Translations under genes and position numbers: made by a program
In this document: positions 1-32,000 of the stretch, piece by piece
How the letters are laid out: each line of letters begins with the position of its first letter
How positions within the stretch are numbered: position 1 is the first letter of the stretch
The notes under the pieces: generated by a model
Told to the model about the DNA's origin: nothing
Databases searched by the model: none
What the model saw: the letters and a program-made list of their open reading frames with translations, nothing else
Origin: Candidatus Saccharimonadota bacterium
Lineage (GTDB): Archaea > Nanohalarchaeota > Nanosalinia > Nanosalinales > Nanosalinaceae
NCBI RefSeq assembly: GCF_029232205.1
Contig: NZ_CP107255.1
Coordinates: forward strand, 270,001 to 302,000
DNA: 32,000 bases
Direction: 5' to 3'

Positions 1-2700
1 TTGATGTCTGTTATGTCTGCTTTAACTGTTACTGTGCTTCCTGGCGCTACTGGTGTTGATGGACTTGCTCTTACATTGGTTATACTTGGTGCTGTGTTGT
101 CAATCTTGAACTTCATGGTTTTTGTGTTGGTATTCCCTAGATCATCTTGGGCCTCTACTGTGATCTGGTAGTTTCCGTCTGCTTCGGTTGTTGTGTCTAG
201 GACTGCTCCGTATGAGGATCCTCCGTTTGTTCCTAGGTCGGTCCATGAAACAATAGTATCTGTTACAGTACCATCGCTATCGAGTTCCTCTATCTTGTAG
301 TCATAGGTTGTTGGATCTCCGTTTTCCAGAAGATCGTAAATTGTCTCGTTGAAGCTTGTCTGGCCCTGCACGTTTCCTGTTTTGATATTTCTGGCATCTA
401 CTGTTAGCTGGCCTGGGTTTTCTGTCAAGTCAATATTTCTGATCTGGTACAGGCCTGAGTATTTCTCGATTTCGCTTGCTGTCTCTTCAAATTCTCCTGG
501 ATCATTGATTGTTCCTGCTGAAGTGTCGCCATCCAGGTAACCTATTTGCAGGCTTCCCGGCTGTGCATCTGGGGTTGTTCCATCAAAGTTACCGTCTTTC
601 CACTGTGTCTCTGTTGTGAGGTTTTCAAGCAGGCCTCCCTGAGCTCCGTTGAGTTGTAGCGAGTCTAGTACTGGTGTGGAAGTTACCTGGTCTGTTGCGA
701 GTTTGACGGAAATTGTTGCTGTTGTACCGTCAAGGTCTGAAAGGTCTGCAGTCGTTACTCCTGATTTTCTGAGGTTTACTATAATAGTATCTCCTGTATC
801 TGTCTCTACTTTAACCCATGCCTGGTTGTAGATATTTTCTTCGTATGTTATCTCAGGAGGAGTGTTGTCAAACTGTGGTGTTACCTTTACAGTATTTCTA
901 TTTCCGGCCTTGTCCTCAGCAACCACATACACATCATGGTTTCCATCCTCAAAGTTCGTTGTATCAACATCTGCCGTCCAAGGCCCTCCACCTGTCAGCG
1001 ATCCTGACGTGTTTGTTCCATCTGCCTTTGTGATCTTGTACTCTGGGGAATTGGTATCTAGGTGGCTGTCGCTGATGCTTGCATCAATAGTGATTGTTCC
1101 TGTTACAGGGCTGCTTGGAGGCTGATTAATTGTGATACTTGGCTTTGTATCATCTGTATCTACCTGAACTGTCTGGTAGTTAATGTTGCCGAGTGTGTCA
1201 TTTGCGAATACCGCGAACTCCTGTGTCTGATTGACCTGTACATCACAGCTCCCGCTGAACTGAGAGTTGTCACAGTAGATCTCTCCTGTTGCTCCCGTCT
1301 TTGACCACACGTAGTTGTTGTTATCTTGGTCTGGGTCGTGATATCCTATCCAGTGTTGTCCACTGAACTGGCCTGTTATCAGGTCGTTTTCCTCTTGGTT
1401 CTCAATTGTTGCTAGATGATCTCCATTTGACTGGCAAGTATCTCTGGCATTTGGCCAGGTCATGTCGGAGGATGTGTTGTAGTATGTGCCATTATCTCTC
1501 TCACAGATTGCGGCCTCAGTTTCGCCTGTAGGATAATCATGCCAGACTCCTCCGCTTGATGTCAGCATCTTGACATAAGGTTGATCTCCTGCATCAGGCT
1601 GGCCGCTATCCCAGTTTTTGTAGTAGGAGGTGACTACTGTCTGGTCTAGGTGGCCTTCTCCGTCGTTGATGCTGCTTGAGATTGTTACTGTGTCGTTTGT
1701 GTTTACTACTGTGTCATTTGCTGATGTGCTTGTGACTGATGGAGGTGTTGCGTCTACTTCTACGGTTATTGTTCGGCTATCATTGAGGTTGCCGGCGTTG
1801 TCTCTGGCCCAGAATCTGTACATGTAGGATCCTGTGCTTCCTGGTGTGTTGACTGTACATTGGTTGAGGTCGGTTCCTGCATCGTTGAAAGTTGAGTTTC
1901 CACATACTGTGCTGCTATCTCTGAGCAGTTTTGTTGCGTATAGGCCACTTTCTAGATCTCTTGTTATGGCTGAGAAGTTGACTGGCTGGTTTGCTGCTGT
2001 TAGTGTTGTGTTTGCGTTTGTCTGTTCTACTATAGGGTTGTTTAGGTCGATTTTGTAGTCTCTTGTGATTTCTGCGTTGTGGCCGCTTTTTTCTGTTACT
2101 GTTACGTTGAAGGAGTTGTCTCCGCCTGCTGTTACTGTTGTTTGCCATTTATCTACTGTTGAGTTGTAGCTTAGTGGGTAGTCTGTTCCGTCTAATACTA
2201 CTTTTGCGTCTGATACTATTTCTTGTTCAGTTATTCCTGCTCCTGGATTAATTGATTCATTTGTGTTTGTTAGGGTGACGTTTACCTGGAAGTTTGCTCC
2301 GTTCTGGAAGTATCTTTCGCTTGGATATTCTACTGTTGCGATTCCTACTTTGTCTGGATCTAGGACTGTGTTTATCTGTAGTGATTTGTTTGTTAGTCCT
2401 GCATCGTCTTCTGCGAAGATTCTGTATGATCCGTCTGAGGCCAGGCTGTAAGCGTCTGAGGTGAATGTTCTCCAGTTTTCTGATGATCCTGCCTGTGTTG
2501 TAGACATTGCTTCTATACTGGTGTTTGTGGCGCCTGTCTGGTTGTATAGGGTAACCTGTGTCAGGTCTCCGTTTTCGTCTCTTACTTCTGCGCTGAACTC
2601 AACATCTGTTCCATCTGTGCTGACTATTACCTGTCTGCTTGATGTCTGGACATCTAGACTTAGTGGATCTCCCAGAGCGTTTCTAATTTCTGGGGTTACA
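1..2700 (-). other. Array of Ig-like beta-sandwich domains with recurrent A-x-D-x-A/L-G-N and D-x-T-x-P boundary signatures (contains the lectin-like insert listed next)
   Basis: Recurrent signatures: IFAEDDAGLTNKS; FWARDNAGNLNDSRTITVEVDATPPSV; VFANDTLGNINYQTVQVDTDDTKPSI; VVAEDKAGNRNTVKVTPQFDNTPPEI; VEAQDDLGNTNTKTMKFKIDNTAPSI. This is a common domain-end pattern of bacterial and archaeal surface Ig-like domains. Confidence 0.55.
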
Positions 2701-5700
2701 TTGGTCTGTCTGTAGTCAGGACATATCTCTGGTTCTTCGTAGGTGTCGTCTTCTTCGCCGTCGAAGTCACATCCCCCTGCATAATCATTTGGATAAACAG
2801 AGTGGTTTGCGTAGTATGCTTTGTTTGCCTCGTATTCTGGGTGTGAGGTGTTTCTGAAGTGATCGTAGTTTGAGGTGTTTGTTACAGGGTTGAAGTCTGG
2901 ATCTGAGGCCGCATCCACACTCGAATCTGCTGTTTCGTTCAACCAGTACTGCTCTGGTAGGTTGTCGAATCCACAGTCAGATGGTGCCACGAGCACGTTC
3001 TCTCCTTTACTTGGTTCACATTCTCCGTTTATGTCTACATCTCCATCCCCACTACCTACATCCCTGTAAACTGTAAATTCTCTTGATGTGGTGTTGAGAG
3101 GGAATGTTGCCTCGTAGTCGCCGTCCTGGCTTGTGGCCCAAATTTTGATAGTGTAATTCTTTCCGTATTCTTCATTTGAGAAGTTTATCTGGAATTGGGC
3201 CTCAGAGTCATCTCTGTATTCGTATTCTTCCTGCATCATGTCTTTGTTCTGTGAGTCTGTACAGTTGAGGCAGCTTGCGTGGTACTGGCCGTTGAAGCCG
3301 TTTGGTAGGCCTTGTGATGTGTTGAATTCTTTGAAGAATGCTGATACGTTCAGTAGGTCGTTGTCGTCGGTTCCTACTGGGTTCTGTGTTGGGCTGTCCC
3401 ATTCTGCTTCTATTCTTGCTCGGATGTCGTGTCTTTGTTTTACGATGTTTCCTCTTGGGCCTTCGTATTGTCCGTTGAGGTATCCTGGGCTCATTGACCA
3501 TTGGTCGAATGCTGCTGAGCAGTCTAGGAATCCTGTTCTGTATGAGTTTCTTGTGGAGTCGAAGTATTGTTTCTCTACTCCGATTGTTATGAAGTCGTCT
3601 CCTCCTAGGTTGTATCCGTTGCTTGATGGGTTGCCTGGTACTATCCATGTTTCAAGTTTGTTTCTTCCTCCGTGTGCTACTGCGTCGTCCCAGTTGATTA
3701 CTTCTCCTCCGTTTCTTTCTCCGCTGATTCCTCCTCCTTGGCATCCATCTTCGTCTAGGCTCCAGTAGATTCCGTCGAGTTCTGATTCTGTTAGCTGGTT
3801 GCCGTTCATGTCCTGTACTTTGGCTTTCATTGTGAAGTTGTCCATCTGGAAATCGTCTCTTCCGTCTACTGGTTCTTCTATTGTTACGTTGAGGGTTCCT
3901 CGTACTTCTATTGGGATTTCTGTAACTGGGTCTGGTTCGTAGCTGTCCTGTGGGTGGGATGCGTTGATTGTCAGGTTGTAGCTTCCTACTGGGAAGTTTC
4001 CTCTTGGATTCCATTCTGTGTGGGCCAGGTATTCGTCCCACCACTGGTTATCGTTGTCGTTCTGTGCGTTTTCGTATTCTTCTAGATCTACTTCTGCTGT
4101 TGCGATCTCTTCAGATATCTGGCTTCCGTCTGCGCTTGTTCCTGTTATCCAGAAGTGTACTGTTGAGTTTCCTACCTCATATTTTTGCTGTGATCCTTGG
4201 AATGGTGTTGTCACGTTGGCTGCGAGGTACATTGTTTCTGGGTGCTGCCATGGGCCTCCGTTACGGTATACTACGTATTTGTCAAGGTTCTGGTAGGTGT
4301 TGCCTCTTGAGTCTCTTTCCTGATTGTCTCTGTAGTATGCTGAGATGTTTAGGACGTCTGGGATTATCTGTGTCTCATTTACTTCGTTTGGTGAAACTGT
4401 TTCGAAGAAGTCGTCCATGTCGTTGTTGATTATTACTCCTGTCTCGTATGCTCCTGTGTCATATCCTGTGGTATCCCAGAGGTATGAGGCCTCTCCGCTT
4501 GAATCTGTCTGTACGTAGTGCTTGTTGCTGAGGTTTCCTATCCAGAACGTTACGTTGAATCCGGATTTATTGCTCAGTCCTGGGATGTCGATGGTTGTGT
4601 TCAGGTATTTTGTGCTGTCTGGTTCTGCGTATAGGCTTGGGGAGTAGTCTGCAATGCTTACTTTTCTTTTCGCGGTGGTATCTAGTACTCCTATGTCATC
4701 CTGGATGTACTGGTTTTGGGCTACTACGGTGATGTTTCCGTATCCGTATGCGTAGCTTGGGACAATCCATGAGCTTGATTTTGAAGAGCTTATTACTGTT
4801 AGTTCTGTGTCGTTATCCTGGTATCTCCAGGTGTAGCCGATGTCGAGGTTTCCTGCAGATCCTGTTGCTGTTGTGATGCTTGCTCGAAGCGTCTTTTCTT
4901 CGTTGTAGAATAATTCTCCTGTTGGAGGTTCTTCTATCGTTACGTTGGCCTCATCTTTCAGCACAAAGTTTTCTGAGTCATTCTCATTTAGAATTCTTGT
5001 ATCAATGTTGGTCTTGTTTTCGAGCTGGGCTGTTACTGAGTAGTCTCCTGGATTGTAGTTGCTGTCAAGTGTTACTGTGGCCGAGGCCTTTCCTTCTGAG
5101 TCTGTGTCCTTTTCTGCTACTTTGTTCCCGTTGATGTAAAATGTTACGTTGAAGTCTGTCCATGTTTCGTTGATGGTGGATTGGTAGGCCTCTTTGTTGT
5201 CTCCTGTGATTATCTGGCCTGAAAGGTTGTACTGGTAGTCTCCATCGTATGTTCTTACCTTGTCTGCTCCGCCTTCGGTCAGGTTCATCTTGATTACTCT
5301 GTCGATGACAATTGTGTTGATGTCTGAGGCCTGTGAGTAGTATGGATTTTCTACGTCAACTGTCAGGTCTGTGTCACTGGTAAAGTATTCTGGAATTGTC
5401 CATGATCCTGTTTCTCCTGAGTTAATTGTTTTTGTGGTGTCTGCGTCTTCTGCTGTCCAGATGATGTCTGATCCTGGGATGTTTCCTGCGTTTCCACAGC
5501 TGTCTGAAACATTTACGTCGAGGTTTACGTTATCTCCCTGCCTGTAACTTGTTCCACTGGTTGAACTGTTTAGTGGAGATGTAATATTGACACTGGCCTG
5601 TCCGTGAACCTCAATAGTGGAGGAGTCCTGTGTTTCATACAGATCGTACAGCTGGCTGTCAAGCGATGCGTTCACATCTACAGTGTATTCTCCAGGTGTA

Positions 5701-8700
5701 TCTTCACAGACTGTGTTCCAGTTGTAAGTTGCTTCTCCGCTGCTTCCCTCTACTGTATCTTCTGTAAGGCCTTCTATCTGGTATGTGGCATTGAAGTTGT
5801 TCTGCGAGATCTTCGATCCTGATGGATCCTGTAGCTCTGTTGTCAGATCTCCGCTGTTTGTTCTCTGGATTACTTTCCCATCTGAGATGAATTCAGGCCT
5901 TACTACATCTTTCACTAGGAAGTTGTTTGTTCCTGTTGCTGCATCATTGTAACCTGTTTTTGATACTGTTGCTGTCCATTGCTGCTGGCCTACGTTGATC
6001 AGGATGTTTGGATCGTAGTTACATGTGTATGTTCCTGTGTTTTCTGTTGTTGAGCATGTGTTTTCCGTAGGGGTTGAGTAGGAGACTGTTGCTCCGTCGA
6101 CTGTTTCTCCCAGCATGTTTGTCAGGTTTAGGCTTAGGTCTGTGGTTAGAGGGTATCCGTTGTTTCTTGTGACGGAGTTGTTTTCGTAGACACTTGCTGT
6201 TGGTAGAGAGGTTATGTTGAGTGTTCCTTTGACTTCTTTCTGGTATGTGTTGTTGAAGTCTCTGTAACCTGATTTCTCTAGTACTACTCTTACGCTGTTT
6301 GATCCTATGGAGGCCTCGTCTGGTATGTCGAAGCTTCCTGTGAATCCTTCTGAATTTGCTGTGCCTGTGTCCTTGGTATCTCCGTTCCATTTGAGTGTGT
6401 AGGATACGCTGTCTACTGCGTTCTTTCCATCTGTAATGTTAGAGATGTTGTAGTCAAGTTCTGTATCTCCGCTGGACTCATTGTATCTGTAAACTGGTGA
6501 GTCTGTGAGATTGATGTCTGCCTGAAGATTTCCGTTCACATTGAATGTGTCGTTTGATTTAATCTGGTGTACGTATCCTGATTTATTCACTGAGACATTC
6601 CAAGTGTATTCTCCGGCGTCCAGGCTGTTTGATGGGTTGAATGTACAGTTGTATACGTTAAGTGTCTGTGATTCTGTTTCGCATGTTCCTGCCGGAGTGT
6701 TGAAGTTAACGGTTGCTGAGGTGATGTTCTCTCCAAGTCTGTTTGTAACTTCTGCAACGAGTGTTATGTTATCGTCTTGCCTGTATACTGTTTCAGATTG
6801 GCTTGCTACTGATGTGTTAATGCTTCCTTTGACTTCAAGATCTTCGGTGTATGTGAAATCTGTGTAGTCTCCTTTCTGCAGTGTTATTTCCGCAGTGTGG
6901 TTGCCAAGTGTTTCGTCGTCAGGAACATCGAAGCTATCATTTGTACCATCAGAATCTACCTGGGCCTGTCTCTGCTGCTGTCCATCCCAGTCTATGGAGA
7001 ATGTTACATCGTTCAGCGAGTTGTTACCATCGTTAATGTTGTATACTGAGTATTCTACCGTGTTTTGGCCTGTATCATTGTTGTATCTTAGGAGAGGCCC
7101 GTTTACAATGTCGCTTGTTGCCTCTATAGGTGTTCTGACCTTGATGCTTCCGTTCTCATTTTCGTTGTATTCGAAGTAAGGCTTTGATACATCTATGCTC
7201 CAGTTGTAATCTCCTGCGCTAAGCGAGTCTGACGGATCAAATTCACAGGTGTATTCGTTTCCGTCTTCGTAGTTATTCTGGCAGAATCCTGAAGGTGTGT
7301 CGAATGTGACATCTGCAGTTATGTTGCTTCCTGTACTGTCTTTCAGCGTAGCTGTTAGGTTTATTGTATCATTCTGCGCATATACTACGTCACCTGATGT
7401 GAGAGCTCCATCTACTAGGCCATATACATCTACTGTTCTGGTAACTTTCTTTTCGTGGAAGTAAGGTTCGGTGAGTGTGACGTTGAGGTATCTTGGGCCT
7501 ACTTCTGCGCTTTCCTGCACGCTGTAGTCGCTGCTTACTTCGCTGGTGCTTGTTCCTGAGTTAATTCCTTCGAACTGTCCGAAGTCGACTGTGAAGTCTA
7601 CCGGTTGTTCTGTCCCGAATTGATCTTGAATGTTGCTGAAGTTGTATGTGAACGTATTCTGCGGATGATTTGTAGGCCTGTAGGCCTTATCTGGTACTGT
7701 GGTGCTTCCTACAGTTAGTTCTCCCATTAGTGTGAAATTGATGTTTTGACTGGTGTTGGCCTTGTAGTAGTCGTTTCCAGTCATTCTGATACTCCAGTTA
7801 TGGTCGCCTACAGAGTAGTTGAAACTGCTTAGTGTGTAGTTACAGTAGCCGCTGTTTGGAGTTGTGATTGCTCCGCTGTCGATCATTGATCCATCTATTC
7901 TGAACCGGCAGTAGGCCTCATTGGTATCCAGGCTTTCATTGTCTACGAGGTCTTTTACTTCTACTCCGAAGTCGGCTTCTTCCTCTGTCCTGTTGATTTT
8001 CAGATCTCTTCCCTGGCTGTAGATCAGGCCTACATTGTGTTTTTCTACTGTGAAGAATTTTTCTGAGCTGTTTGTTTCACCGTGGATTGCCTGTCCATCG
8101 TTGTAGACATCCTGGTACTCTACCTTGTATCTGATATCGCCTGTCCAGTTCTTGTAGGACTGTAGTTTGAAACTGATGTTTCCGGTTCCTGTTTTCTCTT
8201 GAGTCTTGATCCACTGGGCAGGGGTTTTGGCCCAGATTGATGCGTTGATTTGATCGTTTTCGTTATCTGAGAATGAAGTATTTATTGTGAAGTTTTCTCC
8301 CCAGTATCCCTGATCTGGTGTGTTGCTGAAGCTCTCTAGTACTGGTGCTGCGTTAGTTTTTCCTCCTACTCTGTAAATTGTTTCGTTGTGTTCTGAGTAT
8401 GTTGTTCCTACTTCTTCCTGCGTTACCTTGATGCTGTCAATTTTGCCGTTGCTGTTTTCATCTGATTTACATATCTGGAATGTTGCACCTTCCGCAGTGA
8501 TCTGCTCTTTCGAGCTGCATCCTGTGCTTGACGGAGTGATATCTGTGTATGTTCCATCCTGATCCCAGTCAACTTCGATGAATACGTTGTCTGTTATCTT
8601 GCTTTCATTGACTGCAATTGTTGTTGTGACATTTCTGAATGTTGCTGATGTTTTAGAAGTGTTTCTGAACACTGTCACGTTCTGGTATGATGGTGATCCT

Positions 8701-11700
8701 CTGCTGAAGTTTGATTTAGTCTGGACTACTGGTGTTGCGTTCATTCCTTCTTCGTACCAGATGTAGTCATCTGATCTGATTGGTGTATCTGGGTCTAGGA
8801 TGTATGCTAGGTCTCCTGGCAGAGGAAGGTATGGCGCGCTTATAGAGTACTTTCTACCGTTGAATACTACTTCCTGTGATCCTTCTGTTGAGAGAGTATC
8901 TGGAAGGTAAAGGCTTTCTACTCTTACTGGTACTGCAGGATTGCTGCTGTATGCTACCTGCAGTGCATTGAACATGATGTCTTGGCCTGTTGAAATGCCT
9001 GTTCTCTGGGCCCACTTTGTCACGTCTTCCTGCAGTGTGTACGTATCTGAGAAGTTGTATTCGTATTCTACTCTTGGTTCTGAGACTTCTACTCTTCCGC
9101 CGCTGTCGGATCCAAAGACAATGTCTATTGTACATGTCAAGTTGCTACACTGGCCGAGTTCATCGTTGAATTCGTCTGTGAAGTTGCTGCCTGTAAGGGT
9201 TGTTTCTCCGAAGAAGAGGCCTGTTTCTGAGTATTCGTTGTCTCCGTCGTTTCCTATGTTTACTGTCAGGTTTTCTGGTACTGAGAATAGGTTGATTATG
9301 TCGTTTTCTGAGGTTGTGACTCCTACTTCTTTTCCTGCTACTCTTCCGATCTCTCCTTTACTGAGTTCCTGGATTTGCGAGCTGTATTCGTATGTGTTGA
9401 TTGGTGTGCCATCAGGCTCCATAAGGAGTACTGTTCCATTCCTGAAACCTGCCAGAATGCTGCTTTCTGAGGCCTTCGTAATGTTTCCTGATTCAAGGCT
9501 TTCTACTTTGGAGCTGTAGCTTTTCTCCCAGATCTGTGTGCCGTCTGAGTCGATTGCAATTATTCTCTGGTCTTCTGTTCCTCCGATGATTTCTTTTCCT
9601 GTGCTTCCTCCGCTTACCTGTGTTGTTGTCAGTGATCTGAACCATGTGTCGCCTGTCGGAGGATATCTTTCGATCTGTGTTCCGGAAGAGTCAAGGATTG
9701 CAATCTTGTTCCTTGTTCCTACTACAATTTCGTTTCCTGTTGTCCCGCTTGATGTATCTCCGATTTCAACATCGGTTATCTCGCTGCCTGCAGTGTAATT
9801 CCAGATCTCGGATCCTGTACTGTTTAGTGCTCTTACTGTTCCACCGAACTTGGAAACAACTATTTCATCTCCTCTGTTGGATCCGAAGACGTCTGTTCTT
9901 AGCAGTAGGCCTTCGGAAAGTTTTTGACCCTGTGTGTATGTCGCCGTGCTTGAGCTTGAGTCAAGTAGCAGGTTGTAGCTGTCTGAGCAGCTTTCACAGT
10001 AATATGTAATGTTCTCGTTTTCGTTCAGGTCCTGACCGTCTACCTCTGTCCTTACCCATGTGTATTCGAGGCTGGTATTGGTCCATGTTCTTGCGGCAGA
10101 TCCTGTTCTTCTTTCGTAAGTGTAGTTCTCTGTCTTTACTTCTGAGGTCAGCCCTGAGTTCGTTGAGGTGCCGATGAAGGCGTTTGCCCCTGAGTCTGTG
10201 CTAAGTTCTACAGTGGAATCTGAGTTTAGATCTGATCCACTAACTTCTGTCTTTACCATCGAATAATTGACAGGTATCTGAGTGATTTTCCTCATGAGGC
10301 CTGTTTGATTATCTTCGATCAGATTGTAGCCTGTCGTACATGAGTCACATGTTACTGATAGCGGATTCTGGCCTAGTTCATCTGATGGTAGTTCTGTACC
10401 AGCCCAGTTGTATTCTGTAGATGTATTAGTCCAGACCTGCACCATGTAGTCTCCTGATGTTAGATTGCCTTGGTAGTATGAGTGGCCTGTCGTGCTGGAG
10501 TCCTTTATGAGGTTGAATGAACTGTCTGTAGCACAGGATTCACAGTTGTACGTAACGTTTCTTCCCTGGGCAATATCTGATTTGTTGACTTCTGTCTCTA
10601 CCCAGTCAAAGTCCAGCGATGAATCTGTGCTTACGTTGATCATGTAGTCAAATGGAAGTGGTTCGAGGGCATCGTCTGTAAGTATTTCGGAGTTACCTGA
10701 GGTGGAGTTGTCTCCAAACATTTCGTAGTAGCTACTGCTGTTACAGTTAGAACATTCGTAGAATATTACGTCGTTGTTCAGTGAAGACGTGTCAATTTGA
10801 GTGGAAACCCACTCTCCGCCAGTAGTATTTCCAGTAGTGTTACAGGAAGGTATCTTGCTAGTGTTAATCTGCTTGTTTACGTTTGTACCTGGACCTCCTA
10901 GCTGCAGGTCATAGGAAGCATTTCCTACCGAACACATTTTTGCTGAAACTGTTGCTTCCTGGGCCTGTAGACTTTCGACGTCGAGAGCGGTAAGATCAAA
11001 GTAAGGATCAGGATTTCCGCCTCCATTACATCCAATACATGTTGAGTTGTCGGCCTCTCCGTCATTGATAGATCTTACTACTGTGCTTGTCTCCTGGATC
11101 TCATCTGTGCTGATATTGTATCTATTTCCATTTATGACGAAGTATGGCTGAGATCCTTTCGATCCTTCATAGTTCAATGCTGTTCTGAGGTATACTTTCT
11201 CGGCCTCTATATCGGAAGGGATATTGTAGAATAGGTTGAATGTCGCCTGATTCTGTATGTCTGTCAGGTTTTCACCTGCTCCATCTTCTGCACTGTAGAT
11301 TTCCTTGGCTGTTTCGGTTACTTGCCCTGAGTCAATAGGGTAGGTTGTGCCATTCAACTCGAACTCTAGATCAGAAATCTCTCCACCGATACTGTTGAGT
11401 GCAACTGAGACATACGTGCTGGCATTATCCTGAATAGTAGTATTAACTGGAATCTGATTGTCAGAGACAGGCACTACAGATTCTCCATCTGAACTTGACC
11501 TGTTTACATTTTCACTAGTGGTACTGCTAACTTCTGAAAGATTTACATTGTAGGTGTTTCCATTCAGTTCTATCTGTGCAAGGCCTTCGGCTCCAGGTTC
11601 CTTTGCAAGAGGCAGTTCCAAGTAGTACTTCTCGGCTGAGAAACCTGGTTGCTCGACTTCCATAGTGAGATTTCTTCCATCGAATCGGGCCATACCATCT

Positions 11701-12941
11701 ACGTTTACGTCGTTCAGTCTTCTTTCGGCCATCTCTGTTACTTCGCTGGTGTCGACCGTGTAGTTCTGGCCTCCAACCTCTACTTTCAGCGAGCCCTGAT
11801 CGCTGTACTTGTTGACAGCGGTTTTCAGGTAGACTGTTCCATTTTCCTGTGAAATATTGAATGGATACTCTACGTTTACTGGGCCTCCGCATCCTGTACA
11901 GATCAAGTCTTCTGCTGAGCCATCGTCGTTGGTGTAGAAAATGTTCTGTGATGAGAGTTCTCCGCTGTCTACGTTGAAGTAGCTGCTTGTATCCGATGTG
12001 CTCCATATGAGATTTCCGTTTGTATCCAGAACCTTGACTCCTGCATTTGTTGTTAGAATTATTTCTTCCTTGTTTGTCACGACGTCAATGTTGCCTGATG
12101 AGATTCCGTTCACATCGTTGCTGGAAGTGTAGTTCCAGAGGCTGTTTCCTGAAGAGTCATAGGCCTTGACCTGCGTGCCATCAAGAACCACCATTTCATC
12201 TCTTGAATCTCCCTGGATGTCGGCGAACTCCATTCCTGTTCCTGTCAGTGTGAGAAGAGGCCTGCTCTCAAGGGTTGATAGTTTGATGCTGAAATTCTGT
12301 ACGCTACTGTCGCCAGGAATATCAAAGCTTCGTGTAGTATCTTGATCGAGATTCAGTACTTCTCCTTCGTATCCTGGATCGTAGTTTGTCGAATCTCCTG
12401 AAGGATTACAGGCCCAGAAGTTTGATGAGAAGGAACAAAGTGTCTGAGTTACCAGGCCTTCGTTCAAGGTTATTCTTGTTGAGTCCTGTTCGGCCTTACC
12501 TCTTCCACTGACGGTTCTGGTTACTCCTCCTATACTAATATTGGCCTTGTAGTCTCCGAACTGGTTGACGTCAAATACTATTCTTCCGAAAGAGTTACTC
12601 TGGCCATTCCAGTCTGCAGTAATATCGTTTCCTGCTACTGTGCCCGATGAATCTGTCTCAACCCAGGATCCATCCTGTCGGTATTCAATCCTGTTCAAGC
12701 TGAGGCTATCTTGCCCATCGATAACATCTATATCTAGCTGGCTATTGGTGGTTGAATTAAACTTTATAGTCCAGTTGCCGGCTTCTGAGCCGTCAGAAAT
12801 TCTAAATTGGGAAACTGCATCAGCTATATTTGCATCTGTTTGACCTGCGATGCTTCCAGCCAGTATTAGAGCAAAAGCTATACCTACTACCAGCTTGCCT
12901 AAATCGTCGCTGAGGCTGCCTCTCAGTCTAGAAGTGATCAC
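1..12941 (-). CDS. Giant secreted/cell-surface adhesin-like protein; at least 4313 codons in the window, 3' end cut by the window edge
   Basis: The minus-strand frame with codon first positions at coordinates congruent to 2 mod 3 is open from an in-frame TAA (12975-12977) down to coordinate 1. The only plausible start is GTG at 12939-12941; the first in-frame ATG is at 12233 and would delete the signal-like segment. Hand translation starts (M)ITSRLRGSLSDDLGKLVVGIAFALILAGSIAGQTDANIADAV and is still open at the edge with ...KIDNTAPSITNVRASPSTPVAPGSTVTVKADITDI. Independent check: all seven minus-strand track ORFs in 1-12950 start at coordinates congruent to 0 or 1 mod 3. None lies in this frame although it contains many ATGs, as expected if the frame has no stop in the window. 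Confidence 0.85.
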   Translation of the reverse strand, partial: MITSRLRGSLSDDLGKLVVGIAFALILAGSIAGQTDANIADAVSQFRISDGSEAGNWTIKFNSTTNSQLDIDVIDGQDSLSLNRIEYRQDGSWVETDSSGTVAGNDITADWNGQSNSFGRIVFDVNQFGDYKANISIGGVTRTVSGRGKAEQDSTRITLNEGLVTQTLCSFSSNFWACNPSGDSTNYDPGYEGEVLNLDQDTTRSFDIPGDSSVQNFSIKLSTLESRPLLTLTGTGMEFADIQGDSRDEMVVLDGTQVKAYDSSGNSLWNYTSSNDVNGISSGNIDVVTNKEEIILTTNAGVKVLDTNGNLIWSTSDTSSYFNVDSGELSSQNIFYTNDDGSAEDLICTGCGGPVNVEYPFNISQENGTVYLKTAVNKYSDQGSLKVEVGGQNYTVDTSEVTEMAERRLNDVNVDGMARFDGRNLTMEVEQPGFSAEKYYLELPLAKEPGAEGLAQIELNGNTYNVNLSEVSSTTSENVNRSSSDGESVVPVSDNQIPVNTTIQDNASTYVSVALNSIGGEISDLEFELNGTTYPIDSGQVTETAKEIYSAEDGAGENLTDIQNQATFNLFYNIPSDIEAEKVYLRTALNYEGSKGSQPYFVINGNRYNISTDEIQETSTVVRSINDGEADNSTCIGCNGGGNPDPYFDLTALDVESLQAQEATVSAKMCSVGNASYDLQLGGPGTNVNKQINTSKIPSCNTTGNTTGGEWVSTQIDTSSLNNDVIFYECSNCNSSSYYEMFGDNSTSGNSEILTDDALEPLPFDYMINVSTDSSLDFDWVETEVNKSDIAQGRNVTYNCESCATDSSFNLIKDSSTTGHSYYQGNLTSGDYMVQVWTNTSTEYNWAGTELPSDELGQNPLSVTCDSCTTGYNLIEDNQTGLMRKITQIPVNYSMVKTEVSGSDLNSDSTVELSTDSGANAFIGTSTNSGLTSEVKTENYTYERRTGSAARTWTNTSLEYTWVRTEVDGQDLNENENITYYCESCSDSYNLLLDSSSSTATYTQGQKLSEGLLLRTDVFGSNRGDEIVVSKFGGTVRALNSTGSEIWNYTAGSEITDVEIGDTSSGTTGNEIVVGTRNKIAILDSSGTQIERYPPTGDTWFRSLTTTQVSGGSTGKEIIGGTEDQRIIAIDSDGTQIWEKSYSSKVESLESGNITKASESSILAGFRNGTVLLMEPDGTPINTYEYSSQIQELSKGEIGRVAGKEVGVTTSENDIINLFSVPENLTVNIGNDGDNEYSETGLFFGETTLTGSNFTDEFNDELGQCSNLTCTIDIVFGSDSGGRVEVSEPRVEYEYNFSDTYTLQEDVTKWAQRTGISTGQDIMFNALQVAYSSNPAVPVRVESLYLPDTLSTEGSQEVVFNGRKYSISAPYLPLPGDLAYILDPDTPIRSDDYIWYEEGMNATPVVQTKSNFSRGSPSYQNVTVFRNTSKTSATFRNVTTTIAVNESKITDNVFIEVDWDQDGTYTDITPSSTGCSSKEQITAEGATFQICKSDENSNGKIDSIKVTQEEVGTTYSEHNETIYRVGGKTNAAPVLESFSNTPDQGYWGENFTINTSFSDNENDQINASIWAKTPAQWIKTQEKTGTGNISFKLQSYKNWTGDIRYKVEYQDVYNDGQAIHGETNSSEKFFTVEKHNVGLIYSQGRDLKINRTEEEADFGVEVKDLVDNESLDTNEAYCRFRIDGSMIDSGAITTPNSGYCNYTLSSFNYSVGDHNWSIRMTGNDYYKANTSQNINFTLMGELTVGSTTVPDKAYRPTNHPQNTFTYNFSNIQDQFGTEQPVDFTVDFGQFEGINSGTSTSEVSSDYSVQESAEVGPRYLNVTLTEPYFHEKKVTRTVDVYGLVDGALTSGDVVYAQNDTINLTATLKDSTGSNITADVTFDTPSGFCQNNYEDGNEYTCEFDPSDSLSAGDYNWSIDVSKPYFEYNENENGSIKVRTPIEATSDIVNGPLLRYNNDTGQNTVEYSVYNINDGNNSLNDVTFSIDWDGQQQRQAQVDSDGTNDSFDVPDDETLGNHTAEITLQKGDYTDFTYTEDLEVKGSINTSVASQSETVYRQDDNITLVAEVTNRLGENITSATVNFNTPAGTCETESQTLNVYNCTFNPSNSLDAGEYTWNVSVNKSGYVHQIKSNDTFNVNGNLQADINLTDSPVYRYNESSGDTELDYNISNITDGKNAVDSVSYTLKWNGDTKDTGTANSEGFTGSFDIPDEASIGSNSVRVVLEKSGYRDFNNTYQKEVKGTLNITSLPTASVYENNSVTRNNGYPLTTDLSLNLTNMLGETVDGATVSYSTPTENTCSTTENTGTYTCNYDPNILINVGQQQWTATVSKTGYNDAATGTNNFLVKDVVRPEFISDGKVIQRTNSGDLTTELQDPSGSKISQNNFNATYQIEGLTEDTVEGSSGEATYNWNTVCEDTPGEYTVDVNASLDSQLYDLYETQDSSTIEVHGQASVNITSPLNSSTSGTSYRQGDNVNLDVNVSDSCGNAGNIPGSDIIWTAEDADTTKTINSGETGSWTIPEYFTSDTDLTVDVENPYYSQASDINTIVIDRVIKMNLTEGGADKVRTYDGDYQYNLSGQIITGDNKEAYQSTINETWTDFNVTFYINGNKVAEKDTDSEGKASATVTLDSNYNPGDYSVTAQLENKTNIDTRILNENDSENFVLKDEANVTIEEPPTGELFYNEEKTLRASITTATGSAGNLDIGYTWRYQDNDTELTVISSSKSSSWIVPSYAYGYGNITVVAQNQYIQDDIGVLDTTAKRKVSIADYSPSLYAEPDSTKYLNTTIDIPGLSNKSGFNVTFWIGNLSNKHYVQTDSSGEASYLWDTTGYDTGAYETGVIINNDMDDFFETVSPNEVNETQIIPDVLNISAYYRDNQERDSRGNTYQNLDKYVVYRNGGPWQHPETMYLAANVTTPFQGSQQKYEVGNSTVHFWITGTSADGSQISEEIATAEVDLEEYENAQNDNDNQWWDEYLAHTEWNPRGNFPVGSYNLTINASHPQDSYEPDPVTEIPIEVRGTLNVTIEEPVDGRDDFQMDNFTMKAKVQDMNGNQLTESELDGIYWSLDEDGCQGGGISGERNGGEVINWDDAVAHGGRNKLETWIVPGNPSSNGYNLGGDDFITIGVEKQYFDSTRNSYRTGFLDCSAAFDQWSMSPGYLNGQYEGPRGNIVKQRHDIRARIEAEWDSPTQNPVGTDDNDLLNVSAFFKEFNTSQGLPNGFNGQYHASCLNCTDSQNKDMMQEEYEYRDDSEAQFQINFSNEEYGKNYTIKIWATSQDGDYEATFPLNTTSREFTVYRDVGSGDGDVDINGECEPSKGENVLVAPSDCGFDNLPEQYWLNETADSSVDAASDPDFNPVTNTSNYDHFRNTSHPEYEANKAYYANHSVYPNDYAGGCDFDGEEDDTYEEPEICPDYRQTNVTPEIRNALGDPLSLDVQTSSRQVIVSTDGTDVEFSAEVRDENGDLTQVTLYNQTGATNTSIEAMSTTQAGSSENWRTFTSDAYSLASDGSYRIFAEDDAGLTNKSLQINTVLDPDKVGIATVEYPSERYFQNGANFQVNVTLTNTNESINPGAGITEQEIVSDAKVVLDGTDYPLSYNSTVDKWQTTVTAGGDNSFNVTVTEKSGHNAEITRDYKIDLNNPIVEQTNANTTLTAANQPVNFSAITRDLESGLYATKLLRDSSTVCGNSTFNDAGTDLNQCTVNTPGSTGSYMYRFWARDNAGNLNDSRTITVEVDATPPSVTSTSANDTVVNTNDTVTISSSINDGEGHLDQTVVTSYYKNWDSGQPDAGDQPYVKMLTSSGGVWHDYPTGETEAAICERDNGTYYNTSSDMTWPNARDTCQSNGDHLATIENQEENDLITGQFSGQHWIGYHDPDQDNNNYVWSKTGATGEIYCDNSQFSGSCDVQVNQTQEFAVFANDTLGNINYQTVQVDTDDTKPSITINQPPSSPVTGTITIDASISDSHLDTNSPEYKITKADGTNTSGSLTGGGPWTADVDTTNFEDGNHDVYVVAEDKAGNRNTVKVTPQFDNTPPEITYEENIYNQAWVKVETDTGDTIIVNLRKSGVTTADLSDLDGTTATISVKLATDQVTSTPVLDSLQLNGAQGGLLENLTTETQWKDGNFDGTTPDAQPGSLQIGYLDGDTSAGTINDPGEFEETASEIEKYSGLYQIRNIDLTENPGQLTVDARNIKTGNVQGQTSFNETIYDLLENGDPTTYDYKIEELDSDGTVTDTIVSWTDLGTNGGSSYGAVLDTTTEADGNYQITVEAQDDLGNTNTKTMKFKIDNTAPSITNVRASPSTPVAPGSTVTVKADITDI
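1242..1625 (-). other. C-type lectin-like segment with a QPD...WHD motif; its two halves are in swapped order
   Basis: YYKNWDSGQPDAGDQPYVKMLTSSGGVWHDYPTGETEAAICE resembles the C-terminal CTLD half (W-x-x-G-E/Q-P-N/D ... W-N-D ... C-E). It is followed by TYYNTSSDMTWPNARDTCQSNGDHLATIENQEENDLITGQFSGQHWIGYHDPDQDNNNYVWSKTG, which resembles the N-terminal CTLD half (W-x-x-A-x-x-x-C ... L-A-x-I-x-x-x-E-E-N ... W-I-G ... W-x-W). QPD is at 1593-1601, WHD at 1536-1544 and WIGYHD at 1335-1352. Confidence 0.55.
5895..7735 (-). repeat. Three copies of an alternating two-domain (A-B) Ig-like super-repeat, about 205 aa per unit
   Basis: B-type domains share ..VY-x-Q-x-D-x-I-x-L-x-A-x-(L/V) ... T-C/F-C ... 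Y-x-C-x-F/Y-(D/N)-P-S ... (A/V)-G-(D/E)-Y-x-W: TFDTPSGFCQNNYEDGNEYTCEFDPSDSLSAGDYNWSIDVSK; NFNTPAGTCETESQTLNVYNCTFNPSNSLDAGEYTWNVSVNK; SYSTPTENTCSTTENTGTYTCNYDPNILINVGQQQWTATVSK. A-type domains share Y-R-Y-N ... Y-x-(V/I)-x-N-I-x-D-G-x-N ... F-D-(V/I)-P-D-(D/E) ... E-V-K-G. Confidence 0.6.
9285..9905 (-). other. Beta-propeller-like region 2 of the giant protein (about 4-5 blades)
   Basis: DVFGSNRGDEIVVSKFGGTVRALNSTGSEIWNY / VEIGDTSSGTTGNEIVVGTRNKIAILDSSGTQIERY / TQVSGGSTGKEIIGGTEDQRIIAIDSDGTQIWEK / GNITKASESSILAGFRNGTVLLMEPDGTPINTY / GEIGRVAGKEVGVTTSENDIINLF. The period is about 45 aa, as in FG-GAP or PQQ/BamB-type blades. Confidence 0.5.
9905..10825 (-). repeat. Five tandem modules of about 50-70 aa; four carry a CxxC motif
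   Basis: W-V-x-T-E-V-x-x-x-D leads into ..N-x-T-Y-x-C-E/D-S-C-x-x-x-Y/F-N-L-I/L. Instances: WVSTQIDTSSLNNDVIFYECSNCNSSSYYEMF; WVETEVNKSDIAQGRNVTYNCESCATDSSFNLI; WAGTELPSDELGQNPLSVTCDSCTTGYNLIED; MVKTEVSGSDLNSDSTVELSTDSG (degenerate, no Cys); WVRTEVDGQDLNENENITYYCESCSDSYNLLLD. CxxC codons lie at 10743-10754, 10533-10544, 10338-10349 and 9986-9997. Two further CxxC lie upstream: CTGC at 11889-11900 and CIGC at 11028-11039. Confidence 0.6.
11040..11846 (-). repeat. Four tandem modules of about 70 aa each (protein-level repeat) in the giant protein
   Basis: R1 TVYLKTAVNKYSDQGSLKVEVGGQNYTVDTSEVTEMAERR; R2 KYYLELPLAKEPGAEGLAQIELNGNTYNVNLSEVSSTTSE; R3 TYVSVALNSIGGEISDLEFELNGTTYPIDSGQVTETAKEI; R4 KVYLRTALNYEGSKGSQPYFVINGNRYNISTDEIQETSTV. 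Consensus is Y-L-x-x-A-L-N ... E-L-N-G-x-x-Y-x-V/I ... E-V/I-x-E-T, with a period of about 200-210 nt. Confidence 0.6.
11985..12235 (-). other. Beta-propeller blade-like repeats (FG-GAP/PQQ-like), region 1 of the giant protein
   Basis: FADIQGDSRDEMVVLDGTQVKAYDSSGNSLWNYTSSNDVNGISSGNIDVVTNKEEIILTTNAGVKVLDTNGNLIWSTS. It shows alternating D-x-x-G-D/N ... E-I-I/V-V and V-x-A/L-D-x-x-G-x-x-I/L-W patterns, typical of propeller blades. Confidence 0.45.
12842..12941 (-). other. N-terminal signal peptide or signal-anchor of the giant protein
   Basis: A charged n-region (ITSRLRGSLSDD) is followed by a hydrophobic stretch (LGKLVVGIAFALILAGSIAG) and then polar QTDANIA. This is the classic Sec signal layout. 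Cleavage versus anchoring cannot be decided by eye. Confidence 0.6.
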
Positions 12942-12964
12942 TAAGATATAGTTCCTTAAGCTAG

Positions 12965-12976
12965 TATAAAAAAATT
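12965..12976 (-). promoter_or_regulatory. Candidate TATA box for the giant gene
   Basis: The minus strand reads AATTTTTTTATA, centred about 27 nt upstream of the GTG start. That spacing fits an archaeal TATA-to-TSS distance and a leaderless or near-leaderless mRNA. Confidence 0.3.
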
Positions 12977-13019
12977 AGACTGCCGGCGAAAAACCGCCAG
13001 CGCTACTATTTTCTCCTCA

Positions 13020-13030
13020 TTAATTATAAA
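13020..13030 (+). promoter_or_regulatory. Candidate TATA box for the 1249-aa gene
   Basis: TTAATTATAAA is centred about 38 nt upstream of ATG 13064. A short AGGT lies 5 nt before the ATG. Confidence 0.3.
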
Positions 13031-13063
13031 CGACGCGAGTCAATTCAATATATAGTAGGTTTT

Positions 13064-16000
13064 ATGATTTTCAGCCGCTCTCTACCGACAAAAACAGCTT
13101 TATGGACTAAGGCCTGTATTTTGGTATTGCTGGTGTGTTTCACAGGGCTAGGTGCGGCTTCAGGATTTCAGAATCCTCAAGTATTCTATAATACTACGAC
13201 AGGTCAGGCCACTTTCACGGTAGAGAACGACACCGGCCTTGTGGATCCCGAAATCAGGATTTCATCTCCATATACTGACTGGAGTAGCCAGAATCTGACT
13301 TACTCATCTAACTCTACTTACTCTGTCAATGTGAGTTTTGACAGGCCTAATGGAATTTACTACTACAGATATGTCTCCCAAAATCATGGCTTTCCAGATA
13401 ATCACTTCACTTTTGTAGCAGGCACCAGAAATGATTCTGTCCTCGCGAAAGGCCTGAAGTTCCAGAATCAGAATTCCAGCTCCAGTTTGTGTAGTCCTTA
13501 CGGCGATTTCACGTGCGAGTACGAAAATTATCAGTCGGAGCGAATGATTTCCGCTGTTCAGTATTACAAGGCCACGGCCAATCAGACATATCTTGACAGG
13601 GCCTTAAACTTCTCTTCCAAGCCTTATGGTGAGACTTTTGCTTATCGTTGTCAGACATTTAACTGTGGTACCAAGATTTCAGACAGCGGTGTTCCATCTT
13701 CTGTCAGGCAGGGAGCGCTTATTGAGGGCCTCTGGCAGGTTTACAGTGTTTCAGATAACAGTTCTGTTAGGGATCTGGCCCTAGGCTATTCTCAGGGTTC
13801 TCCTCAGGAGTCCTGTAATGTCTGGAATTCGAGTTATAACTGTACGACTGGTTGGGGTCAGGGAAGAATGGCTCAGGGCTACCTAACTGCATACAGGGTA
13901 ACAGGCAACTCTACTTACTTGAATAAGGCGGAGAAACTTCTTGAGCTTGATTATAACCATTCTCTGTTTGGAAAGGCTCTTACAGAGGCCTATAAAATCA
14001 CTGGTGAAGATAGTTACCGGGAGAGAGCGAGAGAGCTGGCTAGAGAGGTCTCATGTGAGAACTGTTCTGATAATTTCATGAAGAAAGAGTTTTACTGGTC
14101 TGGATTTCTCAGTACCGAGGAGTATGGATACTATAGGAATGGTTATCAGGATATGAACTCTTCTTGCCTGCAGGATGTTAACAGCACCTGTTCTAATCCG
14201 CTGAATCAGAGCAGGGCCTCCAAGTACTTGCTAAAAAAGTACCTTGCTTTCCAGAATAATACTAAGGATGTTTCCAATGGCGGAGTGCTGGAGAAGGATC
14301 GTATAGGAGATCCTGTAGCTGTAACTGCTGATTTTGAGGGGATGGTACAGAATACTTCTGTCCAATTTCGCCAGGTTGGTGGCAACTGGACTAACTGTGA
14401 TATAGGGTGGTTTGGAGATTGTTTCTTAACTGAAAATAACTCTCTTGAGCAGGGAGTCTATGAATACCGTTTTAAGACTCAGAACCTTTCTTTCCCACAG
14501 AATGGGTCTCTCAGGTTTGCTTTGAACTCTAGAAATGATGATTTGTTGGAGGAGACGGAGGCCTTCGCATCTAGTGGGATGGAGACATTGCCTGAGGGCG
14601 AGTACTGTGATTTATCTGATGATCCTCTGGCCTGTGACAATGAGGGGTACCAGGCAAAGATGCTGTCTGGCTATACCCAGATATACAGTAGTTCTGACAG
14701 CTATCAGAGCAGGATTTATGAACTGTTTTACGGGCCTTATGTGGACTTCATTGGCGCCAGTGCGAACTGTGATCCTGTTGATGGTGATTATGATTGTGGT
14801 ACGGGAGGTTATCGTGAGGAGGCCTCGGAGGAGGCTGGTAGTTACAAGCAGGGTAATTTGATTGAGTCCATGTGGGATCTTTACTCCGAGACCGGTAACG
14901 GTACTGTTTATGTAAGAGCTGAGAATTATACGCGAGGTAGTGCGGAGGACTGCGATGTATGGGCCGGTGATTTCAGCTGTGATTCTTCCAAGGGCCAGGC
15001 CGCGATGATTGGTGGTTATTCAGAGGCCTACAGGATTACAGGCAATCAGACCTACAGAGATATCGCAGTCAATCTCTCTGAGGCTGGAGTTCAGGGCTCT
15101 CAGAACAAAGTTCTCGCAGGTGCTCTGTGGGAGGCCTCAGTTCTATACAATAATACTAATTACAGCGATCAGGCATTGAACTGGACGGAGAGCTTGATCA
15201 ATTCCTGTACCTCTGGTGAGTGCACTGCAGATGAGTATACTTCTTCTGTGGCCTTTGCACATGATACCTTTGTATATGGAAATAATGATTCTTATTCTGA
15301 TTATTATCAGGGCTTGGTGGATAATACTACTGGTTCGGGCCAGTGTGGGCCTTGGAAGGAGGATTATGCATGTTCTGCTCCTGATACGCAGGGTATGTTT
15401 ATGGAGACTTTGCAGACAGCGGCTTATTCGGTTCCTATGAAGTTGAAAACTGTTGATAGCTTTAATGTGTCCAGCACAAGTTTGCAGCCTCAGAGTTCTA
15501 CAGATCTAGTTTGTTCTACTAGAAACGTTCTTCAGAATACTACTTTGCGAAATACAACTTTCTCACTGGATTATCCTGGCTCTGCATTTGCGCTTTCGGG
15601 TAATCAGACTCAGGATGTCGGCAATATCCCTTATCAGAACTCCTCGGAGGCCAGCTGGTCTCTTACCGCTGAGCAGTCAGGAACTTTTACTGTTTCATGT
15701 GTGATTTCGTCGGTTAATGGCCTGGATCAGGTGGAGGAGGTTGAGATAGCTGTTTCCGAGCCTGAGCCGGAAGGCGGTGGAGGTTCTGGTGGTCAGGAAG
15801 AGGACTCTGGAGGAGCTATCATTCTGCCGGAGCCTGAACCCGAGCCGGAATACTTGAACTATTCTCTCGAGGACTTCAGAAATATCTCAGATGTTTCCGA
15901 TTATGGCCTGGATGCTGAGAATTATACCTATGAGAGAGCTTCCTGTGGTTCAGCTACAAGAACTGTCTGGCCTTCTAACTCCACACTCGATGTTAATTAC

Positions 16001-16813
16001 TGTGGGGATCTTACTCCGGTAGTCATAGATGAACAGAACAGTACTCTGGTAGAATTATTTAATCAGAGTGTTTCTTTACAGTCTAATTACAGTCTTAACC
16101 TAAGTAATTATTCTGCGCCGGCCTTGCTTGAAAGAGAGTTGAAGGTTCTGGATGTAAACAGTACTGTTGATTCCATTGATCTTTCAGGTAATGGAAGTGC
16201 TCTTGTATCCTCAAAGCTAAACAGGCCTGTTATGTGTACGGTTTCCAGAAATGGCCGTGAGGTTTACTCGGAATTTACATCTGATTTAAGCTATGAGGTA
16301 GAATTGGAGGATGGCCTGAACAGTATTTCTGTTGATTGTGGTGGGGAGGTTGAGAACTTTAATGTCGAGTATGACTCAGAGGTTCCACGTGAGGATGAAG
16401 GTTCCAGCAGGTTTATTGTTGCGGCATTGCTGAGCCTGGTTGTAGCAACCCTGTTTTTCAGAAGCCCTATCTTATTTGTCAAGAACTCTCTGTTGTTCAG
16501 ATTTTATTCAAGAAGATTCAGACAGTCTATTTACCATGAGAGTCCGGCAAAGGCCCTAGAGTACTATAATGAGATGAAGAACTACTCTAATCATGTGTCT
16601 GAGGATCTTTTCTATTCTGAGATCAGTTTGATGAGAGGCGTCCAGTTGTATCTTGCTATGGACTTGATTAAGGAAGGTATTGAGGATGATATTGTCAATG
16701 CGTTCGGTGAGGATATTGAGGGTATTGTCAACAGGTTTATGGAGAGGTCTGATAATGATCATTTGCAGAAGATGTTGAATAGTAAGCTTGAGGAGATCAA
16801 GGGCAGTGCATAG
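13064..16813 (+). CDS. Sequon-rich type I membrane surface protein (1249 aa) with an internally duplicated ectodomain
   Basis: Track ORF. Signal-like N-terminus: KTALWTKACILVLLVCFTGLGAASG. The ectodomain has two homologous halves (about aa 35-400 and 405-790), then an Ig-like region, a PEPEPE/GGGGSGG linker (15755-15850), more beta-rich sequence, and one TM helix RFIVAALLSLVVATLFF (16409-16459). A helical cytoplasmic tail of about 115 aa follows. Confidence 0.85.
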   Translation: MIFSRSLPTKTALWTKACILVLLVCFTGLGAASGFQNPQVFYNTTTGQATFTVENDTGLVDPEIRISSPYTDWSSQNLTYSSNSTYSVNVSFDRPNGIYYYRYVSQNHGFPDNHFTFVAGTRNDSVLAKGLKFQNQNSSSSLCSPYGDFTCEYENYQSERMISAVQYYKATANQTYLDRALNFSSKPYGETFAYRCQTFNCGTKISDSGVPSSVRQGALIEGLWQVYSVSDNSSVRDLALGYSQGSPQESCNVWNSSYNCTTGWGQGRMAQGYLTAYRVTGNSTYLNKAEKLLELDYNHSLFGKALTEAYKITGEDSYRERARELAREVSCENCSDNFMKKEFYWSGFLSTEEYGYYRNGYQDMNSSCLQDVNSTCSNPLNQSRASKYLLKKYLAFQNNTKDVSNGGVLEKDRIGDPVAVTADFEGMVQNTSVQFRQVGGNWTNCDIGWFGDCFLTENNSLEQGVYEYRFKTQNLSFPQNGSLRFALNSRNDDLLEETEAFASSGMETLPEGEYCDLSDDPLACDNEGYQAKMLSGYTQIYSSSDSYQSRIYELFYGPYVDFIGASANCDPVDGDYDCGTGGYREEASEEAGSYKQGNLIESMWDLYSETGNGTVYVRAENYTRGSAEDCDVWAGDFSCDSSKGQAAMIGGYSEAYRITGNQTYRDIAVNLSEAGVQGSQNKVLAGALWEASVLYNNTNYSDQALNWTESLINSCTSGECTADEYTSSVAFAHDTFVYGNNDSYSDYYQGLVDNTTGSGQCGPWKEDYACSAPDTQGMFMETLQTAAYSVPMKLKTVDSFNVSSTSLQPQSSTDLVCSTRNVLQNTTLRNTTFSLDYPGSAFALSGNQTQDVGNIPYQNSSEASWSLTAEQSGTFTVSCVISSVNGLDQVEEVEIAVSEPEPEGGGGSGGQEEDSGGAIILPEPEPEPEYLNYSLEDFRNISDVSDYGLDAENYTYERASCGSATRTVWPSNSTLDVNYCGDLTPVVIDEQNSTLVELFNQSVSLQSNYSLNLSNYSAPALLERELKVLDVNSTVDSIDLSGNGSALVSSKLNRPVMCTVSRNGREVYSEFTSDLSYEVELEDGLNSISVDCGGEVENFNVEYDSEVPREDEGSSRFIVAALLSLVVATLFFRSPILFVKNSLLFRFYSRRFRQSIYHESPAKALEYYNEMKNYSNHVSEDLFYSEISLMRGVQLYLAMDLIKEGIEDDIVNAFGEDIEGIVNRFMERSDNDHLQKMLNSKLEEIKGSA

Positions 16814-16852
16814 GCCGAAACATGTTTAACAATCGTGGCCCGTTGACTTTCT

Positions 16853-17833
16853 ATGGGATGGTATGCGCTAGAGGAAGTTGAGGAAGCAGCTAAACGAACT
16901 CGTGAACTACTGTTGCCTTTTGATTGGAGGCTATGGGCCAGAATTGCAATTATGGCTTTCTTTGTAGGAGGTTTTACTTTCCCAGGATTTGGAGGCAACT
17001 ATGCTGGCTCTCCGGATTCTGGTATGCATGACCAGGATATGGCTGCTAACACAGACTTTGGCCTAGCGAATATAGATGGTCCAGGGCTGCCTGATATGAG
17101 GGTTGAACTGGCAAATGTAGACGGTCTAGGTCTAACCAATATTGTTTTGCTTGGTATAATTTTCGGAGTACTAGGAATAGGCCTTCTGTTTGGAGTTCTG
17201 AGATCTGTATTCGGTTTTGTATACTATCAATCATTGCTGGATGACGATGTGAGGATTAGGAGCAATTTCGTCAAACACTTTTTCAAAGGCCTCAAGCTTT
17301 TCGTGTTTGAGGTATCGGCCGTATTTGCATTCCTAGCTATTGGAGGTCTTCTCGTTCTTCCCGTATTTGTTAATCCATTTTTCGCTATCTTCACTATCTT
17401 ATTTGCCATTCCATTGATAATGGCAGCGGCTGTATTCTTCCAGCTCACTACCGACTTTATTCCTCTGCTAATGATAGATTCTGACAGAGGAGTGATGGCC
17501 TCGTGGGCAAAGCTTTACGATATGATTGTTGATGAGTGGAGGCAAGTAGGCCTTTACGTTATTGCAAAAGTGGTTCTTGGAGTACTATTCCAGATAGCTG
17601 TGGCATCTGCAGGACTGCTTCTAGGTCTTCTATTGATACTGCCTATAGGTCTGGTTGCGCTGGTCTTTTACTGGATTGCTCAGCCACTGGCAATTGTGGC
17701 AGCGGTAGCTGGAATTATCCTGTGGTTGGCTTCAGTTATTTACTTCCTGAATGGGCCTGCTACAACATTTTTCAGATATTATTCTATCCTGGTCTACGAT
17801 GATTTGACTCAGGAAGAGGCCGTTGAGGGTTAG
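16853..17833 (+). CDS. Polytopic membrane protein (326 aa), function unknown; probably co-transcribed with the 1249-aa gene
   Basis: Track ORF, 39 nt after the upstream stop. There are several long hydrophobic segments (IAIMAFFVGGFTF, IVLLGIIFGVLGIGLLFGVL, VFAFLAIGGLLVLPVFV, FAIFTILFAIPLIMAAAVFF, VLGVLFQIAVASAGLLLGLLLILPIGLVALVFYWI, AIVAAVAGIILWLASVIYF). The soluble N-terminus is MGWYALEEVEEAAKRTRELLLPFDWRLW. Confidence 0.7.
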   Translation: MGWYALEEVEEAAKRTRELLLPFDWRLWARIAIMAFFVGGFTFPGFGGNYAGSPDSGMHDQDMAANTDFGLANIDGPGLPDMRVELANVDGLGLTNIVLLGIIFGVLGIGLLFGVLRSVFGFVYYQSLLDDDVRIRSNFVKHFFKGLKLFVFEVSAVFAFLAIGGLLVLPVFVNPFFAIFTILFAIPLIMAAAVFFQLTTDFIPLLMIDSDRGVMASWAKLYDMIVDEWRQVGLYVIAKVVLGVLFQIAVASAGLLLGLLLILPIGLVALVFYWIAQPLAIVAAVAGIILWLASVIYFLNGPATTFFRYYSILVYDDLTQEEAVEG

Positions 17834-19008
17834 AAGTTGCTGAGGGATGTTTGACGGCTTTCCAGCATCTTACTTTCTTTTTTCAGTCTTCGGTACAGGA
17901 ATTTGAATTCGTGGCCTATCATTTTCTTTACTTGCTGGAAGCTGTCGATTTCTCTGTATTCGTCGAATCCGTTTCTTACTGTTTCTCGAATTACCCATAC
18001 TCCTAGTGGTGCCCAGTATTCTGGTTTTACTTCTCTGATTATGAGTACTTTGGCCTGTCTGTTGATGCTGTTGAGGTATTCGAGTGCTCCGAGTCTTGCT
18101 GCGTAGAATGCACCTGCTGTTTGTTCTGCGTAGCTTGTCCGGCCCTGGTATGGTTCGTAGTTCTGTGCTATGTATGTGTTTTTGGCTGCGTTCCATACGG
18201 ATCCGGGCCTTTTGAGTTCTATTAGTTCGTACTCCCATTTTCCAGGGATGAGGAAGATGTGGAAGTCGTTTCCTACGTATTCGTTGTTAAAGTATCTGAT
18301 TTCTCCCAGTTCCTGATTGTTTTTGATCTGTGCTCTGATTTTCTTTGATACCATGTCGTCTGAGGCTGTGATTCCCCATCTTGTTGGCACCAGTTTTCTG
18401 TTATCTTCCTGGCCCAGCATTCCGGTTGATAGGGTTTGCTGTATTTTGTATACGTCGACGTCTTTGTCAGTCAGTTCTTTTACGGCGGTTTCGGCCTTTA
18501 CGTCCGTGTCGTAGAATTTTTTCTCTACCTGTTTTTCGACTGAAGGGTTTTCTCCCAGCAGGAATTCTTTGATGTCTCCGCTGGCGGATACTGGTTTGAC
18601 GCGGCCTCCGCTGATGCTTGCTCCTGGTCTTTTGTCAAGTTCTACTTCAATGTCTACTGGTTTGCGGGCCATTGCTATTTCTCTGGTGTTGTCGACGAAG
18701 TTGTCTGTTTGCTGTACTTTAAGTTTCTTTTTTGAGTTGACTAGTGATGTTCTGAGTGATGCTATTTTTTCGATTGAGTAGTTTTCCTTATACCATCCGT
18801 CGGGAGAGTCCATCATTTCGGAGCTTCCGAGGTGTTGTGGTGATAGAATTCCTGTGTTGACTTTGGGATAGTTGTGGCTGCCTATGAATACGCTTGGTGG
18901 TGAGGCTCCGTGGAATTTCTTCTTTCTTTCCTGGCTGGGCATTACTTTTTCCAGCTTTCTCCGGGCTTCGTCTTCTGTTATTCCTTTTGCGAGTTTGCCG
19001 TATCCCAT
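17830..19008 (-). CDS. nreA: NreA-family archaeal DNA repair protein (COG1602) with a C-terminal PIP-like motif
   Basis: Family hallmarks: ASPPSVFIGSHNYPKVNTGILSP, RKLVPTRWGITASDD, FHIFLIPGKWEYELIELKRPGSVWN, GRTSYAEQTAGAFYAARLGALEYL, RQAKVLIIREV..YWAPLGVWVIRETVR. The extreme C-terminus QTSLSNF fits Q-x-x-L-x-x-F. Confidence 0.8.
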   Translation of the reverse strand: MGYGKLAKGITEDEARRKLEKVMPSQERKKKFHGASPPSVFIGSHNYPKVNTGILSPQHLGSSEMMDSPDGWYKENYSIEKIASLRTSLVNSKKKLKVQQTDNFVDNTREIAMARKPVDIEVELDKRPGASISGGRVKPVSASGDIKEFLLGENPSVEKQVEKKFYDTDVKAETAVKELTDKDVDVYKIQQTLSTGMLGQEDNRKLVPTRWGITASDDMVSKKIRAQIKNNQELGEIRYFNNEYVGNDFHIFLIPGKWEYELIELKRPGSVWNAAKNTYIAQNYEPYQGRTSYAEQTAGAFYAARLGALEYLNSINRQAKVLIIREVKPEYWAPLGVWVIRETVRNGFDEYREIDSFQQVKKMIGHEFKFLYRRLKKESKMLESRQTSLSNF

Positions 19009-19039
19009 GGTGAGAATTTGGGCCTCAAGAAATATGTAG

Positions 19040-20797
19040 CTAGCCCAGTTTCCAGTGTGGATCTTTTCTGTCTTTGAGTTCGACTATTTCTTCCAGGACC
19101 TTTTTTTCGCCGGCTGTTGTGAGGTCTTCGAGTTCCTGGAGTTTCCTGTAGTCTTCTCCAGTGATATCTGATAGGAGGATGTCGCCTTCTTCTATGTTTC
19201 TGCCGACTGTTGCGTTGGTTATTGATACTGCGACTTCGTCTCCTTTGTTTGCTTCGTCGATGGATTCCTGTTGTTCCTGGATGCTTTTTACTCGGCCGAT
19301 TCTGTCTCCTTCTTCGTCCATCAGGCTGCTGCCGGTAGAGAGTACTCCTTCGACTATTTCTACTCCTACTACTGCTGGATTACTGCTTCTGAATACGTGG
19401 TCTGGCATAAGCCTGATTTTTGCAGGCCTTGATGTGTTGGAAAGTGCTTCTTCCCTTCTCTTTCTTTCAAGTTCTTCTTTCCATTCTGTGTAGTTATCGA
19501 TTATTTCGTAGATTACATCGCTCTGGAATACGTTAATGTCTTTGTCTTTGACTGCGAGTTCTCCTTGGTCGGTCATTCCTGTGTTGAATGCGAATATGGC
19601 CTGGTTTTCGGCTTCCTCGTTCTGTACGTCTACGACGTCGCCTTTGTTGATTGGGCCTACTTCTGCTTTCTGTACCATGATGTCGCTTTCCTCTACTACT
19701 CGCATTAGTGCTTCCAGTGATCCGAGTGAGTCTGCTTTTACGACTACTCCGTGTGTTTTGGTTTCGAATTCTACTGCTTCCAGTTCGTCTTCTACTTCCT
19801 GTTTAGCTTCTTCGAGTTCTTCTTCGCTGCATGTCCTGATTGGAGCGCCGGCTATTACTCCTTCAAGATCTTTTCCTGATATTTTGACTCCTGATGCTGG
19901 CGTTACAGTATCTACTTCGTTGTAGTGTTTGTCTTCTCTGATTTCCTGTAGAGGCCTTGGCTCCAGTAGGGCTCTGATGTCCGTTACTTTTACTCCTGAT
20001 GCTGTTCCGTAGACTAGTTTGTCTGTTTTGTTGATTGTTCCGTCGTAGTGGATTACGTTGATTGTTGTGCCGAGGCCTTTTTCCTGTGATACTTCTAGTA
20101 CTGTTCCTCGGCCCATTCCTTCGTTTATTTCTAGTTCGTCGGCCAGGTAGTTTTGGCTGAGGCCTGCTATTACCATTAGTAGTTCGGGGATTCCTTCTCC
20201 TGTTTTTGCGGAGATTGGTACCATGGCTGCTTTTTGCTGGAAGTTGTCTACTCGGTCGAATCGGTCGGCTACTACGTTGTATTCGTTGAGTTCGCCCATT
20301 AGTTCGTAGATTTTTTCGTCTAACTGTTGTTTAACGTGGTCCTGCTGTAGCTGGATGTTTTGTGTGAAGAGTTCTTTTTCTGTTCTCCAGCCGTTGAGTT
20401 TGTCTATTTTGTTGAGTGCTACCACGAATGGTGTGTTTGTTTCCTGGAGGATCTGCAGGGCTTCTTCTGTTTGTGGTTGTACTCCGTCCTCTATGTCGAT
20501 TACTACTACGGCGATGTCGGAGATGCTGCCGCCTCTTTTTCGTAGTGATGAGAATGCTGCGTGGCCTGGTGTGTCGATGAACATTAGGCCTGGAATGGTG
20601 ATGTCTGCTTCAAGCTGGTCCAGTAGGCCTCCGCAGACGTCTTCAAGTGTTTCGATTGGTACTTCTGTGGCACCGATCATCTGTGTGATGCCGCCGGCCT
20701 CGCCTTCGGTTATTTTGGATTCTCTTATGTCGTCTAGTAGTGTTGTTTTACCTGAGTCTACGTGACCCAGTACTGATAGAATTGGCTGGCGAGGCAT
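19040..20797 (-). CDS. infB: Translation initiation factor aIF5B (IF-2 family GTPase)
   Basis: G1 motif ILSVLGHVDSGKTTLLD, G3 motif FIDTPGH and G4 motif ALNKID, with full-length domain order. Length is 585 aa. Confidence 0.92.
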   Translation of the reverse strand: MPRQPILSVLGHVDSGKTTLLDDIRESKITEGEAGGITQMIGATEVPIETLEDVCGGLLDQLEADITIPGLMFIDTPGHAAFSSLRKRGGSISDIAVVVIDIEDGVQPQTEEALQILQETNTPFVVALNKIDKLNGWRTEKELFTQNIQLQQDHVKQQLDEKIYELMGELNEYNVVADRFDRVDNFQQKAAMVPISAKTGEGIPELLMVIAGLSQNYLADELEINEGMGRGTVLEVSQEKGLGTTINVIHYDGTINKTDKLVYGTASGVKVTDIRALLEPRPLQEIREDKHYNEVDTVTPASGVKISGKDLEGVIAGAPIRTCSEEELEEAKQEVEDELEAVEFETKTHGVVVKADSLGSLEALMRVVEESDIMVQKAEVGPINKGDVVDVQNEEAENQAIFAFNTGMTDQGELAVKDKDINVFQSDVIYEIIDNYTEWKEELERKRREEALSNTSRPAKIRLMPDHVFRSSNPAVVGVEIVEGVLSTGSSLMDEEGDRIGRVKSIQEQQESIDEANKGDEVAVSITNATVGRNIEEGDILLSDITGEDYRKLQELEDLTTAGEKKVLEEIVELKDRKDPHWKLG

Positions 20798-20855
20798 CTT
20801 TTTACACCTGAAATAGGTTTTCTGGTGAAATTTTAAGAAGGATATAGTTGGGGTT

Positions 20856-21242
20856 TTATTCTTCTAGAATTTTTACTGGTTCTCCGTTCCGGGTGATGTC
20901 CTGGCTGATCGTGTTTAGGTAGCTTTGCTGTACGTTATCGATCATTTCTCTGTCTGATTCATCTAGGTTGCCGTATGCTGTCTCTATGGCGCTCTTGAAT
21001 TTTTCTCGTCTCTCTTGCAGAATGTTTCTCACTTCGGAGATCTCTATTTTTTCTCCGGTACTGGAAAAGCCTTTCAGTTCGTCTTCAGTATCTTCAAGGT
21101 ATTGCTGAACCTCGTATTCTATTATATCGTATAGTTCATGATCTTCTTCTATTTCTGTACCGATTTGGGTCAGTGAAACTGCTTTTTGAGGAGTCATCTC
21201 GTCCTCTAAAAGGTGATAAGCAGCTTTCTCGAAATTATCCAT
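20856..21242 (-). CDS. Acidic hypothetical protein (128 aa)
   Basis: Track ORF, co-oriented between L24e and aIF5B. I recognise no motif. Confidence 0.5.
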   Translation of the reverse strand: MDNFEKAAYHLLEDEMTPQKAVSLTQIGTEIEEDHELYDIIEYEVQQYLEDTEDELKGFSSTGEKIEISEVRNILQERREKFKSAIETAYGNLDESDREMIDNVQQSYLNTISQDITRNGEPVKILEE

Positions 21243-21365
21243 AATATGTCTCTATTCCTAAGTGATAAAAATTTACACTGGGGGAAAAATGAGGGGTCAT
21301 GAAGAAATAGGTTTTGTAAGGATGAAGAATAGGAGAAAATGAAGAATAAGGGTTGAGAACTGGTT

Positions 21366-21521
21366 TTAGTTCTCTTTTTCAGGGTACTTGTGGCTCCGGT
21401 TGTTTCTGTGATTCTTCTCACATTTTCCGGAGCAGAAATGTAGTCTTTCTCCTGAGTTAAGGATGAGCATCTTGCCCTGTCCTTTTGGTACTTCTTCGCC
21501 GCAGTAGTCACAGTCTGCCAT
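21366..21521 (-). CDS. rpl24e: 50S ribosomal protein L24e (51 aa; below the track cutoff)
   Basis: Hand translation MADCDYCGEEVPKGQGKMLILNSGERLHFCSGKCEKNHRNNRSHKYPEKEN matches the eL24 zinc-ribbon pattern C-x-x-C ... G-x-G ... F-C-S-x-K-C. It sits in the conserved position after S28e. Confidence 0.85.
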   Translation of the reverse strand: MADCDYCGEEVPKGQGKMLILNSGERLHFCSGKCEKNHRNNRSHKYPEKEN

Positions 21522-21525
21522 TGTT

Positions 21526-21696
21526 CTATCCCTCCATCTCCGTTTCTTTGATGTGTACTACATCGTCTTCTCGGATTGGGCCTCTTACGTTTCTTACCAG
21601 GATTTTTCCTTCTTCGTTTCCTTCTATTACTCGGCATCGTACTTTTCGTACGCTTCTGTGGCCCTGGTCTCCGATTACTTCGATGATTTTAGCCAT
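21526..21696 (-). CDS. rps28e: 30S ribosomal protein S28e (56 aa; below the track cutoff)
   Basis: Base-by-base hand translation: MAKIIEVIGDQGHRSVRKVRCRVIEGNEEGKILVRNVRGPIREDDVVHIKETEMEG. The eS28 core R-N-V-x-G-P-(V/I)-R-x-x-D ... E-T-E is present. The gene lies between L7Ae and L24e. Confidence 0.88.
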   Translation of the reverse strand: MAKIIEVIGDQGHRSVRKVRCRVIEGNEEGKILVRNVRGPIREDDVVHIKETEMEG

Positions 21697-21722
21697 TACC
21701 ATTTTTGATCACTGATGGGGGT

Positions 21723-22100
21723 TTATTCTTCCTCTTCTGCTTCGAGGAGTTCTGCTGCTTTGTTTGCGATGTCTTGTACATCGTCGTCTGCGCTGCCGGT
21801 GTTTACTACTGCTGCGGCTGCGGTCTGTACTTCTAGGCCTGCTGCTAGTCCGAGTTCTTCTTTGTCTGGGACGAATGTGTATGAGATGTCTCTTTCTTCG
21901 GATAGTGCAGGTAGGTGCATTACGATTTCTTCTGGAGAAACGTTTCCAGCGATTACAACTAGGTCTGCGTTATTTCTTTCGATTGCTTTTGTAACTTCGT
22001 TTGTTCCTTTAACGACTTTTCCTGTGTCTGCAGCTTTTTCGACTGCGTCGTAGGTTTGTTCTGCTAAAGTTTCTTCCGGCTCGAATTTTTGGTATGTCAT
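21723..22100 (-). CDS. rpl7ae: 50S ribosomal protein L7Ae (K-turn binding protein)
   Basis: KVVKGTNEVTKAIERNNADLVVIAGNVSPEEIVMHLPALSEERDISYTFV, with a halophile-style acidic tail. Confidence 0.92.
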   Translation of the reverse strand: MTYQKFEPEETLAEQTYDAVEKAADTGKVVKGTNEVTKAIERNNADLVVIAGNVSPEEIVMHLPALSEERDISYTFVPDKEELGLAAGLEVQTAAAAVVNTGSADDDVQDIANKAAELLEAEEEE

Positions 22101-22187
22101 TTTTGGATTACCTCTCTATGAATAGATTTCATCAAGGTTGTAAAACACAAAGAGAAGAGAACTTTTTTATACCCGGTCCTTTCGTAA

Positions 22188-22418
22188 TTATTGCTGTTCT
22201 GGGTCGAATTCGGCTAGTTTCTCGTTCTCTGTCCAGTTGAGTTCTTCTTCCAGTTCGCGGATTAGAAGGTTGAGGTTGTGTTTCTGGGCCTCGGTTCTTG
22301 CAGGTACTTCTTCTAGTGCTTCTACAAGTTTGTCTTTGAGAAATTGTGCTTCTTCGAGTACGGAGTTGGCGTCTCGGTATTCGCTTAGTAAGGCCTCTAT
22401 CTGTTTTCTGTCTTCCAT
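22188..22418 (-). CDS. Small acidic coiled-coil protein (76 aa), hypothetical
   Basis: Track ORF with heptad-like E/L/K composition, co-oriented in the gene string. Confidence 0.45.
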   Translation of the reverse strand: MEDRKQIEALLSEYRDANSVLEEAQFLKDKLVEALEEVPARTEAQKHNLNLLIRELEEELNWTENEKLAEFDPEQQ

Positions 22419-22443
22419 ATGGTTATCTCCTGGCCTAGTGTTT

Positions 22444-23247
22444 TTATTCTTCCTGTGAGGATACGATGTCTTCTACCTGGTCTCTTCTTGTGCTGAAGTC
22501 TTCCAGAAGTTGTTGTGCTTCTCCTTCTGTTCTCTGGTCTTCGTTTACTCCTGCTTCGAGGTGTTCTACTACGTCTTCTATTTCGTTGGATAGGTAGCGC
22601 ATTTCCTCGATTCTGTCCTGTAGCTGGTCGAAGTGTTCGACTGTCAGGAAGATTGTTTCTGAGTCCTCTTTTCCTTTTGAGAAGTCTGCTGACTTTGGAG
22701 GACTGTTTCTTGACTGTTTTCTTTGCTGTGTTCTCTGAGATACCTGCTGAGAATTATTGTTTTCGTTGTTCGAGAAATTCTGGGCCTGGGATTCTGGCTG
22801 CGAGAAGTTATTGCTTTGCTGACTGTTCTGTTGGTTGTTTTGCTGGAATCCTTGCTGATCCGAGCCTGTGTCCTGCTGCTGGAAGGCCTGATCTTGTTGT
22901 CCTGATGTTTCAGGCTGTGAGAAATTATTGTTTTGTTGGTTCCGGGATCTGTCTCCGGATTCTTCGTTGTTTTCGTTATTCTTATCGTATGGGCTTCCTG
23001 AGAACTGTTCTTGCTGAGTATTTTGCTGGTTGTTCTGCTGGAAATCTTGTTGTTCTGCCTGGTTCTGTGTGTCTTCGCTGTCGTCTCCTGCTTCCTGGTT
23101 CATCTGTGAGAAGTCAGGTTGTTCTGATTCCTGTTCCTCTTGATTGTTGTCGGCCTGGTTGTTTCCTCCTTCGTTGTTTACCAGGTTTTTGATTTCCTCC
23201 ATGTTCTCTTTCAGTTTCTGTTTGTCATCGTTTCCCAGATTAAACAT
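22444..23247 (-). CDS. Q/N-rich low-complexity protein with a helical acidic C-terminal domain (267 aa)
   Basis: Track ORF. The central part (about aa 28-190) is dominated by Q, N, S, E and D, with repeats FQQNNQQN(T/S)QQ (two copies) and NNFSQPE(T/S) (two copies). The C-terminus ETIFLTVEHFDQLQDRIEEMRYLSNEIEDVVEHLE looks structured. A TATA-like TTTATTTAAA (minus strand, 23276-23285) lies about 33 nt upstream of the ATG. Confidence 0.6.
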   Translation of the reverse strand: MFNLGNDDKQKLKENMEEIKNLVNNEGGNNQADNNQEEQESEQPDFSQMNQEAGDDSEDTQNQAEQQDFQQNNQQNTQQEQFSGSPYDKNNENNEESGDRSRNQQNNNFSQPETSGQQDQAFQQQDTGSDQQGFQQNNQQNSQQSNNFSQPESQAQNFSNNENNNSQQVSQRTQQRKQSRNSPPKSADFSKGKEDSETIFLTVEHFDQLQDRIEEMRYLSNEIEDVVEHLEAGVNEDQRTEGEAQQLLEDFSTRRDQVEDIVSSQEE

Positions 23248-23414
23248 AGCCCTATGGTAATGATTCTCTTCCCGGTTTAAATAAACTGGCTACAGGCCTG
23301 TAAGAGTTACTGGATGGAAACAGTTCTCAGAAAGTTATACTGCGCGGATAGAATGGTTGAAAGGTTAAGAGAATATGATAAGAGAATATGAGAGGGAAAA
23401 ATGTGTGAGGGTTT

Positions 23415-24068
23415 TTACTCCTCGTCTTCTTCGTCTGTTTCTTCTTCGACTTCTTCTGTTTCCTGTTCTTCTACCTCCTTGATTTCTGCTCCGAAGTCTG
23501 TTACTTCGTAGTTGAAGTCTTCTCCGTTTCTTTCTGCCATTTCTCTGGCGAGCAGGAAGTAGACTAGGCCTAGTGCGTTTTCTGCTTTGTTGTTTGCAGG
23601 AATTACGTGGTCGATTTCTTCTATTTCGTTTTCTGAGTCTGCAATCGCGATGACAGGAATGTTGGTATCGTGTGCTTCCTGGATGGCCTGTGCGTCTTCT
23701 TCTGGATTGGATACTACGACGATTTCAGGCTCTACAAAGTTTTCTGATTGCGGGTTGGTTAGTGTTCCTGGCATGAATCGGCCGTCGATTAGCTGTGATC
23801 CGATTGCGTTGCTGAAGGCCTTGATTGGTGTTCTGGCCTGTTCTGTTCGGCCTACGACTAGTATTTCTTCTGGATCGTAGTCTGCAAGTACTTTTGCTAC
23901 TTCTCTTATTTTTTCGTCTGTCTTGTCTAGGTTGAGAACTGCCAACTGGTTTTTCTTTACGTGGAAGATGTATTTGTCCATTGATGTGTGTTGGGCCTTG
24001 GTTCCAATGTGGACTCCATTGGCAAGGTACTGTTCTCGATCGACCAGCATGTTTTCCTCTTCGCTCAT
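23415..24068 (-). CDS. rps2: 30S ribosomal protein S2 (uS2)
   Basis: YLANGVHIGTKAQHTSMDKYIF, EILVVGRTEQARTPIKAF, FMPGTLTNP, IPVIAIADSEN; acidic C-terminal tail. Confidence 0.92.
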   Translation of the reverse strand: MSEEENMLVDREQYLANGVHIGTKAQHTSMDKYIFHVKKNQLAVLNLDKTDEKIREVAKVLADYDPEEILVVGRTEQARTPIKAFSNAIGSQLIDGRFMPGTLTNPQSENFVEPEIVVVSNPEEDAQAIQEAHDTNIPVIAIADSENEIEEIDHVIPANNKAENALGLVYFLLAREMAERNGEDFNYEVTDFGAEIKEVEEQETEEVEEETDEEDEE

Positions 24069-24107
24069 ACACGGCTATTTAAAGACAAATATTAAATACG
24101 GCTCGAT

Positions 24108-24317
24108 TCATTGGGTTGTTTCGTGTTCGATTTCTTCGGATAGTTTCCAGTATATCCAGATTCCTGCTACTGTTCCTGTTGCTAGCGGTGTGATGAATCG
24201 TAGCCATTGGCCGGCCTGAGTTTCTGGTGCTATGATGTCGACCAGGAGGCCTAGGAAGAGTACTGTGGCTATTCCTGCGGCCGCGTTTTTGAGTGCTTTT
24301 TTGTTGTGTTTCTTCAT
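24108..24317 (-). CDS. Small two-TM membrane protein (69 aa), hypothetical
   Basis: Track ORF starting 4 nt after the enolase stop. It has two hydrophobic segments, AAAGIATVLFLGLLVDIIA and LATGTVAGIWIYW. No homolog recognised. Confidence 0.35.
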   Translation of the reverse strand: MKKHNKKALKNAAAGIATVLFLGLLVDIIAPETQAGQWLRFITPLATGTVAGIWIYWKLSEEIEHETTQ

Positions 24318-24320
24318 TTT

Positions 24321-25442
24321 TCAGGCCATGTTGATTTCTGGGTTGTCTGATTTGTCCCAGAGTCTTAGTAGTTTGTTTAGTTTGGCGATTCTGATGTCTG
24401 CTATTCCGGCCTTTATGACTGGGCATTCCCATTCGAGTGCGAGGTCGCTGATGGTGTTGTCGCAGGTTTCTCCGGATCTGTGTGAGATGACTGGCGTGTA
24501 GTCGTGTTCTTTCGCTAGTTCTACGGTTTCACGTGCGTCTGTGACTGTTCCGATCTGGTTGGGTTTGACGATCAGGGAGTTGCAGGAGTCTTTGTCGATG
24601 CCTTCCTGGAGTCTTTCTTTGTTTGTTGTGAATAAGTCGTCTCCGCAGATCATGACTTCTGGGTTCTGGCGTGTGAGTTTGGCGTGCATTTTGAAGTCTT
24701 CCTGATCGAATGGATCCTCGACGTATACGAGTTCAAATTCGTCTATCAGCATCTGTACAAATTCCAGTTGTTCTTCAGGCGTGTTGACTTCTCCTAGCGA
24801 GGTCATACGGTATTTTTCGTTTTCGTAGAACTCTGAAGCTGCTATGTCAAGGCCTATTCGTGCTTCATATTTGTCAGCTACTTTTTTCAGCGCGCGGAGT
24901 GTTGCTTCGTCGTCCATGGATGTGATTAGTGCGCCTTCGTCGTTGATTCCTTTTATTTTTGATGCGTATCTTTCTTTGAGTTCCTGGTAGATTTTTCTGT
25001 TTGTTTCTATGGCTTCGGGAAATGTTTTGGCGTTGACTGGTAGTACGAGGAATTCCTGTATGCTTGTGTTTCCTCCGTGTTCTCCGCCGCCTATTACGTT
25101 GCTCAGTGGTAGTGGGAAGTTTTCTGTGTTTTCGAATCCTTCTGCGTTTTTGAATGCGAAGCTGGAGGCTATTGCGGAGGCTCCTAGTCTGGAGAAGTCG
25201 TTCGTACCGTCTATATTGTGTAGTTCTTTGTCGAATTCTTCCTGGGAAAGATCCCGGCCTTCTAGCTTCTGTATTAGTTTTTCGATGTTGTCCAGGTGGT
25301 CTGGGACGAAGCATTTGGCTTCGTGTGTTCCTGTTGATGCTCCGGACGGTGCTTTTCCGTAGGAATTGTTTATTTCGGCTTCTACGGTTGGTTTTGTCCT
25401 TGAATCAATTATCTGTCTGAGCTCTATATTTCGGAGTTCCAT
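24321..25442 (-). CDS. eno: Enolase, compact form (373 aa)
   Basis: APSGASTGTHEA, IQEFLVLP, DIAASEFY, YVEDPF, CGDDLF, VKPNQIGT, SHRSGETCD, IKAG. It sits in the conserved archaeal rpoK-eno-rps2 context. Confidence 0.88.
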   Translation of the reverse strand: MELRNIELRQIIDSRTKPTVEAEINNSYGKAPSGASTGTHEAKCFVPDHLDNIEKLIQKLEGRDLSQEEFDKELHNIDGTNDFSRLGASAIASSFAFKNAEGFENTENFPLPLSNVIGGGEHGGNTSIQEFLVLPVNAKTFPEAIETNRKIYQELKERYASKIKGINDEGALITSMDDEATLRALKKVADKYEARIGLDIAASEFYENEKYRMTSLGEVNTPEEQLEFVQMLIDEFELVYVEDPFDQEDFKMHAKLTRQNPEVMICGDDLFTTNKERLQEGIDKDSCNSLIVKPNQIGTVTDARETVELAKEHDYTPVISHRSGETCDNTISDLALEWECPVIKAGIADIRIAKLNKLLRLWDKSDNPEINMA

Positions 25443-25487
25443 GTTAGAATTAATGAGAAAAGTGGAATAAAAAGTAGGGTATTGCCC

Positions 25488-25652
25488 TTACTTTACTGTG
25501 ATTGGAAGTTTGTCTGCTTCCATTTCCTGCTTGGCGATGTCTATTGGGGATTCATCTCCTTCTGTGTCGACGAAGGATGGTGCTCCCATTGCGATCTGCA
25601 GGCTTCTGGCGCCGAGGATTCGGGCCTGTTCGTATCTTGTGTATTCTGTCAT
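25488..25652 (-). CDS. rpoK: DNA-directed RNA polymerase subunit K / Rpo6 (54 aa; below the track cutoff)
   Basis: Base-by-base hand translation: [54 protein letters not shown]. This is the Rpo6/omega core T-R-Y-E-x-A-R-I-L-G-A-R-(A/S)-L-Q ... P-x-x-I-A-x-x-E. It lies immediately upstream of eno, as in many archaea. Confidence 0.88.
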
Positions 25653-25657
25653 TGTTA

Positions 25658-26434
25658 TCATCCTATGTATCCCAGGTCTGGGGCCTGTCCTTGTCCGTCT
25701 TGTTCTTGGCCCTGTCCCTGTTTTTCTTTCAGGTTCCTAATCTTTTTAAGGATCTCCTGGCTTTCCTCTACTTTTTCGTCCAGGTCTGTGTAGTCGAGGT
25801 CTGCGTCGATTATGCTTTCTACTACTTTGATGACTTCTTCTGTTGATTTTGGATCGCTGAGGAGGAAGCCTGGTGTTTCTCCTAGTATGCAGAGGCCTTC
25901 GTATCCTCTTTCCTGTGCGAGCCCCAGTAGTAGGCCTGATACTCCTACTACCTGGTCTACGTCGTGTTCGAATGTTATGCCGTTTTCTTCGTATTCTTCT
26001 TGCAAGTCTTTTTCTGTAGTGATACCCATTACTTCTGGCTCTTCTACTACGTCTCCTGTTCCGTAGCCTCCTACTGTTACTATTTCTGTTGCTCCTACTT
26101 TTTCTACGAGATCCATTACTTTGTCTGCTACTTCGTGGTGGCCTTCTGGGTTGTTGGCCTGTGCGTTTCCTTCTAGGAAGACAATGTCTTGTTGGTCTTC
26201 TCTTTTGAGTTCGTAGATTTCGTTTTTGATTGTCTTTACTGTTTTGTCGTCGTTTACTATTGCGTATGGTGGGAAGTGGCTTGAAGTTATTTCTCCTATT
26301 TTATCTGCTTCCAGGCTTTCTGCCACGTAGCTGACAGTGTTTCTTCCTATGTGGCCTACACCTGCTAGTCCTTCTATGAATAGAGGGTTTTCTGTTTCCT
26401 GTTCAGCTGTCATTTTGATTGTGGTCTTTCCCAT
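25658..26434 (-). CDS. PAC2-family (COG1938) proteasome-assembly-chaperone-like protein
   Basis: [46 protein letters not shown], with a Q/G-rich tail. It sits in the position after Nop10 that recurs in archaeal genomes. Confidence 0.75.
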
Positions 26435-26453
26435 GTGTAGTTCACCTTTGGTT

Positions 26454-26597
26454 TCAGGATTGTTTCTTCATTTTTCTGCGGTATTTTCCGTAGTTGTCTG
26501 GAAATGAGAATTTTGGAGGCCTTGCGCTCTCCGTTTCTTCGCCGCAGTGTTCATCCTTCAACGTGTAAGAATTGCACTCTGGACACTTTTTAATCAT
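26454..26597 (-). CDS. nop10: H/ACA RNP protein Nop10 (47 aa; below the track cutoff)
   Basis: Hand translation: MIKKCPECNSYTLKDEHCGEETESARPPKFSFPDNYGKYRRKMKKQS. Nop10 signature C-x-x-C-x-x-Y-T-L ... C ... P-x-K-F-S-x-x-D-x-Y-x-K-Y-R. It starts 4 nt after the aIF2alpha stop. Confidence 0.85.
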   Translation of the reverse strand: MIKKCPECNSYTLKDEHCGEETESARPPKFSFPDNYGKYRRKMKKQS

Positions 26598-26601
26598 CGT
26601 A

Positions 26602-27357
26602 TTATGCCCTGTTAAATTCGAACTGGCCGTCGAGGTCGTCTGCTTTTTCTCTTATAGTTTTCACAGACTCGTCCATTCTTTTCTTTGCTAGTTCTTGGGT
26701 TCTTCCCCAGGCTGTTATTGCGTATGTTGGTGCTGATACGTATTTTATTTCCACGCCGTCCTCTACTTCGGATAATGCTTCCTTCAGTCTTTCTACGCCG
26801 TCGCTCTGGTCAAAGGCTATCTCTATTTCTCCTTCAAGCTTCTCCTGTTTGAGGTTGATGTTTTCACGAGCAACGTCCTGTACGGCCTCGACTACTTCTT
26901 CGTCGAAAAGCTCTTTCAGGTCTTCTTCTCGGGCCTCGGCGATTTCAAAGCCGTGGAAGCTGGATCCGAATTCGCGCTGCATTGGGAAGACGATTTCTTC
27001 GTATAGTTCTTCTTTTTCTCGGCCTAGCTTGTCTGCTAGTTCGTCGATGAATTTTTCGGCTTTCTGTTCTTTTTTCCATCGGGCCATGCTTTCTCTTTTC
27101 TGGTTGTCGTTTACTCTTTTGATGGAGAGGCTGATGTTGTCGTCTTCAGTATCGATTACCTGTGCTACTGTTTTTTCGCCTTCGCTCAGTTCTTTTCTGA
27201 TGTCCTGGATCCAGGATCTTGATACTTCTGAGATGTGGATCAGGCCTGTTAGGTCTTCGTATTCGTCTAGGTCTGCGTATGCAGAGTTCTTGTCTACGTC
27301 TGTTAGGGTTATTACTACGAAGTCTCCTTCATCAGGTTTGTCTTTGTACCAGCGCAT
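26602..27357 (-). CDS. eif2a: Translation initiation factor aIF2 alpha subunit
   Basis: S1-like N-terminus PDEGDFVVITLTDV..AYADLDEY..LTGLIHISEVSRSWIQDIRKEL, then helical and alpha-beta C-terminal domains. It sits in the S27e-aIF2alpha-Nop10 context. Confidence 0.9.
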   Translation of the reverse strand: MRWYKDKPDEGDFVVITLTDVDKNSAYADLDEYEDLTGLIHISEVSRSWIQDIRKELSEGEKTVAQVIDTEDDNISLSIKRVNDNQKRESMARWKKEQKAEKFIDELADKLGREKEELYEEIVFPMQREFGSSFHGFEIAEAREEDLKELFDEEVVEAVQDVARENINLKQEKLEGEIEIAFDQSDGVERLKEALSEVEDGVEIKYVSAPTYAITAWGRTQELAKKRMDESVKTIREKADDLDGQFEFNRA

Positions 27358-27450
27358 GGTGACAAGATGATAAGTGATTTTTAAAAGAGAATCGAACCTG
27401 AGATGTTTGAGTTAGAAGTTTAGAAAAGAAATATTTGGGGAAAGTAGATT

Positions 27451-27636
27451 TTACTCTACTGCAAGTTCCCTGACTACTTCGCCTGGGAACTCGGCTTTTC
27501 CGCCTGTTGGACGTGCTAGAACCTCTCCACATACTAAGCATTCTACTTCTGAGGATGCTCGGGAGAATGTTGTCTGTTCGTTGCCGCATTCACTGCATTT
27601 TACTCTTACAAAGTTTCTTGCCATTATTGGTTTCAC
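27451..27636 (-). CDS. rps27e: 30S ribosomal protein S27e
   Basis: [40 protein letters not shown], a C4 zinc ribbon. Its start overlaps the L44e stop by 4 nt. Confidence 0.9.
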
Positions 27637-27935
27637 CTTTCGATTTCGAACTTTGCAGCTCGAATTGCGTTTCTAGGTTTCCATGATTTGCCACATTCCT
27701 TGCAGTTGAATTCTAGATCTTTCTTTCCAGATGTTGGGTTTGATCCACCACGGCTTCTGTTTGCCGGATTCTCGTATGGGAATGATCCGTATCCGTTGTC
27801 GATCTTTCTCTGTCTCTTTCTTGCCTTTTTACTCCAAGGACTGGCGGAGCGGTTAGTTACTTCTTTAACTGTCTGCTCCGTGTGTTCATCGCAGTGAGGA
27901 CAGTACCTTCTCTGCTCTTTTGGAATCTTTACCAT
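27633..27935 (-). CDS. rpl44e: 50S ribosomal protein L44e (eL42)
   Basis: [23 protein letters not shown] ... [15 protein letters not shown], a split zinc ribbon typical of L44e. Confidence 0.9.
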
Positions 27936-27978
27936 ACACTGATACCCGAGATTAAACTTTAAAAGGCCTCCGAAGTTT

Positions 27979-28617
27979 TTACCTATGAACTATTCTGGTG
28001 CCTTCCGCATCGTCAGGCCTTTCGATATTCTGGAAGGATCCCTCGAATATTTTGGTTGGCGTGGTTGATCTTTCGATTATTTCGACGGCTGTTGAGTCGA
28101 TTAACTCATGTTTCCCGGCCTCGTTGTTTCCATCGATTATTTCCTTGAGTTCTGACGGAGTTACTTCATCCAGTTTTTCTGCGTCGTCGGCCTCAGGATC
28201 TTTGTTGTATACTCCGTCGATGCTTGTTGCAATGTATAGGTCGGCTTCGAGAAGTTCTGCTGCGATGGCTGCTACTGCGTCGGTTGAGTGTCCTGGTGTC
28301 AGTCCTCCCATAACAACATTAAGGCCTGTGGAGGCCGCAGTTCTGATCTCTTCTGCGGTTTCTGGTGTGTCTGGGTAGGCCTCCATCGCGGTCATCAGGG
28401 TTTTTGCATTCAGTCTTGTGGCTGCAATCCCTACAAGATCCTGCTCTCCCTGGTTTCCGAATTCTCCTGCTGAGTAGATGTATTCTTTGAGGCCTCCTGC
28501 TCCTGTGACAACCAGTATCTGGTCTTCGTTTTTCTCCAGGGCCTCTGCTAGTTCTCCTAGCTGGTTGAGGTTTTCTGTGATGAGTGATCCGCTGACGGCG
28601 TAGACTTTTGATACCAT
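27979..28617 (-). CDS. pyrH: Archaeal-type UMP kinase (amino-acid-kinase fold)
   Basis: ILVVTGAGG, VVMGGLTPGHSTDAVAAIAAELLEADLYIATSIDGVYNKDP. Confidence 0.75.
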   Translation of the reverse strand: MVSKVYAVSGSLITENLNQLGELAEALEKNEDQILVVTGAGGLKEYIYSAGEFGNQGEQDLVGIAATRLNAKTLMTAMEAYPDTPETAEEIRTAASTGLNVVMGGLTPGHSTDAVAAIAAELLEADLYIATSIDGVYNKDPEADDAEKLDEVTPSELKEIIDGNNEAGKHELIDSTAVEIIERSTTPTKIFEGSFQNIERPDDAEGTRIVHR

Positions 28618-28629
28618 TTTAGTATTTTT

Positions 28630-29298
28630 TTACATTTCCTCTGCGTTCCCACGGTTGACAAGTATTTCTGCATTGTCGTCCGGTAGATCGGCCTGGTCTC
28701 CTTGATCGAAAGGCCCGTAGGTTTCCAGATCGGTGCCCATAAATTCGGGTACTTCTGATGTTATTTCTACACGTGTGTAGCCTTCTTCTAGTTCTTCTTC
28801 GGCCTCTTCCTCGTTTTCCTCGGTTTCTTCCTCAGCTGCGAGTTTGTTAACTTCTTTAATTTCTTCTTTTTCTTCCGCTGGTTCCTCTACTTCGGCCTCT
28901 TCAGTTGCTTCGTCTTCTGTTTCTTTTTCGAGTTTTTCTACGCTGCTGTCTTCTACTATTTCGTCTACTCTGCTGCGGTGGTCGTTGAATACTTCTTTGA
29001 GCTGTCTGTAGAGTTCTTTTTCTCTGGGCAGCATTTTTTTGTCTGAGCCCAGACTTTCTGTTTTGACTGATATCTTTGCGTTTTTGACTATTTTGTCTTC
29101 TCTGAGCGATATTATTTTTTCGAATACTCTTTTTGCGTTTCTGTATTCTCTTCCTTCGCCTGAGCTTTCTTTTTTGGATCTCAGGTAGTTTGATACGCGG
29201 AGTAGAAAGTCGTCTCCTAGCTCTGTTATGTCTTCTTCTCTTTTCTCTTCTTTCTGTATCTTTCTGAGTTCACTGAATGTTAACGCGTTGTCTGACAT
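28630..29298 (-). CDS. gins51: GINS subunit (Gins51/Gins15-like) with a long poly-acidic linker
   Basis: The N-terminus LTFSELRKIQKEEK..LTELGDDFLLRVSNYL and the C-terminal domain VEITSEVPEFMGTDLETYGPFDQGDQADLPDDNAEILVNRGNA match the Gins51 A and B domains. The gene lies directly downstream of the primase, an arrangement reported in archaea. The linker of about 50 aa is nearly pure E/A/T/K. Confidence 0.6.
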   Translation of the reverse strand: MSDNALTFSELRKIQKEEKREEDITELGDDFLLRVSNYLRSKKESSGEGREYRNAKRVFEKIISLREDKIVKNAKISVKTESLGSDKKMLPREKELYRQLKEVFNDHRSRVDEIVEDSSVEKLEKETEDEATEEAEVEEPAEEKEEIKEVNKLAAEEETEENEEEAEEELEEGYTRVEITSEVPEFMGTDLETYGPFDQGDQADLPDDNAEILVNRGNAEEM

Positions 29299-29317
29299 CT
29301 TATGTAGTTTTCACCTG

Positions 29318-30724
29318 CTAAAGTTTTTTTACCTCTAGGTCTTCATTGCATTGCTCAACGTGTTTCTTGTAGTAGCCTTCTGACTTGTACTCTTTCCCGC
29401 AGTAGGGGCATTCAAGCACTTCCTGTTCATCGCTATCTTCGGAATCTGAGTCCGAGTTGCTGTCCTGTCTTCGATTAGCTTTTCTGAATGCATAGCTTAC
29501 AGGGTTCGAGACTTTTTCCTCAAGGTTGTCTCCCTCATAGACGCCCATATCCTGATAATAGCCGTTGGAGTCATAGTTAGGTGGAGGAACGTCCTCGCTA
29601 CGGTTTCTATGCCATCGGAGTTGAGACTTTACATAGGTCTCTCCAAGCTCCTCCTTGTTCCTCTCATTCCAGGCCCAGATCTTGGAATCTATCTCCTCCC
29701 AAGAATACCCTACTGTACGGTAGAAGTTAATCAGGATAAACAATGCTCTTTTCCTGCCATCTTCCAGGCCTTCCAGAATATTTTTTATTGTAGGAGGAAA
29801 ATGCTGTTCAGGAATTGCATCATCAGGCCTTTCGAAGTCTCGATCCTGTTTTTTCTTGATCTCTTCCTTCCGTTCCTCTTCTTTCTCTGTCAGGAAGTCC
29901 ATAGCCTGGACTGCAAGGTTTGTGGCCTCTCCCTGTTCGTATTCTGACAGGAAATCTGTCTCGAAGTCTACGTTATCGATTTCAGCCTCTTCTTTATTGA
30001 AGTCTTGTATGTGGTCTATTTCTATTGGGAGTGAGACTAGCCAGCTTCCGTCGTGTAGGCTGTATGGCATTCTGAACAGGTGGCGTTGGCCCCAGTCGTT
30101 TTCGATATCGGAGACTCTGTAAGGTTTTTTCCCGTTATCGGTCTCCATCTTCTCCTCCAGGCCGTATTCTTTGATCAGCTCCATCATTTCTTCTCGGAGA
30201 TTGTCTCGTATGTAGTCAATTATTCCTCTTGGAAGCCGAGGGTACATGTCTGAGATTTCTTGCTGGTCGATCTCCTGAGGGAAGGCCTCTCCTCTGACTC
30301 CTATGTGGAATCCGCGGTTGCCGGAGAATTTTACGCTGATGTTCTCTATGCCGTGATCCTCTAGTTCACGGATTACAAGTTCGGCAGTATCTTTTGCGAG
30401 ATCAAAGCTGTGATCGCAGTCGATATCTATTACTAGATCCCAGCCCTCACGTAGCTGATTCAAGTCTGAAACATTGTCGATCAGCAGAGGGTTGCGCCAC
30501 TTCTCTACAGAGGAGTGGAATGCTACTGCGCCATCCTCTACCAGTGCCTGGAAGTCACCAGGGAAGTTAATAGCATCCGGTCTTTTACCGTAACCGTTTG
30601 GGTAGGTGGGGGCGATCTCTCGGTATTCTGCGATTTCAAGAATTTTTTCCTGAAGGCCTTCTTTTTCGTAGTACTGGCGTATTTTCCAGTCCTGTGGCCT
30701 CCGGTCGTCCCCCTCCTCTGACAT
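29318..30724 (-). CDS. priS: DNA primase: PriS catalytic domain fused to a PriL-C-terminal-like helical domain and a terminal C2HC zinc knuckle
   Basis: AEP motifs AVAFHSSVEKW, WDLVIDIDCD and SGNRGFHIGV. After about aa 300: HFPPTIKNILEGLEDGRKRALFILINFYRTVGYSWEEIDSKIWAW...VPPPNY. Extreme C-terminus: LECPYCGKEYKSEGYYKKHVEQC. Confidence 0.8.
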   Translation of the reverse strand: MSEEGDDRRPQDWKIRQYYEKEGLQEKILEIAEYREIAPTYPNGYGKRPDAINFPGDFQALVEDGAVAFHSSVEKWRNPLLIDNVSDLNQLREGWDLVIDIDCDHSFDLAKDTAELVIRELEDHGIENISVKFSGNRGFHIGVRGEAFPQEIDQQEISDMYPRLPRGIIDYIRDNLREEMMELIKEYGLEEKMETDNGKKPYRVSDIENDWGQRHLFRMPYSLHDGSWLVSLPIEIDHIQDFNKEEAEIDNVDFETDFLSEYEQGEATNLAVQAMDFLTEKEEERKEEIKKKQDRDFERPDDAIPEQHFPPTIKNILEGLEDGRKRALFILINFYRTVGYSWEEIDSKIWAWNERNKEELGETYVKSQLRWHRNRSEDVPPPNYDSNGYYQDMGVYEGDNLEEKVSNPVSYAFRKANRRQDSNSDSDSEDSDEQEVLECPYCGKEYKSEGYYKKHVEQCNEDLEVKKL

Positions 30725-30809
30725 GTAAATAGTTGTGGTAGGAAACTGTAAAAATCCCGGCCTCTGGTGAAGGTTTCGGATAAAAAAGTTTCTTACGTAT
30801 AGAAGCTGT

Positions 30810-31493
30810 ATGCCGGAAGAAATATACAGAGACCCAGAGACTTATGTCGAGAAAAGGTATAGCTCGACTGGCGGAAGAAAGGTTTTGGAAAGGCAGAACA
30901 GGAATTTTGAGGAGCTTCTTGAAGGCCTTGGTGCCGAGCCTGGTGATAGTGTTCTTGAGCTTGGTTCTGGGCCGGCTTTGCTTTCAGAGTATCTTGACGA
31001 GTATGATTCTGTAGGTGCGGATATTGAGCAGGAGCCTCTTCAGGTTGCTGTTGATAGTGGCCGTGTTGAGGATGCCGTTCGTGTTGATGCCCACAGACTT
31101 CCTTTCAGGGATGATGCGTTTGACTATGTGGTTGCGCCACGGCTTTTCCATCTCGTTGGCGATGAAGAAGATGTTGTGGATGAGATGAATCGTGTTGCGG
31201 AGGAAGGTTTTGTATTTGATGTTTTCAGCGAGTCAAGCGGTCGTAAAGTATACAATAACAGGATGTCGAAGCACAGCAGCTATATGCCTGCTGACAGCAC
31301 TCTTCACAGTGATGAGGAAGTTGAGAGTTGGCTTGAAGGCCTTGATTTTGAAGTTCAGAGCGACTTTCCGATTCCTTTCGGAGCCTACAGAGAGTCTGAG
31401 TCTGAACTGTTTACTGATGCTGTTGAGAAGATGCAGGATGCTTTTTCCGGCTCTCTCGACTCGGTAGTTTACTTCGGCGTAGAATCGGAGTAG
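30810..31493 (+). CDS. Class I SAM-dependent methyltransferase
   Basis: Motif I VLELGSGPA, followed by an acidic post-I residue (VGADIE) and motif-II-like FDYVVAP. Confidence 0.7.
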   Translation: MPEEIYRDPETYVEKRYSSTGGRKVLERQNRNFEELLEGLGAEPGDSVLELGSGPALLSEYLDEYDSVGADIEQEPLQVAVDSGRVEDAVRVDAHRLPFRDDAFDYVVAPRLFHLVGDEEDVVDEMNRVAEEGFVFDVFSESSGRKVYNNRMSKHSSYMPADSTLHSDEEVESWLEGLDFEVQSDFPIPFGAYRESESELFTDAVEKMQDAFSGSLDSVVYFGVESE

Positions 31494-31601
31494 TTTTTCT
31501 TTGTAGATAGAATAGAAATGAAAGAGAAATGTTTGAGGGTTTTAATCCTCTTCAATTCGTGACGAAGCATCAGGAGATGCTTCTTAGAGCATGCGAAGAA
31601 G

Positions 31602-32000
31602 CTAATCTTCTTCGATGCGTGGTGCCAGTACAAAGCTTAGGTTGGCTTCGTCTGGGATTGTGAATTCCAGTCTTACTGGGAATTCGTCGGCCATTTTGAC
31701 GGTTACTGTGTCGCTTAGTTTCTTTGCGCCGATCATTTTGGACAGGTAGTCGAGGCTGAACATGGATTTGGCCTCTTCTCCTGATAGCTCGATTACGCCG
31801 TCTGAGTCCTCTGTGATCTTGAAGTCTACGTCGGACTGGTCTCCCTCAGCTACTATCTCGATCCTATCCTTGGAGGCTGTTACTGTTACTGAGTCTGAGA
31901 CTACCATTGCGTCTTTGATTGCGCTCTCCAGTACGTCGGTCTCAAGTTCTCCTTCGAATGTGAATTCAAGTTGGTCTGTTGATGGAATGTCGTCCTCTGA
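31602..32000 (-). CDS. pcn: PCNA sliding clamp; 5' end outside the window
   Basis: The frame is open to coordinate 32000: SEDDIPSTDQLEFTFEGELETDVLESAIKDAMVVSDSVTV... The C-terminus is MADEFPVRLEFTIPDEANLSFVLAPRIEED. The track's ATG at 31907 is internal. Confidence 0.85.
   Translation of the reverse strand, partial: SEDDIPSTDQLEFTFEGELETDVLESAIKDAMVVSDSVTVTASKDRIEIVAEGDQSDVDFKITEDSDGVIELSGEEAKSMFSLDYLSKMIGAKKLSDTVTVKMADEFPVRLEFTIPDEANLSFVLAPRIEED

What the first reader, a model, noticed from the sequence alone, without database searches (positions are those of the whole stretch)
1..12941. A 12.9-kb stop-free frame that the ORF track misses: a giant surface protein over 4300 aa, still open at the window edge
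The minus-strand frame (codon starts congruent to 2 mod 3) has no stop between the TAA at 12975-12977 and coordinate 1. It therefore fills 40 percent of the window as a single gene. It starts with a Sec-type signal or anchor. It then strings together two propeller-like regions, at least three different families of tandem modules, more than a dozen Ig-like domains, a lectin-like segment and unassigned Cys-stapled regions. No catalytic motif is recognisable in the visible part, and the C-terminus is missing. Proteins of this size are rare in archaea. They are a recurring, poorly understood feature of small-genome symbiotic lineages; giant 'SPEARE' proteins were reported for Antarctic Nanohaloarchaeota, as I recall. 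The module families seen here match nothing I can name.
Basis: partly seen in the sequence, partly recalled or inferred. Interest (0 to 1): 0.9.

Follow-up and report, generated by a model that had tools for sequence, protein, structure and literature searches.

The report
Giant nanohaloarchaeal host-contact surface protein gene
The 12.9-kb open frame is real and encodes the outer 4,313 residues of one of the giant "SPEARE"-type surface proteins that tiny salt-loving symbiotic archaea are thought to use to hold on to their host cells; it is a divergent new member of a family that has already been described.

Summary
The minus-strand frame has no stop from 12974 to coordinate 3 (4,324 codons). 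The start is GTG at 12941, and the gene runs off the left edge. The window comes from a Nanohaloarchaeon.

The product has 4,313 visible residues (471 kDa, pI 4.06). It has one N-terminal signal-type hydrophobic segment, 144 N-glycosylation sequons and 44 cysteines.

It aligns collinearly with giant nanohaloarchaeal proteins. The closest is MFB6242445.1 (43% identity in one alignment over residues 59-4313). Two complete 7,852- and 7,878-residue relatives end in a transmembrane helix, a HerA/VirB4-like ATPase and a coiled coil. That is the published SPEARE / "giant membrane-anchored protein" architecture.

AlphaFold2 and Foldseek support propeller segments and chains of Ig-like domains. Pfam supports a compact C-type lectin-like domain. 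Several module families remain unassigned.

The C-terminus, probably about 4,900 further residues, is unseen.

A roughly 1,250-residue membrane protein gene sits divergently upstream of the giant gene here and in five related loci. The pair is absent from the matching site in three related genomes.

Verdict: a real gene and a new member of a known kind. Interest is moderate.

The parts
3..12941 (-). Giant gene: the first 4,313 codons, incomplete at the 3' end because it runs off the window's left edge.
   Evidence: There is no stop in 4,324 codons. The GTG start at 12941 matches the gene call on L001. The protein is collinear with P0166, P0010, P0012 and P0013.
12837..12941 (-). Residues 1-35: signal peptide or N-terminal anchor (MITSRLRGSLSDDLGKLVVGIAFALILAGSIAGQ).
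   Evidence: This is the only Kyte-Doolittle window above 1.6 in the 4,313 residues. Relatives P0012 and P0013 begin with a comparable hydrophobic segment. SignalP was not available.
12492..12836 (-). Residues 36-150: N-terminal all-beta (Ig-like) domain.
   Evidence: The AF2 model has strands at model positions 12-111 with pLDDT about 65-75. This matches the 'single Ig-like domain' that follows the signal peptide in SVXNc_0300.
11952..12254 (-). Residues 230-330: first beta-propeller-like segment, about 2.5 blades.
   Evidence: It repeats with residues 1017-1144. The AF2 strands have pLDDT 70-88. Remote hits to this segment are FG-GAP/PQQ-type propeller proteins.
11022..11924 (-). Residues 340-640: four or five tandem modules of about 72 residues, some preceded by a C-I-G-C motif. 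Family-specific and unassigned.
   Evidence: Internal repeats at 25-38% identity. The modules are conserved in all relatives. No Pfam hit.
9897..11021 (-). Residues 641-1015: about five tandem CxxC modules of about 66-70 residues (W-V-x-T-x-V ... N-I-T-Y-x-C-x-x-C ... T-N-x-S-L). Unassigned.
   Evidence: Internal repeats. The two Cys of the CxxC motif are invariant or at least 90% conserved in 20 copies from five proteins. A profile of the module found no Pfam or PDB family.
9282..9896 (-). Residues 1016-1220: second beta-propeller segment, about 5.5 blades.
   Evidence: The AF2 strands have pLDDT 75-89. The best Foldseek matches are propellers: BBS1, designed Cake proteins and PQQ_DH 3hxj. 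More than 100 remote hits to this stretch include FG-GAP/PQQ_2 proteins.
5832..7814 (-). Residues 1710-2370: three or more tandem units of about 200 residues, each with one Cys pair (probably two beta-sandwich domains per unit).
   Evidence: Internal repeats at 31-37% identity, E down to 1e-23. The Cys pairs are spaced about 200 residues apart. This region was not modelled.
2682..4544 (-). Residues 2800-3420: the most conserved core of the family. It ends in a Cys-rich stretch (3295-3413) of unknown fold.
   Evidence: Identity is 49-73% to P0166 and P0013 here, against 23-53% over residues 1-2800. It is 68% identical to P0167. The AF2 pLDDT is below 50 for residues 3295-3413.
1620..2627 (-). 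Residues 3439-3774: three or four Ig-like beta-sandwich domains.
   Evidence: AF2 pLDDT is 65-86. Foldseek matches chains of MG/Ig/FN3-like domains.
1242..1505 (-). Residues 3813-3900: compact C-type lectin-like domain.
   Evidence: Pfam Lectin_C scores 30.5 bits against a cut-off of 22.6, E 6e-7, covering profile positions 2-63 of 107. There are 36 matches to PDB sequences at E up to 1; all five with E below 0.01 are C-type lectin-like domains. AF2 gives a beta-beta-alpha-alpha-beta pattern. The closest relative has the domain at the same place.
3..1229 (-). Residues 3905-4313: Big_13-like Ig domains that continue past the window edge.
   Evidence: Weak Pfam Big_13 match. Internal repeats at 3704-4312. 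Remote Big_13 protein hits. AF2 pLDDT is 75-86 for residues 3888-4020.
12942..13063 (.). A 122-bp divergent intergenic region between the giant gene and its partner gene. It presumably holds both promoters; A/T-rich TATA-like boxes are visible.
   Evidence: Read directly from the sequence. No archaeal promoter scan was available.
13064..16813 (+). Conserved partner gene: a 1,249-residue Cys-rich, sequon-rich membrane protein with an N-terminal signal, a duplicated weakly GH127-like region, a C-terminal transmembrane helix and a cytoplasmic tail of about 100 residues.
   Evidence: Pfam GH127 catalytic domain scores 35.7 bits against a cut-off of 24.9, but no single stretch is significant on its own. 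It has 4.0 sequons per 100 residues and 30 Cys. Homologues sit divergently upstream of the giant gene in L008, L009, L010, L013 and L014.

Best explanation
Window 3-12941 (minus strand) encodes the N-terminal 4,313 residues of a nanohaloarchaeal giant membrane-anchored surface protein of the SPEARE type.

Shown here:
- It is one uninterrupted gene with an N-terminal signal-type segment.
- The product is very acidic, rich in sequons and all-beta.
- It is built from an Ig-like domain, two FG-GAP/PQQ-type propeller segments, two families of family-specific tandem modules, long chains of Ig-like sandwiches, a conserved Cys-rich core and a compact C-type lectin-like domain.
- It is collinear with giant proteins of other Nanohaloarchaeota.

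Inferred from the full-length relatives P0012 and P0013 and the near-full-length P0166:
- About 4,900 further residues lie beyond the window. They would include more Ig-like and LamG domains, one transmembrane helix, and a cytoplasmic HerA/VirB4-like P-loop ATPase with a coiled coil.
- A second ATPase gene follows.
- The topology is type I, with the N-terminus outside and the C-terminus inside the cell. The part visible in this window is therefore the outer, host-facing half of a very long glycosylated stalk.

Inferred mechanism, taken from the literature and not tested here: the stalk reaches and binds the surface of the haloarchaeal host through its propeller, lectin-like and Ig-like domains and holds the two cells together. 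The membrane-proximal ATPases may power transfer of material across the contact. The conserved, divergently transcribed membrane partner probably works with the giant protein at the cell surface.
For: - The frame is open, and its start is confirmed by an independent contig.
- The setting is nanohaloarchaeal: Nre, aIF5B, enolase, PAC2 and a fused primase. Nre is 92% identical to that of strain M3_22.
- A full-sensitivity search with residues 1-1200 found 18 representatives at E<1e-30. Among them are proteins of 4,758, 7,852 and 7,878 residues aligned end to end over the query.
- Whole-protein collinearity: P0166 at 43% over residues 59-4313 in one alignment; P0010 at 33-34% over 31-3772; P0013 at 31-43% over 34-3776; P0012 at 29% over 39-3420.
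- P0013 ends with a transmembrane helix and a tail that hits DUF87/HerA, HerA_C, ResIII, AAA_10 and TrwB. This is the same architecture and the same Pfam hits that define the published family.
- Related loci share the same gene cluster: partner gene, giant gene, a 624/625-residue DUF87 ATPase and two small genes.
- Extracellular character: pI 4.06, 144 sequons against 79 +/- 8 in shuffled sequences, 44 cysteines, and no second hydrophobic segment.
- Folds: propellers, chains of beta-sandwiches and a C-type lectin-like domain.
Against: - The C-terminus is not in the window. The defining transmembrane helix, ATPase and downstream ATPase gene are unseen.
- No database held the rest of this gene.
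- One relative (L014) has the gene split into ORFs of 2,834 and at least 1,571 residues, so interruption further downstream cannot be excluded.
- No LamG domain or protease domain was found in the visible part.
- I could not fetch the named proteins (NAR1_1133, SVXNc_0300, BNXNv_0298). The link to them rests on matching architecture and Pfam signatures, not on a direct alignment.
- Adhesion, glycosylation and any transport role are inferences. The AF2 models are of medium to low confidence (pLDDT 67.6 and 58.9).
Confidence: 0.8

Rival explanations
1. It is a giant surface adhesin related to the SPEARE head but without the membrane anchor and ATPase tail. This would be a secreted or otherwise attached variant, or a gene that is broken further downstream, acting only as glue or surface coat.
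For: The C-terminus is unseen. After residue 3776 the architecture differs among relatives. In L014 the homologous gene is split into two ORFs. One 3,315-residue SG9 protein is reported with a reversed layout.
Against: Collinearity with P0166 continues to the very last visible residue. P0166 itself runs on collinearly with the parts of P0012 and P0013 that lead to the transmembrane helix and ATPase. The conserved partner gene is in place.
Confidence: 0.13
2. The long frame is an artefact: an assembly chimera of repeated adhesin genes, or several genes or pseudogenes fused by sequencing errors.
For: The protein is repetitive at the amino-acid level. Only the first 671 bp of the gene are confirmed by an independent contig.
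Against: The chance of 4,324 stop-free codons is about 1e-100 (my arithmetic). There are no near-identical DNA repeats to mislead an assembler. A single unbroken alignment with P0166 spans 4,338 columns. Relatives are called as single genes of about 7,850 residues in independent assemblies.
Confidence: 0.02
3. The lectin-like domain marks the protein as the variable target of a diversity-generating retroelement, as is known for some DPANN archaea.
For: DGR targets often carry a C-type lectin fold (established knowledge). A C-type lectin-like domain is present.
Against: There is no reverse transcriptase among the window's genes. There is no template/variable repeat pair: no direct repeat of 30 nt or more exceeds 81% identity. 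The domain is internal to the protein, not at its C-terminus.
Confidence: 0.01

Closest known systems
Giant membrane-anchored surface proteins SVXNc_0300 (9,409 aa, Ca. Nanohalococcus occultus) and BNXNv_0298 (8,880 aa, Ca. Nanohalovita haloferacivicina), PMC10266531
   Same: Both come from Nanohaloarchaeota. Both have a Sec signal, then an Ig-like domain, then beta-propeller domains, then a bulk of tandem Ig-like domains. The pI is about 4.0-4.1. Both are strain-specific insertions in otherwise collinear genomes. The window protein's full-length relatives have the transmembrane helix, the VirB4/HerA-like ATPase, the coiled coil and a second ATPase gene downstream, as described for these two proteins.
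   Different: I could not align the window protein directly with them because their sequences were not retrievable. The window protein's C-terminus is missing. The window protein has a C-type lectin-like domain and two module families that the paper does not mention. The paper's section on the giant proteins that I read discusses only downstream genes and does not mention the upstream partner gene.
[quoted passage not shown]
   Same: A very long, mostly extracytoplasmic adhesion-domain protein of a host-dependent nanohaloarchaeon. The cytoplasmic tail of the window protein's relatives gives the same 'type III restriction enzyme (ResIII)' Pfam hit on which the SPEARE name was based.
   Different: No serine-protease, toxin-like or LamG domain was detected in the visible 4,313 residues. 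The protease and nuclease assignments have themselves been disputed.
MFB6242445.1 (P0166), 'LamG-like jellyroll fold domain-containing protein, partial', Ca. Nanosalina MAG; the closest sequence relative
   Same: 43% identity in one alignment over residues 59-4313. The C-type lectin-like domain is at the same position. The partner gene sits upstream in the same divergent arrangement.
   Different: At only 43% identity it is a different species' version. Its LamG domain lies about 525 residues beyond the point that aligns with the window edge. Its locus is in a different genomic neighbourhood.
Bacterial giant adhesins and capture filaments, such as the Aureispira grappling-hook protein GhpA and large repetitive adhesins (PDB 9fly, 9flw, 6xi3)
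   Same: Long chains of beta-sandwich domains that project a binding tip far from the cell. These are among the Foldseek matches.
   Different: This is a structural analogy only: TM-scores are 0.15-0.17 on the query, there is no sequence homology, the organisms are in a different domain of life, and these proteins have no C-terminal ATPase.

Membership tests
SPEARE / nanohaloarchaeal giant membrane-anchored surface proteins | A single very long ORF (thousands of residues) in a Nanohaloarchaeota genome. | tested here: met
   At least 4,313 codons with no stop. The flanking genes are nanohaloarchaeal.
SPEARE / nanohaloarchaeal giant membrane-anchored surface proteins | Collinear sequence homology to full-length members that carry the family's C-terminal module. 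| tested here: met
   P0013: 31% over residues 34-2123 and 43% over 2071-3776. P0012: 29% over 39-3420. Both end in a transmembrane helix and a DUF87/HerA/ResIII ATPase.
SPEARE / nanohaloarchaeal giant membrane-anchored surface proteins | An N-terminal Sec signal followed by an Ig-like domain and beta-propeller domain(s). | tested here: met
   A single N-terminal hydrophobic segment (heuristic, no SignalP). The AF2 model and Foldseek propeller matches. Remote FG-GAP/PQQ hits.
SPEARE / nanohaloarchaeal giant membrane-anchored surface proteins | The bulk of the ectodomain is made of tandem Ig-like adhesion domains. | tested here: met
   Beta-sandwich chains in model 2 and the Foldseek matches. 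Big_13-like repeats. Residues 1240-2850 were not modelled.
SPEARE / nanohaloarchaeal giant membrane-anchored surface proteins | At least one laminin-G (ConA-like) domain in the ectodomain (Hamm 2019). | tested here: inconclusive
   No LamG hit in the visible part. In the closest relative the LamG domain lies about 525 residues beyond the position aligned with the window edge.
SPEARE / nanohaloarchaeal giant membrane-anchored surface proteins | A transmembrane helix near the C-terminus, followed by a cytoplasmic HerA/VirB4-like (originally 'type III restriction') ATPase. | not testable with these tools
   The 3' end lies outside the window. No collection held the rest of the contig.
SPEARE / nanohaloarchaeal giant membrane-anchored surface proteins | A second VirB4/DUF87-type ATPase gene immediately downstream. 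| not testable with these tools
   Outside the window. Present in L008 and L009.
SPEARE / nanohaloarchaeal giant membrane-anchored surface proteins | A serine protease domain (original SPEARE definition, disputed in PMC10266531). | tested here: not met
   No protease family at E<=0.1 in Pfam or E<=1 in NCBIfam.
C-type lectin-like domain (PF00059) | A Pfam score above the gathering cut-off, and the core alpha1/alpha2/WIG motif. | tested here: met
   30.5 bits against 22.6. 'HWIGYHD' aligns with the WIGL motif of CLEC4F and other C-type lectin-like domains. Helices fall at residues 3829-3838 and 3849-3859 in the model.
C-type lectin-like domain (PF00059) | The long-loop region with the Ca2+/sugar-binding motifs (EPN/QPD ... 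WND). | tested here: not met
   Only profile positions 2-63 of 107 are matched. About 30 residues follow the W-S-x-x-G motif and contain no such motifs (read from the sequence). Sugar binding is therefore unproven.
Diversity-generating retroelement target protein | A nearby reverse transcriptase and a template/variable repeat pair. | tested here: not met
   No reverse transcriptase among the window's genes. No suitable repeat.

The most novel reading that the evidence does not exclude
The giant protein may not be merely a long adhesin. It may be one part of a conserved DPANN host-contact apparatus made of several parts: the giant protein, the divergently transcribed 1,250-residue (alpha/alpha)6-like membrane protein, two HerA/VirB4-like ATPases and two small proteins. 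In this reading, the first roughly 3,700 residues (propeller, CxxC modules and Cys-rich core) form a conserved working 'head' at the outer tip. The head acts on the host envelope together with the partner protein. Segments of the head are exchanged between lineages by recombination.
Probability: 0.3. Interest if true: 0.6.

Novelty: new member of a known kind. Interest (0 to 1): 0.35.

Why it matters
How DPANN archaea recognise, hold and exploit their hosts is still unknown. These giant genes take up several percent of a 1-Mb genome and are the main candidates for that role.

This window adds a divergent member, at most 43% identical to anything in the collections searched. It also provides three leads that can be tested.

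1. The outer roughly 3,700 residues are the collinear, conserved part of the family, and the same layout appears in non-halophilic DPANN. This argues for a function beyond variable stickiness.
2. A large membrane protein gene is always paired divergently with the giant gene. It is absent from the giant-protein section of PMC10266531 that I read, which discusses only downstream genes.
3. The locus is an insertion relative to close relatives and shows a mosaic identity pattern. Both fit rapid, host-driven turnover.

Tried and rejected
- A word-index search with the whole 4,313-residue protein timed out.
- Searches with the last 800 residues, with the core (2850-3450) and with the lectin region returned only remote Big_13 proteins, one 684-residue fragment, and nothing, respectively. 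That index seems not to reach the giant relatives. The full HMMER search was what found them.
- Scans of genome and metagenome contigs with the last 500 residues found nothing. I could not extend the gene to the left.
- Pfam and NCBIfam scans of the whole protein gave only Lectin_C and weak Big_13.
- A profile of the CxxC module against PDB and Pfam gave only chance-level hits.
- A profile of the partner protein against PDB gave nothing.
- DGR idea rejected: no reverse transcriptase and no template repeat.
- Repeat-driven misassembly rejected.
- I considered whether the two propeller segments fold into one 8-bladed propeller with a 690-residue insertion.
Full report
**Observation**

The reverse complement of window 3-12974 translates into 4,324 codons without a stop. 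This is by far the longest open stretch in the window; the next is 1,282 codons. The frame is closed upstream by TAA at 12975-12977. The first start codon is GTG at 12941, which gives 4,313 visible residues that run off the left edge.

The ORF tool omits the frame only because it skips ORFs that leave the source. On this strand about 5% of random codons would be stops, so chance is excluded (about 1e-100; my arithmetic from the composition).

A 5,013-bp Logan contig (L001, SRR26436575) is 100% identical to window 12271-17283. Its gene call for the giant gene starts at the base that corresponds to window 12941.

No direct DNA repeat of 30 nt or more exceeds 81% identity, and there are no inverted repeats. 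The internal repeats are old and diverged, and they would not mislead an assembler.

**Organism and setting**

The rest of the window holds archaeal housekeeping genes. These are DUF7544, Nre, aIF5B, ribosomal proteins S2 and L44e, enolase, PAC2, aIF2-alpha, GINS, a fused PriS-PriL primase and PCNA. There are no tRNA genes.

The Nre protein is 92% identical to that of Ca. Nanohaloarchaea archaeon M3_22. It is 90% identical to another Nanohaloarchaea MAG (L003) and 67-72% identical to further Nanohaloarchaea, including Ca. Nanosalina sp. VS9-1.

DNA synteny with M3_22 (L002) and with L003 runs from about 17.7 kb to 28.3 kb of the window. In L002, L003 and L004 the gene next to DUF7544 is an XPD/Rad3 helicase, followed in L002 by SufBD genes. 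In this window that position holds the 1,249-residue gene and the giant gene. Neither has a tblastn match in those loci. The pair is therefore a strain-specific insertion of at least 16.8 kb. PMC10266531 reports the same for giant genes in cultivated nanohaloarchaea.

**The protein**

The visible part weighs 471 kDa and has a pI of 4.06. Threonine, serine, asparagine and aspartate together make up 38% of the residues. It carries 144 N-x-S/T sequons, against 79 +/- 8 in shuffled sequences. It has 44 cysteines, seven pairs of them in CxxC motifs.

There is only one hydrophobic segment, at residues 14-35. The cytoplasmic proteins of the window have 0-0.7 sequons per 100 residues, against 3.3 here.

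**Domain order**

Sources: self-comparison, Pfam and PDB sequence searches, and two AlphaFold2 models built on alignments with seven relatives each.

| Residues | Feature |
|---|---|
| 1-35 | Signal or anchor |
| 36-150 | Beta-sandwich (Ig-like) domain |
| ~150-226 | Low-confidence linker with one Cys pair |
| 230-330 | Propeller blades |
| 340-640 | Four or five modules of about 72 residues |
| 641-1015 | About five CxxC modules of 66-70 residues |
| 1016-1220 | Propeller blades |
| 1220-2850 | Beta-rich region, not modelled; includes three or more units of about 200 residues at 1710-2370 |
| 2800-3420 | Conserved core, ending in a Cys-rich stretch (3295-3413) that AF2 could not fold |
| 3439-3774 | Ig-like sandwiches |
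| 3813-3900 | Compact C-type lectin-like domain |
| 3905-4313 | Big_13-like Ig domains, continuing past the edge |

- Model 1 has a mean pLDDT of 67.6. Its best Foldseek matches in the PDB are beta-propellers: BBS1, designed Cake proteins and the PQQ_DH-like protein 3hxj.
- Remote sequence hits to both propeller segments are FG-GAP, PQQ_2 and carrageenase-type propeller proteins.
- Model 2 has a mean pLDDT of 58.9. It matches multi-sandwich chains such as CD109, alpha-2-macroglobulin, mastigoneme, GhpA and large adhesin repeats. TM-scores are low, so this supports only the description 'a string of Ig/MG/FN3-like domains'.
- The lectin hit passes Pfam's cut-off (30.5 bits against 22.6) but covers only the first 60% of the model. 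The Ca2+/sugar loop is missing, so carbohydrate binding is not established.
- A profile of 20 CxxC modules found no Pfam or PDB family.

**Relatives**

A full HMMER search of 1.84 billion representative proteins with residues 1-1200 gave 248 hits at E<=1e-3 and 18 at E<=1e-30. The best hits aligned over the whole query:

- P0010: 4,758 aa, a partial protein, NMJ77427.1, from a Nanohaloarchaea archaeon.
- P0012: 7,852 aa, on LFCJ01000050.1.
- P0013: 7,878 aa, from a JGI metagenome.

P0015 (5,928 aa) and P0016 (5,508 aa) are two longer-headed proteins whose composition is not that of a halophile. P0016 comes from a MAG labelled Nanoarchaeota.

A member of another cluster is the closest relative. 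P0166 (MFB6242445.1) comes from a Ca. Nanosalina MAG and is 7,852 aa long, partial at both ends. It is 43% identical to the window protein in one alignment of 4,338 columns, covering residues 59-4313 against its own 1-4254.

P0166 continues for another 3,598 residues. These align with P0012 and P0013 up to about 1,300 residues before their ends.

P0012 and P0013 end with a transmembrane helix, then a P-loop ATPase, then a coiled coil. The ATPase hits DUF87/HerA, HerA_C, ResIII, AAA_10 and TrwB_AAD_bind.

By extrapolation, the window's protein would be about 9,200 residues long. This is an inference, not an observation.

**Link to the literature**

Hamm et al. 2019 (PMC6642349) named very long nanohaloarchaeal proteins 'SPEARE'. 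They are mostly extracytoplasmic and have adhesion and LamG domains, a transmembrane helix near the C-terminus and a cytoplasmic 'type III restriction enzyme' domain.

PMC10266531 (2023) described SVXNc_0300 (9,409 aa) and BNXNv_0298 (8,880 aa). Their layout is a Sec signal, one Ig-like domain, beta-propellers with PQQ-like motifs, about 75 Ig-like domains, a transmembrane helix, a VirB4/TraG-like ATPase and a coiled coil, with a second VirB4-like ATPase gene downstream. The authors re-read the 'restriction' domain as that ATPase and doubted the protease assignment.

The window protein and its relatives reproduce this architecture point by point, including the ResIII and HerA hits. I could not retrieve the named sequences, so no direct alignment was made.

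**Gene cluster**

In L008 and L009 the giant gene is followed by a 624/625-residue DUF87/HerA ATPase gene that overlaps its end. Two further conserved genes follow, of about 460-530 and about 108 residues.

A 1,240-1,388-residue gene lies divergently upstream of the giant gene in L008, L009, L010 and L014. A gene of at least 1,613 residues lies there in the non-halophile locus L013. All are homologous to the window's 1,249-residue gene, at 26-33% identity over 830-1,400 aligned columns. L012 has no such gene upstream.

The partner protein has a signal peptide, a duplicated Cys-rich region, a C-terminal transmembrane helix and a cytoplasmic tail of about 100 residues. The duplicated region has weak GH127 and C5-epimerase similarity: 35.7 bits for the whole protein against a cut-off of 24.9, with no single significant stretch.

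The cluster sits in a different genomic neighbourhood in each genome.

**Mechanism**

Shown: the visible part is an exported, acidic, sequon-rich chain of beta-domains with no detectable enzyme domain.

Inferred from full-length relatives: the protein is type I, with the N-terminus outside and the C-terminal ATPase inside the cell. The window therefore encodes the outer half of the molecule. The outermost roughly 3,700 residues are the collinear, conserved part of the family, and the architecture diverges only after about residue 3776.

Inferred from the literature: the protein mediates host recognition and attachment, and possibly energised exchange across the contact.

My estimates are about 0.8 that this is a SPEARE-type host-contact protein and about 0.13 that it is an anchor-less or interrupted variant. 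Artefact and DGR-target explanations are each 0.02 or less.

**Conservation pattern**

Residues 2800-3400 are the best-conserved stretch in all comparisons. Within 2800-3200 the window protein is closer to P0013 (62-73%) than to P0166 (49-56%). Across residues 1-2800 and 3400-4200, P0166 is the closer of the two by 2-31 points in every 200-residue block. This incongruence suggests exchange of a segment between lineages. I did not test this phylogenetically.

**Verdict**

The gene is a divergent new member of a published family, not a new kind of object. Its C-terminus and its function remain unverified.

Noticed in passing
window 13064-16813 (+); also L008:2484-6242, L009:6106-9828, L010:2552-6475, L014:2434-6600, L013:2-4840: A gene for a 1,240-1,613-residue Cys-rich, sequon-rich membrane protein lies divergently upstream of the giant gene in six of seven loci, including one non-halophilic DPANN locus. 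The protein has a signal peptide, a duplicated region with weak GH127/(alpha/alpha)6 similarity, a C-terminal transmembrane helix and a cytoplasmic tail. It looks like a fixed partner of the giant gene, and it is not mentioned in the section of PMC10266531 that I read.
   Followed up: partly
window 1-16850 compared with L002:11192-17817, L003:11179-15518, L004:11551-14333: In three related genomes the gene next to DUF7544 is an XPD/Rad3 helicase (followed by SufBD in L002). Here that position holds the partner gene and the giant gene. The cluster is therefore a strain-specific insertion of at least 16.8 kb. No tRNA gene or integrase is visible at its right-hand border.
   Followed up: partly
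window 2682-4544 (residues 2800-3420): Mosaic identity. This core is 62-73% identical to P0013 at residues 2800-3200 but only 49-56% to P0166, although P0166 is the closer relative across residues 1-2800 and 3400-4200. This may reflect recombination between giant genes of different lineages.
   Followed up: partly
L014:6764-20011: In one Nanohaloarchaea MAG the homologous giant gene is called as two consecutive ORFs (2,834 and at least 1,571 residues) separated by 32 bp. The second ORF aligns with residues 2341-3770 of the window protein. This could be a frameshift, a pseudogene or a sequencing error.
   Followed up: no
L003:12108-15518: The XPD/Rad3 helicase of this close relative carries an intein with a LAGLIDADG homing-endonuclease domain. 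The M3_22 and VS9-1 versions (614 and 678 residues) lack it.
   Followed up: no
L013:5109-22895 (P0015, last ~260 residues): The C-terminal tail of this gene call switches abruptly from an Asn/Ile/Thr-rich composition to an Arg/Ala/His/Gly-rich one. This suggests read-through into another frame or a chimeric contig end.
   Followed up: no
window 29321-30724 (-): A single 468-residue protein carries both primase small-subunit (PriS) and large-subunit (PriL) domains. This is a fused primase.
   Followed up: no
L008:31911-33610, L009:35456-37377, L014:33-2437: Two further genes of unknown function, of about 460-690 and about 108 residues, travel with the giant-gene cluster. They lie downstream of the ATPase in L008 and L009, and upstream of the partner gene in L014. 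Neither has a homologue in the visible window.
   Followed up: partly

What the first reader, a model, noticed from the sequence alone, without database searches (positions are those of the whole stretch)
1..17833. Divergently transcribed surface-protein island: giant adhesin, duplicated 1249-aa glycoprotein and a polytopic membrane protein
The giant gene and the 1249-aa gene point away from each other across only 122 bp (12942-13063). Each has its own TATA-like box, which invites co-regulation. The 326-aa multi-pass membrane protein follows 39 nt after the 1249-aa gene. All three products are predicted envelope proteins, and together they use 56 percent of a window otherwise filled with core informational genes. 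In an organism with this degree of gene compaction, such an investment suggests a dedicated cell-cell or host-attachment apparatus. In that model the lectin, propeller and Ig modules do the recognition. The type I protein's cytoplasmic tail and the polytopic partner do the anchoring or signalling. This is a hypothesis; none of the three has a function I can assign.
Basis: inference. Interest (0 to 1): 0.8.

Follow-up and report, generated by a model that had tools for sequence, protein, structure and literature searches.

The report
Giant surface protein's conserved partner gene
The giant gene is the already published 8,880-residue 'SPEARE-like' host-contact protein of a nanohaloarchaeon. What appears unreported is that the 1249-residue membrane protein beside it is a conserved, divergently transcribed partner built from two sugar-enzyme-like barrels, while the third gene is only an incidental neighbour.

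Summary
The window comes from Candidatus Nanohalovita haloferacivicina BNXNv, a DPANN nanohaloarchaeon. The described anatomy is real. One frame is open over 1-12941(-), a 122-bp spacer follows, then a 1249-aa type I membrane protein with an internal tandem duplication, then a 326-aa polytopic protein 39 nt later.

The giant gene is BNXNv_0298, 8,880 aa, published in 2023 as a SPEARE-like giant surface protein.

The 1249-aa gene is a conserved partner of such giants. In 11 further loci from Nanohaloarchaeota and other DPANN MAGs, a homologous giant gene lies divergently upstream of the homologue. The flanking genes differ between these loci.

The partner carries two modules, each a beta-sandwich plus an (alpha/alpha)6 barrel. 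The barrel is GH76/GH9-like in fold but has no conserved catalytic acids. A stalk, one transmembrane helix and a conserved cytoplasmic tail follow.

The 326-aa protein (Pfam DUF7544) belongs to the housekeeping backbone. It keeps its own promoter motif and its Nre/aIF5B neighbours in close relatives that lack the pair.

So the proposed triad is really a pair. My best reading is that the partner recognises host surface glycans as an accessory of the giant. This is inferred, not shown.

The parts
1..12941 (-). 5' 4313 codons of the giant SPEARE-like surface protein gene (BNXNv_0298, 8,880 aa in full). It continues beyond the left end of the window.
   Evidence: Open frame with no stop. Collinear orthologues at 27-43% identity over 2,600-3,300 aa in L001-L007, L014, L016, L018, L019, L021, L022. 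Identity, length and name from PMC10266531.
12837..12941 (-). GTG start and N-terminal signal/anchor of the giant (residues 1-35)
   Evidence: Hydrophobic segment 10-35. The N-terminal motif ITSRLR directly after the start is shared with relatives (ITKSTRLRS in L002/L016), which have stop codons just upstream. TATA-like box at the distance typical for this genome.
9987..11900 (-). Region of the giant holding six of its seven C-x-x-C motifs (residues 348-985)
   Evidence: Regex on the translation. No family assigned; only weak Pfam matches.
9312..9872 (-). Beta-propeller-like region of the giant (residues ~1024-1210)
   Evidence: Weak Pfam matches to Beta-prop_ACSF4 and Beta-prop_BBS7, E 3e-4 to 1e-3, below cut-off. 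PQQ-like propellers are reported for the orthologue SVXNc_0300.
1290..1466 (-). C-type lectin-like segment of the giant (residues 3826-3884)
   Evidence: Pfam PF00059: E 6e-7 for the whole translation, 1e-10 for the piece, model positions 2-63 of 107.
96..275 (-). Ig-like domain (Big_3_3 / Big_13 / PKD-like) of the giant (residues ~4223-4282)
   Evidence: Pfam matches with E 6e-6 to 2e-3, just below the cut-offs.
12942..13063 (.). 122-bp divergent spacer holding both promoters
   Evidence: Sequence. 34% G+C and motif positions. Only trivial palindromes found.
12964..12976 (-). TATA-like box of the giant gene (AATTTTTTTATAC on the minus strand, -35..-23 from the GTG)
   Evidence: Same distance as the TATA-like motifs of seven other genes of the window. 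Inferred promoter, not mapped.
13020..13030 (+). TATA-like box of the 1249-aa gene (TTAATTATAAA, -44..-34 from the ATG)
   Evidence: Inferred.
13064..16813 (+). Partner gene: 1249-aa type I membrane glycoprotein, the conserved divergent neighbour of SPEARE-type giant genes
13169..14287 (+). Module 1 (residues 36-408): beta-sandwich plus 12-helix barrel
   Evidence: Internal duplication. 14-row module alignment A4. Secondary structure in the full-length model.
14288..15433 (+). Module 2 (residues 409-790): beta-sandwich plus (alpha/alpha)6 barrel
   Evidence: AlphaFold2 model with pLDDT 84 and pTM 0.89. Foldseek matches to GH76, GH9, AGE epimerases, GH127 and SSV19 chain 7xdi_F.
15446..16378 (+). 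Stalk: Ig-like beta-sandwich (about residues 795-900), Gly/Ser/Glu/Pro linker, two further beta domains
   Evidence: Full-length model. pLDDT is 70-87 for the first beta-sandwich and 63-79 for the last; the linker is disordered.
16400..16483 (+). Single transmembrane helix (residues 1113-1140)
   Evidence: Hydropathy. Nearly all full-length family members have one TM at the equivalent place.
16484..16810 (+). Conserved helical cytoplasmic tail (residues 1141-1249; motif LMRGxxLYLxxDLxxEG)
   Evidence: Alignment A1. No Pfam match. Predicted helical at low confidence.
16822..16830 (+). Own promoter motif of the DUF7544 gene (ATGTTTAAC, -31..-23)
   Evidence: The same motif (ATGTTTTAAC or CTGTTTTAAC) lies at about the same distance (-34..-25) in L009-L012, where the upstream neighbour is a helicase gene.
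16853..17833 (+). DUF7544 polytopic membrane protein. This is a backbone gene and not part of the module.
   Evidence: Pfam PF24400, E 4e-57, full length. Homologues and their contexts. No solved structure.

Best explanation
The locus is a two-gene surface module plus one unrelated neighbour.

(1) The minus-strand gene is the 5' half of BNXNv_0298. This is the SPEARE-like giant protein of Ca. Nanohalovita haloferacivicina. It has a signal peptide and a very long glycosylated, disulfide-rich ectodomain of propeller, Ig-like and lectin-like modules. According to the literature it ends in a TM helix and a HerA/VirB4-like ATPase outside this window.

(2) The 1249-aa gene is its conserved, divergently transcribed partner. 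From the N-terminus it has a signal peptide and two tandem modules, each a beta-sandwich plus an (alpha/alpha)6 barrel stiffened by five short disulfide loops. A beta-sandwich stalk, one TM helix and a conserved cytoplasmic helical tail follow. The pair travels together between different genomic contexts, is missing together, and evolves much faster than the surrounding core genes. All of this fits a shared role at the host-cell interface.

Most likely mechanism (inferred): the two barrels recognise, and may trim, glycans on the host Haloferax envelope. This would resemble the GH76-like domain of the SSV19 tailspike on its archaeal host. The tail keeps the partner in the symbiont membrane next to the giant's membrane-embedded end. 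Because no acidic residue is invariant in about 120 modules, I favour binding over classical hydrolysis.

(3) The 326-aa DUF7544 protein is a housekeeping membrane protein of unknown function with its own promoter. It is adjacent only because the pair sits at this point of the backbone in this genome.
For: Identity:
- P0001 is 100% identical to the 1249-aa protein and lies on a 1,046,959-bp contig of Ca. Nanohalovita haloferacivicina.
- The paper gives the same chromosome size and describes BNXNv_0298.

Pair conservation:
- A homologous giant ORF lies divergently upstream of the partner homologue in L001/2, L003, L004/5, L006, L007, L013, L014, L016, L018, L019, and L021, L022.
- These include MAGs labelled Aenigmatarchaeota and unclassified archaeon.
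- In Ca. Nanohalococcus occultus, SVXNc_0301 (= P0043, profile E 7e-224) is the locus tag next to SPEARE SVXNc_0300. Both are transcribed, at 1,270 and 13,131 RPKM.

Different flanks:
- DUF7544 in the window.
- RpoK-PAC2 in most relatives.
- A KaiC/RadA-like ATPase gene in L008.
- The cassette lies between PAC2 and Nop10 in SVXNc.

Absence at the site in close relatives: none of the seven partner homologues found in the 5.8-billion-protein search lies on the 915,886-bp L009 chromosome, although that genome's backbone is 84-88% identical to the window. The site itself is checked directly in L009 and L011.

Changed arrangement, still clustered: in L017 the tandem module heads a 4155-aa protein. 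It lies after an NHL + HerA-type giant C-terminus and a HerA/TrwB ATPase gene.

Fast evolution: giant 27-43% and partner 24-34% identity, against 60-75% for aIF2alpha, PAC2, GINS and primase in the same loci.

Fold:
- Module model pLDDT 84, pTM 0.89, with 12 helices.
- Foldseek TM 0.51-0.59 to GH76 mannanases, plus GH9 (Ig + barrel), AGE epimerases, GH127/146, and SSV19 chain 7xdi_F at TM 0.50.
- Weak Pfam GH127 and C5-epimerase matches.

Family:
- 96 cluster representatives among 1.84 billion, 67 of them with E<1e-30.
- Nearly all full-length members have signal + 2 modules + one C-terminal TM.

SSV19 precedent: virions hydrolyse host N-glycan, and VP4 carries an endo-mannanase-like domain (PMC12042106).

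DUF7544 as backbone.
Against: - No experiment or expression data exist for this organism. Co-regulation from the spacer is inferred from geometry and motif positions only.
- Glycan binding rests on fold similarity with TM about 0.5-0.6 and 10-15% identity. (alpha/alpha)6 barrels also occur in proteins that do not handle sugars, such as the complement thioester domain, which is also among the matches.
- I could not inspect model coordinates, so I do not know whether the conserved Gln/Arg/Trp residues line the barrel funnel.
- Most pair-bearing loci are nanohaloarchaeal and collinear. Part of the conservation may therefore be inherited synteny.
- The taxonomic labels of the non-nanohaloarchaeal MAGs were not checked.
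- The orientation of SVXNc_0301 relative to SVXNc_0300 was not verified.
- The absence of the partner from the L009 genome rests on a word-seeded search.
- The pattern-based scans cannot show absence in other SPEARE-bearing genomes such as Ca. Nanohaloarchaeum antarcticus.
Confidence: 0.6

Rival explanations
1. All three genes form one dedicated attachment apparatus, in which the DUF7544 polytopic protein anchors or signals for the other two.
For: The genes are adjacent, with 39 nt between the 1249-aa gene and DUF7544 on the same strand. All three products are predicted membrane or surface proteins.
Against: DUF7544 is next to the pair in none of the related loci. It keeps its position beside Nre-aIF5B and its promoter motif in L009-L012, where no pair is present. 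The family occurs in Halobacteria and a Methanofollis genome. The protein has no sequons and no Cys, unlike the two ectodomain proteins.
Confidence: 0.05
2. The adjacency of the giant and the 1249-aa gene is inherited gene order without functional coupling. The 1249-aa protein would be an independent surface glycoprotein or a nutrient-acquiring glycosidase.
For: Nanohaloarchaeal genomes are highly collinear (PMC10266531). Automatic annotations call family members YyaL or rhamnogalacturonyl hydrolase YesR. Nanohaloarchaea live on polysaccharide-derived sugars (paper abstracts).
Against: The pair stays together while its flanks change in at least four ways. It is present in MAGs labelled outside Nanohaloarchaeota at 26-29% identity. 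No partner homologue was found on the chromosome of a close backbone relative. In L017 the order changes but the module remains beside SPEARE-type ATPase genes. There are no invariant catalytic acids. A membrane anchor plus a conserved cytoplasmic tail is unusual for a secreted digestive enzyme.
Confidence: 0.15
3. The partner is an active glycoside hydrolase or lyase that cuts host S-layer or envelope glycans to clear the way for the giant. This would be a depolymerase like a phage or SSV19 tailspike.
For: The closest folds are GH76 endo-mannanases, GH9, GH127/146 and a polysaccharide lyase. SSV19 virions, whose VP4 carries a GH76-like domain, hydrolyse host N-glycan. Acidic residues are conserved at about 80% at E154/E527, next to the first conserved Gln.
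Against: No Asp or Glu is invariant in about 120 modules. The window's own module 1 has Q, T, N and S at several of the moderately conserved acidic positions. In the only sequence alignment obtained, which is weak (E 0.18), the GH76 Asp-Asp dyad aligns to variable positions. There is no match to a GH76 Pfam model.
Confidence: 0.15
4. The partner binds the giant protein itself rather than the host. It could serve as an export or folding chaperone, a membrane dock for the giant's free N-terminus, or a regulator of its ATPase through the cytoplasmic tail.
For: Strict genomic coupling and divergent promoters. A conserved cytoplasmic tail of unknown fold. Both proteins are anchored in the same membrane (for the giant's C-terminal TM). 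Both diverge quickly in the same set of loci.
Against: No evidence of any kind bears on an interaction. The barrels have the carbohydrate-enzyme fold and the most conserved residues are Gln, Arg, Trp and Tyr, as in sugar sites. This reading does not exclude host glycan binding as well.
Confidence: 0.15

Closest known systems
SPEARE / giant membrane-anchored extracellular proteins of Nanohaloarchaeota (Hamm et al. 2019, PMC6642349; Reva et al. 2023, PMC10266531)
   Same: The minus-strand gene is one of them. It is BNXNv_0298 itself, and it is collinear (about 41% identity over 3,300 aa) with a giant gene of Nanopetramus SG9, the genome in which SPEARE proteins were described. It has a signal peptide and a huge adhesion-type ectodomain.
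   Different: The published descriptions cover the giant and the genes downstream of it (a VirB4/HerA-like ATPase and a 'proteasome activator'). I found no mention of the divergent upstream partner. Here the partner is the most consistently linked neighbour. The 'proteasome activator' (PAC2) turns out to be part of the conserved backbone.
GH76 alpha-1,6-endo-mannanases, and the GH76-like domain of the SSV19 tailspike VP4
   Same: (alpha/alpha)6 barrel of similar size, TM 0.5-0.59. In SSV19 such a domain sits on a host-contact structure of an archaeal parasite, and the virion cleaves host N-glycan.
   Different: 10-15% identity and no Pfam GH76 match. The Asp-Asp dyad is not conserved. Each barrel carries five family-specific disulfide loops, four of which are followed by a conserved Gln. 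The barrel is duplicated in tandem, each copy behind a beta-sandwich, on a membrane-anchored stalk.
GH9 enzymes with an N-terminal Ig-like domain (e.g. CelD 1clc, PBPRA0520 5dgr)
   Same: Two-domain unit of a beta-sandwich followed by an (alpha/alpha)6 barrel.
   Different: TM is only 0.3-0.47 over longer targets. No sequence relationship was detected. The GH9 catalytic residues were not assessed.
GH127 (Pfam PF07944) and YyaL / COG1331, the names given by automatic annotation
   Same: Helical-hairpin repeats of the six-hairpin type. The whole-protein Pfam score is 35.7 bits, above the 24.9 cut-off.
   Different: No single stretch passes on its own. There is no thioredoxin domain as in YyaL. 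The Foldseek TM to HypBA1 is 0.25-0.44. The names should not be read as function.
Pfam DUF7544 (related to DUF4013)
   Same: The 326-aa protein matches over its full length, E 4e-57. 16 of 16 homologues match.
   Different: Nothing; it is a plain member. Its function is unknown and there is no solved structure.

Membership tests
SPEARE-type giant surface protein | Very long ORF (thousands of residues) | tested here: met
   4313 codons are open and the ORF runs off the window. The full length is 8,880 aa according to PMC10266531.
SPEARE-type giant surface protein | Sequence homology to giants in genomes where SPEARE proteins were described | tested here: met
   41% identity over 3,321 aa to the giant ORF of Nanohaloarchaea archaeon SG9 (L016). 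27-43% to the others. I did not verify which of the SG9 SPEARE genes L016 holds.
SPEARE-type giant surface protein | Mostly extracytoplasmic, with adhesion-type domains | tested here: met
   Signal segment, 144 sequons and paired Cys. Lectin_C E 1e-10, with weak Ig-like and propeller matches.
SPEARE-type giant surface protein | C-terminal TM helix followed by a cytoplasmic HerA/VirB4-like (formerly 'restriction enzyme-like') ATPase | not testable with these tools
   That part lies outside the window, and the source contig could not be fetched. It is reported in PMC10266531.
GH76 alpha-mannanase | (alpha/alpha)6 barrel fold | tested here: met
   Model pLDDT 84 with 12 helices. TM 0.51-0.59 to 4v1s, 6y8f, 6shd, 4c1s.
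GH76 alpha-mannanase | Conserved catalytic Asp-Asp dyad | tested here: not met
   In the profile alignment to 6y8f (E 0.18, weak) the dyad aligns to positions after the C-x-N-C motif that vary (DN, EE, DE, QE, SG, RN). No acidic column is invariant in about 120 modules.
GH76 alpha-mannanase | Significant match to the family's sequence model | tested here: not met
   No GH76 family appears among the Pfam matches at E<=0.01. PDB profile search E 0.18.
GH127 (PF07944) | Domain-level match to the catalytic-domain model | tested here: inconclusive
   Whole-protein 35.7 bits (cut-off 24.9) but zero stretches pass on their own. The best stretch covers 78 of 376 model positions.
GH127 (PF07944) | Catalytic Cys with a Cys3-Glu zinc site (from my own knowledge of HypBA1) | not tested
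   No residue-level structural alignment was available. The family's conserved Cys occur in short-range pairs typical of disulfides.
YyaL / COG1331 | N-terminal thioredoxin-like domain before the six-hairpin domain | tested here: not met
   No thioredoxin match. The N-terminal domain is predicted as a beta-sandwich.
Pfam DUF7544 | Full-length match above the gathering score | tested here: met
   194 bits against a cut-off of 27; residues 3-321 on model positions 1-298 of 302.
C-type lectin domain (PF00059) | Match above the gathering score over the whole domain | tested here: inconclusive
   30.5-42.4 bits against a cut-off of 22.6, but only model positions 2-63 of 107 are covered.

The most novel reading that the evidence does not exclude
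SPEARE-type giant proteins of DPANN archaea never work alone. They would form an obligatory two-component host-contact system with this tandem-(alpha/alpha)6 membrane protein. The partner would read or edit the host's surface glycans and so set host specificity. Its cytoplasmic tail would couple that recognition to the giant's HerA/VirB4-like ATPase. The family would then be a new class of glycan-recognition module derived from glycosidase barrels.
Probability: 0.25. Interest if true: 0.7.

Novelty: new variant of a known kind. Interest (0 to 1): 0.5.

Why it matters
How DPANN nano-archaea recognise and hold on to their hosts is an open question. The SPEARE giants are the leading candidates, but they are too large and repetitive to handle experimentally.

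A conserved partner of about 1,250 aa offers a tractable entry point. It has two compact modules that fold confidently in prediction, so it can be expressed, tested on haloarchaeal glycans, localised, and used as bait.

The synteny analysis also corrects the picture of the locus in two ways:
- PAC2, the 'proteasome activator' proposed in the literature as functionally linked to the giant, belongs to the conserved housekeeping backbone.
- The DUF7544 membrane protein does too.

Finally, the partner family gives a simple genomic marker for SPEARE-type cassettes in fragmentary MAGs, where the giant gene itself is often broken or left uncalled, as in L001.

Tried and rejected
- Exact look-ups of the window's own proteins found no contig, so the rest of the giant gene could not be read.
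- BLASTP of the 1249-aa protein against itself did not report the duplication. Comparing the two halves did.
- The 7-sequence alignment was too divergent for the genome scan; a 5-sequence subset worked.
- The metagenome scan added only two new loci.
- The first representative-library job failed: first on query length, then on profile length. The module alignment A4 worked.
- The third homologous-protein search, with A4, returned nothing and was wasted.
- The full-length AlphaFold2 model was poor (pLDDT 56), so its Foldseek matches were used only as a hint.
- L023, a distant 1929-aa member, sits on a contig too short to show its neighbours.
- The module profile finds nothing inside the giant itself.
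- No relatives were found on viral contigs, so a virus-borne cassette was rejected.
- The window has no tRNA and no Rfam family.
- G+C is flat at 42-48% across the window, so there is no compositional sign of recent transfer.
- The spacer holds no notable inverted repeat that would suggest an operator.
- I considered a terpenoid-cyclase-like 'QW' reading of the Gln/Trp motifs and dropped it for lack of any supporting match.

Full report
**1. Source and observation**

The 1249-aa protein is 100% identical to a protein of Candidatus Nanohalovita haloferacivicina on a 1,046,959-bp contig. This matches the chromosome size published for strain BNXNv. The other genes of the window are archaeal core genes: Nre, aIF5B, L7Ae, S2, enolase, RpoK, PAC2, Nop10, aIF2alpha, S27e, L44e, GINS, primase and PCNA.

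- One frame is open for 4313 codons on the minus strand from 12941 to the window edge.
- A 122-bp spacer follows.
- A 1249-aa ORF lies at 13064-16813 and a 326-aa ORF at 16853-17833.
- Hydropathy gives a signal segment on the giant. It gives a signal plus one C-terminal TM and a tail of about 110 aa on the 1249-aa protein. It gives several TM segments on the 326-aa protein.
- The two ectodomains carry 3.3 and 4.3 N-glycosylation sequons per 100 aa, against 0.43 in the cytoplasmic proteins of the window. Their cysteines come in short-range pairs.
- The three genes occupy 55% of the window.
- 'Duplicated' is an internal tandem duplication, 27% identity, E 1e-24.

**2. The giant gene is already known**

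Reva et al. 2023 (PMC10266531) describe BNXNv_0298 (8,880 aa, 26,643 bp) as a giant membrane-anchored extracellular protein of the SPEARE type first named by Hamm et al. 2019 (PMC6642349). According to that paper it has:
- a signal peptide, an Ig-like domain and two PQQ-like beta-propellers;
- about 75 Ig-like domains;
- a C-terminal TM helix and a cytoplasmic VirB4/TraG (HerA)-like ATPase;
- a second such ATPase gene downstream.

The window holds only the N-terminal 4313 residues. My Pfam scans agree as far as they go. A C-type lectin-like segment matches with E 1e-10 over part of the model, and the propeller and Ig-like matches are weak.

**3. Synteny: a pair, not a triad**

The 1249-aa family is rare. 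Seven proteins appeared in a word-seeded search of 5.8 billion. A profile search of 1.84 billion representatives gave 96, of which 67 have E<1e-30.

Every contig that extends upstream of a homologue with the partner-type architecture shows a long ORF on the opposite strand, starting about 100-200 bp away:
- L001/2, L003, L004/5, L006, L007;
- L013, L014, L016 (Nanopetramus SG9), L018, L019;
- L021, L022.

BLASTP shows these ORFs are collinear orthologues of the window's giant, 27-43% identity over up to 3,300 aa. L015 has a divergent 640-aa partial ORF whose homology I could not show.

In Ca. Nanohalococcus occultus the family member P0043 is SVXNc_0301. That is the locus tag next to SPEARE SVXNc_0300, and both are transcribed, at 1,270 and 13,131 RPKM.

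The flanks differ:
- DUF7544 follows in the window.
- RpoK-PAC2-Nop10-aIF2alpha follows in most relatives.
- A KaiC/RadA-like ATPase gene follows in L008.
- In SVXNc the cassette sits between PAC2 (0296) and Nop10 (0302), which are neighbours elsewhere.

In a MAG labelled Woesearchaeota (L017) the order changes. The tandem module heads a 4155-aa protein. It lies downstream of an NHL-repeat giant fragment ending in a HerA/TrwB-type ATPase, a second such ATPase gene, and an unknown gene.

DUF7544 behaves differently. Its homologues are common in nanohaloarchaea and also occur in Halobacteria and a Methanofollis genome. In L009-L012 it lies between an XPD-like helicase gene and Nre-aIF5B, followed by the same ribosomal-protein, enolase, RpoK and PAC2 block as in the window. 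L009 and L011 are the window's closest backbone relatives in the comparison (aIF2alpha 88-93%, PAC2 84-87% identity), yet they have no pair at this site. None of the seven partner homologues lies on the 915,886-bp L009 chromosome. A promoter-like motif lies about 23-34 nt before the DUF7544 start. It reads ATGTTTAAC in the window and ATGTTTTAAC or CTGTTTTAAC in L009-L012, and in the window it sits inside the 39-nt gap. DUF7544 is therefore a backbone gene with its own promoter.

**4. Promoters**

In seven other genes of the window a TTTTWAWA-like motif lies about 22-38 nt before the start codon. This is the geometry expected for leaderless or short-leader archaeal transcripts (that expectation is established knowledge; the positions are).
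- The giant gene has TTTTTTTATAC at -35..-23. This also supports the GTG start, as does the shared N-terminal motif in relatives.
- The partner gene has TTAATTATAAA at -44..-34.
- No operator-like repeat was found in the spacer.

Co-regulation is plausible but unproven.

**5. What the partner is**

The full-length model was poor (pLDDT 56) but outlined the architecture:
- beta-sandwich, 12 helices, beta-sandwich, 12 helices;
- an Ig-like beta-sandwich, a disordered acidic linker, two more beta domains;
- a TM helix and a helical tail.

Splitting the seven family members into 14 modules (A4) gave a confident model of module 2 (pLDDT 84, pTM 0.89). Foldseek against the PDB returns almost only (alpha/alpha)6 carbohydrate-active proteins:
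- GH76 endo-mannanases, TM 0.51-0.59;
- GH9 enzymes with an N-terminal Ig-like domain;
- AGE-family epimerases;
- GH127/GH146 and a polysaccharide lyase.

The exceptions among the 50 listed are the complement C5 thioester domain and SSV19 tail chain 7xdi_F (TM 0.50). The SSV19 tailspike VP4 is reported to contain an endo-mannanase-like domain, and SSV19 virions hydrolyse the host N-glycan (PMC12042106). I assume, but did not verify, that chain F is VP4.

Across about 120 modules from 72 proteins the most conserved residues are five cysteine pairs (143/151, 196/201, 251/260, 331/334 and 368/376 in module-1 numbering). Also conserved are four glutamines that follow four of these loops (157, 216, 266, 382), plus R215, W254 and several Tyr. 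No acidic residue is invariant; the best is E154/E527 at about 80%. In the only alignment obtained, which is weak, the GH76 Asp-Asp dyad aligns to variable positions.

The architecture of signal, two modules, a variable stalk, one TM and a cytoplasmic tail is nearly universal among full-length members of the family. The module is absent from the window portion of the giant and from viral contigs.

**6. Mechanism**

Shown:
- the identity of the giant;
- conservation and mobility of the pair;
- the independence of DUF7544;
- the barrel fold;
- the conserved disulfide/Gln signature;
- fast divergence of both surface proteins relative to the backbone.

Inferred:
- The partner acts with the giant at the host interface.
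- It recognises host glycans, with binding favoured over hydrolysis because catalytic acids are not conserved.
- Its tail positions it near the giant's membrane end.

The rivals are pure synteny, an active depolymerase, and a chaperone or dock for the giant. Each is listed with the test that would separate it.

**7. Novelty and verdict**

The giant is already published for this genome. The triad hypothesis fails on its own criterion.

What appears new is the conserved divergent partner family and its tandem-barrel structure. No paper in the searchable library mentions SVXNc_0301, BNXNv_0299 or DUF7544, and the SPEARE passages I read in five papers do not mention an upstream partner.

This extends a known system rather than defining a new kind. 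Interest is moderate. It is useful to people working on DPANN-host contact and is directly testable.

Noticed in passing
window 13064-13132: The database copy of the 1249-aa protein (P0001) is 1226 aa, so it starts 23 codons downstream at a GTG. The ATG at 13064 gives a normal signal peptide (basic n-region plus hydrophobic core) that aligns with the N-termini of the homologues. The annotated start is therefore probably too short.
   Followed up: partly
window 25491-27357 (RpoK, PAC2, Nop10, aIF2alpha); SVXNc_0296 in PMC10266531 Table S1: The 'proteasome activator' near the SPEARE gene, which the 2023 paper singles out as possibly acting on host proteins, is PAC2. PAC2 belongs to the RpoK-PAC2-Nop10-aIF2alpha block, which is also present in loci without any giant gene at the site (L009, L011). 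Its proximity to the giant is most simply incidental.
   Followed up: partly
window 9987-11900 (-) and 3261-3272 (-): The giant carries seven C-x-x-C motifs: six between residues 348 and 985, each in a similar sequence context, and one at residue 3224. All 44 cysteines occur in short-range pairs. No known family was assigned to these units.
   Followed up: no
window 14054-14068 (+) and family alignments A1/A4: The partner's conserved C-x-N-C-S/T motif embeds an N-glycosylation sequon inside a C-x-x-C loop. It is conserved in module 1 of most homologues, and a similar N-C-S/T occurs in module 2 of several.
   Followed up: no
L017 1-22129: In a MAG labelled Woesearchaeota the tandem barrel module is fused to the N-terminus of a 4155-aa protein. 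It lies co-directionally after an NHL-repeat protein ending in a HerA/TrwB-type ATPase, a second HerA-type ATPase (705 aa) and an unknown 705-aa protein. This is a rearranged version of the cassette.
   Followed up: partly
L001 1-9819: The JGI gene calls on this contig list only short ORFs where a 3,273-codon open frame (the giant) exists. Giant genes can be missed or fragmented in automatic annotation of metagenomes.
   Followed up: partly
window 20856-21637: ORF 21206-21637 (143 aa) is spurious: it overlaps the real L24e (21372-21521) and S28e (21529-21702) genes. ORF 20856-21242 (128 aa, no Pfam match) occupies the slot where relative L009 has a GH1 glycosidase gene.
   Followed up: partly
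window 17830-17833: The DUF7544 gene and the convergent Nre gene (17830-19008, minus strand) overlap by 4 nt at their 3' ends. In relatives L009-L012 the two genes are 7-10 nt apart.
   Followed up: no
P0062, P0134-P0136 (JGI) and P0001 (NCBI): Automatic names for family members disagree ('rhamnogalacturonyl hydrolase YesR', 'putative conserved protein YyaL', 'Ig-like domain-containing protein'). All appear to stem from the generic six-hairpin or Ig-like resemblance.
   Followed up: no
window 22444-23247 (-): This 267-aa ORF has no Pfam match. Only its C-terminal ~96 residues resemble (78% identity) the 301-aa unknown protein at the same position in L011. The N-terminal part seems to have diverged or been replaced.
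   Followed up: no

What the first reader, a model, noticed from the sequence alone, without database searches (positions are those of the whole stretch)
1242..1625. C-type-lectin-like domain that appears circularly permuted, carries a QPD motif and is nested inside an Ig-like domain
Read in gene order, the segment first gives YYKNWDSGQPDAGDQPYVKMLTSSGGVWHDYPTGETEAAICE. That lines up with the C-terminal half of canonical CTLDs (Y-x-N-W-x-x-G-E/Q-P-N/D ... C-V ... W-N-D ... C ... (V/I)-C-E). After a 4-residue link (RDNG) comes TYYNTSSDMTWPNARDTCQSNGDHLATIENQEENDLI...HWIGYHD...YVWSKTG, which lines up with the N-terminal half (W-x-x-A-x-x-x-C ... L-A-x-I ... E-E-N ... W-I-G ... W-x-W-x-x-G). Native termini joined by a short linker, with new termini opened in a loop, is the signature of a circular permutation. 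The Cys pair of the alpha1-beta5 disulfide (ARDTC and AICE) is retained. The long-loop Cys pair is lost, and a new pair (YCDNSQFSGSC) appears at the end. QPD at the EPN/QPD position is associated with galactose-type specificity in animal C-type lectins; WHD replaces WND. The whole segment interrupts an Ig-like domain: VDATPPSV...ISSSINDGEGHLDQTVVTS comes before it and VQVNQTQEFAVFANDTLGNINYQTVQVDTDDTKP after it. CTLDs are uncommon in archaea, and I know of no permuted, nested one.
Basis: partly seen in the sequence, partly recalled or inferred. Interest (0 to 1): 0.75.

Follow-up and report, generated by a model that had tools for sequence, protein, structure and literature searches.

The report
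Circularly permuted C-type lectin domain
A giant surface protein of a salt-loving nano-archaeon carries one C-type lectin domain whose two halves are in swapped order and which sits inside an Ig-like repeat; I found no earlier report of this wiring for this sugar-binding fold.

Summary
Window 1245-1625 (minus strand) lies in an ORF of at least 4313 aa. It encodes first the C-terminal half of a C-type lectin-like domain (CTLD), then RDNG, then the N-terminal half.

- Pfam Lectin_C scores 46.9 bits in two stretches in native order. After re-permutation it matches profile positions 2-106 of 107 in one stretch, at 50-56 bits.
- 416 of 669 artificially permuted canonical CTLDs align to the native segment in one stretch.
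- No other CTLD half exists in the protein or in the six-frame window, so this is not a slice of a tandem array.
- AlphaFold2 with an alignment gives block-mean pLDDT 89-98 over the unit, with the canonical helices and strands in permuted order. I could not inspect coordinates, and Foldseek (a sequential aligner) found no CTLD.
- The flanks match, in register, the start and the end of neighbouring Ig-like repeats, which supports nesting.
- The organism is a nanohaloarchaeon. Two relatives start with a signal peptide followed directly by C-N-C-N.
- QPD is present, but the Ca2+ site is degenerate (Glu to Gln, WND to WHD), so galactose binding is unproven.

Verdict: a new topological variant of a known fold, probably a host-glycan adhesion module. 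Interest is moderate.

The parts
3..12941 (-). Giant ORF of at least 4313 aa that runs off the window start. It has an N-terminal hydrophobic signal/anchor and many Ig-like repeats, and is probably a surface adhesin.
   Evidence: Searches give the ORF. One search gives the N-terminus VITSRLRGSLSDDLGKLVVGIAFALILAGSIAG. One search gives 15% D+E and 144 N-x-S/T sequons against 78 expected. Searches give weak Big_13/PKD hits.
1626..1742 (-). N-terminal part of the host Ig-like repeat (PSVTSTS...LDQTVVTS, aa 3745-3783).
   Evidence: It aligns from position 0 with the start of the neighbouring repeat Ra. 16 of 2000 shuffles reach the observed score.
1500..1625 (-). CTLD C-terminal half (long-loop region, beta3-beta5): YYKNWDSGQPD...VWHD...AAICE, aa 3784-3825.
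   Evidence: Half-domain HMM 45.6 bits. It matches mannose-binding protein residues 98-138. AlphaFold2 block-mean pLDDT is above 90.
1593..1601 (-). QPD tripeptide at the EPN/QPD position.
   Evidence: The relatives have EPN at this column.
1536..1544 (-). WHD at the WND position.
   Evidence: WHD occurs in 12 of 669 canonical CTLDs sampled.
1488..1499 (-). Four-residue junction RDNG that joins the native C-terminus (beta5) to the native N-terminus (beta1).
   Evidence: An NG or DG turn is conserved at all five junctions of the family. AlphaFold2 places a loop between strands 85-90 and 96-98.
1275..1487 (-). CTLD N-terminal half (beta1, alpha1, alpha2, WIGY strand, YVW strand), aa 3830-3900.
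   Evidence: Half-domain HMM 84.2 bits. Pfam profile positions 2-61. PDB hits to N-terminal halves. AlphaFold2 predicts helices at 105-114 and 125-134.
1245..1274 (-). CDNSQFSGSC, an extra Cys pair on the return connection to the host repeat. Its role is unknown.
   Evidence: The relatives have no counterpart. AlphaFold2 pLDDT is below 50 here.
1140..1244 (-). C-terminal part of the host Ig-like repeat (DVQVNQTQEFAVFANDTLGNINYQTVQVDTDDTKP, aa 3911-3945).
   Evidence: It aligns to the last 27 residues of repeat Rlast, ending at its final residue. 0 of 2000 shuffles reach the observed score. It shares the A-x-D-x-x-G-N motif with neighbouring repeats.
855..1139 (-). The next Ig-like repeat, which is uninterrupted. 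It served as the reference for the host domain.
   Evidence: Big_13 E = 2e-5 and Big_7 E = 4e-4, both below the Pfam cutoffs.

Best explanation
The segment is a naturally circularly permuted C-type lectin-like domain. The long-loop/beta3-beta5 half comes first. A four-residue turn (RDNG) joins the former C-terminal strand beta5 to the former N-terminal strand beta1. The chain ends after the beta2 hairpin, so the new termini lie where the long-loop region normally leaves the core. Because these termini are adjacent, the 117-residue unit plus a 10-residue Cys loop can sit as an excursion in the middle (C'-E region) of one Ig-like repeat. That repeat belongs to a surface protein of more than 4300 aa in a nanohaloarchaeon close to strain M3_22. 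The unit most likely arose from a bacterial-type tandem CTLD array (QPD, with Tyr in place of the inner Cys) by keeping C-half(i) plus N-half(i+1). Its likely job is adhesion: binding a glycan or glycoprotein on the haloarchaeal host surface. Shown here: the swapped order, the absence of other halves, the homology of the flanks, the relatives, and a confident AlphaFold2 model of the unit. Inferred: that the two halves form one compact CTLD, that the host repeat still folds, and any ligand.
For: Order and completeness of the domain:
- Pfam Lectin_C scores 46.9 bits natively in two stretches. The re-permuted sequence scores 50-56 bits in one stretch covering profile 2-106 of 107.
- The native segment hits only half-domains in the PDB. 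The re-permuted sequence aligns over residues 2-112 with single CTLD chains.
- 416 of 669 artificially permuted canonical CTLDs align to the native segment in one stretch.
- There is only one C-half and one N-half in the 4324 aa and in all six frames of the window.

Structure prediction:
- AlphaFold2 with 59 sequences gives block-mean pLDDT 89-98 for model residues 51-150. The secondary-structure elements are beta3, beta4, beta5, turn, beta1, alpha1, alpha2, beta2, beta2'.
- pTM is 0.65 although only about 110 of 213 residues are confident. That fits one rigid body better than two (my estimate).
- The conserved Cys pair C3824/C3847 falls in columns that are at least 90% conserved.

Relatives and organism:
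- P0058, and P0031 once its ORF is corrected, both start with a signal peptide followed at once by C-N-C-N, and they keep an NG/DG junction.
- Their N-to-C spacing is 5 and 8 residues, against a canonical mode of 11.
- aIF5B is 95% identical to Candidatus Nanohaloarchaea archaeon strain M3_22.

Host repeat:
- The flanks match the ends of the neighbouring Ig-like repeats in register.
Against: - Foldseek of the model against the PDB and against BFVD returned no CTLD at all; the best E-value was 0.58. The aligner is sequential and 3Di states depend on sequence separation, so this may be a consequence of the permutation. It still leaves the fold unconfirmed.
- The alignment given to AlphaFold2 consisted mostly of C(i)-N(i+1) junctions from canonical tandem arrays. 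High pLDDT could therefore reflect recognition of each half rather than of their packing. Coordinates and PAE were not available.
- The host flanks are modelled at pLDDT 37-65, and the spliced host gives no Pfam hit.
- Only two relatives were found, and no orthologue, so there is no test of purifying selection.
- The Ca2+/sugar site lacks the canonical Glu and Asn, so ligand binding by the classical mechanism is doubtful.
Confidence: 0.72

Rival explanations
1. The segment is a decayed relic of a tandem CTLD array. The C-half of one domain and the N-half of the next were left behind by deletions. They do not form a domain and act only as a spacer or disordered insert.
For: The top 150 database hits are tandem CTLD proteins in which the query simply aligns across a C(i)-N(i+1) junction, some with linkers of only 1-6 residues. 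Foldseek found no CTLD for the model. The Ca2+ ligands are degenerate.
Against: Both halves keep strong profile scores and all core motifs. AlphaFold2 gives block-mean pLDDT 89-98 across both halves and pTM 0.65. The same C-then-N order starts the mature chain in two independent relatives, right after the signal peptide. The ORF is intact over more than 4300 codons.
Confidence: 0.12
2. The two halves do not pair within one chain. Instead they complement halves from a second copy of the protein or from a partner, by domain swapping. The unit would then be an oligomerisation device rather than a self-contained lectin domain.
For: The C-N-C-N relatives can be read equally well as a central canonical N1-C2 domain flanked by unpaired halves. 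No coordinates were available to show intramolecular pairing.
Against: The four-residue NG turn between beta5 and beta1 suits an intramolecular hairpin, because the two strands are antiparallel neighbours in CTLDs (established knowledge of the fold). No partner half exists in the window. The N1-to-C2 spacing in the relatives is shorter than in about 92% of canonical domains.
Confidence: 0.08
3. It is a C-type-lectin-fold variable protein of a diversity-generating retroelement (DGR), as described for DPANN archaea.
For: DGR targets with a CLec fold are reported in Ca. Nanohalobium and other DPANN archaea (PMC7443923, read).
Against: The match is to classical Lectin_C (PF00059), not to the FGE/Mtd subclass. 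The coding DNA has no second copy or template repeat in the window. No reverse transcriptase was seen among the ORFs scanned.
Confidence: 0.01
4. The swapped order is an artefact of assembly or of frame reading.
For: None found.
Against: A single uninterrupted frame runs through both flanks and the unit. Two independent public contigs show the same order.
Confidence: 0.01

Closest known systems
Canonical C-type lectin-like domain (Pfam PF00059 Lectin_C; e.g. mannose-binding protein, ASGPR, selectins, langerin)
   Same: It shares the sequence motifs of both halves: W-x-x-A-x-x-x-C in alpha1, HLATI, EEN, WIGY, YVW, Y-x-N-W, the QPD position, the W-x-D position and the I-C-E end. The alpha1-beta5 Cys pair is kept. 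The Pfam score is above the gathering cutoff. The re-permuted sequence aligns over whole solved CTLDs.
   Different: The halves are in swapped order, with new termini at the boundary between beta2 and the long loop. The inner (beta3-loop) disulfide is lost. The Ca2+ site 2 ligands Glu and Asn are replaced by Gln and His. The domain is embedded within another domain rather than placed in series.
Bacterial tandem CTLD proteins (e.g. Microcystis 'lectin-like protein', cluster of P0079; also P0134, P0029, P0032)
   Same: These are the closest canonical sequence type: QPD with Tyr in place of the inner Cys (QPDNAGNEDYV), an NG-x-Y motif before beta1, GGxLVTI, and short inter-domain linkers. They are the plausible source of the unit.
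   Different: They run N-C-N-C from a normal N-terminus. Every C-half is preceded by its own N-half.
Nanohaloarchaeal proteins P0031 (NCBI MFB6114660.1, Ca. Nanohalobium sp. MAG) and P0058 (ENA contig ERZ1034573 NODE-9714)
   Same: They have 38-40% identity to the unit and the same C-then-N order, with an NG/DG junction. The chain starts with the C-half immediately after a signal peptide and continues into an Ig-like region.
   Different: They carry two units in tandem (C-N-C-N) at the N-terminus and are not nested. They keep EPN, the Glu, WND and the inner Cys pair, so their Ca2+/sugar sites look intact.
Intimin/invasin-type adhesins (Ig-like array capped by a C-type-lectin-like domain)
   Same: The functional architecture is similar: a stalk of bacterial Ig-like domains presents a CTLD for binding to a partner cell surface (my knowledge, not tested here).
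   Different: There the CTLD is terminal, has canonical topology and belongs to a divergent Ca2+-independent subclass. No sequence relationship was found here.
Classical natural circular permutations (concanavalin A versus favin; swaposins; tandem duplication followed by truncation)
   Same: The same evolutionary logic applies: duplicate, then trim both ends. The C-N-C-N relatives look like the intermediate stage (inference).
   Different: These involve different folds. I found no report of a permuted CTLD in the literature searched.

Membership tests
CTLD / Pfam Lectin_C (PF00059) | Profile match above the curated gathering score | tested here: met
   46.9 bits natively and 50-56 bits re-permuted, against a cutoff of 22.6. 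In the context of the whole protein the score is 30.5 bits.
CTLD / Pfam Lectin_C (PF00059) | Canonical order of elements beta1-alpha1-alpha2-beta2-long loop-beta3-beta4-beta5 along the chain | tested here: not met
   The C-half is at aa 3784-3825 and precedes the N-half at aa 3830-3900. The AlphaFold2 secondary-structure order is beta3, beta4, beta5, beta1, alpha1, alpha2, beta2.
CTLD / Pfam Lectin_C (PF00059) | Conserved alpha1-beta5 disulfide cysteines | tested here: met
   C3847 (ARDTC) and C3824 (AICE) fall in columns that are at least 90% conserved. Bond formation itself was not tested.
CTLD / Pfam Lectin_C (PF00059) | Inner disulfide (start of beta3 to the loop after beta4) | tested here: not met
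   Tyr and Thr stand at the two Cys columns, whereas the relatives keep Cys. Many bacterial CTLDs also lack this pair.
CTLD / Pfam Lectin_C (PF00059) | Complete Ca2+ site 2 / sugar site: E/Q-P-N/D, a Glu two residues before beta3, and W-N-D | tested here: not met
   QPD is present. The Glu position is Gln (DQPY) and the Asn of WND is His. WHD is found in 12 of 669 sampled CTLDs.
CTLD / Pfam Lectin_C (PF00059) | Compact double-loop fold | tested here: inconclusive
Circular permutant of a known domain | Both halves are homologous to complementary halves of one domain, in swapped order, and the re-permuted sequence aligns full length | tested here: met
Circular permutant of a known domain | It is not simply a window on a tandem array: no extra N-half upstream and no extra C-half downstream | tested here: met
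   Unfiltered HMM searches (hmmsearch --max) of the 4324 aa and of all six frames find one copy of each half only. The part of the protein beyond the window start could not be read.
Nested (inserted) domain in an Ig-like repeat | The sequences before and after the insert are homologous to the N- and C-terminal parts of one repeat type, in register | tested here: met
   MAFFT alignment with four neighbouring repeats. Shuffle tests: N-flank 16 of 2000, C-flank 0 of 2000.
Nested (inserted) domain in an Ig-like repeat | The flanks assemble into one beta-sandwich | tested here: inconclusive
   The flanks have pLDDT 37-65 in the model. The spliced host gives no Pfam hit. About 22-25 residues of the repeat (C'-E region) are missing.
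DGR variable protein (CLec fold) | A variable repeat with a matching template repeat and a nearby reverse transcriptase | tested here: not met
   No second DNA copy in the window. No reverse transcriptase among the scanned ORFs.

The most novel reading that the evidence does not exclude
The permuted CTLD is a self-contained, insertable glycan-binding cassette that arose in Nanohaloarchaeota from bacterial tandem CTLDs by duplication and truncation, with the C-N-C-N proteins as surviving intermediates. Because the new termini lie only 8 residues from the QPD site, the Ig-like scaffold may form part of an extended binding surface that the ectosymbiont uses to recognise its haloarchaeal host. This would be the first natural circular permutation in the CTLD superfamily.
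Probability: 0.3. Interest if true: 0.65.

Novelty: new variant of a known kind. Interest (0 to 1): 0.55.

Why it matters
The CTLD is one of the most studied recognition folds, and I know of no natural circular permutant of it; my literature searches found none. A confirmed case would show that the double-loop fold tolerates re-wiring at the boundary between beta2 and the long loop. It would provide a rare family in which the presumed duplication intermediate (C-N-C-N) and the minimal product (C-N) coexist. It would also give protein engineers a CTLD whose termini are adjacent on a different face, ready for loop insertion. Biologically it points to a candidate host-recognition element in the giant, strain-specific surface proteins of nanohaloarchaea, whose attachment mechanism is still unknown (PMC7443923).

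Tried and rejected
Searches for relatives:
- The word-indexed homology search with the 250-aa region found nothing. With a five-row alignment it returned only short canonical CTLDs.
- The genome-contig scan failed with alignment A1, which had no conserved stretch. With A2 it found no relative.
- The metagenome scan returned only the P0058 contig. The viral contig scan returned nothing.
- An exact look-up of the window's Nre protein in public assemblies found no record.

Structure:
- Single-sequence AlphaFold2 was useless (pLDDT 41).
I therefore used native C(i)-N(i+1) junction segments (A4).

Host repeat:
- A self-jackhmmer model of the Ig-like repeat absorbed the CTLD and was discarded.
- Adding whole Ig repeats to the alignment misaligned them into the CTLD columns, so the host part had no alignment depth.

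Hypotheses rejected:
- DGR target: no template repeat.
- Slice of a tandem array: no further halves.
- Galactose specificity inferred from QPD alone: the site is incomplete.
Full report
**What is in the sequence**

The finding lies on the minus strand, inside one very long ORF. The ORF is open from window 12974, its first start codon is GTG at 12941, and it runs down to position 3, where it leaves the window. That gives at least 4313 codons.

- YYKNWDSGQPDAGDQPYVKMLTSSGGVWHDYPTGETEAAICE
- RDNG
- TYYNTSSDMTWPNARDTCQSNGDHLATIENQEENDLITGQFSGQHWIGYHDPDQDNNNYVWSKTGATGEIY
- CDNSQFSGSC

**Is the order really permuted?**

- In native order, Pfam Lectin_C (PF00059) scores 46.9 bits (E = 5e-12, cutoff 22.6). 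The match is split into two stretches, and the best one maps residues 54-110 to profile positions 2-61.
- When the two halves are swapped back, the same profile matches in a single stretch covering positions 2-106 of 107. The score is 50.0 bits, or 56.0 bits if the Cys-loop tail is removed.
- Against PDB sequences, native residues 43-114 hit only the N-terminal halves of CTLDs (DEC-205, PLA2 receptor, CL-P1, langerin, CD23). Residues 2-42 hit mannose-binding protein residues 98-138.
- The re-permuted sequence aligns over residues 2-112 with whole single-domain structures (2afp, 1lit, 2ox8, E-selectin, langerin, MBP).
- As a reciprocal control, I cut 669 canonical CTLDs from database proteins and permuted them artificially. 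Of these, 416 aligned to the native window segment in one stretch spanning both halves.

**Is it just a slice of a tandem array?**

This was the main alternative. An exhaustive HMMER search of 1.84 billion representatives gave 2549 hits. Nearly all of the top 150 are tandem CTLD proteins, in which the query simply aligns across a C(i)-N(i+1) junction. Some of these junctions have linkers of only 1-6 residues.

I therefore built separate HMMs for the two halves and searched with all filters off. The 4324-aa translation contains exactly one C-half (aa 3784-3825, 45.6 bits) and one N-half (aa 3830-3900, 84.2 bits), and nothing else even at E = 100. The same holds for all six reading frames of the window. 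The unit is therefore isolated. The sequences on either side are not CTLD. The part of the protein beyond the window start could not be examined.

**Structure**

- Single-sequence AlphaFold2 failed (mean pLDDT 41).
- I then used 58 native rows: four units from the two nanohaloarchaeal relatives, plus C(i)-N(i+1) junction segments from tandem proteins (alignment A4).
- The model has block-mean pLDDT 89-98 for residues 51-150 of the 213 submitted, which is the whole CTLD unit. 91 residues have pLDDT of at least 90, and pTM is 0.65.
- The predicted secondary-structure elements are strands YVKML, VWHDY and EAAICE, then a loop at RDNG, strand YYN, helix WPNARDTCQS, helix QEENDLITGQ, strand QHWIGYHDPD and strand NYVW. 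These are the canonical beta3, beta4, beta5, beta1, alpha1, alpha2, beta2 and beta2' in permuted order.
- Only about 110 residues are confident. A pTM of 0.65 fits one rigid body of that size better than two independent pieces of 42 and 70 residues. This is my own arithmetic, not a tool result.

**Nesting in an Ig-like repeat**

The repeats on either side give weak Ig-like hits, all below the Pfam cutoffs (Big_13 E = 2e-5, Big_7, PKD). The spliced flanks alone give no Pfam hit.

Aligned with four neighbouring repeats, the 39 residues before the unit cover the first three strands. The 35 residues after it cover the last strands, including the shared A-x-D-x-x-G-N motif and the D-x-T-x-P boundary. 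The gap falls in the C'-E region, which is where the CTLD sits.

In local alignments the N-flank matches a repeat from its first residue; 16 of 2000 shuffles reach the observed score. The C-flank matches up to a repeat's last residue; 0 of 2000 shuffles reach the score. AlphaFold2 models the flanks poorly (pLDDT 37-65). So homology of the flanks is shown, but a folded split sandwich is not.

**Organism and relatives**

The other genes in the window are archaeal: Nre, aIF5B, aIF2-alpha, PAC2 and a fused PriS-PriL primase. The aIF5B protein is 95% identical to Candidatus Nanohaloarchaea archaeon strain M3_22 (CP046106.1). It is 64-88% identical to other nanohaloarchaeal genomes and at most 43% identical to other DPANN and archaeal genomes.

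Two database proteins share the swapped order with 38-40% identity:

- P0031 (NCBI MFB6114660.1, Ca. Nanohalobium sp. MAG);
- P0058 (a hypersaline metagenome contig, L001).

P0058 is a complete ORF: signal peptide, then C-N-C-N, then the start of an Ig-like region. P0031 is annotated from an internal Met. The ORF actually starts 102 nt upstream, at L002 position 6958, with MYNLRRLLIIVTCLCFLSGSAAA followed at once by YTNWNSGEPND. In both proteins the mature chain therefore begins with the C-half.

All five C-to-N junctions in the family carry an NG or DG turn one to three residues after the (C)E/R end of beta5. The N-to-C spacing in the relatives is 5 and 8 residues, measured Trp to Trp. It is 11 in 66% of canonical domains and at least 10 in about 91%. 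This favours reading them as two permuted units rather than a canonical domain with orphan halves, but it does not prove it.

Further scans of genomes, metagenomes and viral contigs found no more members. The motif scan also found nothing in strain M3_22, although that genome is in the collection. Its orthologue may therefore lack the unit.

**Likely origin and function**

The closest canonical sequences are bacterial tandem CTLDs, for example from Microcystis. They share QPD, Tyr in place of the inner Cys (QPDNAGNEDYV against QPDAGDQPYV) and an NG-x-Y motif before beta1.

The simplest history is acquisition of such an array, followed by loss of the first N-half and the last C-half. The window unit would then be the minimal C-N product.

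The carrier protein has these features:

- an N-terminal hydrophobic signal or anchor;
- 15% acidic residues;
- 144 N-glycosylation sequons against 78 expected;
- long runs of Ig-like repeats.

This matches the organism-specific lectin-like attachment proteins described for nanohaloarchaea (PMC7443923). I therefore infer a role in adhesion to the haloarchaeal host.

The classical Ca2+/sugar site is incomplete. QPD is present, but the Glu two residues before beta3 is Gln, the Asn of WND is His, and the inner disulfide is gone. The two relatives keep EPN, Glu, WND and both Cys. WHD occurs in about 2% of sampled CTLDs. Galactose-type specificity is therefore not supported. Ligand binding may be Ca2+-independent, may use another surface, or may be lost.

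**Rivals**

- A non-folding relic of a tandem array (confidence 0.12).
- Complementation of the halves in trans by domain swapping (confidence 0.08).
- A DGR variable protein (confidence 0.01): there is no template repeat and it is the wrong CLec subclass.
- An assembly or frame artefact (confidence 0.01).

**Comparison with what is known, and novelty**

By sequence the unit belongs to the CTLD superfamily. It fails the canonical topology feature by construction. It also fails the tests for the inner disulfide and the full Ca2+ site. Full-text searches for circular permutation together with C-type lectin or CTLD found no report of a permuted CTLD. I know of none either.

I rate it a new topological variant of a known fold, seen in three proteins of one archaeal phylum. 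It is interesting to people who study fold evolution and lectins, and it is a concrete lead for nanohaloarchaeal host recognition. It is not a new kind of system, and it still lacks structural proof.

Noticed in passing
window 9990-11900 (-), aa 359-996 of the giant ORF: There are six repeated modules with a C-x-x-C motif, e.g. YNCESCATDSSFNLIKDSS, VTCDSCTTGYNLIEDNQ and YYCESCSDSYNLLLDSS. Several are preceded by a W-x-x-TE motif. No Pfam family matched, and their nature is unknown.
   Followed up: no
window 3-12941 (-): The giant ORF has 144 N-x-S/T sequons against 78 expected from composition. It has 15% D+E against 5.6% K+R, an N-terminal hydrophobic signal or anchor, and propeller-like repeats such as GDEIVVSKFGGTVRALNSTGSEIWNY around aa 240-330 and 1030-1230.
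   Followed up: partly
window 5950-7450 (-), aa ~1840-2340: There are three long internal repeats of a module of about 230 aa (...TADVTFDTPSGFCQNNYEDGNEYTCEFDPSDSLSAGDYNWSIDVSKPYF... and two paralogues), each with a conserved Cys pair.
   Followed up: no
L002 6958-7937 (GCA_042216515.1, JBDGTW010000004.1): NCBI protein MFB6114660.1 is annotated from an internal Met at L002 7060. The ORF really starts at the ATG at 6958, which encodes a signal peptide followed directly by the CTLD C-half. The gene is cut by the contig end.
   Followed up: yes
L001 2367-2369: The stop codon of P0058 interrupts what is a continuous reading frame in P0031 (...TLEVR*RDPDVVDGTLR against ...TLSALFRDPEVLDGTLNFY). This may be a sequencing error, a pseudogene or a real truncation.
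   Followed up: no
window 29318-30724 (-): A single 468-aa ORF hits both the small and the large primase subunits (PriS-PriL fusion). To my knowledge this is a DPANN-type feature.
   Followed up: no
window 13064-16813 (+): The 1249-aa ORF next to the giant gene, on the opposite strand, has weak hits to GH127 beta-L-arabinofuranosidase and to the C5-epimerase C-terminus. It may be a glycan-active enzyme paired with the adhesin.
   Followed up: no
L007 (CP046106.1, strain M3_22) and the scan: The window's aIF5B is 95% identical to strain M3_22. Yet the CTLD motif patterns found no relative anywhere in the genome collection that contains M3_22. The nested CTLD may therefore be strain-specific.
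   Followed up: partly

Follow-up and report, generated by a model that had tools for sequence, protein, structure and literature searches.

The gene next to the giant SPEARE-type gene in the analysed window (the whole stretch of 32,000 nucleotides) encodes a 1249-aa protein with two homologous modules, each of which is predicted to consist of a beta-sandwich followed by a compact six-hairpin (alpha/alpha)6 toroid. Judged from sequence comparison and gene order, this double-toroid gene looks like an overlooked part of the SPEARE host-contact apparatus, and the SPEARE locus, so far pictured as a "giant gene plus ATPase", would become a three- or four-gene cassette. Host recognition and attachment in DPANN are largely unknown, and the giant SPEARE-type proteins, which are the main candidates, are very hard to handle experimentally owing to their size of ~9,000 aa. 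Neither Pfam nor NCBIfam has a dedicated model for the double-toroid protein, a conserved partner that shares the giant-gene cassette across several lineages. With ~370 aa each, its two compact modules should lend themselves to expression and would provide an entry for binding assays, structures, localisation antibodies and host-range comparisons.

Architecture of the double-toroid protein

By its sequence, the 1249-aa product is a type-I membrane protein with a signal-like segment and one C-terminal transmembrane (TM) segment (Table 1). It is 100% identical to the database protein P0001, whose gene call begins at GTG 13133 (residue 24) and so loses the signal-like segment of aa 1-34. The hydropathy scan that located the C-terminal TM segment found it in most full-length homologues as well. 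The tail behind it varies from ~80 to 330 aa among long homologues, and an orthologue alignment revealed conserved R1133, F1152, Y1196, K1241 and E1244 in the C-terminal part. Between the modules and the membrane, the Ig-like sandwich of aa 793-900 matched generic Ig, MG and FnIII-type sandwiches only in Foldseek and contains N821, which is invariant across 56 sequences, and the region of aa 901-1029 has conserved C961, R966, C980 and D989.

The ectodomain contains 28 Cys residues and 49 N-x-S/T sequons, compared with 15.4 +/- 3.4 sequons in shuffled sequences (maximum of 29 in 2000 shuffles). The sequon density of 4.0 per 100 aa stands against 0-1.5 in the cytoplasmic neighbours. The ectodomain is probably N-glycosylated, and its close Cys pairs would most simply be disulfides. 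Display on the cell surface, as proposed in a preliminary description of this region, fits the signal-like N-terminus, the single C-terminal TM helix, the threefold sequon excess and the paired Cys.

Table 1. Features of the double-toroid gene, its product and the adjoining giant gene (positions in the window)
Feature	Position	Strand	Basis and remarks
Giant SPEARE-type surface protein, N-terminal 4,313+ aa, leaves the window	3..12943	-	BNXNv_0298; Lectin_C and Big_13 Pfam matches
A/T-rich divergent intergenic region, 120 bp	12944..13063	.	Between giant gene and double-toroid gene
Double-toroid surface protein gene	13064..16813	+	ORF list; 1249 aa; probably beside BNXNv_0298
Signal-peptide-like N-terminus, aa 1-34	13064..13165	+	Hydropathy peak aa 11-36; orthologues align through the N-terminus
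Module 1 beta-sandwich, aa 36-122	13169..13429	+	AF2 strands, model residues 5-84, pLDDT ~71-87; homologous to aa 405-495
Module 1 predicted mini (alpha/alpha)6 toroid, aa 123-404, 12 helices	13430..14275	+	AF2, Foldseek, Pfam, hhalign
Module 2 beta-sandwich, aa 405-495, extra Cys pair C445/C453	14276..14548	+	Aligns with module 1
Module 2 predicted mini (alpha/alpha)6 toroid, aa 496-792	14549..15439	+	30% identity to module 1; second full-length profile match
Ig-like beta-sandwich, aa 793-900, C817/C879	15440..15763	+	AF2 pLDDT ~85-91
Acidic and Gly/Ser-rich linker with poorly modelled middle, aa 901-1029	15764..16150	+	pLDDT <50
Membrane-proximal beta-sandwich, aa 1030-1105, C1058/C1092	16151..16378	+	AF2 pLDDT ~82-88
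Single TM helix, aa 1117-1139	16412..16480	+	Kyte-Doolittle peak; helical in AF2
Helical cytoplasmic tail, aa 1140-1249, conserved	16481..16810	+	AF2 helices, pLDDT ~59-84

Duplicated modules and their predicted fold

The segments aa 36-404 and aa 405-792 are homologous modules. A BLASTP comparison of aa 1-440 with aa 441-900 aligned aa 97-322 to aa 464-704 with 30% identity over 244 columns (E=2e-25), and the three example pairs from which the preliminary description had deduced a duplication all lie inside this alignment. A profile of 14 modules, taken from 7 orthologues, has two matches in each protein that span nearly all of its 388 positions, and two full modules were present in 52 of the 52 long family members tested. 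The interval 13166-15433, to which the duplication had been assigned, corresponds to aa 35-790, i.e., the two-module region.

The AF2 model of aa 36-404 (pLDDT 82.2, pTM 0.83), obtained with a shallow input alignment of 14 rows, starts with a beta-sandwich and continues with 12 helices that form six hairpins. In model numbering, the helices span residues 89-100, 119-136, 139-150, 177-195, 198-209, 228-245, 248-257, 265-278, 281-293, 299-316, 319-329 and 344-359. This model covers module 1, and the toroid assignment of module 2 is made by sequence homology to it. A Foldseek search against the PDB gave 65 matches at E<=1e-3, and the best 50 of these 65 were almost all (alpha/alpha)6 proteins, including polysaccharide lyase, GH9, GH76, cellobiose 2-epimerase and mannose isomerase. 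The TM-scores were ~0.45-0.55 over ~350-400 columns (~0.5 for GH76); the top match was the polysaccharide lyase 5no8 (E 9e-8), and GH9 enzymes with an N-terminal Ig domain came next. Pfam gave partial matches to six-hairpin families only, namely the GH127 catalytic domain, the C5-epimerase C-terminal domain, GH88 and GH76, and such matches were seen in 10 of the 14 modules. The match of aa 217-294 to GH127_cat (PF07944; 6.7e-9, 35.7 bits) is above the gathering cut-off and covers profile positions 128-205, i.e., 78 of 376, rather than the whole domain. Searches of PDB sequences with the protein (phmmer) and with the 14-module profile gave nothing significant, the best being GH88 at E=0.2. The resemblance to (alpha/alpha)-toroid proteins that had been noticed in the hairpin sequences is thus recovered by Pfam, by the AF2 model and by Foldseek.

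To compare the hairpins, the module alignment was divided into six units (U1-U6), which were matched pairwise by hhalign. U1, U2, U3, U4 and U6 showed mutual probabilities of 94-99%, except for U1-U4 (79%) and U4-U6 (3%), and U5 was weaker, with 90% to U3 and 1-49% to the other units. The hairpin repeat of the preliminary description therefore stands, but the Cys loop that it placed before every hairpin does not: a C-x(2-8)-C loop precedes five of the six hairpins per module, and unit 4 has none. The loops are C143/C151, C196/C201, C251/C260, C331/C334 and C368/C376 in module 1 and C515/C524, C569/C578, C630/C639, C715/C720 and C761/C770 in module 2, and their Cys residues are 89-100% conserved in 56 diverse homologues. 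The conserved T-G-N-x-T-Y turn is itself a sequon, as had been suggested, at N173 (42/56 sequences), N232 (36/56) and N282 (41/56).

Relationship to known toroid proteins

The predicted modules have twelve helices and six hairpins in common with the six-hairpin superfamily (GH127 PF07944, GH88, GH76, glucuronyl C5-epimerase and cellobiose 2-epimerase), as well as the turn signature aromatic-x-x-T-G-[ND]-x-x-Y-x-x-x-A. They differ from this superfamily in that the ring comprises ~280 aa instead of 340-400, the six-fold internal repeat is still detectable by sequence, and Cys pairs close five of the six long loops; moreover, the double-toroid protein is tandemly duplicated, membrane-anchored and sequon-rich. 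The catalytic residues of the superfamily are not recognisable here, and the Pfam matches span one or two hairpins. The mini-toroids would represent a new, unusually regular, Cys-stapled version of the (alpha/alpha)6 fold.

The same order of a beta-sandwich and then an (alpha/alpha)6 barrel is found in GH9 endoglucanases with an N-terminal Ig-like domain (AaCel9A and CelD) and in the lyase BACCELL_00875. These proteins gave the best Foldseek E-values (9e-8 to 1e-5), but the identity is 10-12%, the TM-scores are 0.3-0.5 with large RMSD, and no common catalytic motif was found. Unlike the double-toroid protein, they are soluble single-module enzymes. In the terpenoid cyclase/prenyltransferase toroids (QW-type repeats), the hairpins likewise keep a repeated motif including a conserved Gln. 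This is an analogy only, as those toroids belong to cytoplasmic or membrane enzymes that lack Cys loops, and no sequence or Foldseek match to them was obtained.

The SPEARE cassette

The giant gene of the window has an open frame at 3..12974 on the minus strand with a probable GTG start at 12943-12941, and BNXNv_0298 of Ca. Nanohalovita haloferacivicina BNXNv, a tiny halophilic archaeon with a symbiotic lifestyle, is a protein of 8,880 aa in the published description. No tRNA or Rfam RNA was found in the window. Colinear giant homologues stand divergently beside double-toroid orthologues, and at 20 of the 22 informative loci the toroid gene has a giant SPEARE-type gene and/or a HerA/VirB4-like ATPase gene as its neighbour. 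These 20 loci comprise 11 with a divergent giant homologue (the window and 10 others), one with a divergent TM-ATPase and 8 co-directional cassettes. The co-directional order (L030, L031, L032, L033, L029, L018 and L008) is the giant gene, a gene for an ATPase of ~670 aa, sometimes a gene for a protein of ~350-480 aa, and then the toroid gene; the giants of these cassettes have 8,354-9,407 aa with C-terminal DUF87/HerA/ResIII domains. A coiled-coil protein is often part of the cassette. Linkage is partial at L028 and negative at L024, where a second copy in a Woesearchaeota MAG lies beside CorA and transglutaminase genes. The DUF7544 neighbour was considered as a further member of the system and rejected, as it resembles none of the cassette proteins from other lineages and the other loci lack it.

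The gene linkage shows a functional connection, without telling which function. The giant SPEARE-type protein is assigned to host contact in the literature, and the linkage of the toroid gene to the giant SPEARE-type genes lends indirect support to the earlier idea of a protein aimed at the envelope of a partner cell. The SPEARE giants of Nanohaloarchaeota (Hamm et al. 2019; PMC10266531) occur in the same cassette and lineages as the double-toroid protein and share its predicted topology, with a signal peptide, a large glycosylated ectodomain, a single TM helix and a cytoplasmic tail, whereas the double-toroid protein is separate, much smaller, of another ectodomain fold and without an ATPase domain. 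It is not discussed in the main SPEARE papers (Hamm et al. 2019; Front Microbiol 2023, PMC10266531), and literature searches on DPANN with toroid and on Nanohaloarchaeota with GH127 found nothing relevant.

Proposed function and alternatives

The best-conserved polar residues lie directly after the Cys loops, in the first turn of the next helix: units 1, 2, 3 and 6 have Gln there, unit 1 also has Glu and unit 2 also has Arg. Among 56 sequences, Gln is conserved at 98% (Q216), 96% (Q530) and 92% (Q382), and conservation is 71-76% for the best Glu in the wide family (E154/E527) and 78-80% for the Arg position (R215/K595). Conserved aromatics are found near these residues, the aromatic positions Y242 and Y277 are near-invariant, and the Gln plus aromatic pattern is kept in both module copies. 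A conserved acidic catalytic pair, which the preliminary description had named as the feature to look for, did not emerge, as every D and E position varies among the 14 modules. Because of this lack of an invariant acidic residue and of a thioester motif, glycan binding is favoured over catalysis.

There is about an even chance that the double-toroid protein is a glycosylated, disulfide-stapled ectodomain subunit of the host-contact apparatus, probably binding envelope glycans. The T-G-N-x-T-Y turns, often with N-glycan sequons, would lie on one face of each toroid and the long loops on the other, and the Cys-loop face may form a non-catalytic or weakly catalytic carbohydrate-binding funnel. 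Being a fixed component of the giant-gene cassette, the protein is therefore proposed to belong to the same giant adhesin-ATPase membrane complex, which it would join through its TM helix and tail. Its two glycan-recognition heads would then be turned, during attachment, towards the S-layer glycans or the polysaccharide of the host envelope.

The moderately conserved set of Glu, Arg and Tyr makes catalysis possible, and the toroids could instead be active carbohydrate enzymes (hydrolase, lyase or epimerase) that open or remodel the S-layer glycans or envelope polysaccharide of the host or of the cell itself. The giant protein would thereby reach the host membrane, and the enzymes would be an archaeal counterpart of the wall-opening enzymes of bacterial secretion systems. 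The neighbours found by Pfam (GH127, GH88, GH76 and C5-epimerase) and by Foldseek (lyase, GH9, GH76 and epimerases) are all enzyme families, a lyase-type mechanism, or an unusual one, could make use of E154/E527, R215/K595, Y242 and Y277, and the cassette in which the gene lies has been proposed in a published paper to be secretion-like. Such activity is nevertheless unlikely, given the absence of an invariant acidic residue, the short extent of the GH127 match, and a Gln plus aromatic pattern that is the same in both copies and more typical of binding sites. No adjacent Asp-Asp pair of the GH76 type is highly conserved in the 14-module or the 56-sequence alignment; the inactive variants named in PDB GH76 entries are of the D124/D125 and D136/D137 type. 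His is rare in the protein (0.6%), which argues against epimerases of the AGE type. The GH127 enzyme HypBA1 has a catalytic Cys nucleophile, a Glu acid/base and a Cys3-Glu zinc site; all conserved Cys of the double-toroid protein sit as close pairs in loops. A more far-reaching version, rather improbable at present, would make the mini-toroids a new catalytic family and the protein the envelope-recognition and -opening subunit of a widespread four-gene archaeal cell-contact machine, together with the giant adhesin-ATPase, a second HerA/VirB4-like ATPase and the coiled-coil protein. Its toroids might act, e.g., as a lyase or hydrolase on uronic-acid-rich S-layer glycans and locally breach the glycoprotein envelope of the host, by analogy with the dedicated wall-lytic enzymes of bacterial secretion systems.

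(Alpha/alpha) toroids also serve protein-protein or small-molecule functions, as in TED domains and LanC-like proteins. The protein might accordingly be a structural or assembly subunit, either an envelope or S-layer-like component or a scaffold or chaperone of the giant protein, with toroids for protein-protein contacts. In its heavy load of sequons, its paired Cys, its Ig-like stalk and its C-terminal anchor the protein resembles archaeal surface-layer glycoproteins, nanohaloarchaeal cells have a regular S-layer-like surface, the conserved tail and the coiled-coil neighbours suggest a role in a membrane complex, and there is usually one copy per locus with an architecture conserved across lineages. 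This role appears rather unlikely, since the residues best conserved across very divergent lineages, polar Gln, Glu and Arg with aromatics at what would be one face of each toroid, suggest a ligand site more than a lattice contact, and linkage to giant and ATPase genes is not expected of a housekeeping S-layer gene. A covalent attachment to the target through a TED toroid, as in alpha2-macroglobulin and complement, is very improbable. Extracellular beta-sandwiches and an alpha/alpha toroid are common to both; for both models the Foldseek matches include complement C5, C3, TEP1r, cobra venom factor and Salmonella alpha2-macroglobulin, which likewise combine MG-like sandwiches with a TED toroid, and a Cys lies 6 residues ahead of the conserved Gln in units 1, 3 and 6. 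However, the thioester motif (CGEQ, C[GAS]EQ or C.EQ) occurs in 0 of 60 family proteins, and a thioester/TED identity was rejected on this ground. Furthermore, the close Cys pairs are consistent with disulfides, the domain order is different, the module is duplicated, and the complement-type matches are no better than the glycosidase matches.

Distribution of the family

The double-toroid family comprises 67 clusters at E<=1e-30. A back-translated motif search of genome contigs gave 18 true loci and 3 chance matches; motif matches in a cyanobacterium, in Algoriphagus and in a Bacteroidales MAG were dismissed as chance. Family members are found in MAGs labelled Nanohaloarchaea, Woesearchaeota and Aenigmatarchaeota.

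A Duplicated, Predicted Six-Hairpin Toroid

The preliminary description had divided the 1249-aa product of the toroid gene, within 13166-15433 (corresponding to aa 35-790), into two homologous halves, each built from a recurring Cys-bracketed hairpin. BLASTP of aa 1-440 against aa 441-900 revealed that aa 97-322 and aa 464-704 share 30% identity over 244 columns (E = 2e-25), which establishes the homology of the halves, and all three sequence pairs offered earlier as examples fall inside this alignment. Weaker out-of-register matches in the same comparison (E = 0.003 and 0.007) hint at a shorter internal repeat. The two modules (m1 and m2) of seven orthologues are alignable end to end as a set of 14, and the 14-module profile gives two near-full-length matches in each family member. 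When the module alignment was cut into six units (U1-U6) and these were compared by hhalign, U1, U2, U3, U4 and U6 matched one another at 94-99%, except for U1-U4 (79%) and U4-U6 (3%), while the weaker U5 reached 90% with U3. Therefore, each half consists of six diverged copies of one hairpin unit. A Cys loop before every hairpin had also been proposed; this holds for five of the six units per module but not for unit 4, which has no Cys pair. Units 1, 3 and 6 have C-x7-8-C pairs and unit 2 has C-x4-8-C; the unit-5 pair is C-x2-C in module 1 and C-x4-C in module 2.

Pfam matches are partial only and all belong to six-hairpin families, namely the GH127 catalytic domain (6.7e-9, covering profile positions 128-205 of 376), the C5-epimerase C-terminal domain, GH88 and GH76; GH127 is matched by 10 and C5-epimerase by 8 of the 14 modules. 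An AlphaFold2 model of module 1, built from the 14-row alignment (pLDDT 82.2, pTM 0.83), contains a beta-sandwich (residues 5-84) and, after it, 12 helices. The T-G-N-x-T-Y motif forms the two-residue turns that link helix pairs 2-3, 4-5, 6-7, 8-9 and 10-11, and long connections carrying the Cys loops precede helices 2, 4, 6, 10 and 12. At E<=1e-3, a Foldseek search of the model against the PDB gave 65 matches, with (alpha/alpha)6 enzymes at the top; the best were the polysaccharide lyase BACCELL_00875 (9e-8) and GH9 endoglucanases with an N-terminal Ig-like domain, and GH76 mannanases and cellobiose 2-epimerases were found at TM ~0.5. The matches also include complement C5, in which MG domains occur together with a TED toroid. 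The model, together with the Pfam and Foldseek matches, thus supports an (alpha/alpha)6-type toroid fold for the module, as had been supposed from the sequence.

Topology and Glycosylation Signals

A type-I topology, with ~110 aa in the cytoplasmic tail, is predicted from the hydrophobic N-terminal segment and the single TM helix. The ectodomain contains 49 N-x-S/T sequons, compared with 15.4 +/- 3.4 (maximum 29) in composition-preserving shuffles, and 28 Cys, 22 of which lie within 9 residues of a partner. The giant neighbor is likewise enriched in both (144 sequons versus ~79 expected; 44 Cys); in cytoplasmic neighbor proteins, Cys are nearly absent and sequons number 0-1.5 per 100 aa. The earlier suggestion that the hairpin turn is itself a sequon agrees with its retention at N173 in 42, N232 in 36 and N282 in 41 of 56 homologues, with the N/D and T/Y turn positions also belonging to the general toroid hairpin motif. 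The model of the C-terminal part has an overall pLDDT of 67, and its Foldseek matches are of generic Ig, MG and FnIII types only. The anatomy can be assigned with confidence: a surface-anchored protein with two heads, each a beta-sandwich plus a mini-toroid, an Ig-like stalk and a conserved tail; N-glycosylation and disulfide staples are probable.

Family and Distribution

Only 7 proteins, including one named Nanohaloarchaea, came from a word-indexed search, and an exhaustive profile search of 1.84 billion cluster representatives recovered 96 proteins at E<=1e-3, 67 of them at E<=1e-30; other toroid-like proteins make up the weak tail of the set of 96. Two matched modules and a length of 1,200-2,230 aa are shared by nearly all full-length members. 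Simple counts of hydropathy and motifs give most members a hydrophobic N-terminus and, toward the C-terminus, a TM helix with ~80-330 aa of tail beyond it; nearly all have 22-32 Cys, the majority closely paired, and a sequon density of 2-5.5 per 100 aa. Because many members lack an acidic composition, the family cannot be confined to halophiles. Twenty-one loci were recovered from GTDB species genomes by a back-translated motif search, and local hmmsearch confirmed 18 of them; by label, these belong to Nanohaloarchaea (including strain SG9), Woesearchaeota, Aenigmatarchaeota and other archaea, some being MAGs labelled 'uncultured Methanosarcinales archaeon'. All 52 long members have two modules, and in 33 of these each domain is scored highest by its own model, the first by m1 and the second by m2, a correspondence that would fit a single ancient duplication.

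Distant relatives of the hairpin unit occur in other architectures among the cluster representatives (P0078, P0088 and P0080), including a 1,570-aa protein with a thioredoxin domain followed by toroid hairpins (P0078) and a 1,188-aa protein with 48 Cys, 18 close Cys pairs and six matched stretches (P0088).

Linkage to the Giant-Gene Cassette

In the window and in orthologue loci, the giant SPEARE-type gene lies divergently upstream of the toroid gene. The giant is colinear from its N-terminus with that of the window in L002-L006, L009, L012 and L021 (strain SG9), and matches it with an offset in L015 (the same as L034; giant of at least 3,404 aa) and L017. In other lineages, the giant, ATPase and toroid genes lie on one strand, and the C-termini of these co-directional giants match DUF87/HerA, with ResIII also in three of four tested; the SPEARE literature describes the same domain types at the SPEARE cytoplasmic end and in the adjacent ATPase gene. 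In L022, the divergent neighbor encodes a TM protein that includes a HerA-like ATPase domain. Association with giant and/or ATPase genes was found in 20 of the 22 loci having the relevant flank, the exceptions being L028, which is partial, and L024, which is the second copy of the gene in its Woesearchaeota MAG and adjoins CorA and transglutaminase genes. As the partners are kept together despite changes in order and orientation, this is good evidence for a functional link, and the toroid protein likely works with the giant protein and its ATPases. The two main SPEARE papers (Hamm et al. 2019; Front Microbiol 2023, PMC10266531) discuss the giant gene, and one of them also the downstream ATPase, and neither discusses the toroid gene; no description of the family was found in the literature searched.

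A conserved, coiled-coil-like, K/E-rich protein of ~350-480 aa without a TM segment is encoded between the HerA-like ATPase and toroid genes of co-directional cassettes; the nanohaloarchaeal loci showed no separate counterpart. One MAG labelled 'uncultured Methanosarcinales archaeon' has two complete cassettes, L008/L027 (one gene, contig CAYYOI010000007.1) and L018 (contig CAYYOI010000004.1). In each, a large TM protein that includes a HerA-like ATPase domain is, over its ATPase part, ~47-49% identical to the following ~670-aa ATPase, which suggests that the two ATPases are paralogues.

Features of the window, the toroid protein and related cassettes
Feature or locus	Position	Content
Giant open frame	~12943 to beyond 3 (-)	>4,300 aa, leaves window
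C-type lectin match (Pfam)	giant residues 3837-3895 (window ~1290-1466)	
Big_13 match (Pfam)	near giant residues 4261-4293	
Toroid ORF	13064..16813 (+)	1249 aa
Hydrophobic N-terminal segment	aa 11-36	
Module 1 (m1)	aa 36-404	
Module 2 (m2)	aa 405-792	
Ig-like sandwich	aa 793-900	C-terminal part model
Acidic, Gly-rich region	between the two sandwiches	unmodelled
Second sandwich	aa 1030-1105	C-terminal part model; then TM helix, helical tail
TM helix	aa 1117-1139	
Low-complexity protein	22444-23247 (-)	267 aa
Primase homologue	29318-30724 (-)	468 aa
L030		giant 9,271 aa, ATPase 678 aa, toroid gene
L033		giant 9,407 aa, ATPase 664 aa, toroid gene
L032	coiled-coil-like gene 8789-9970	giant 8,354 aa, ATPase 663 aa, 393-aa protein, toroid gene
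L031	coiled-coil-like gene 8548-9999	giant at least 2,773 aa, ATPase 687 aa, 483-aa protein, toroid gene
L029	coiled-coil-like gene 4022-5167	same co-directional order
L018	coiled-coil-like gene 5612-6652	same co-directional order
L008	coiled-coil-like gene 825-1967	same co-directional order
L010	homologous region 871-2985	part of co-directional order
L028	homologous region 180-1760	

Candidate Site and Possible Functions

Invariant positions in the 14 modules comprise the Cys, three Gln (Q157, Q216 and Q382, numbered as in the protein), G, A, V-W, M, T, L and P. Conservation among 56 diverse homologues is 89-100% for the Cys pairs and, for the Gln residues, 98% (Q216), 96% (Q530), 92% (Q382), 85% (Q776), 83% (Q266) and 80% (Q157); the Arg preceding the unit-2 Gln reaches 78-80%, and several aromatic positions exceed 90%. 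Every conserved Gln is located in the first turn of the helix after a Cys loop, as judged from model secondary structure and alignment positions, and these residues would line a putative funnel on the loop face. A conserved acidic catalytic pair, which the preliminary description had advised looking for, did not emerge: no Asp or Glu is invariant in the 14-module alignment, the best acidic positions being E154 and E527 of a C-x-x-E-x-x-Q motif (71-76% of the 56), and a GH76-type Asp-Asp pair was not found in the family alignments. A thioester-type protein was rejected, as none of 60 family members has the thioester motif.

The conserved-residue pattern matches a site for sugar binding more closely than it does a classical two-carboxylate glycosidase. 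In the most probable mechanism, which we propose here, the Cys-loop face of each toroid would bind host envelope glycans during attachment. Alternatively, the toroids may be a true enzyme opening the host envelope, a possibility raised by the moderate conservation of a Glu, Arg and Tyr set and by the fact that every relative is an enzyme. A rival to glycan binding is a structural or assembly subunit, the toroids of which would bind protein. The fold itself is known, and these database proteins already carry the Pfam GH127 label. The toroid protein is a distinct, undescribed six-hairpin variant, outside the glycosidase families whose defining features were testable. It is set apart by its compact ring with an internal repeat still visible by sequence, its Cys-bracketed loops, its obligatory tandem duplication, its anchoring in the membrane and, above all, its conserved linkage to the giant-protein cassette.

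Gene Start and Window Neighborhood

The toroid protein is 100% identical to database entry P0001 (1226 aa). The public gene call for P0001 begins at GTG 13133, by which a signal-peptide-like segment (window 13064-13135) is lost; the N-termini of six orthologues back ATG 13064 as the start. The giant frame, the start of which is likely GTG 12943-12941 since there is no ATG near its N-terminus, is the N-terminal half of BNXNv_0298, the 8,880-aa giant surface protein described in the paper on Ca. Nanohalovita haloferacivicina BNXNv. This cultivated nanohaloarchaeon has a published GC of 45.0%; the window, which is archaeal, has a GC of 0.43-0.47 and neighbor genes for Nre, aIF5B, ribosomal protein S2, enolase, PAC2, aIF2-alpha and a primase small-/large-subunit protein.

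In nanohaloarchaeal loci L001-L006, the toroid gene is directly followed by Rpb6, PAC2, (Nop10) and aIF2-alpha, whereas in the window ~8.8 kb (16853-25442) separates it from this group, which looks like a local rearrangement or insertion. The intervening genes encode DUF7544, Nre, aIF5B, small ribosomal proteins, S2 and enolase; the DUF7544 gene, 40 bp downstream on the same strand, encodes an 8-TM-like membrane protein. The low-complexity protein is very Q/N/E-rich, with no Cys and no Pfam match. The single 468-aa protein matches both the primase small (PF01896) and large (PF04104) subunits and appears to be a fused PriS-PriL primase; homologues of 454-471 aa occupy the same position in related loci. 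The + strand AT skew is ~-0.4 across - strand genes and -0.07 to -0.11, not the mirror value, across the + strand toroid gene; the excess of A over T is thus far smaller on its coding strand than on those of its neighbors, which may reflect a Ser/Tyr/Phe/Cys-rich composition.
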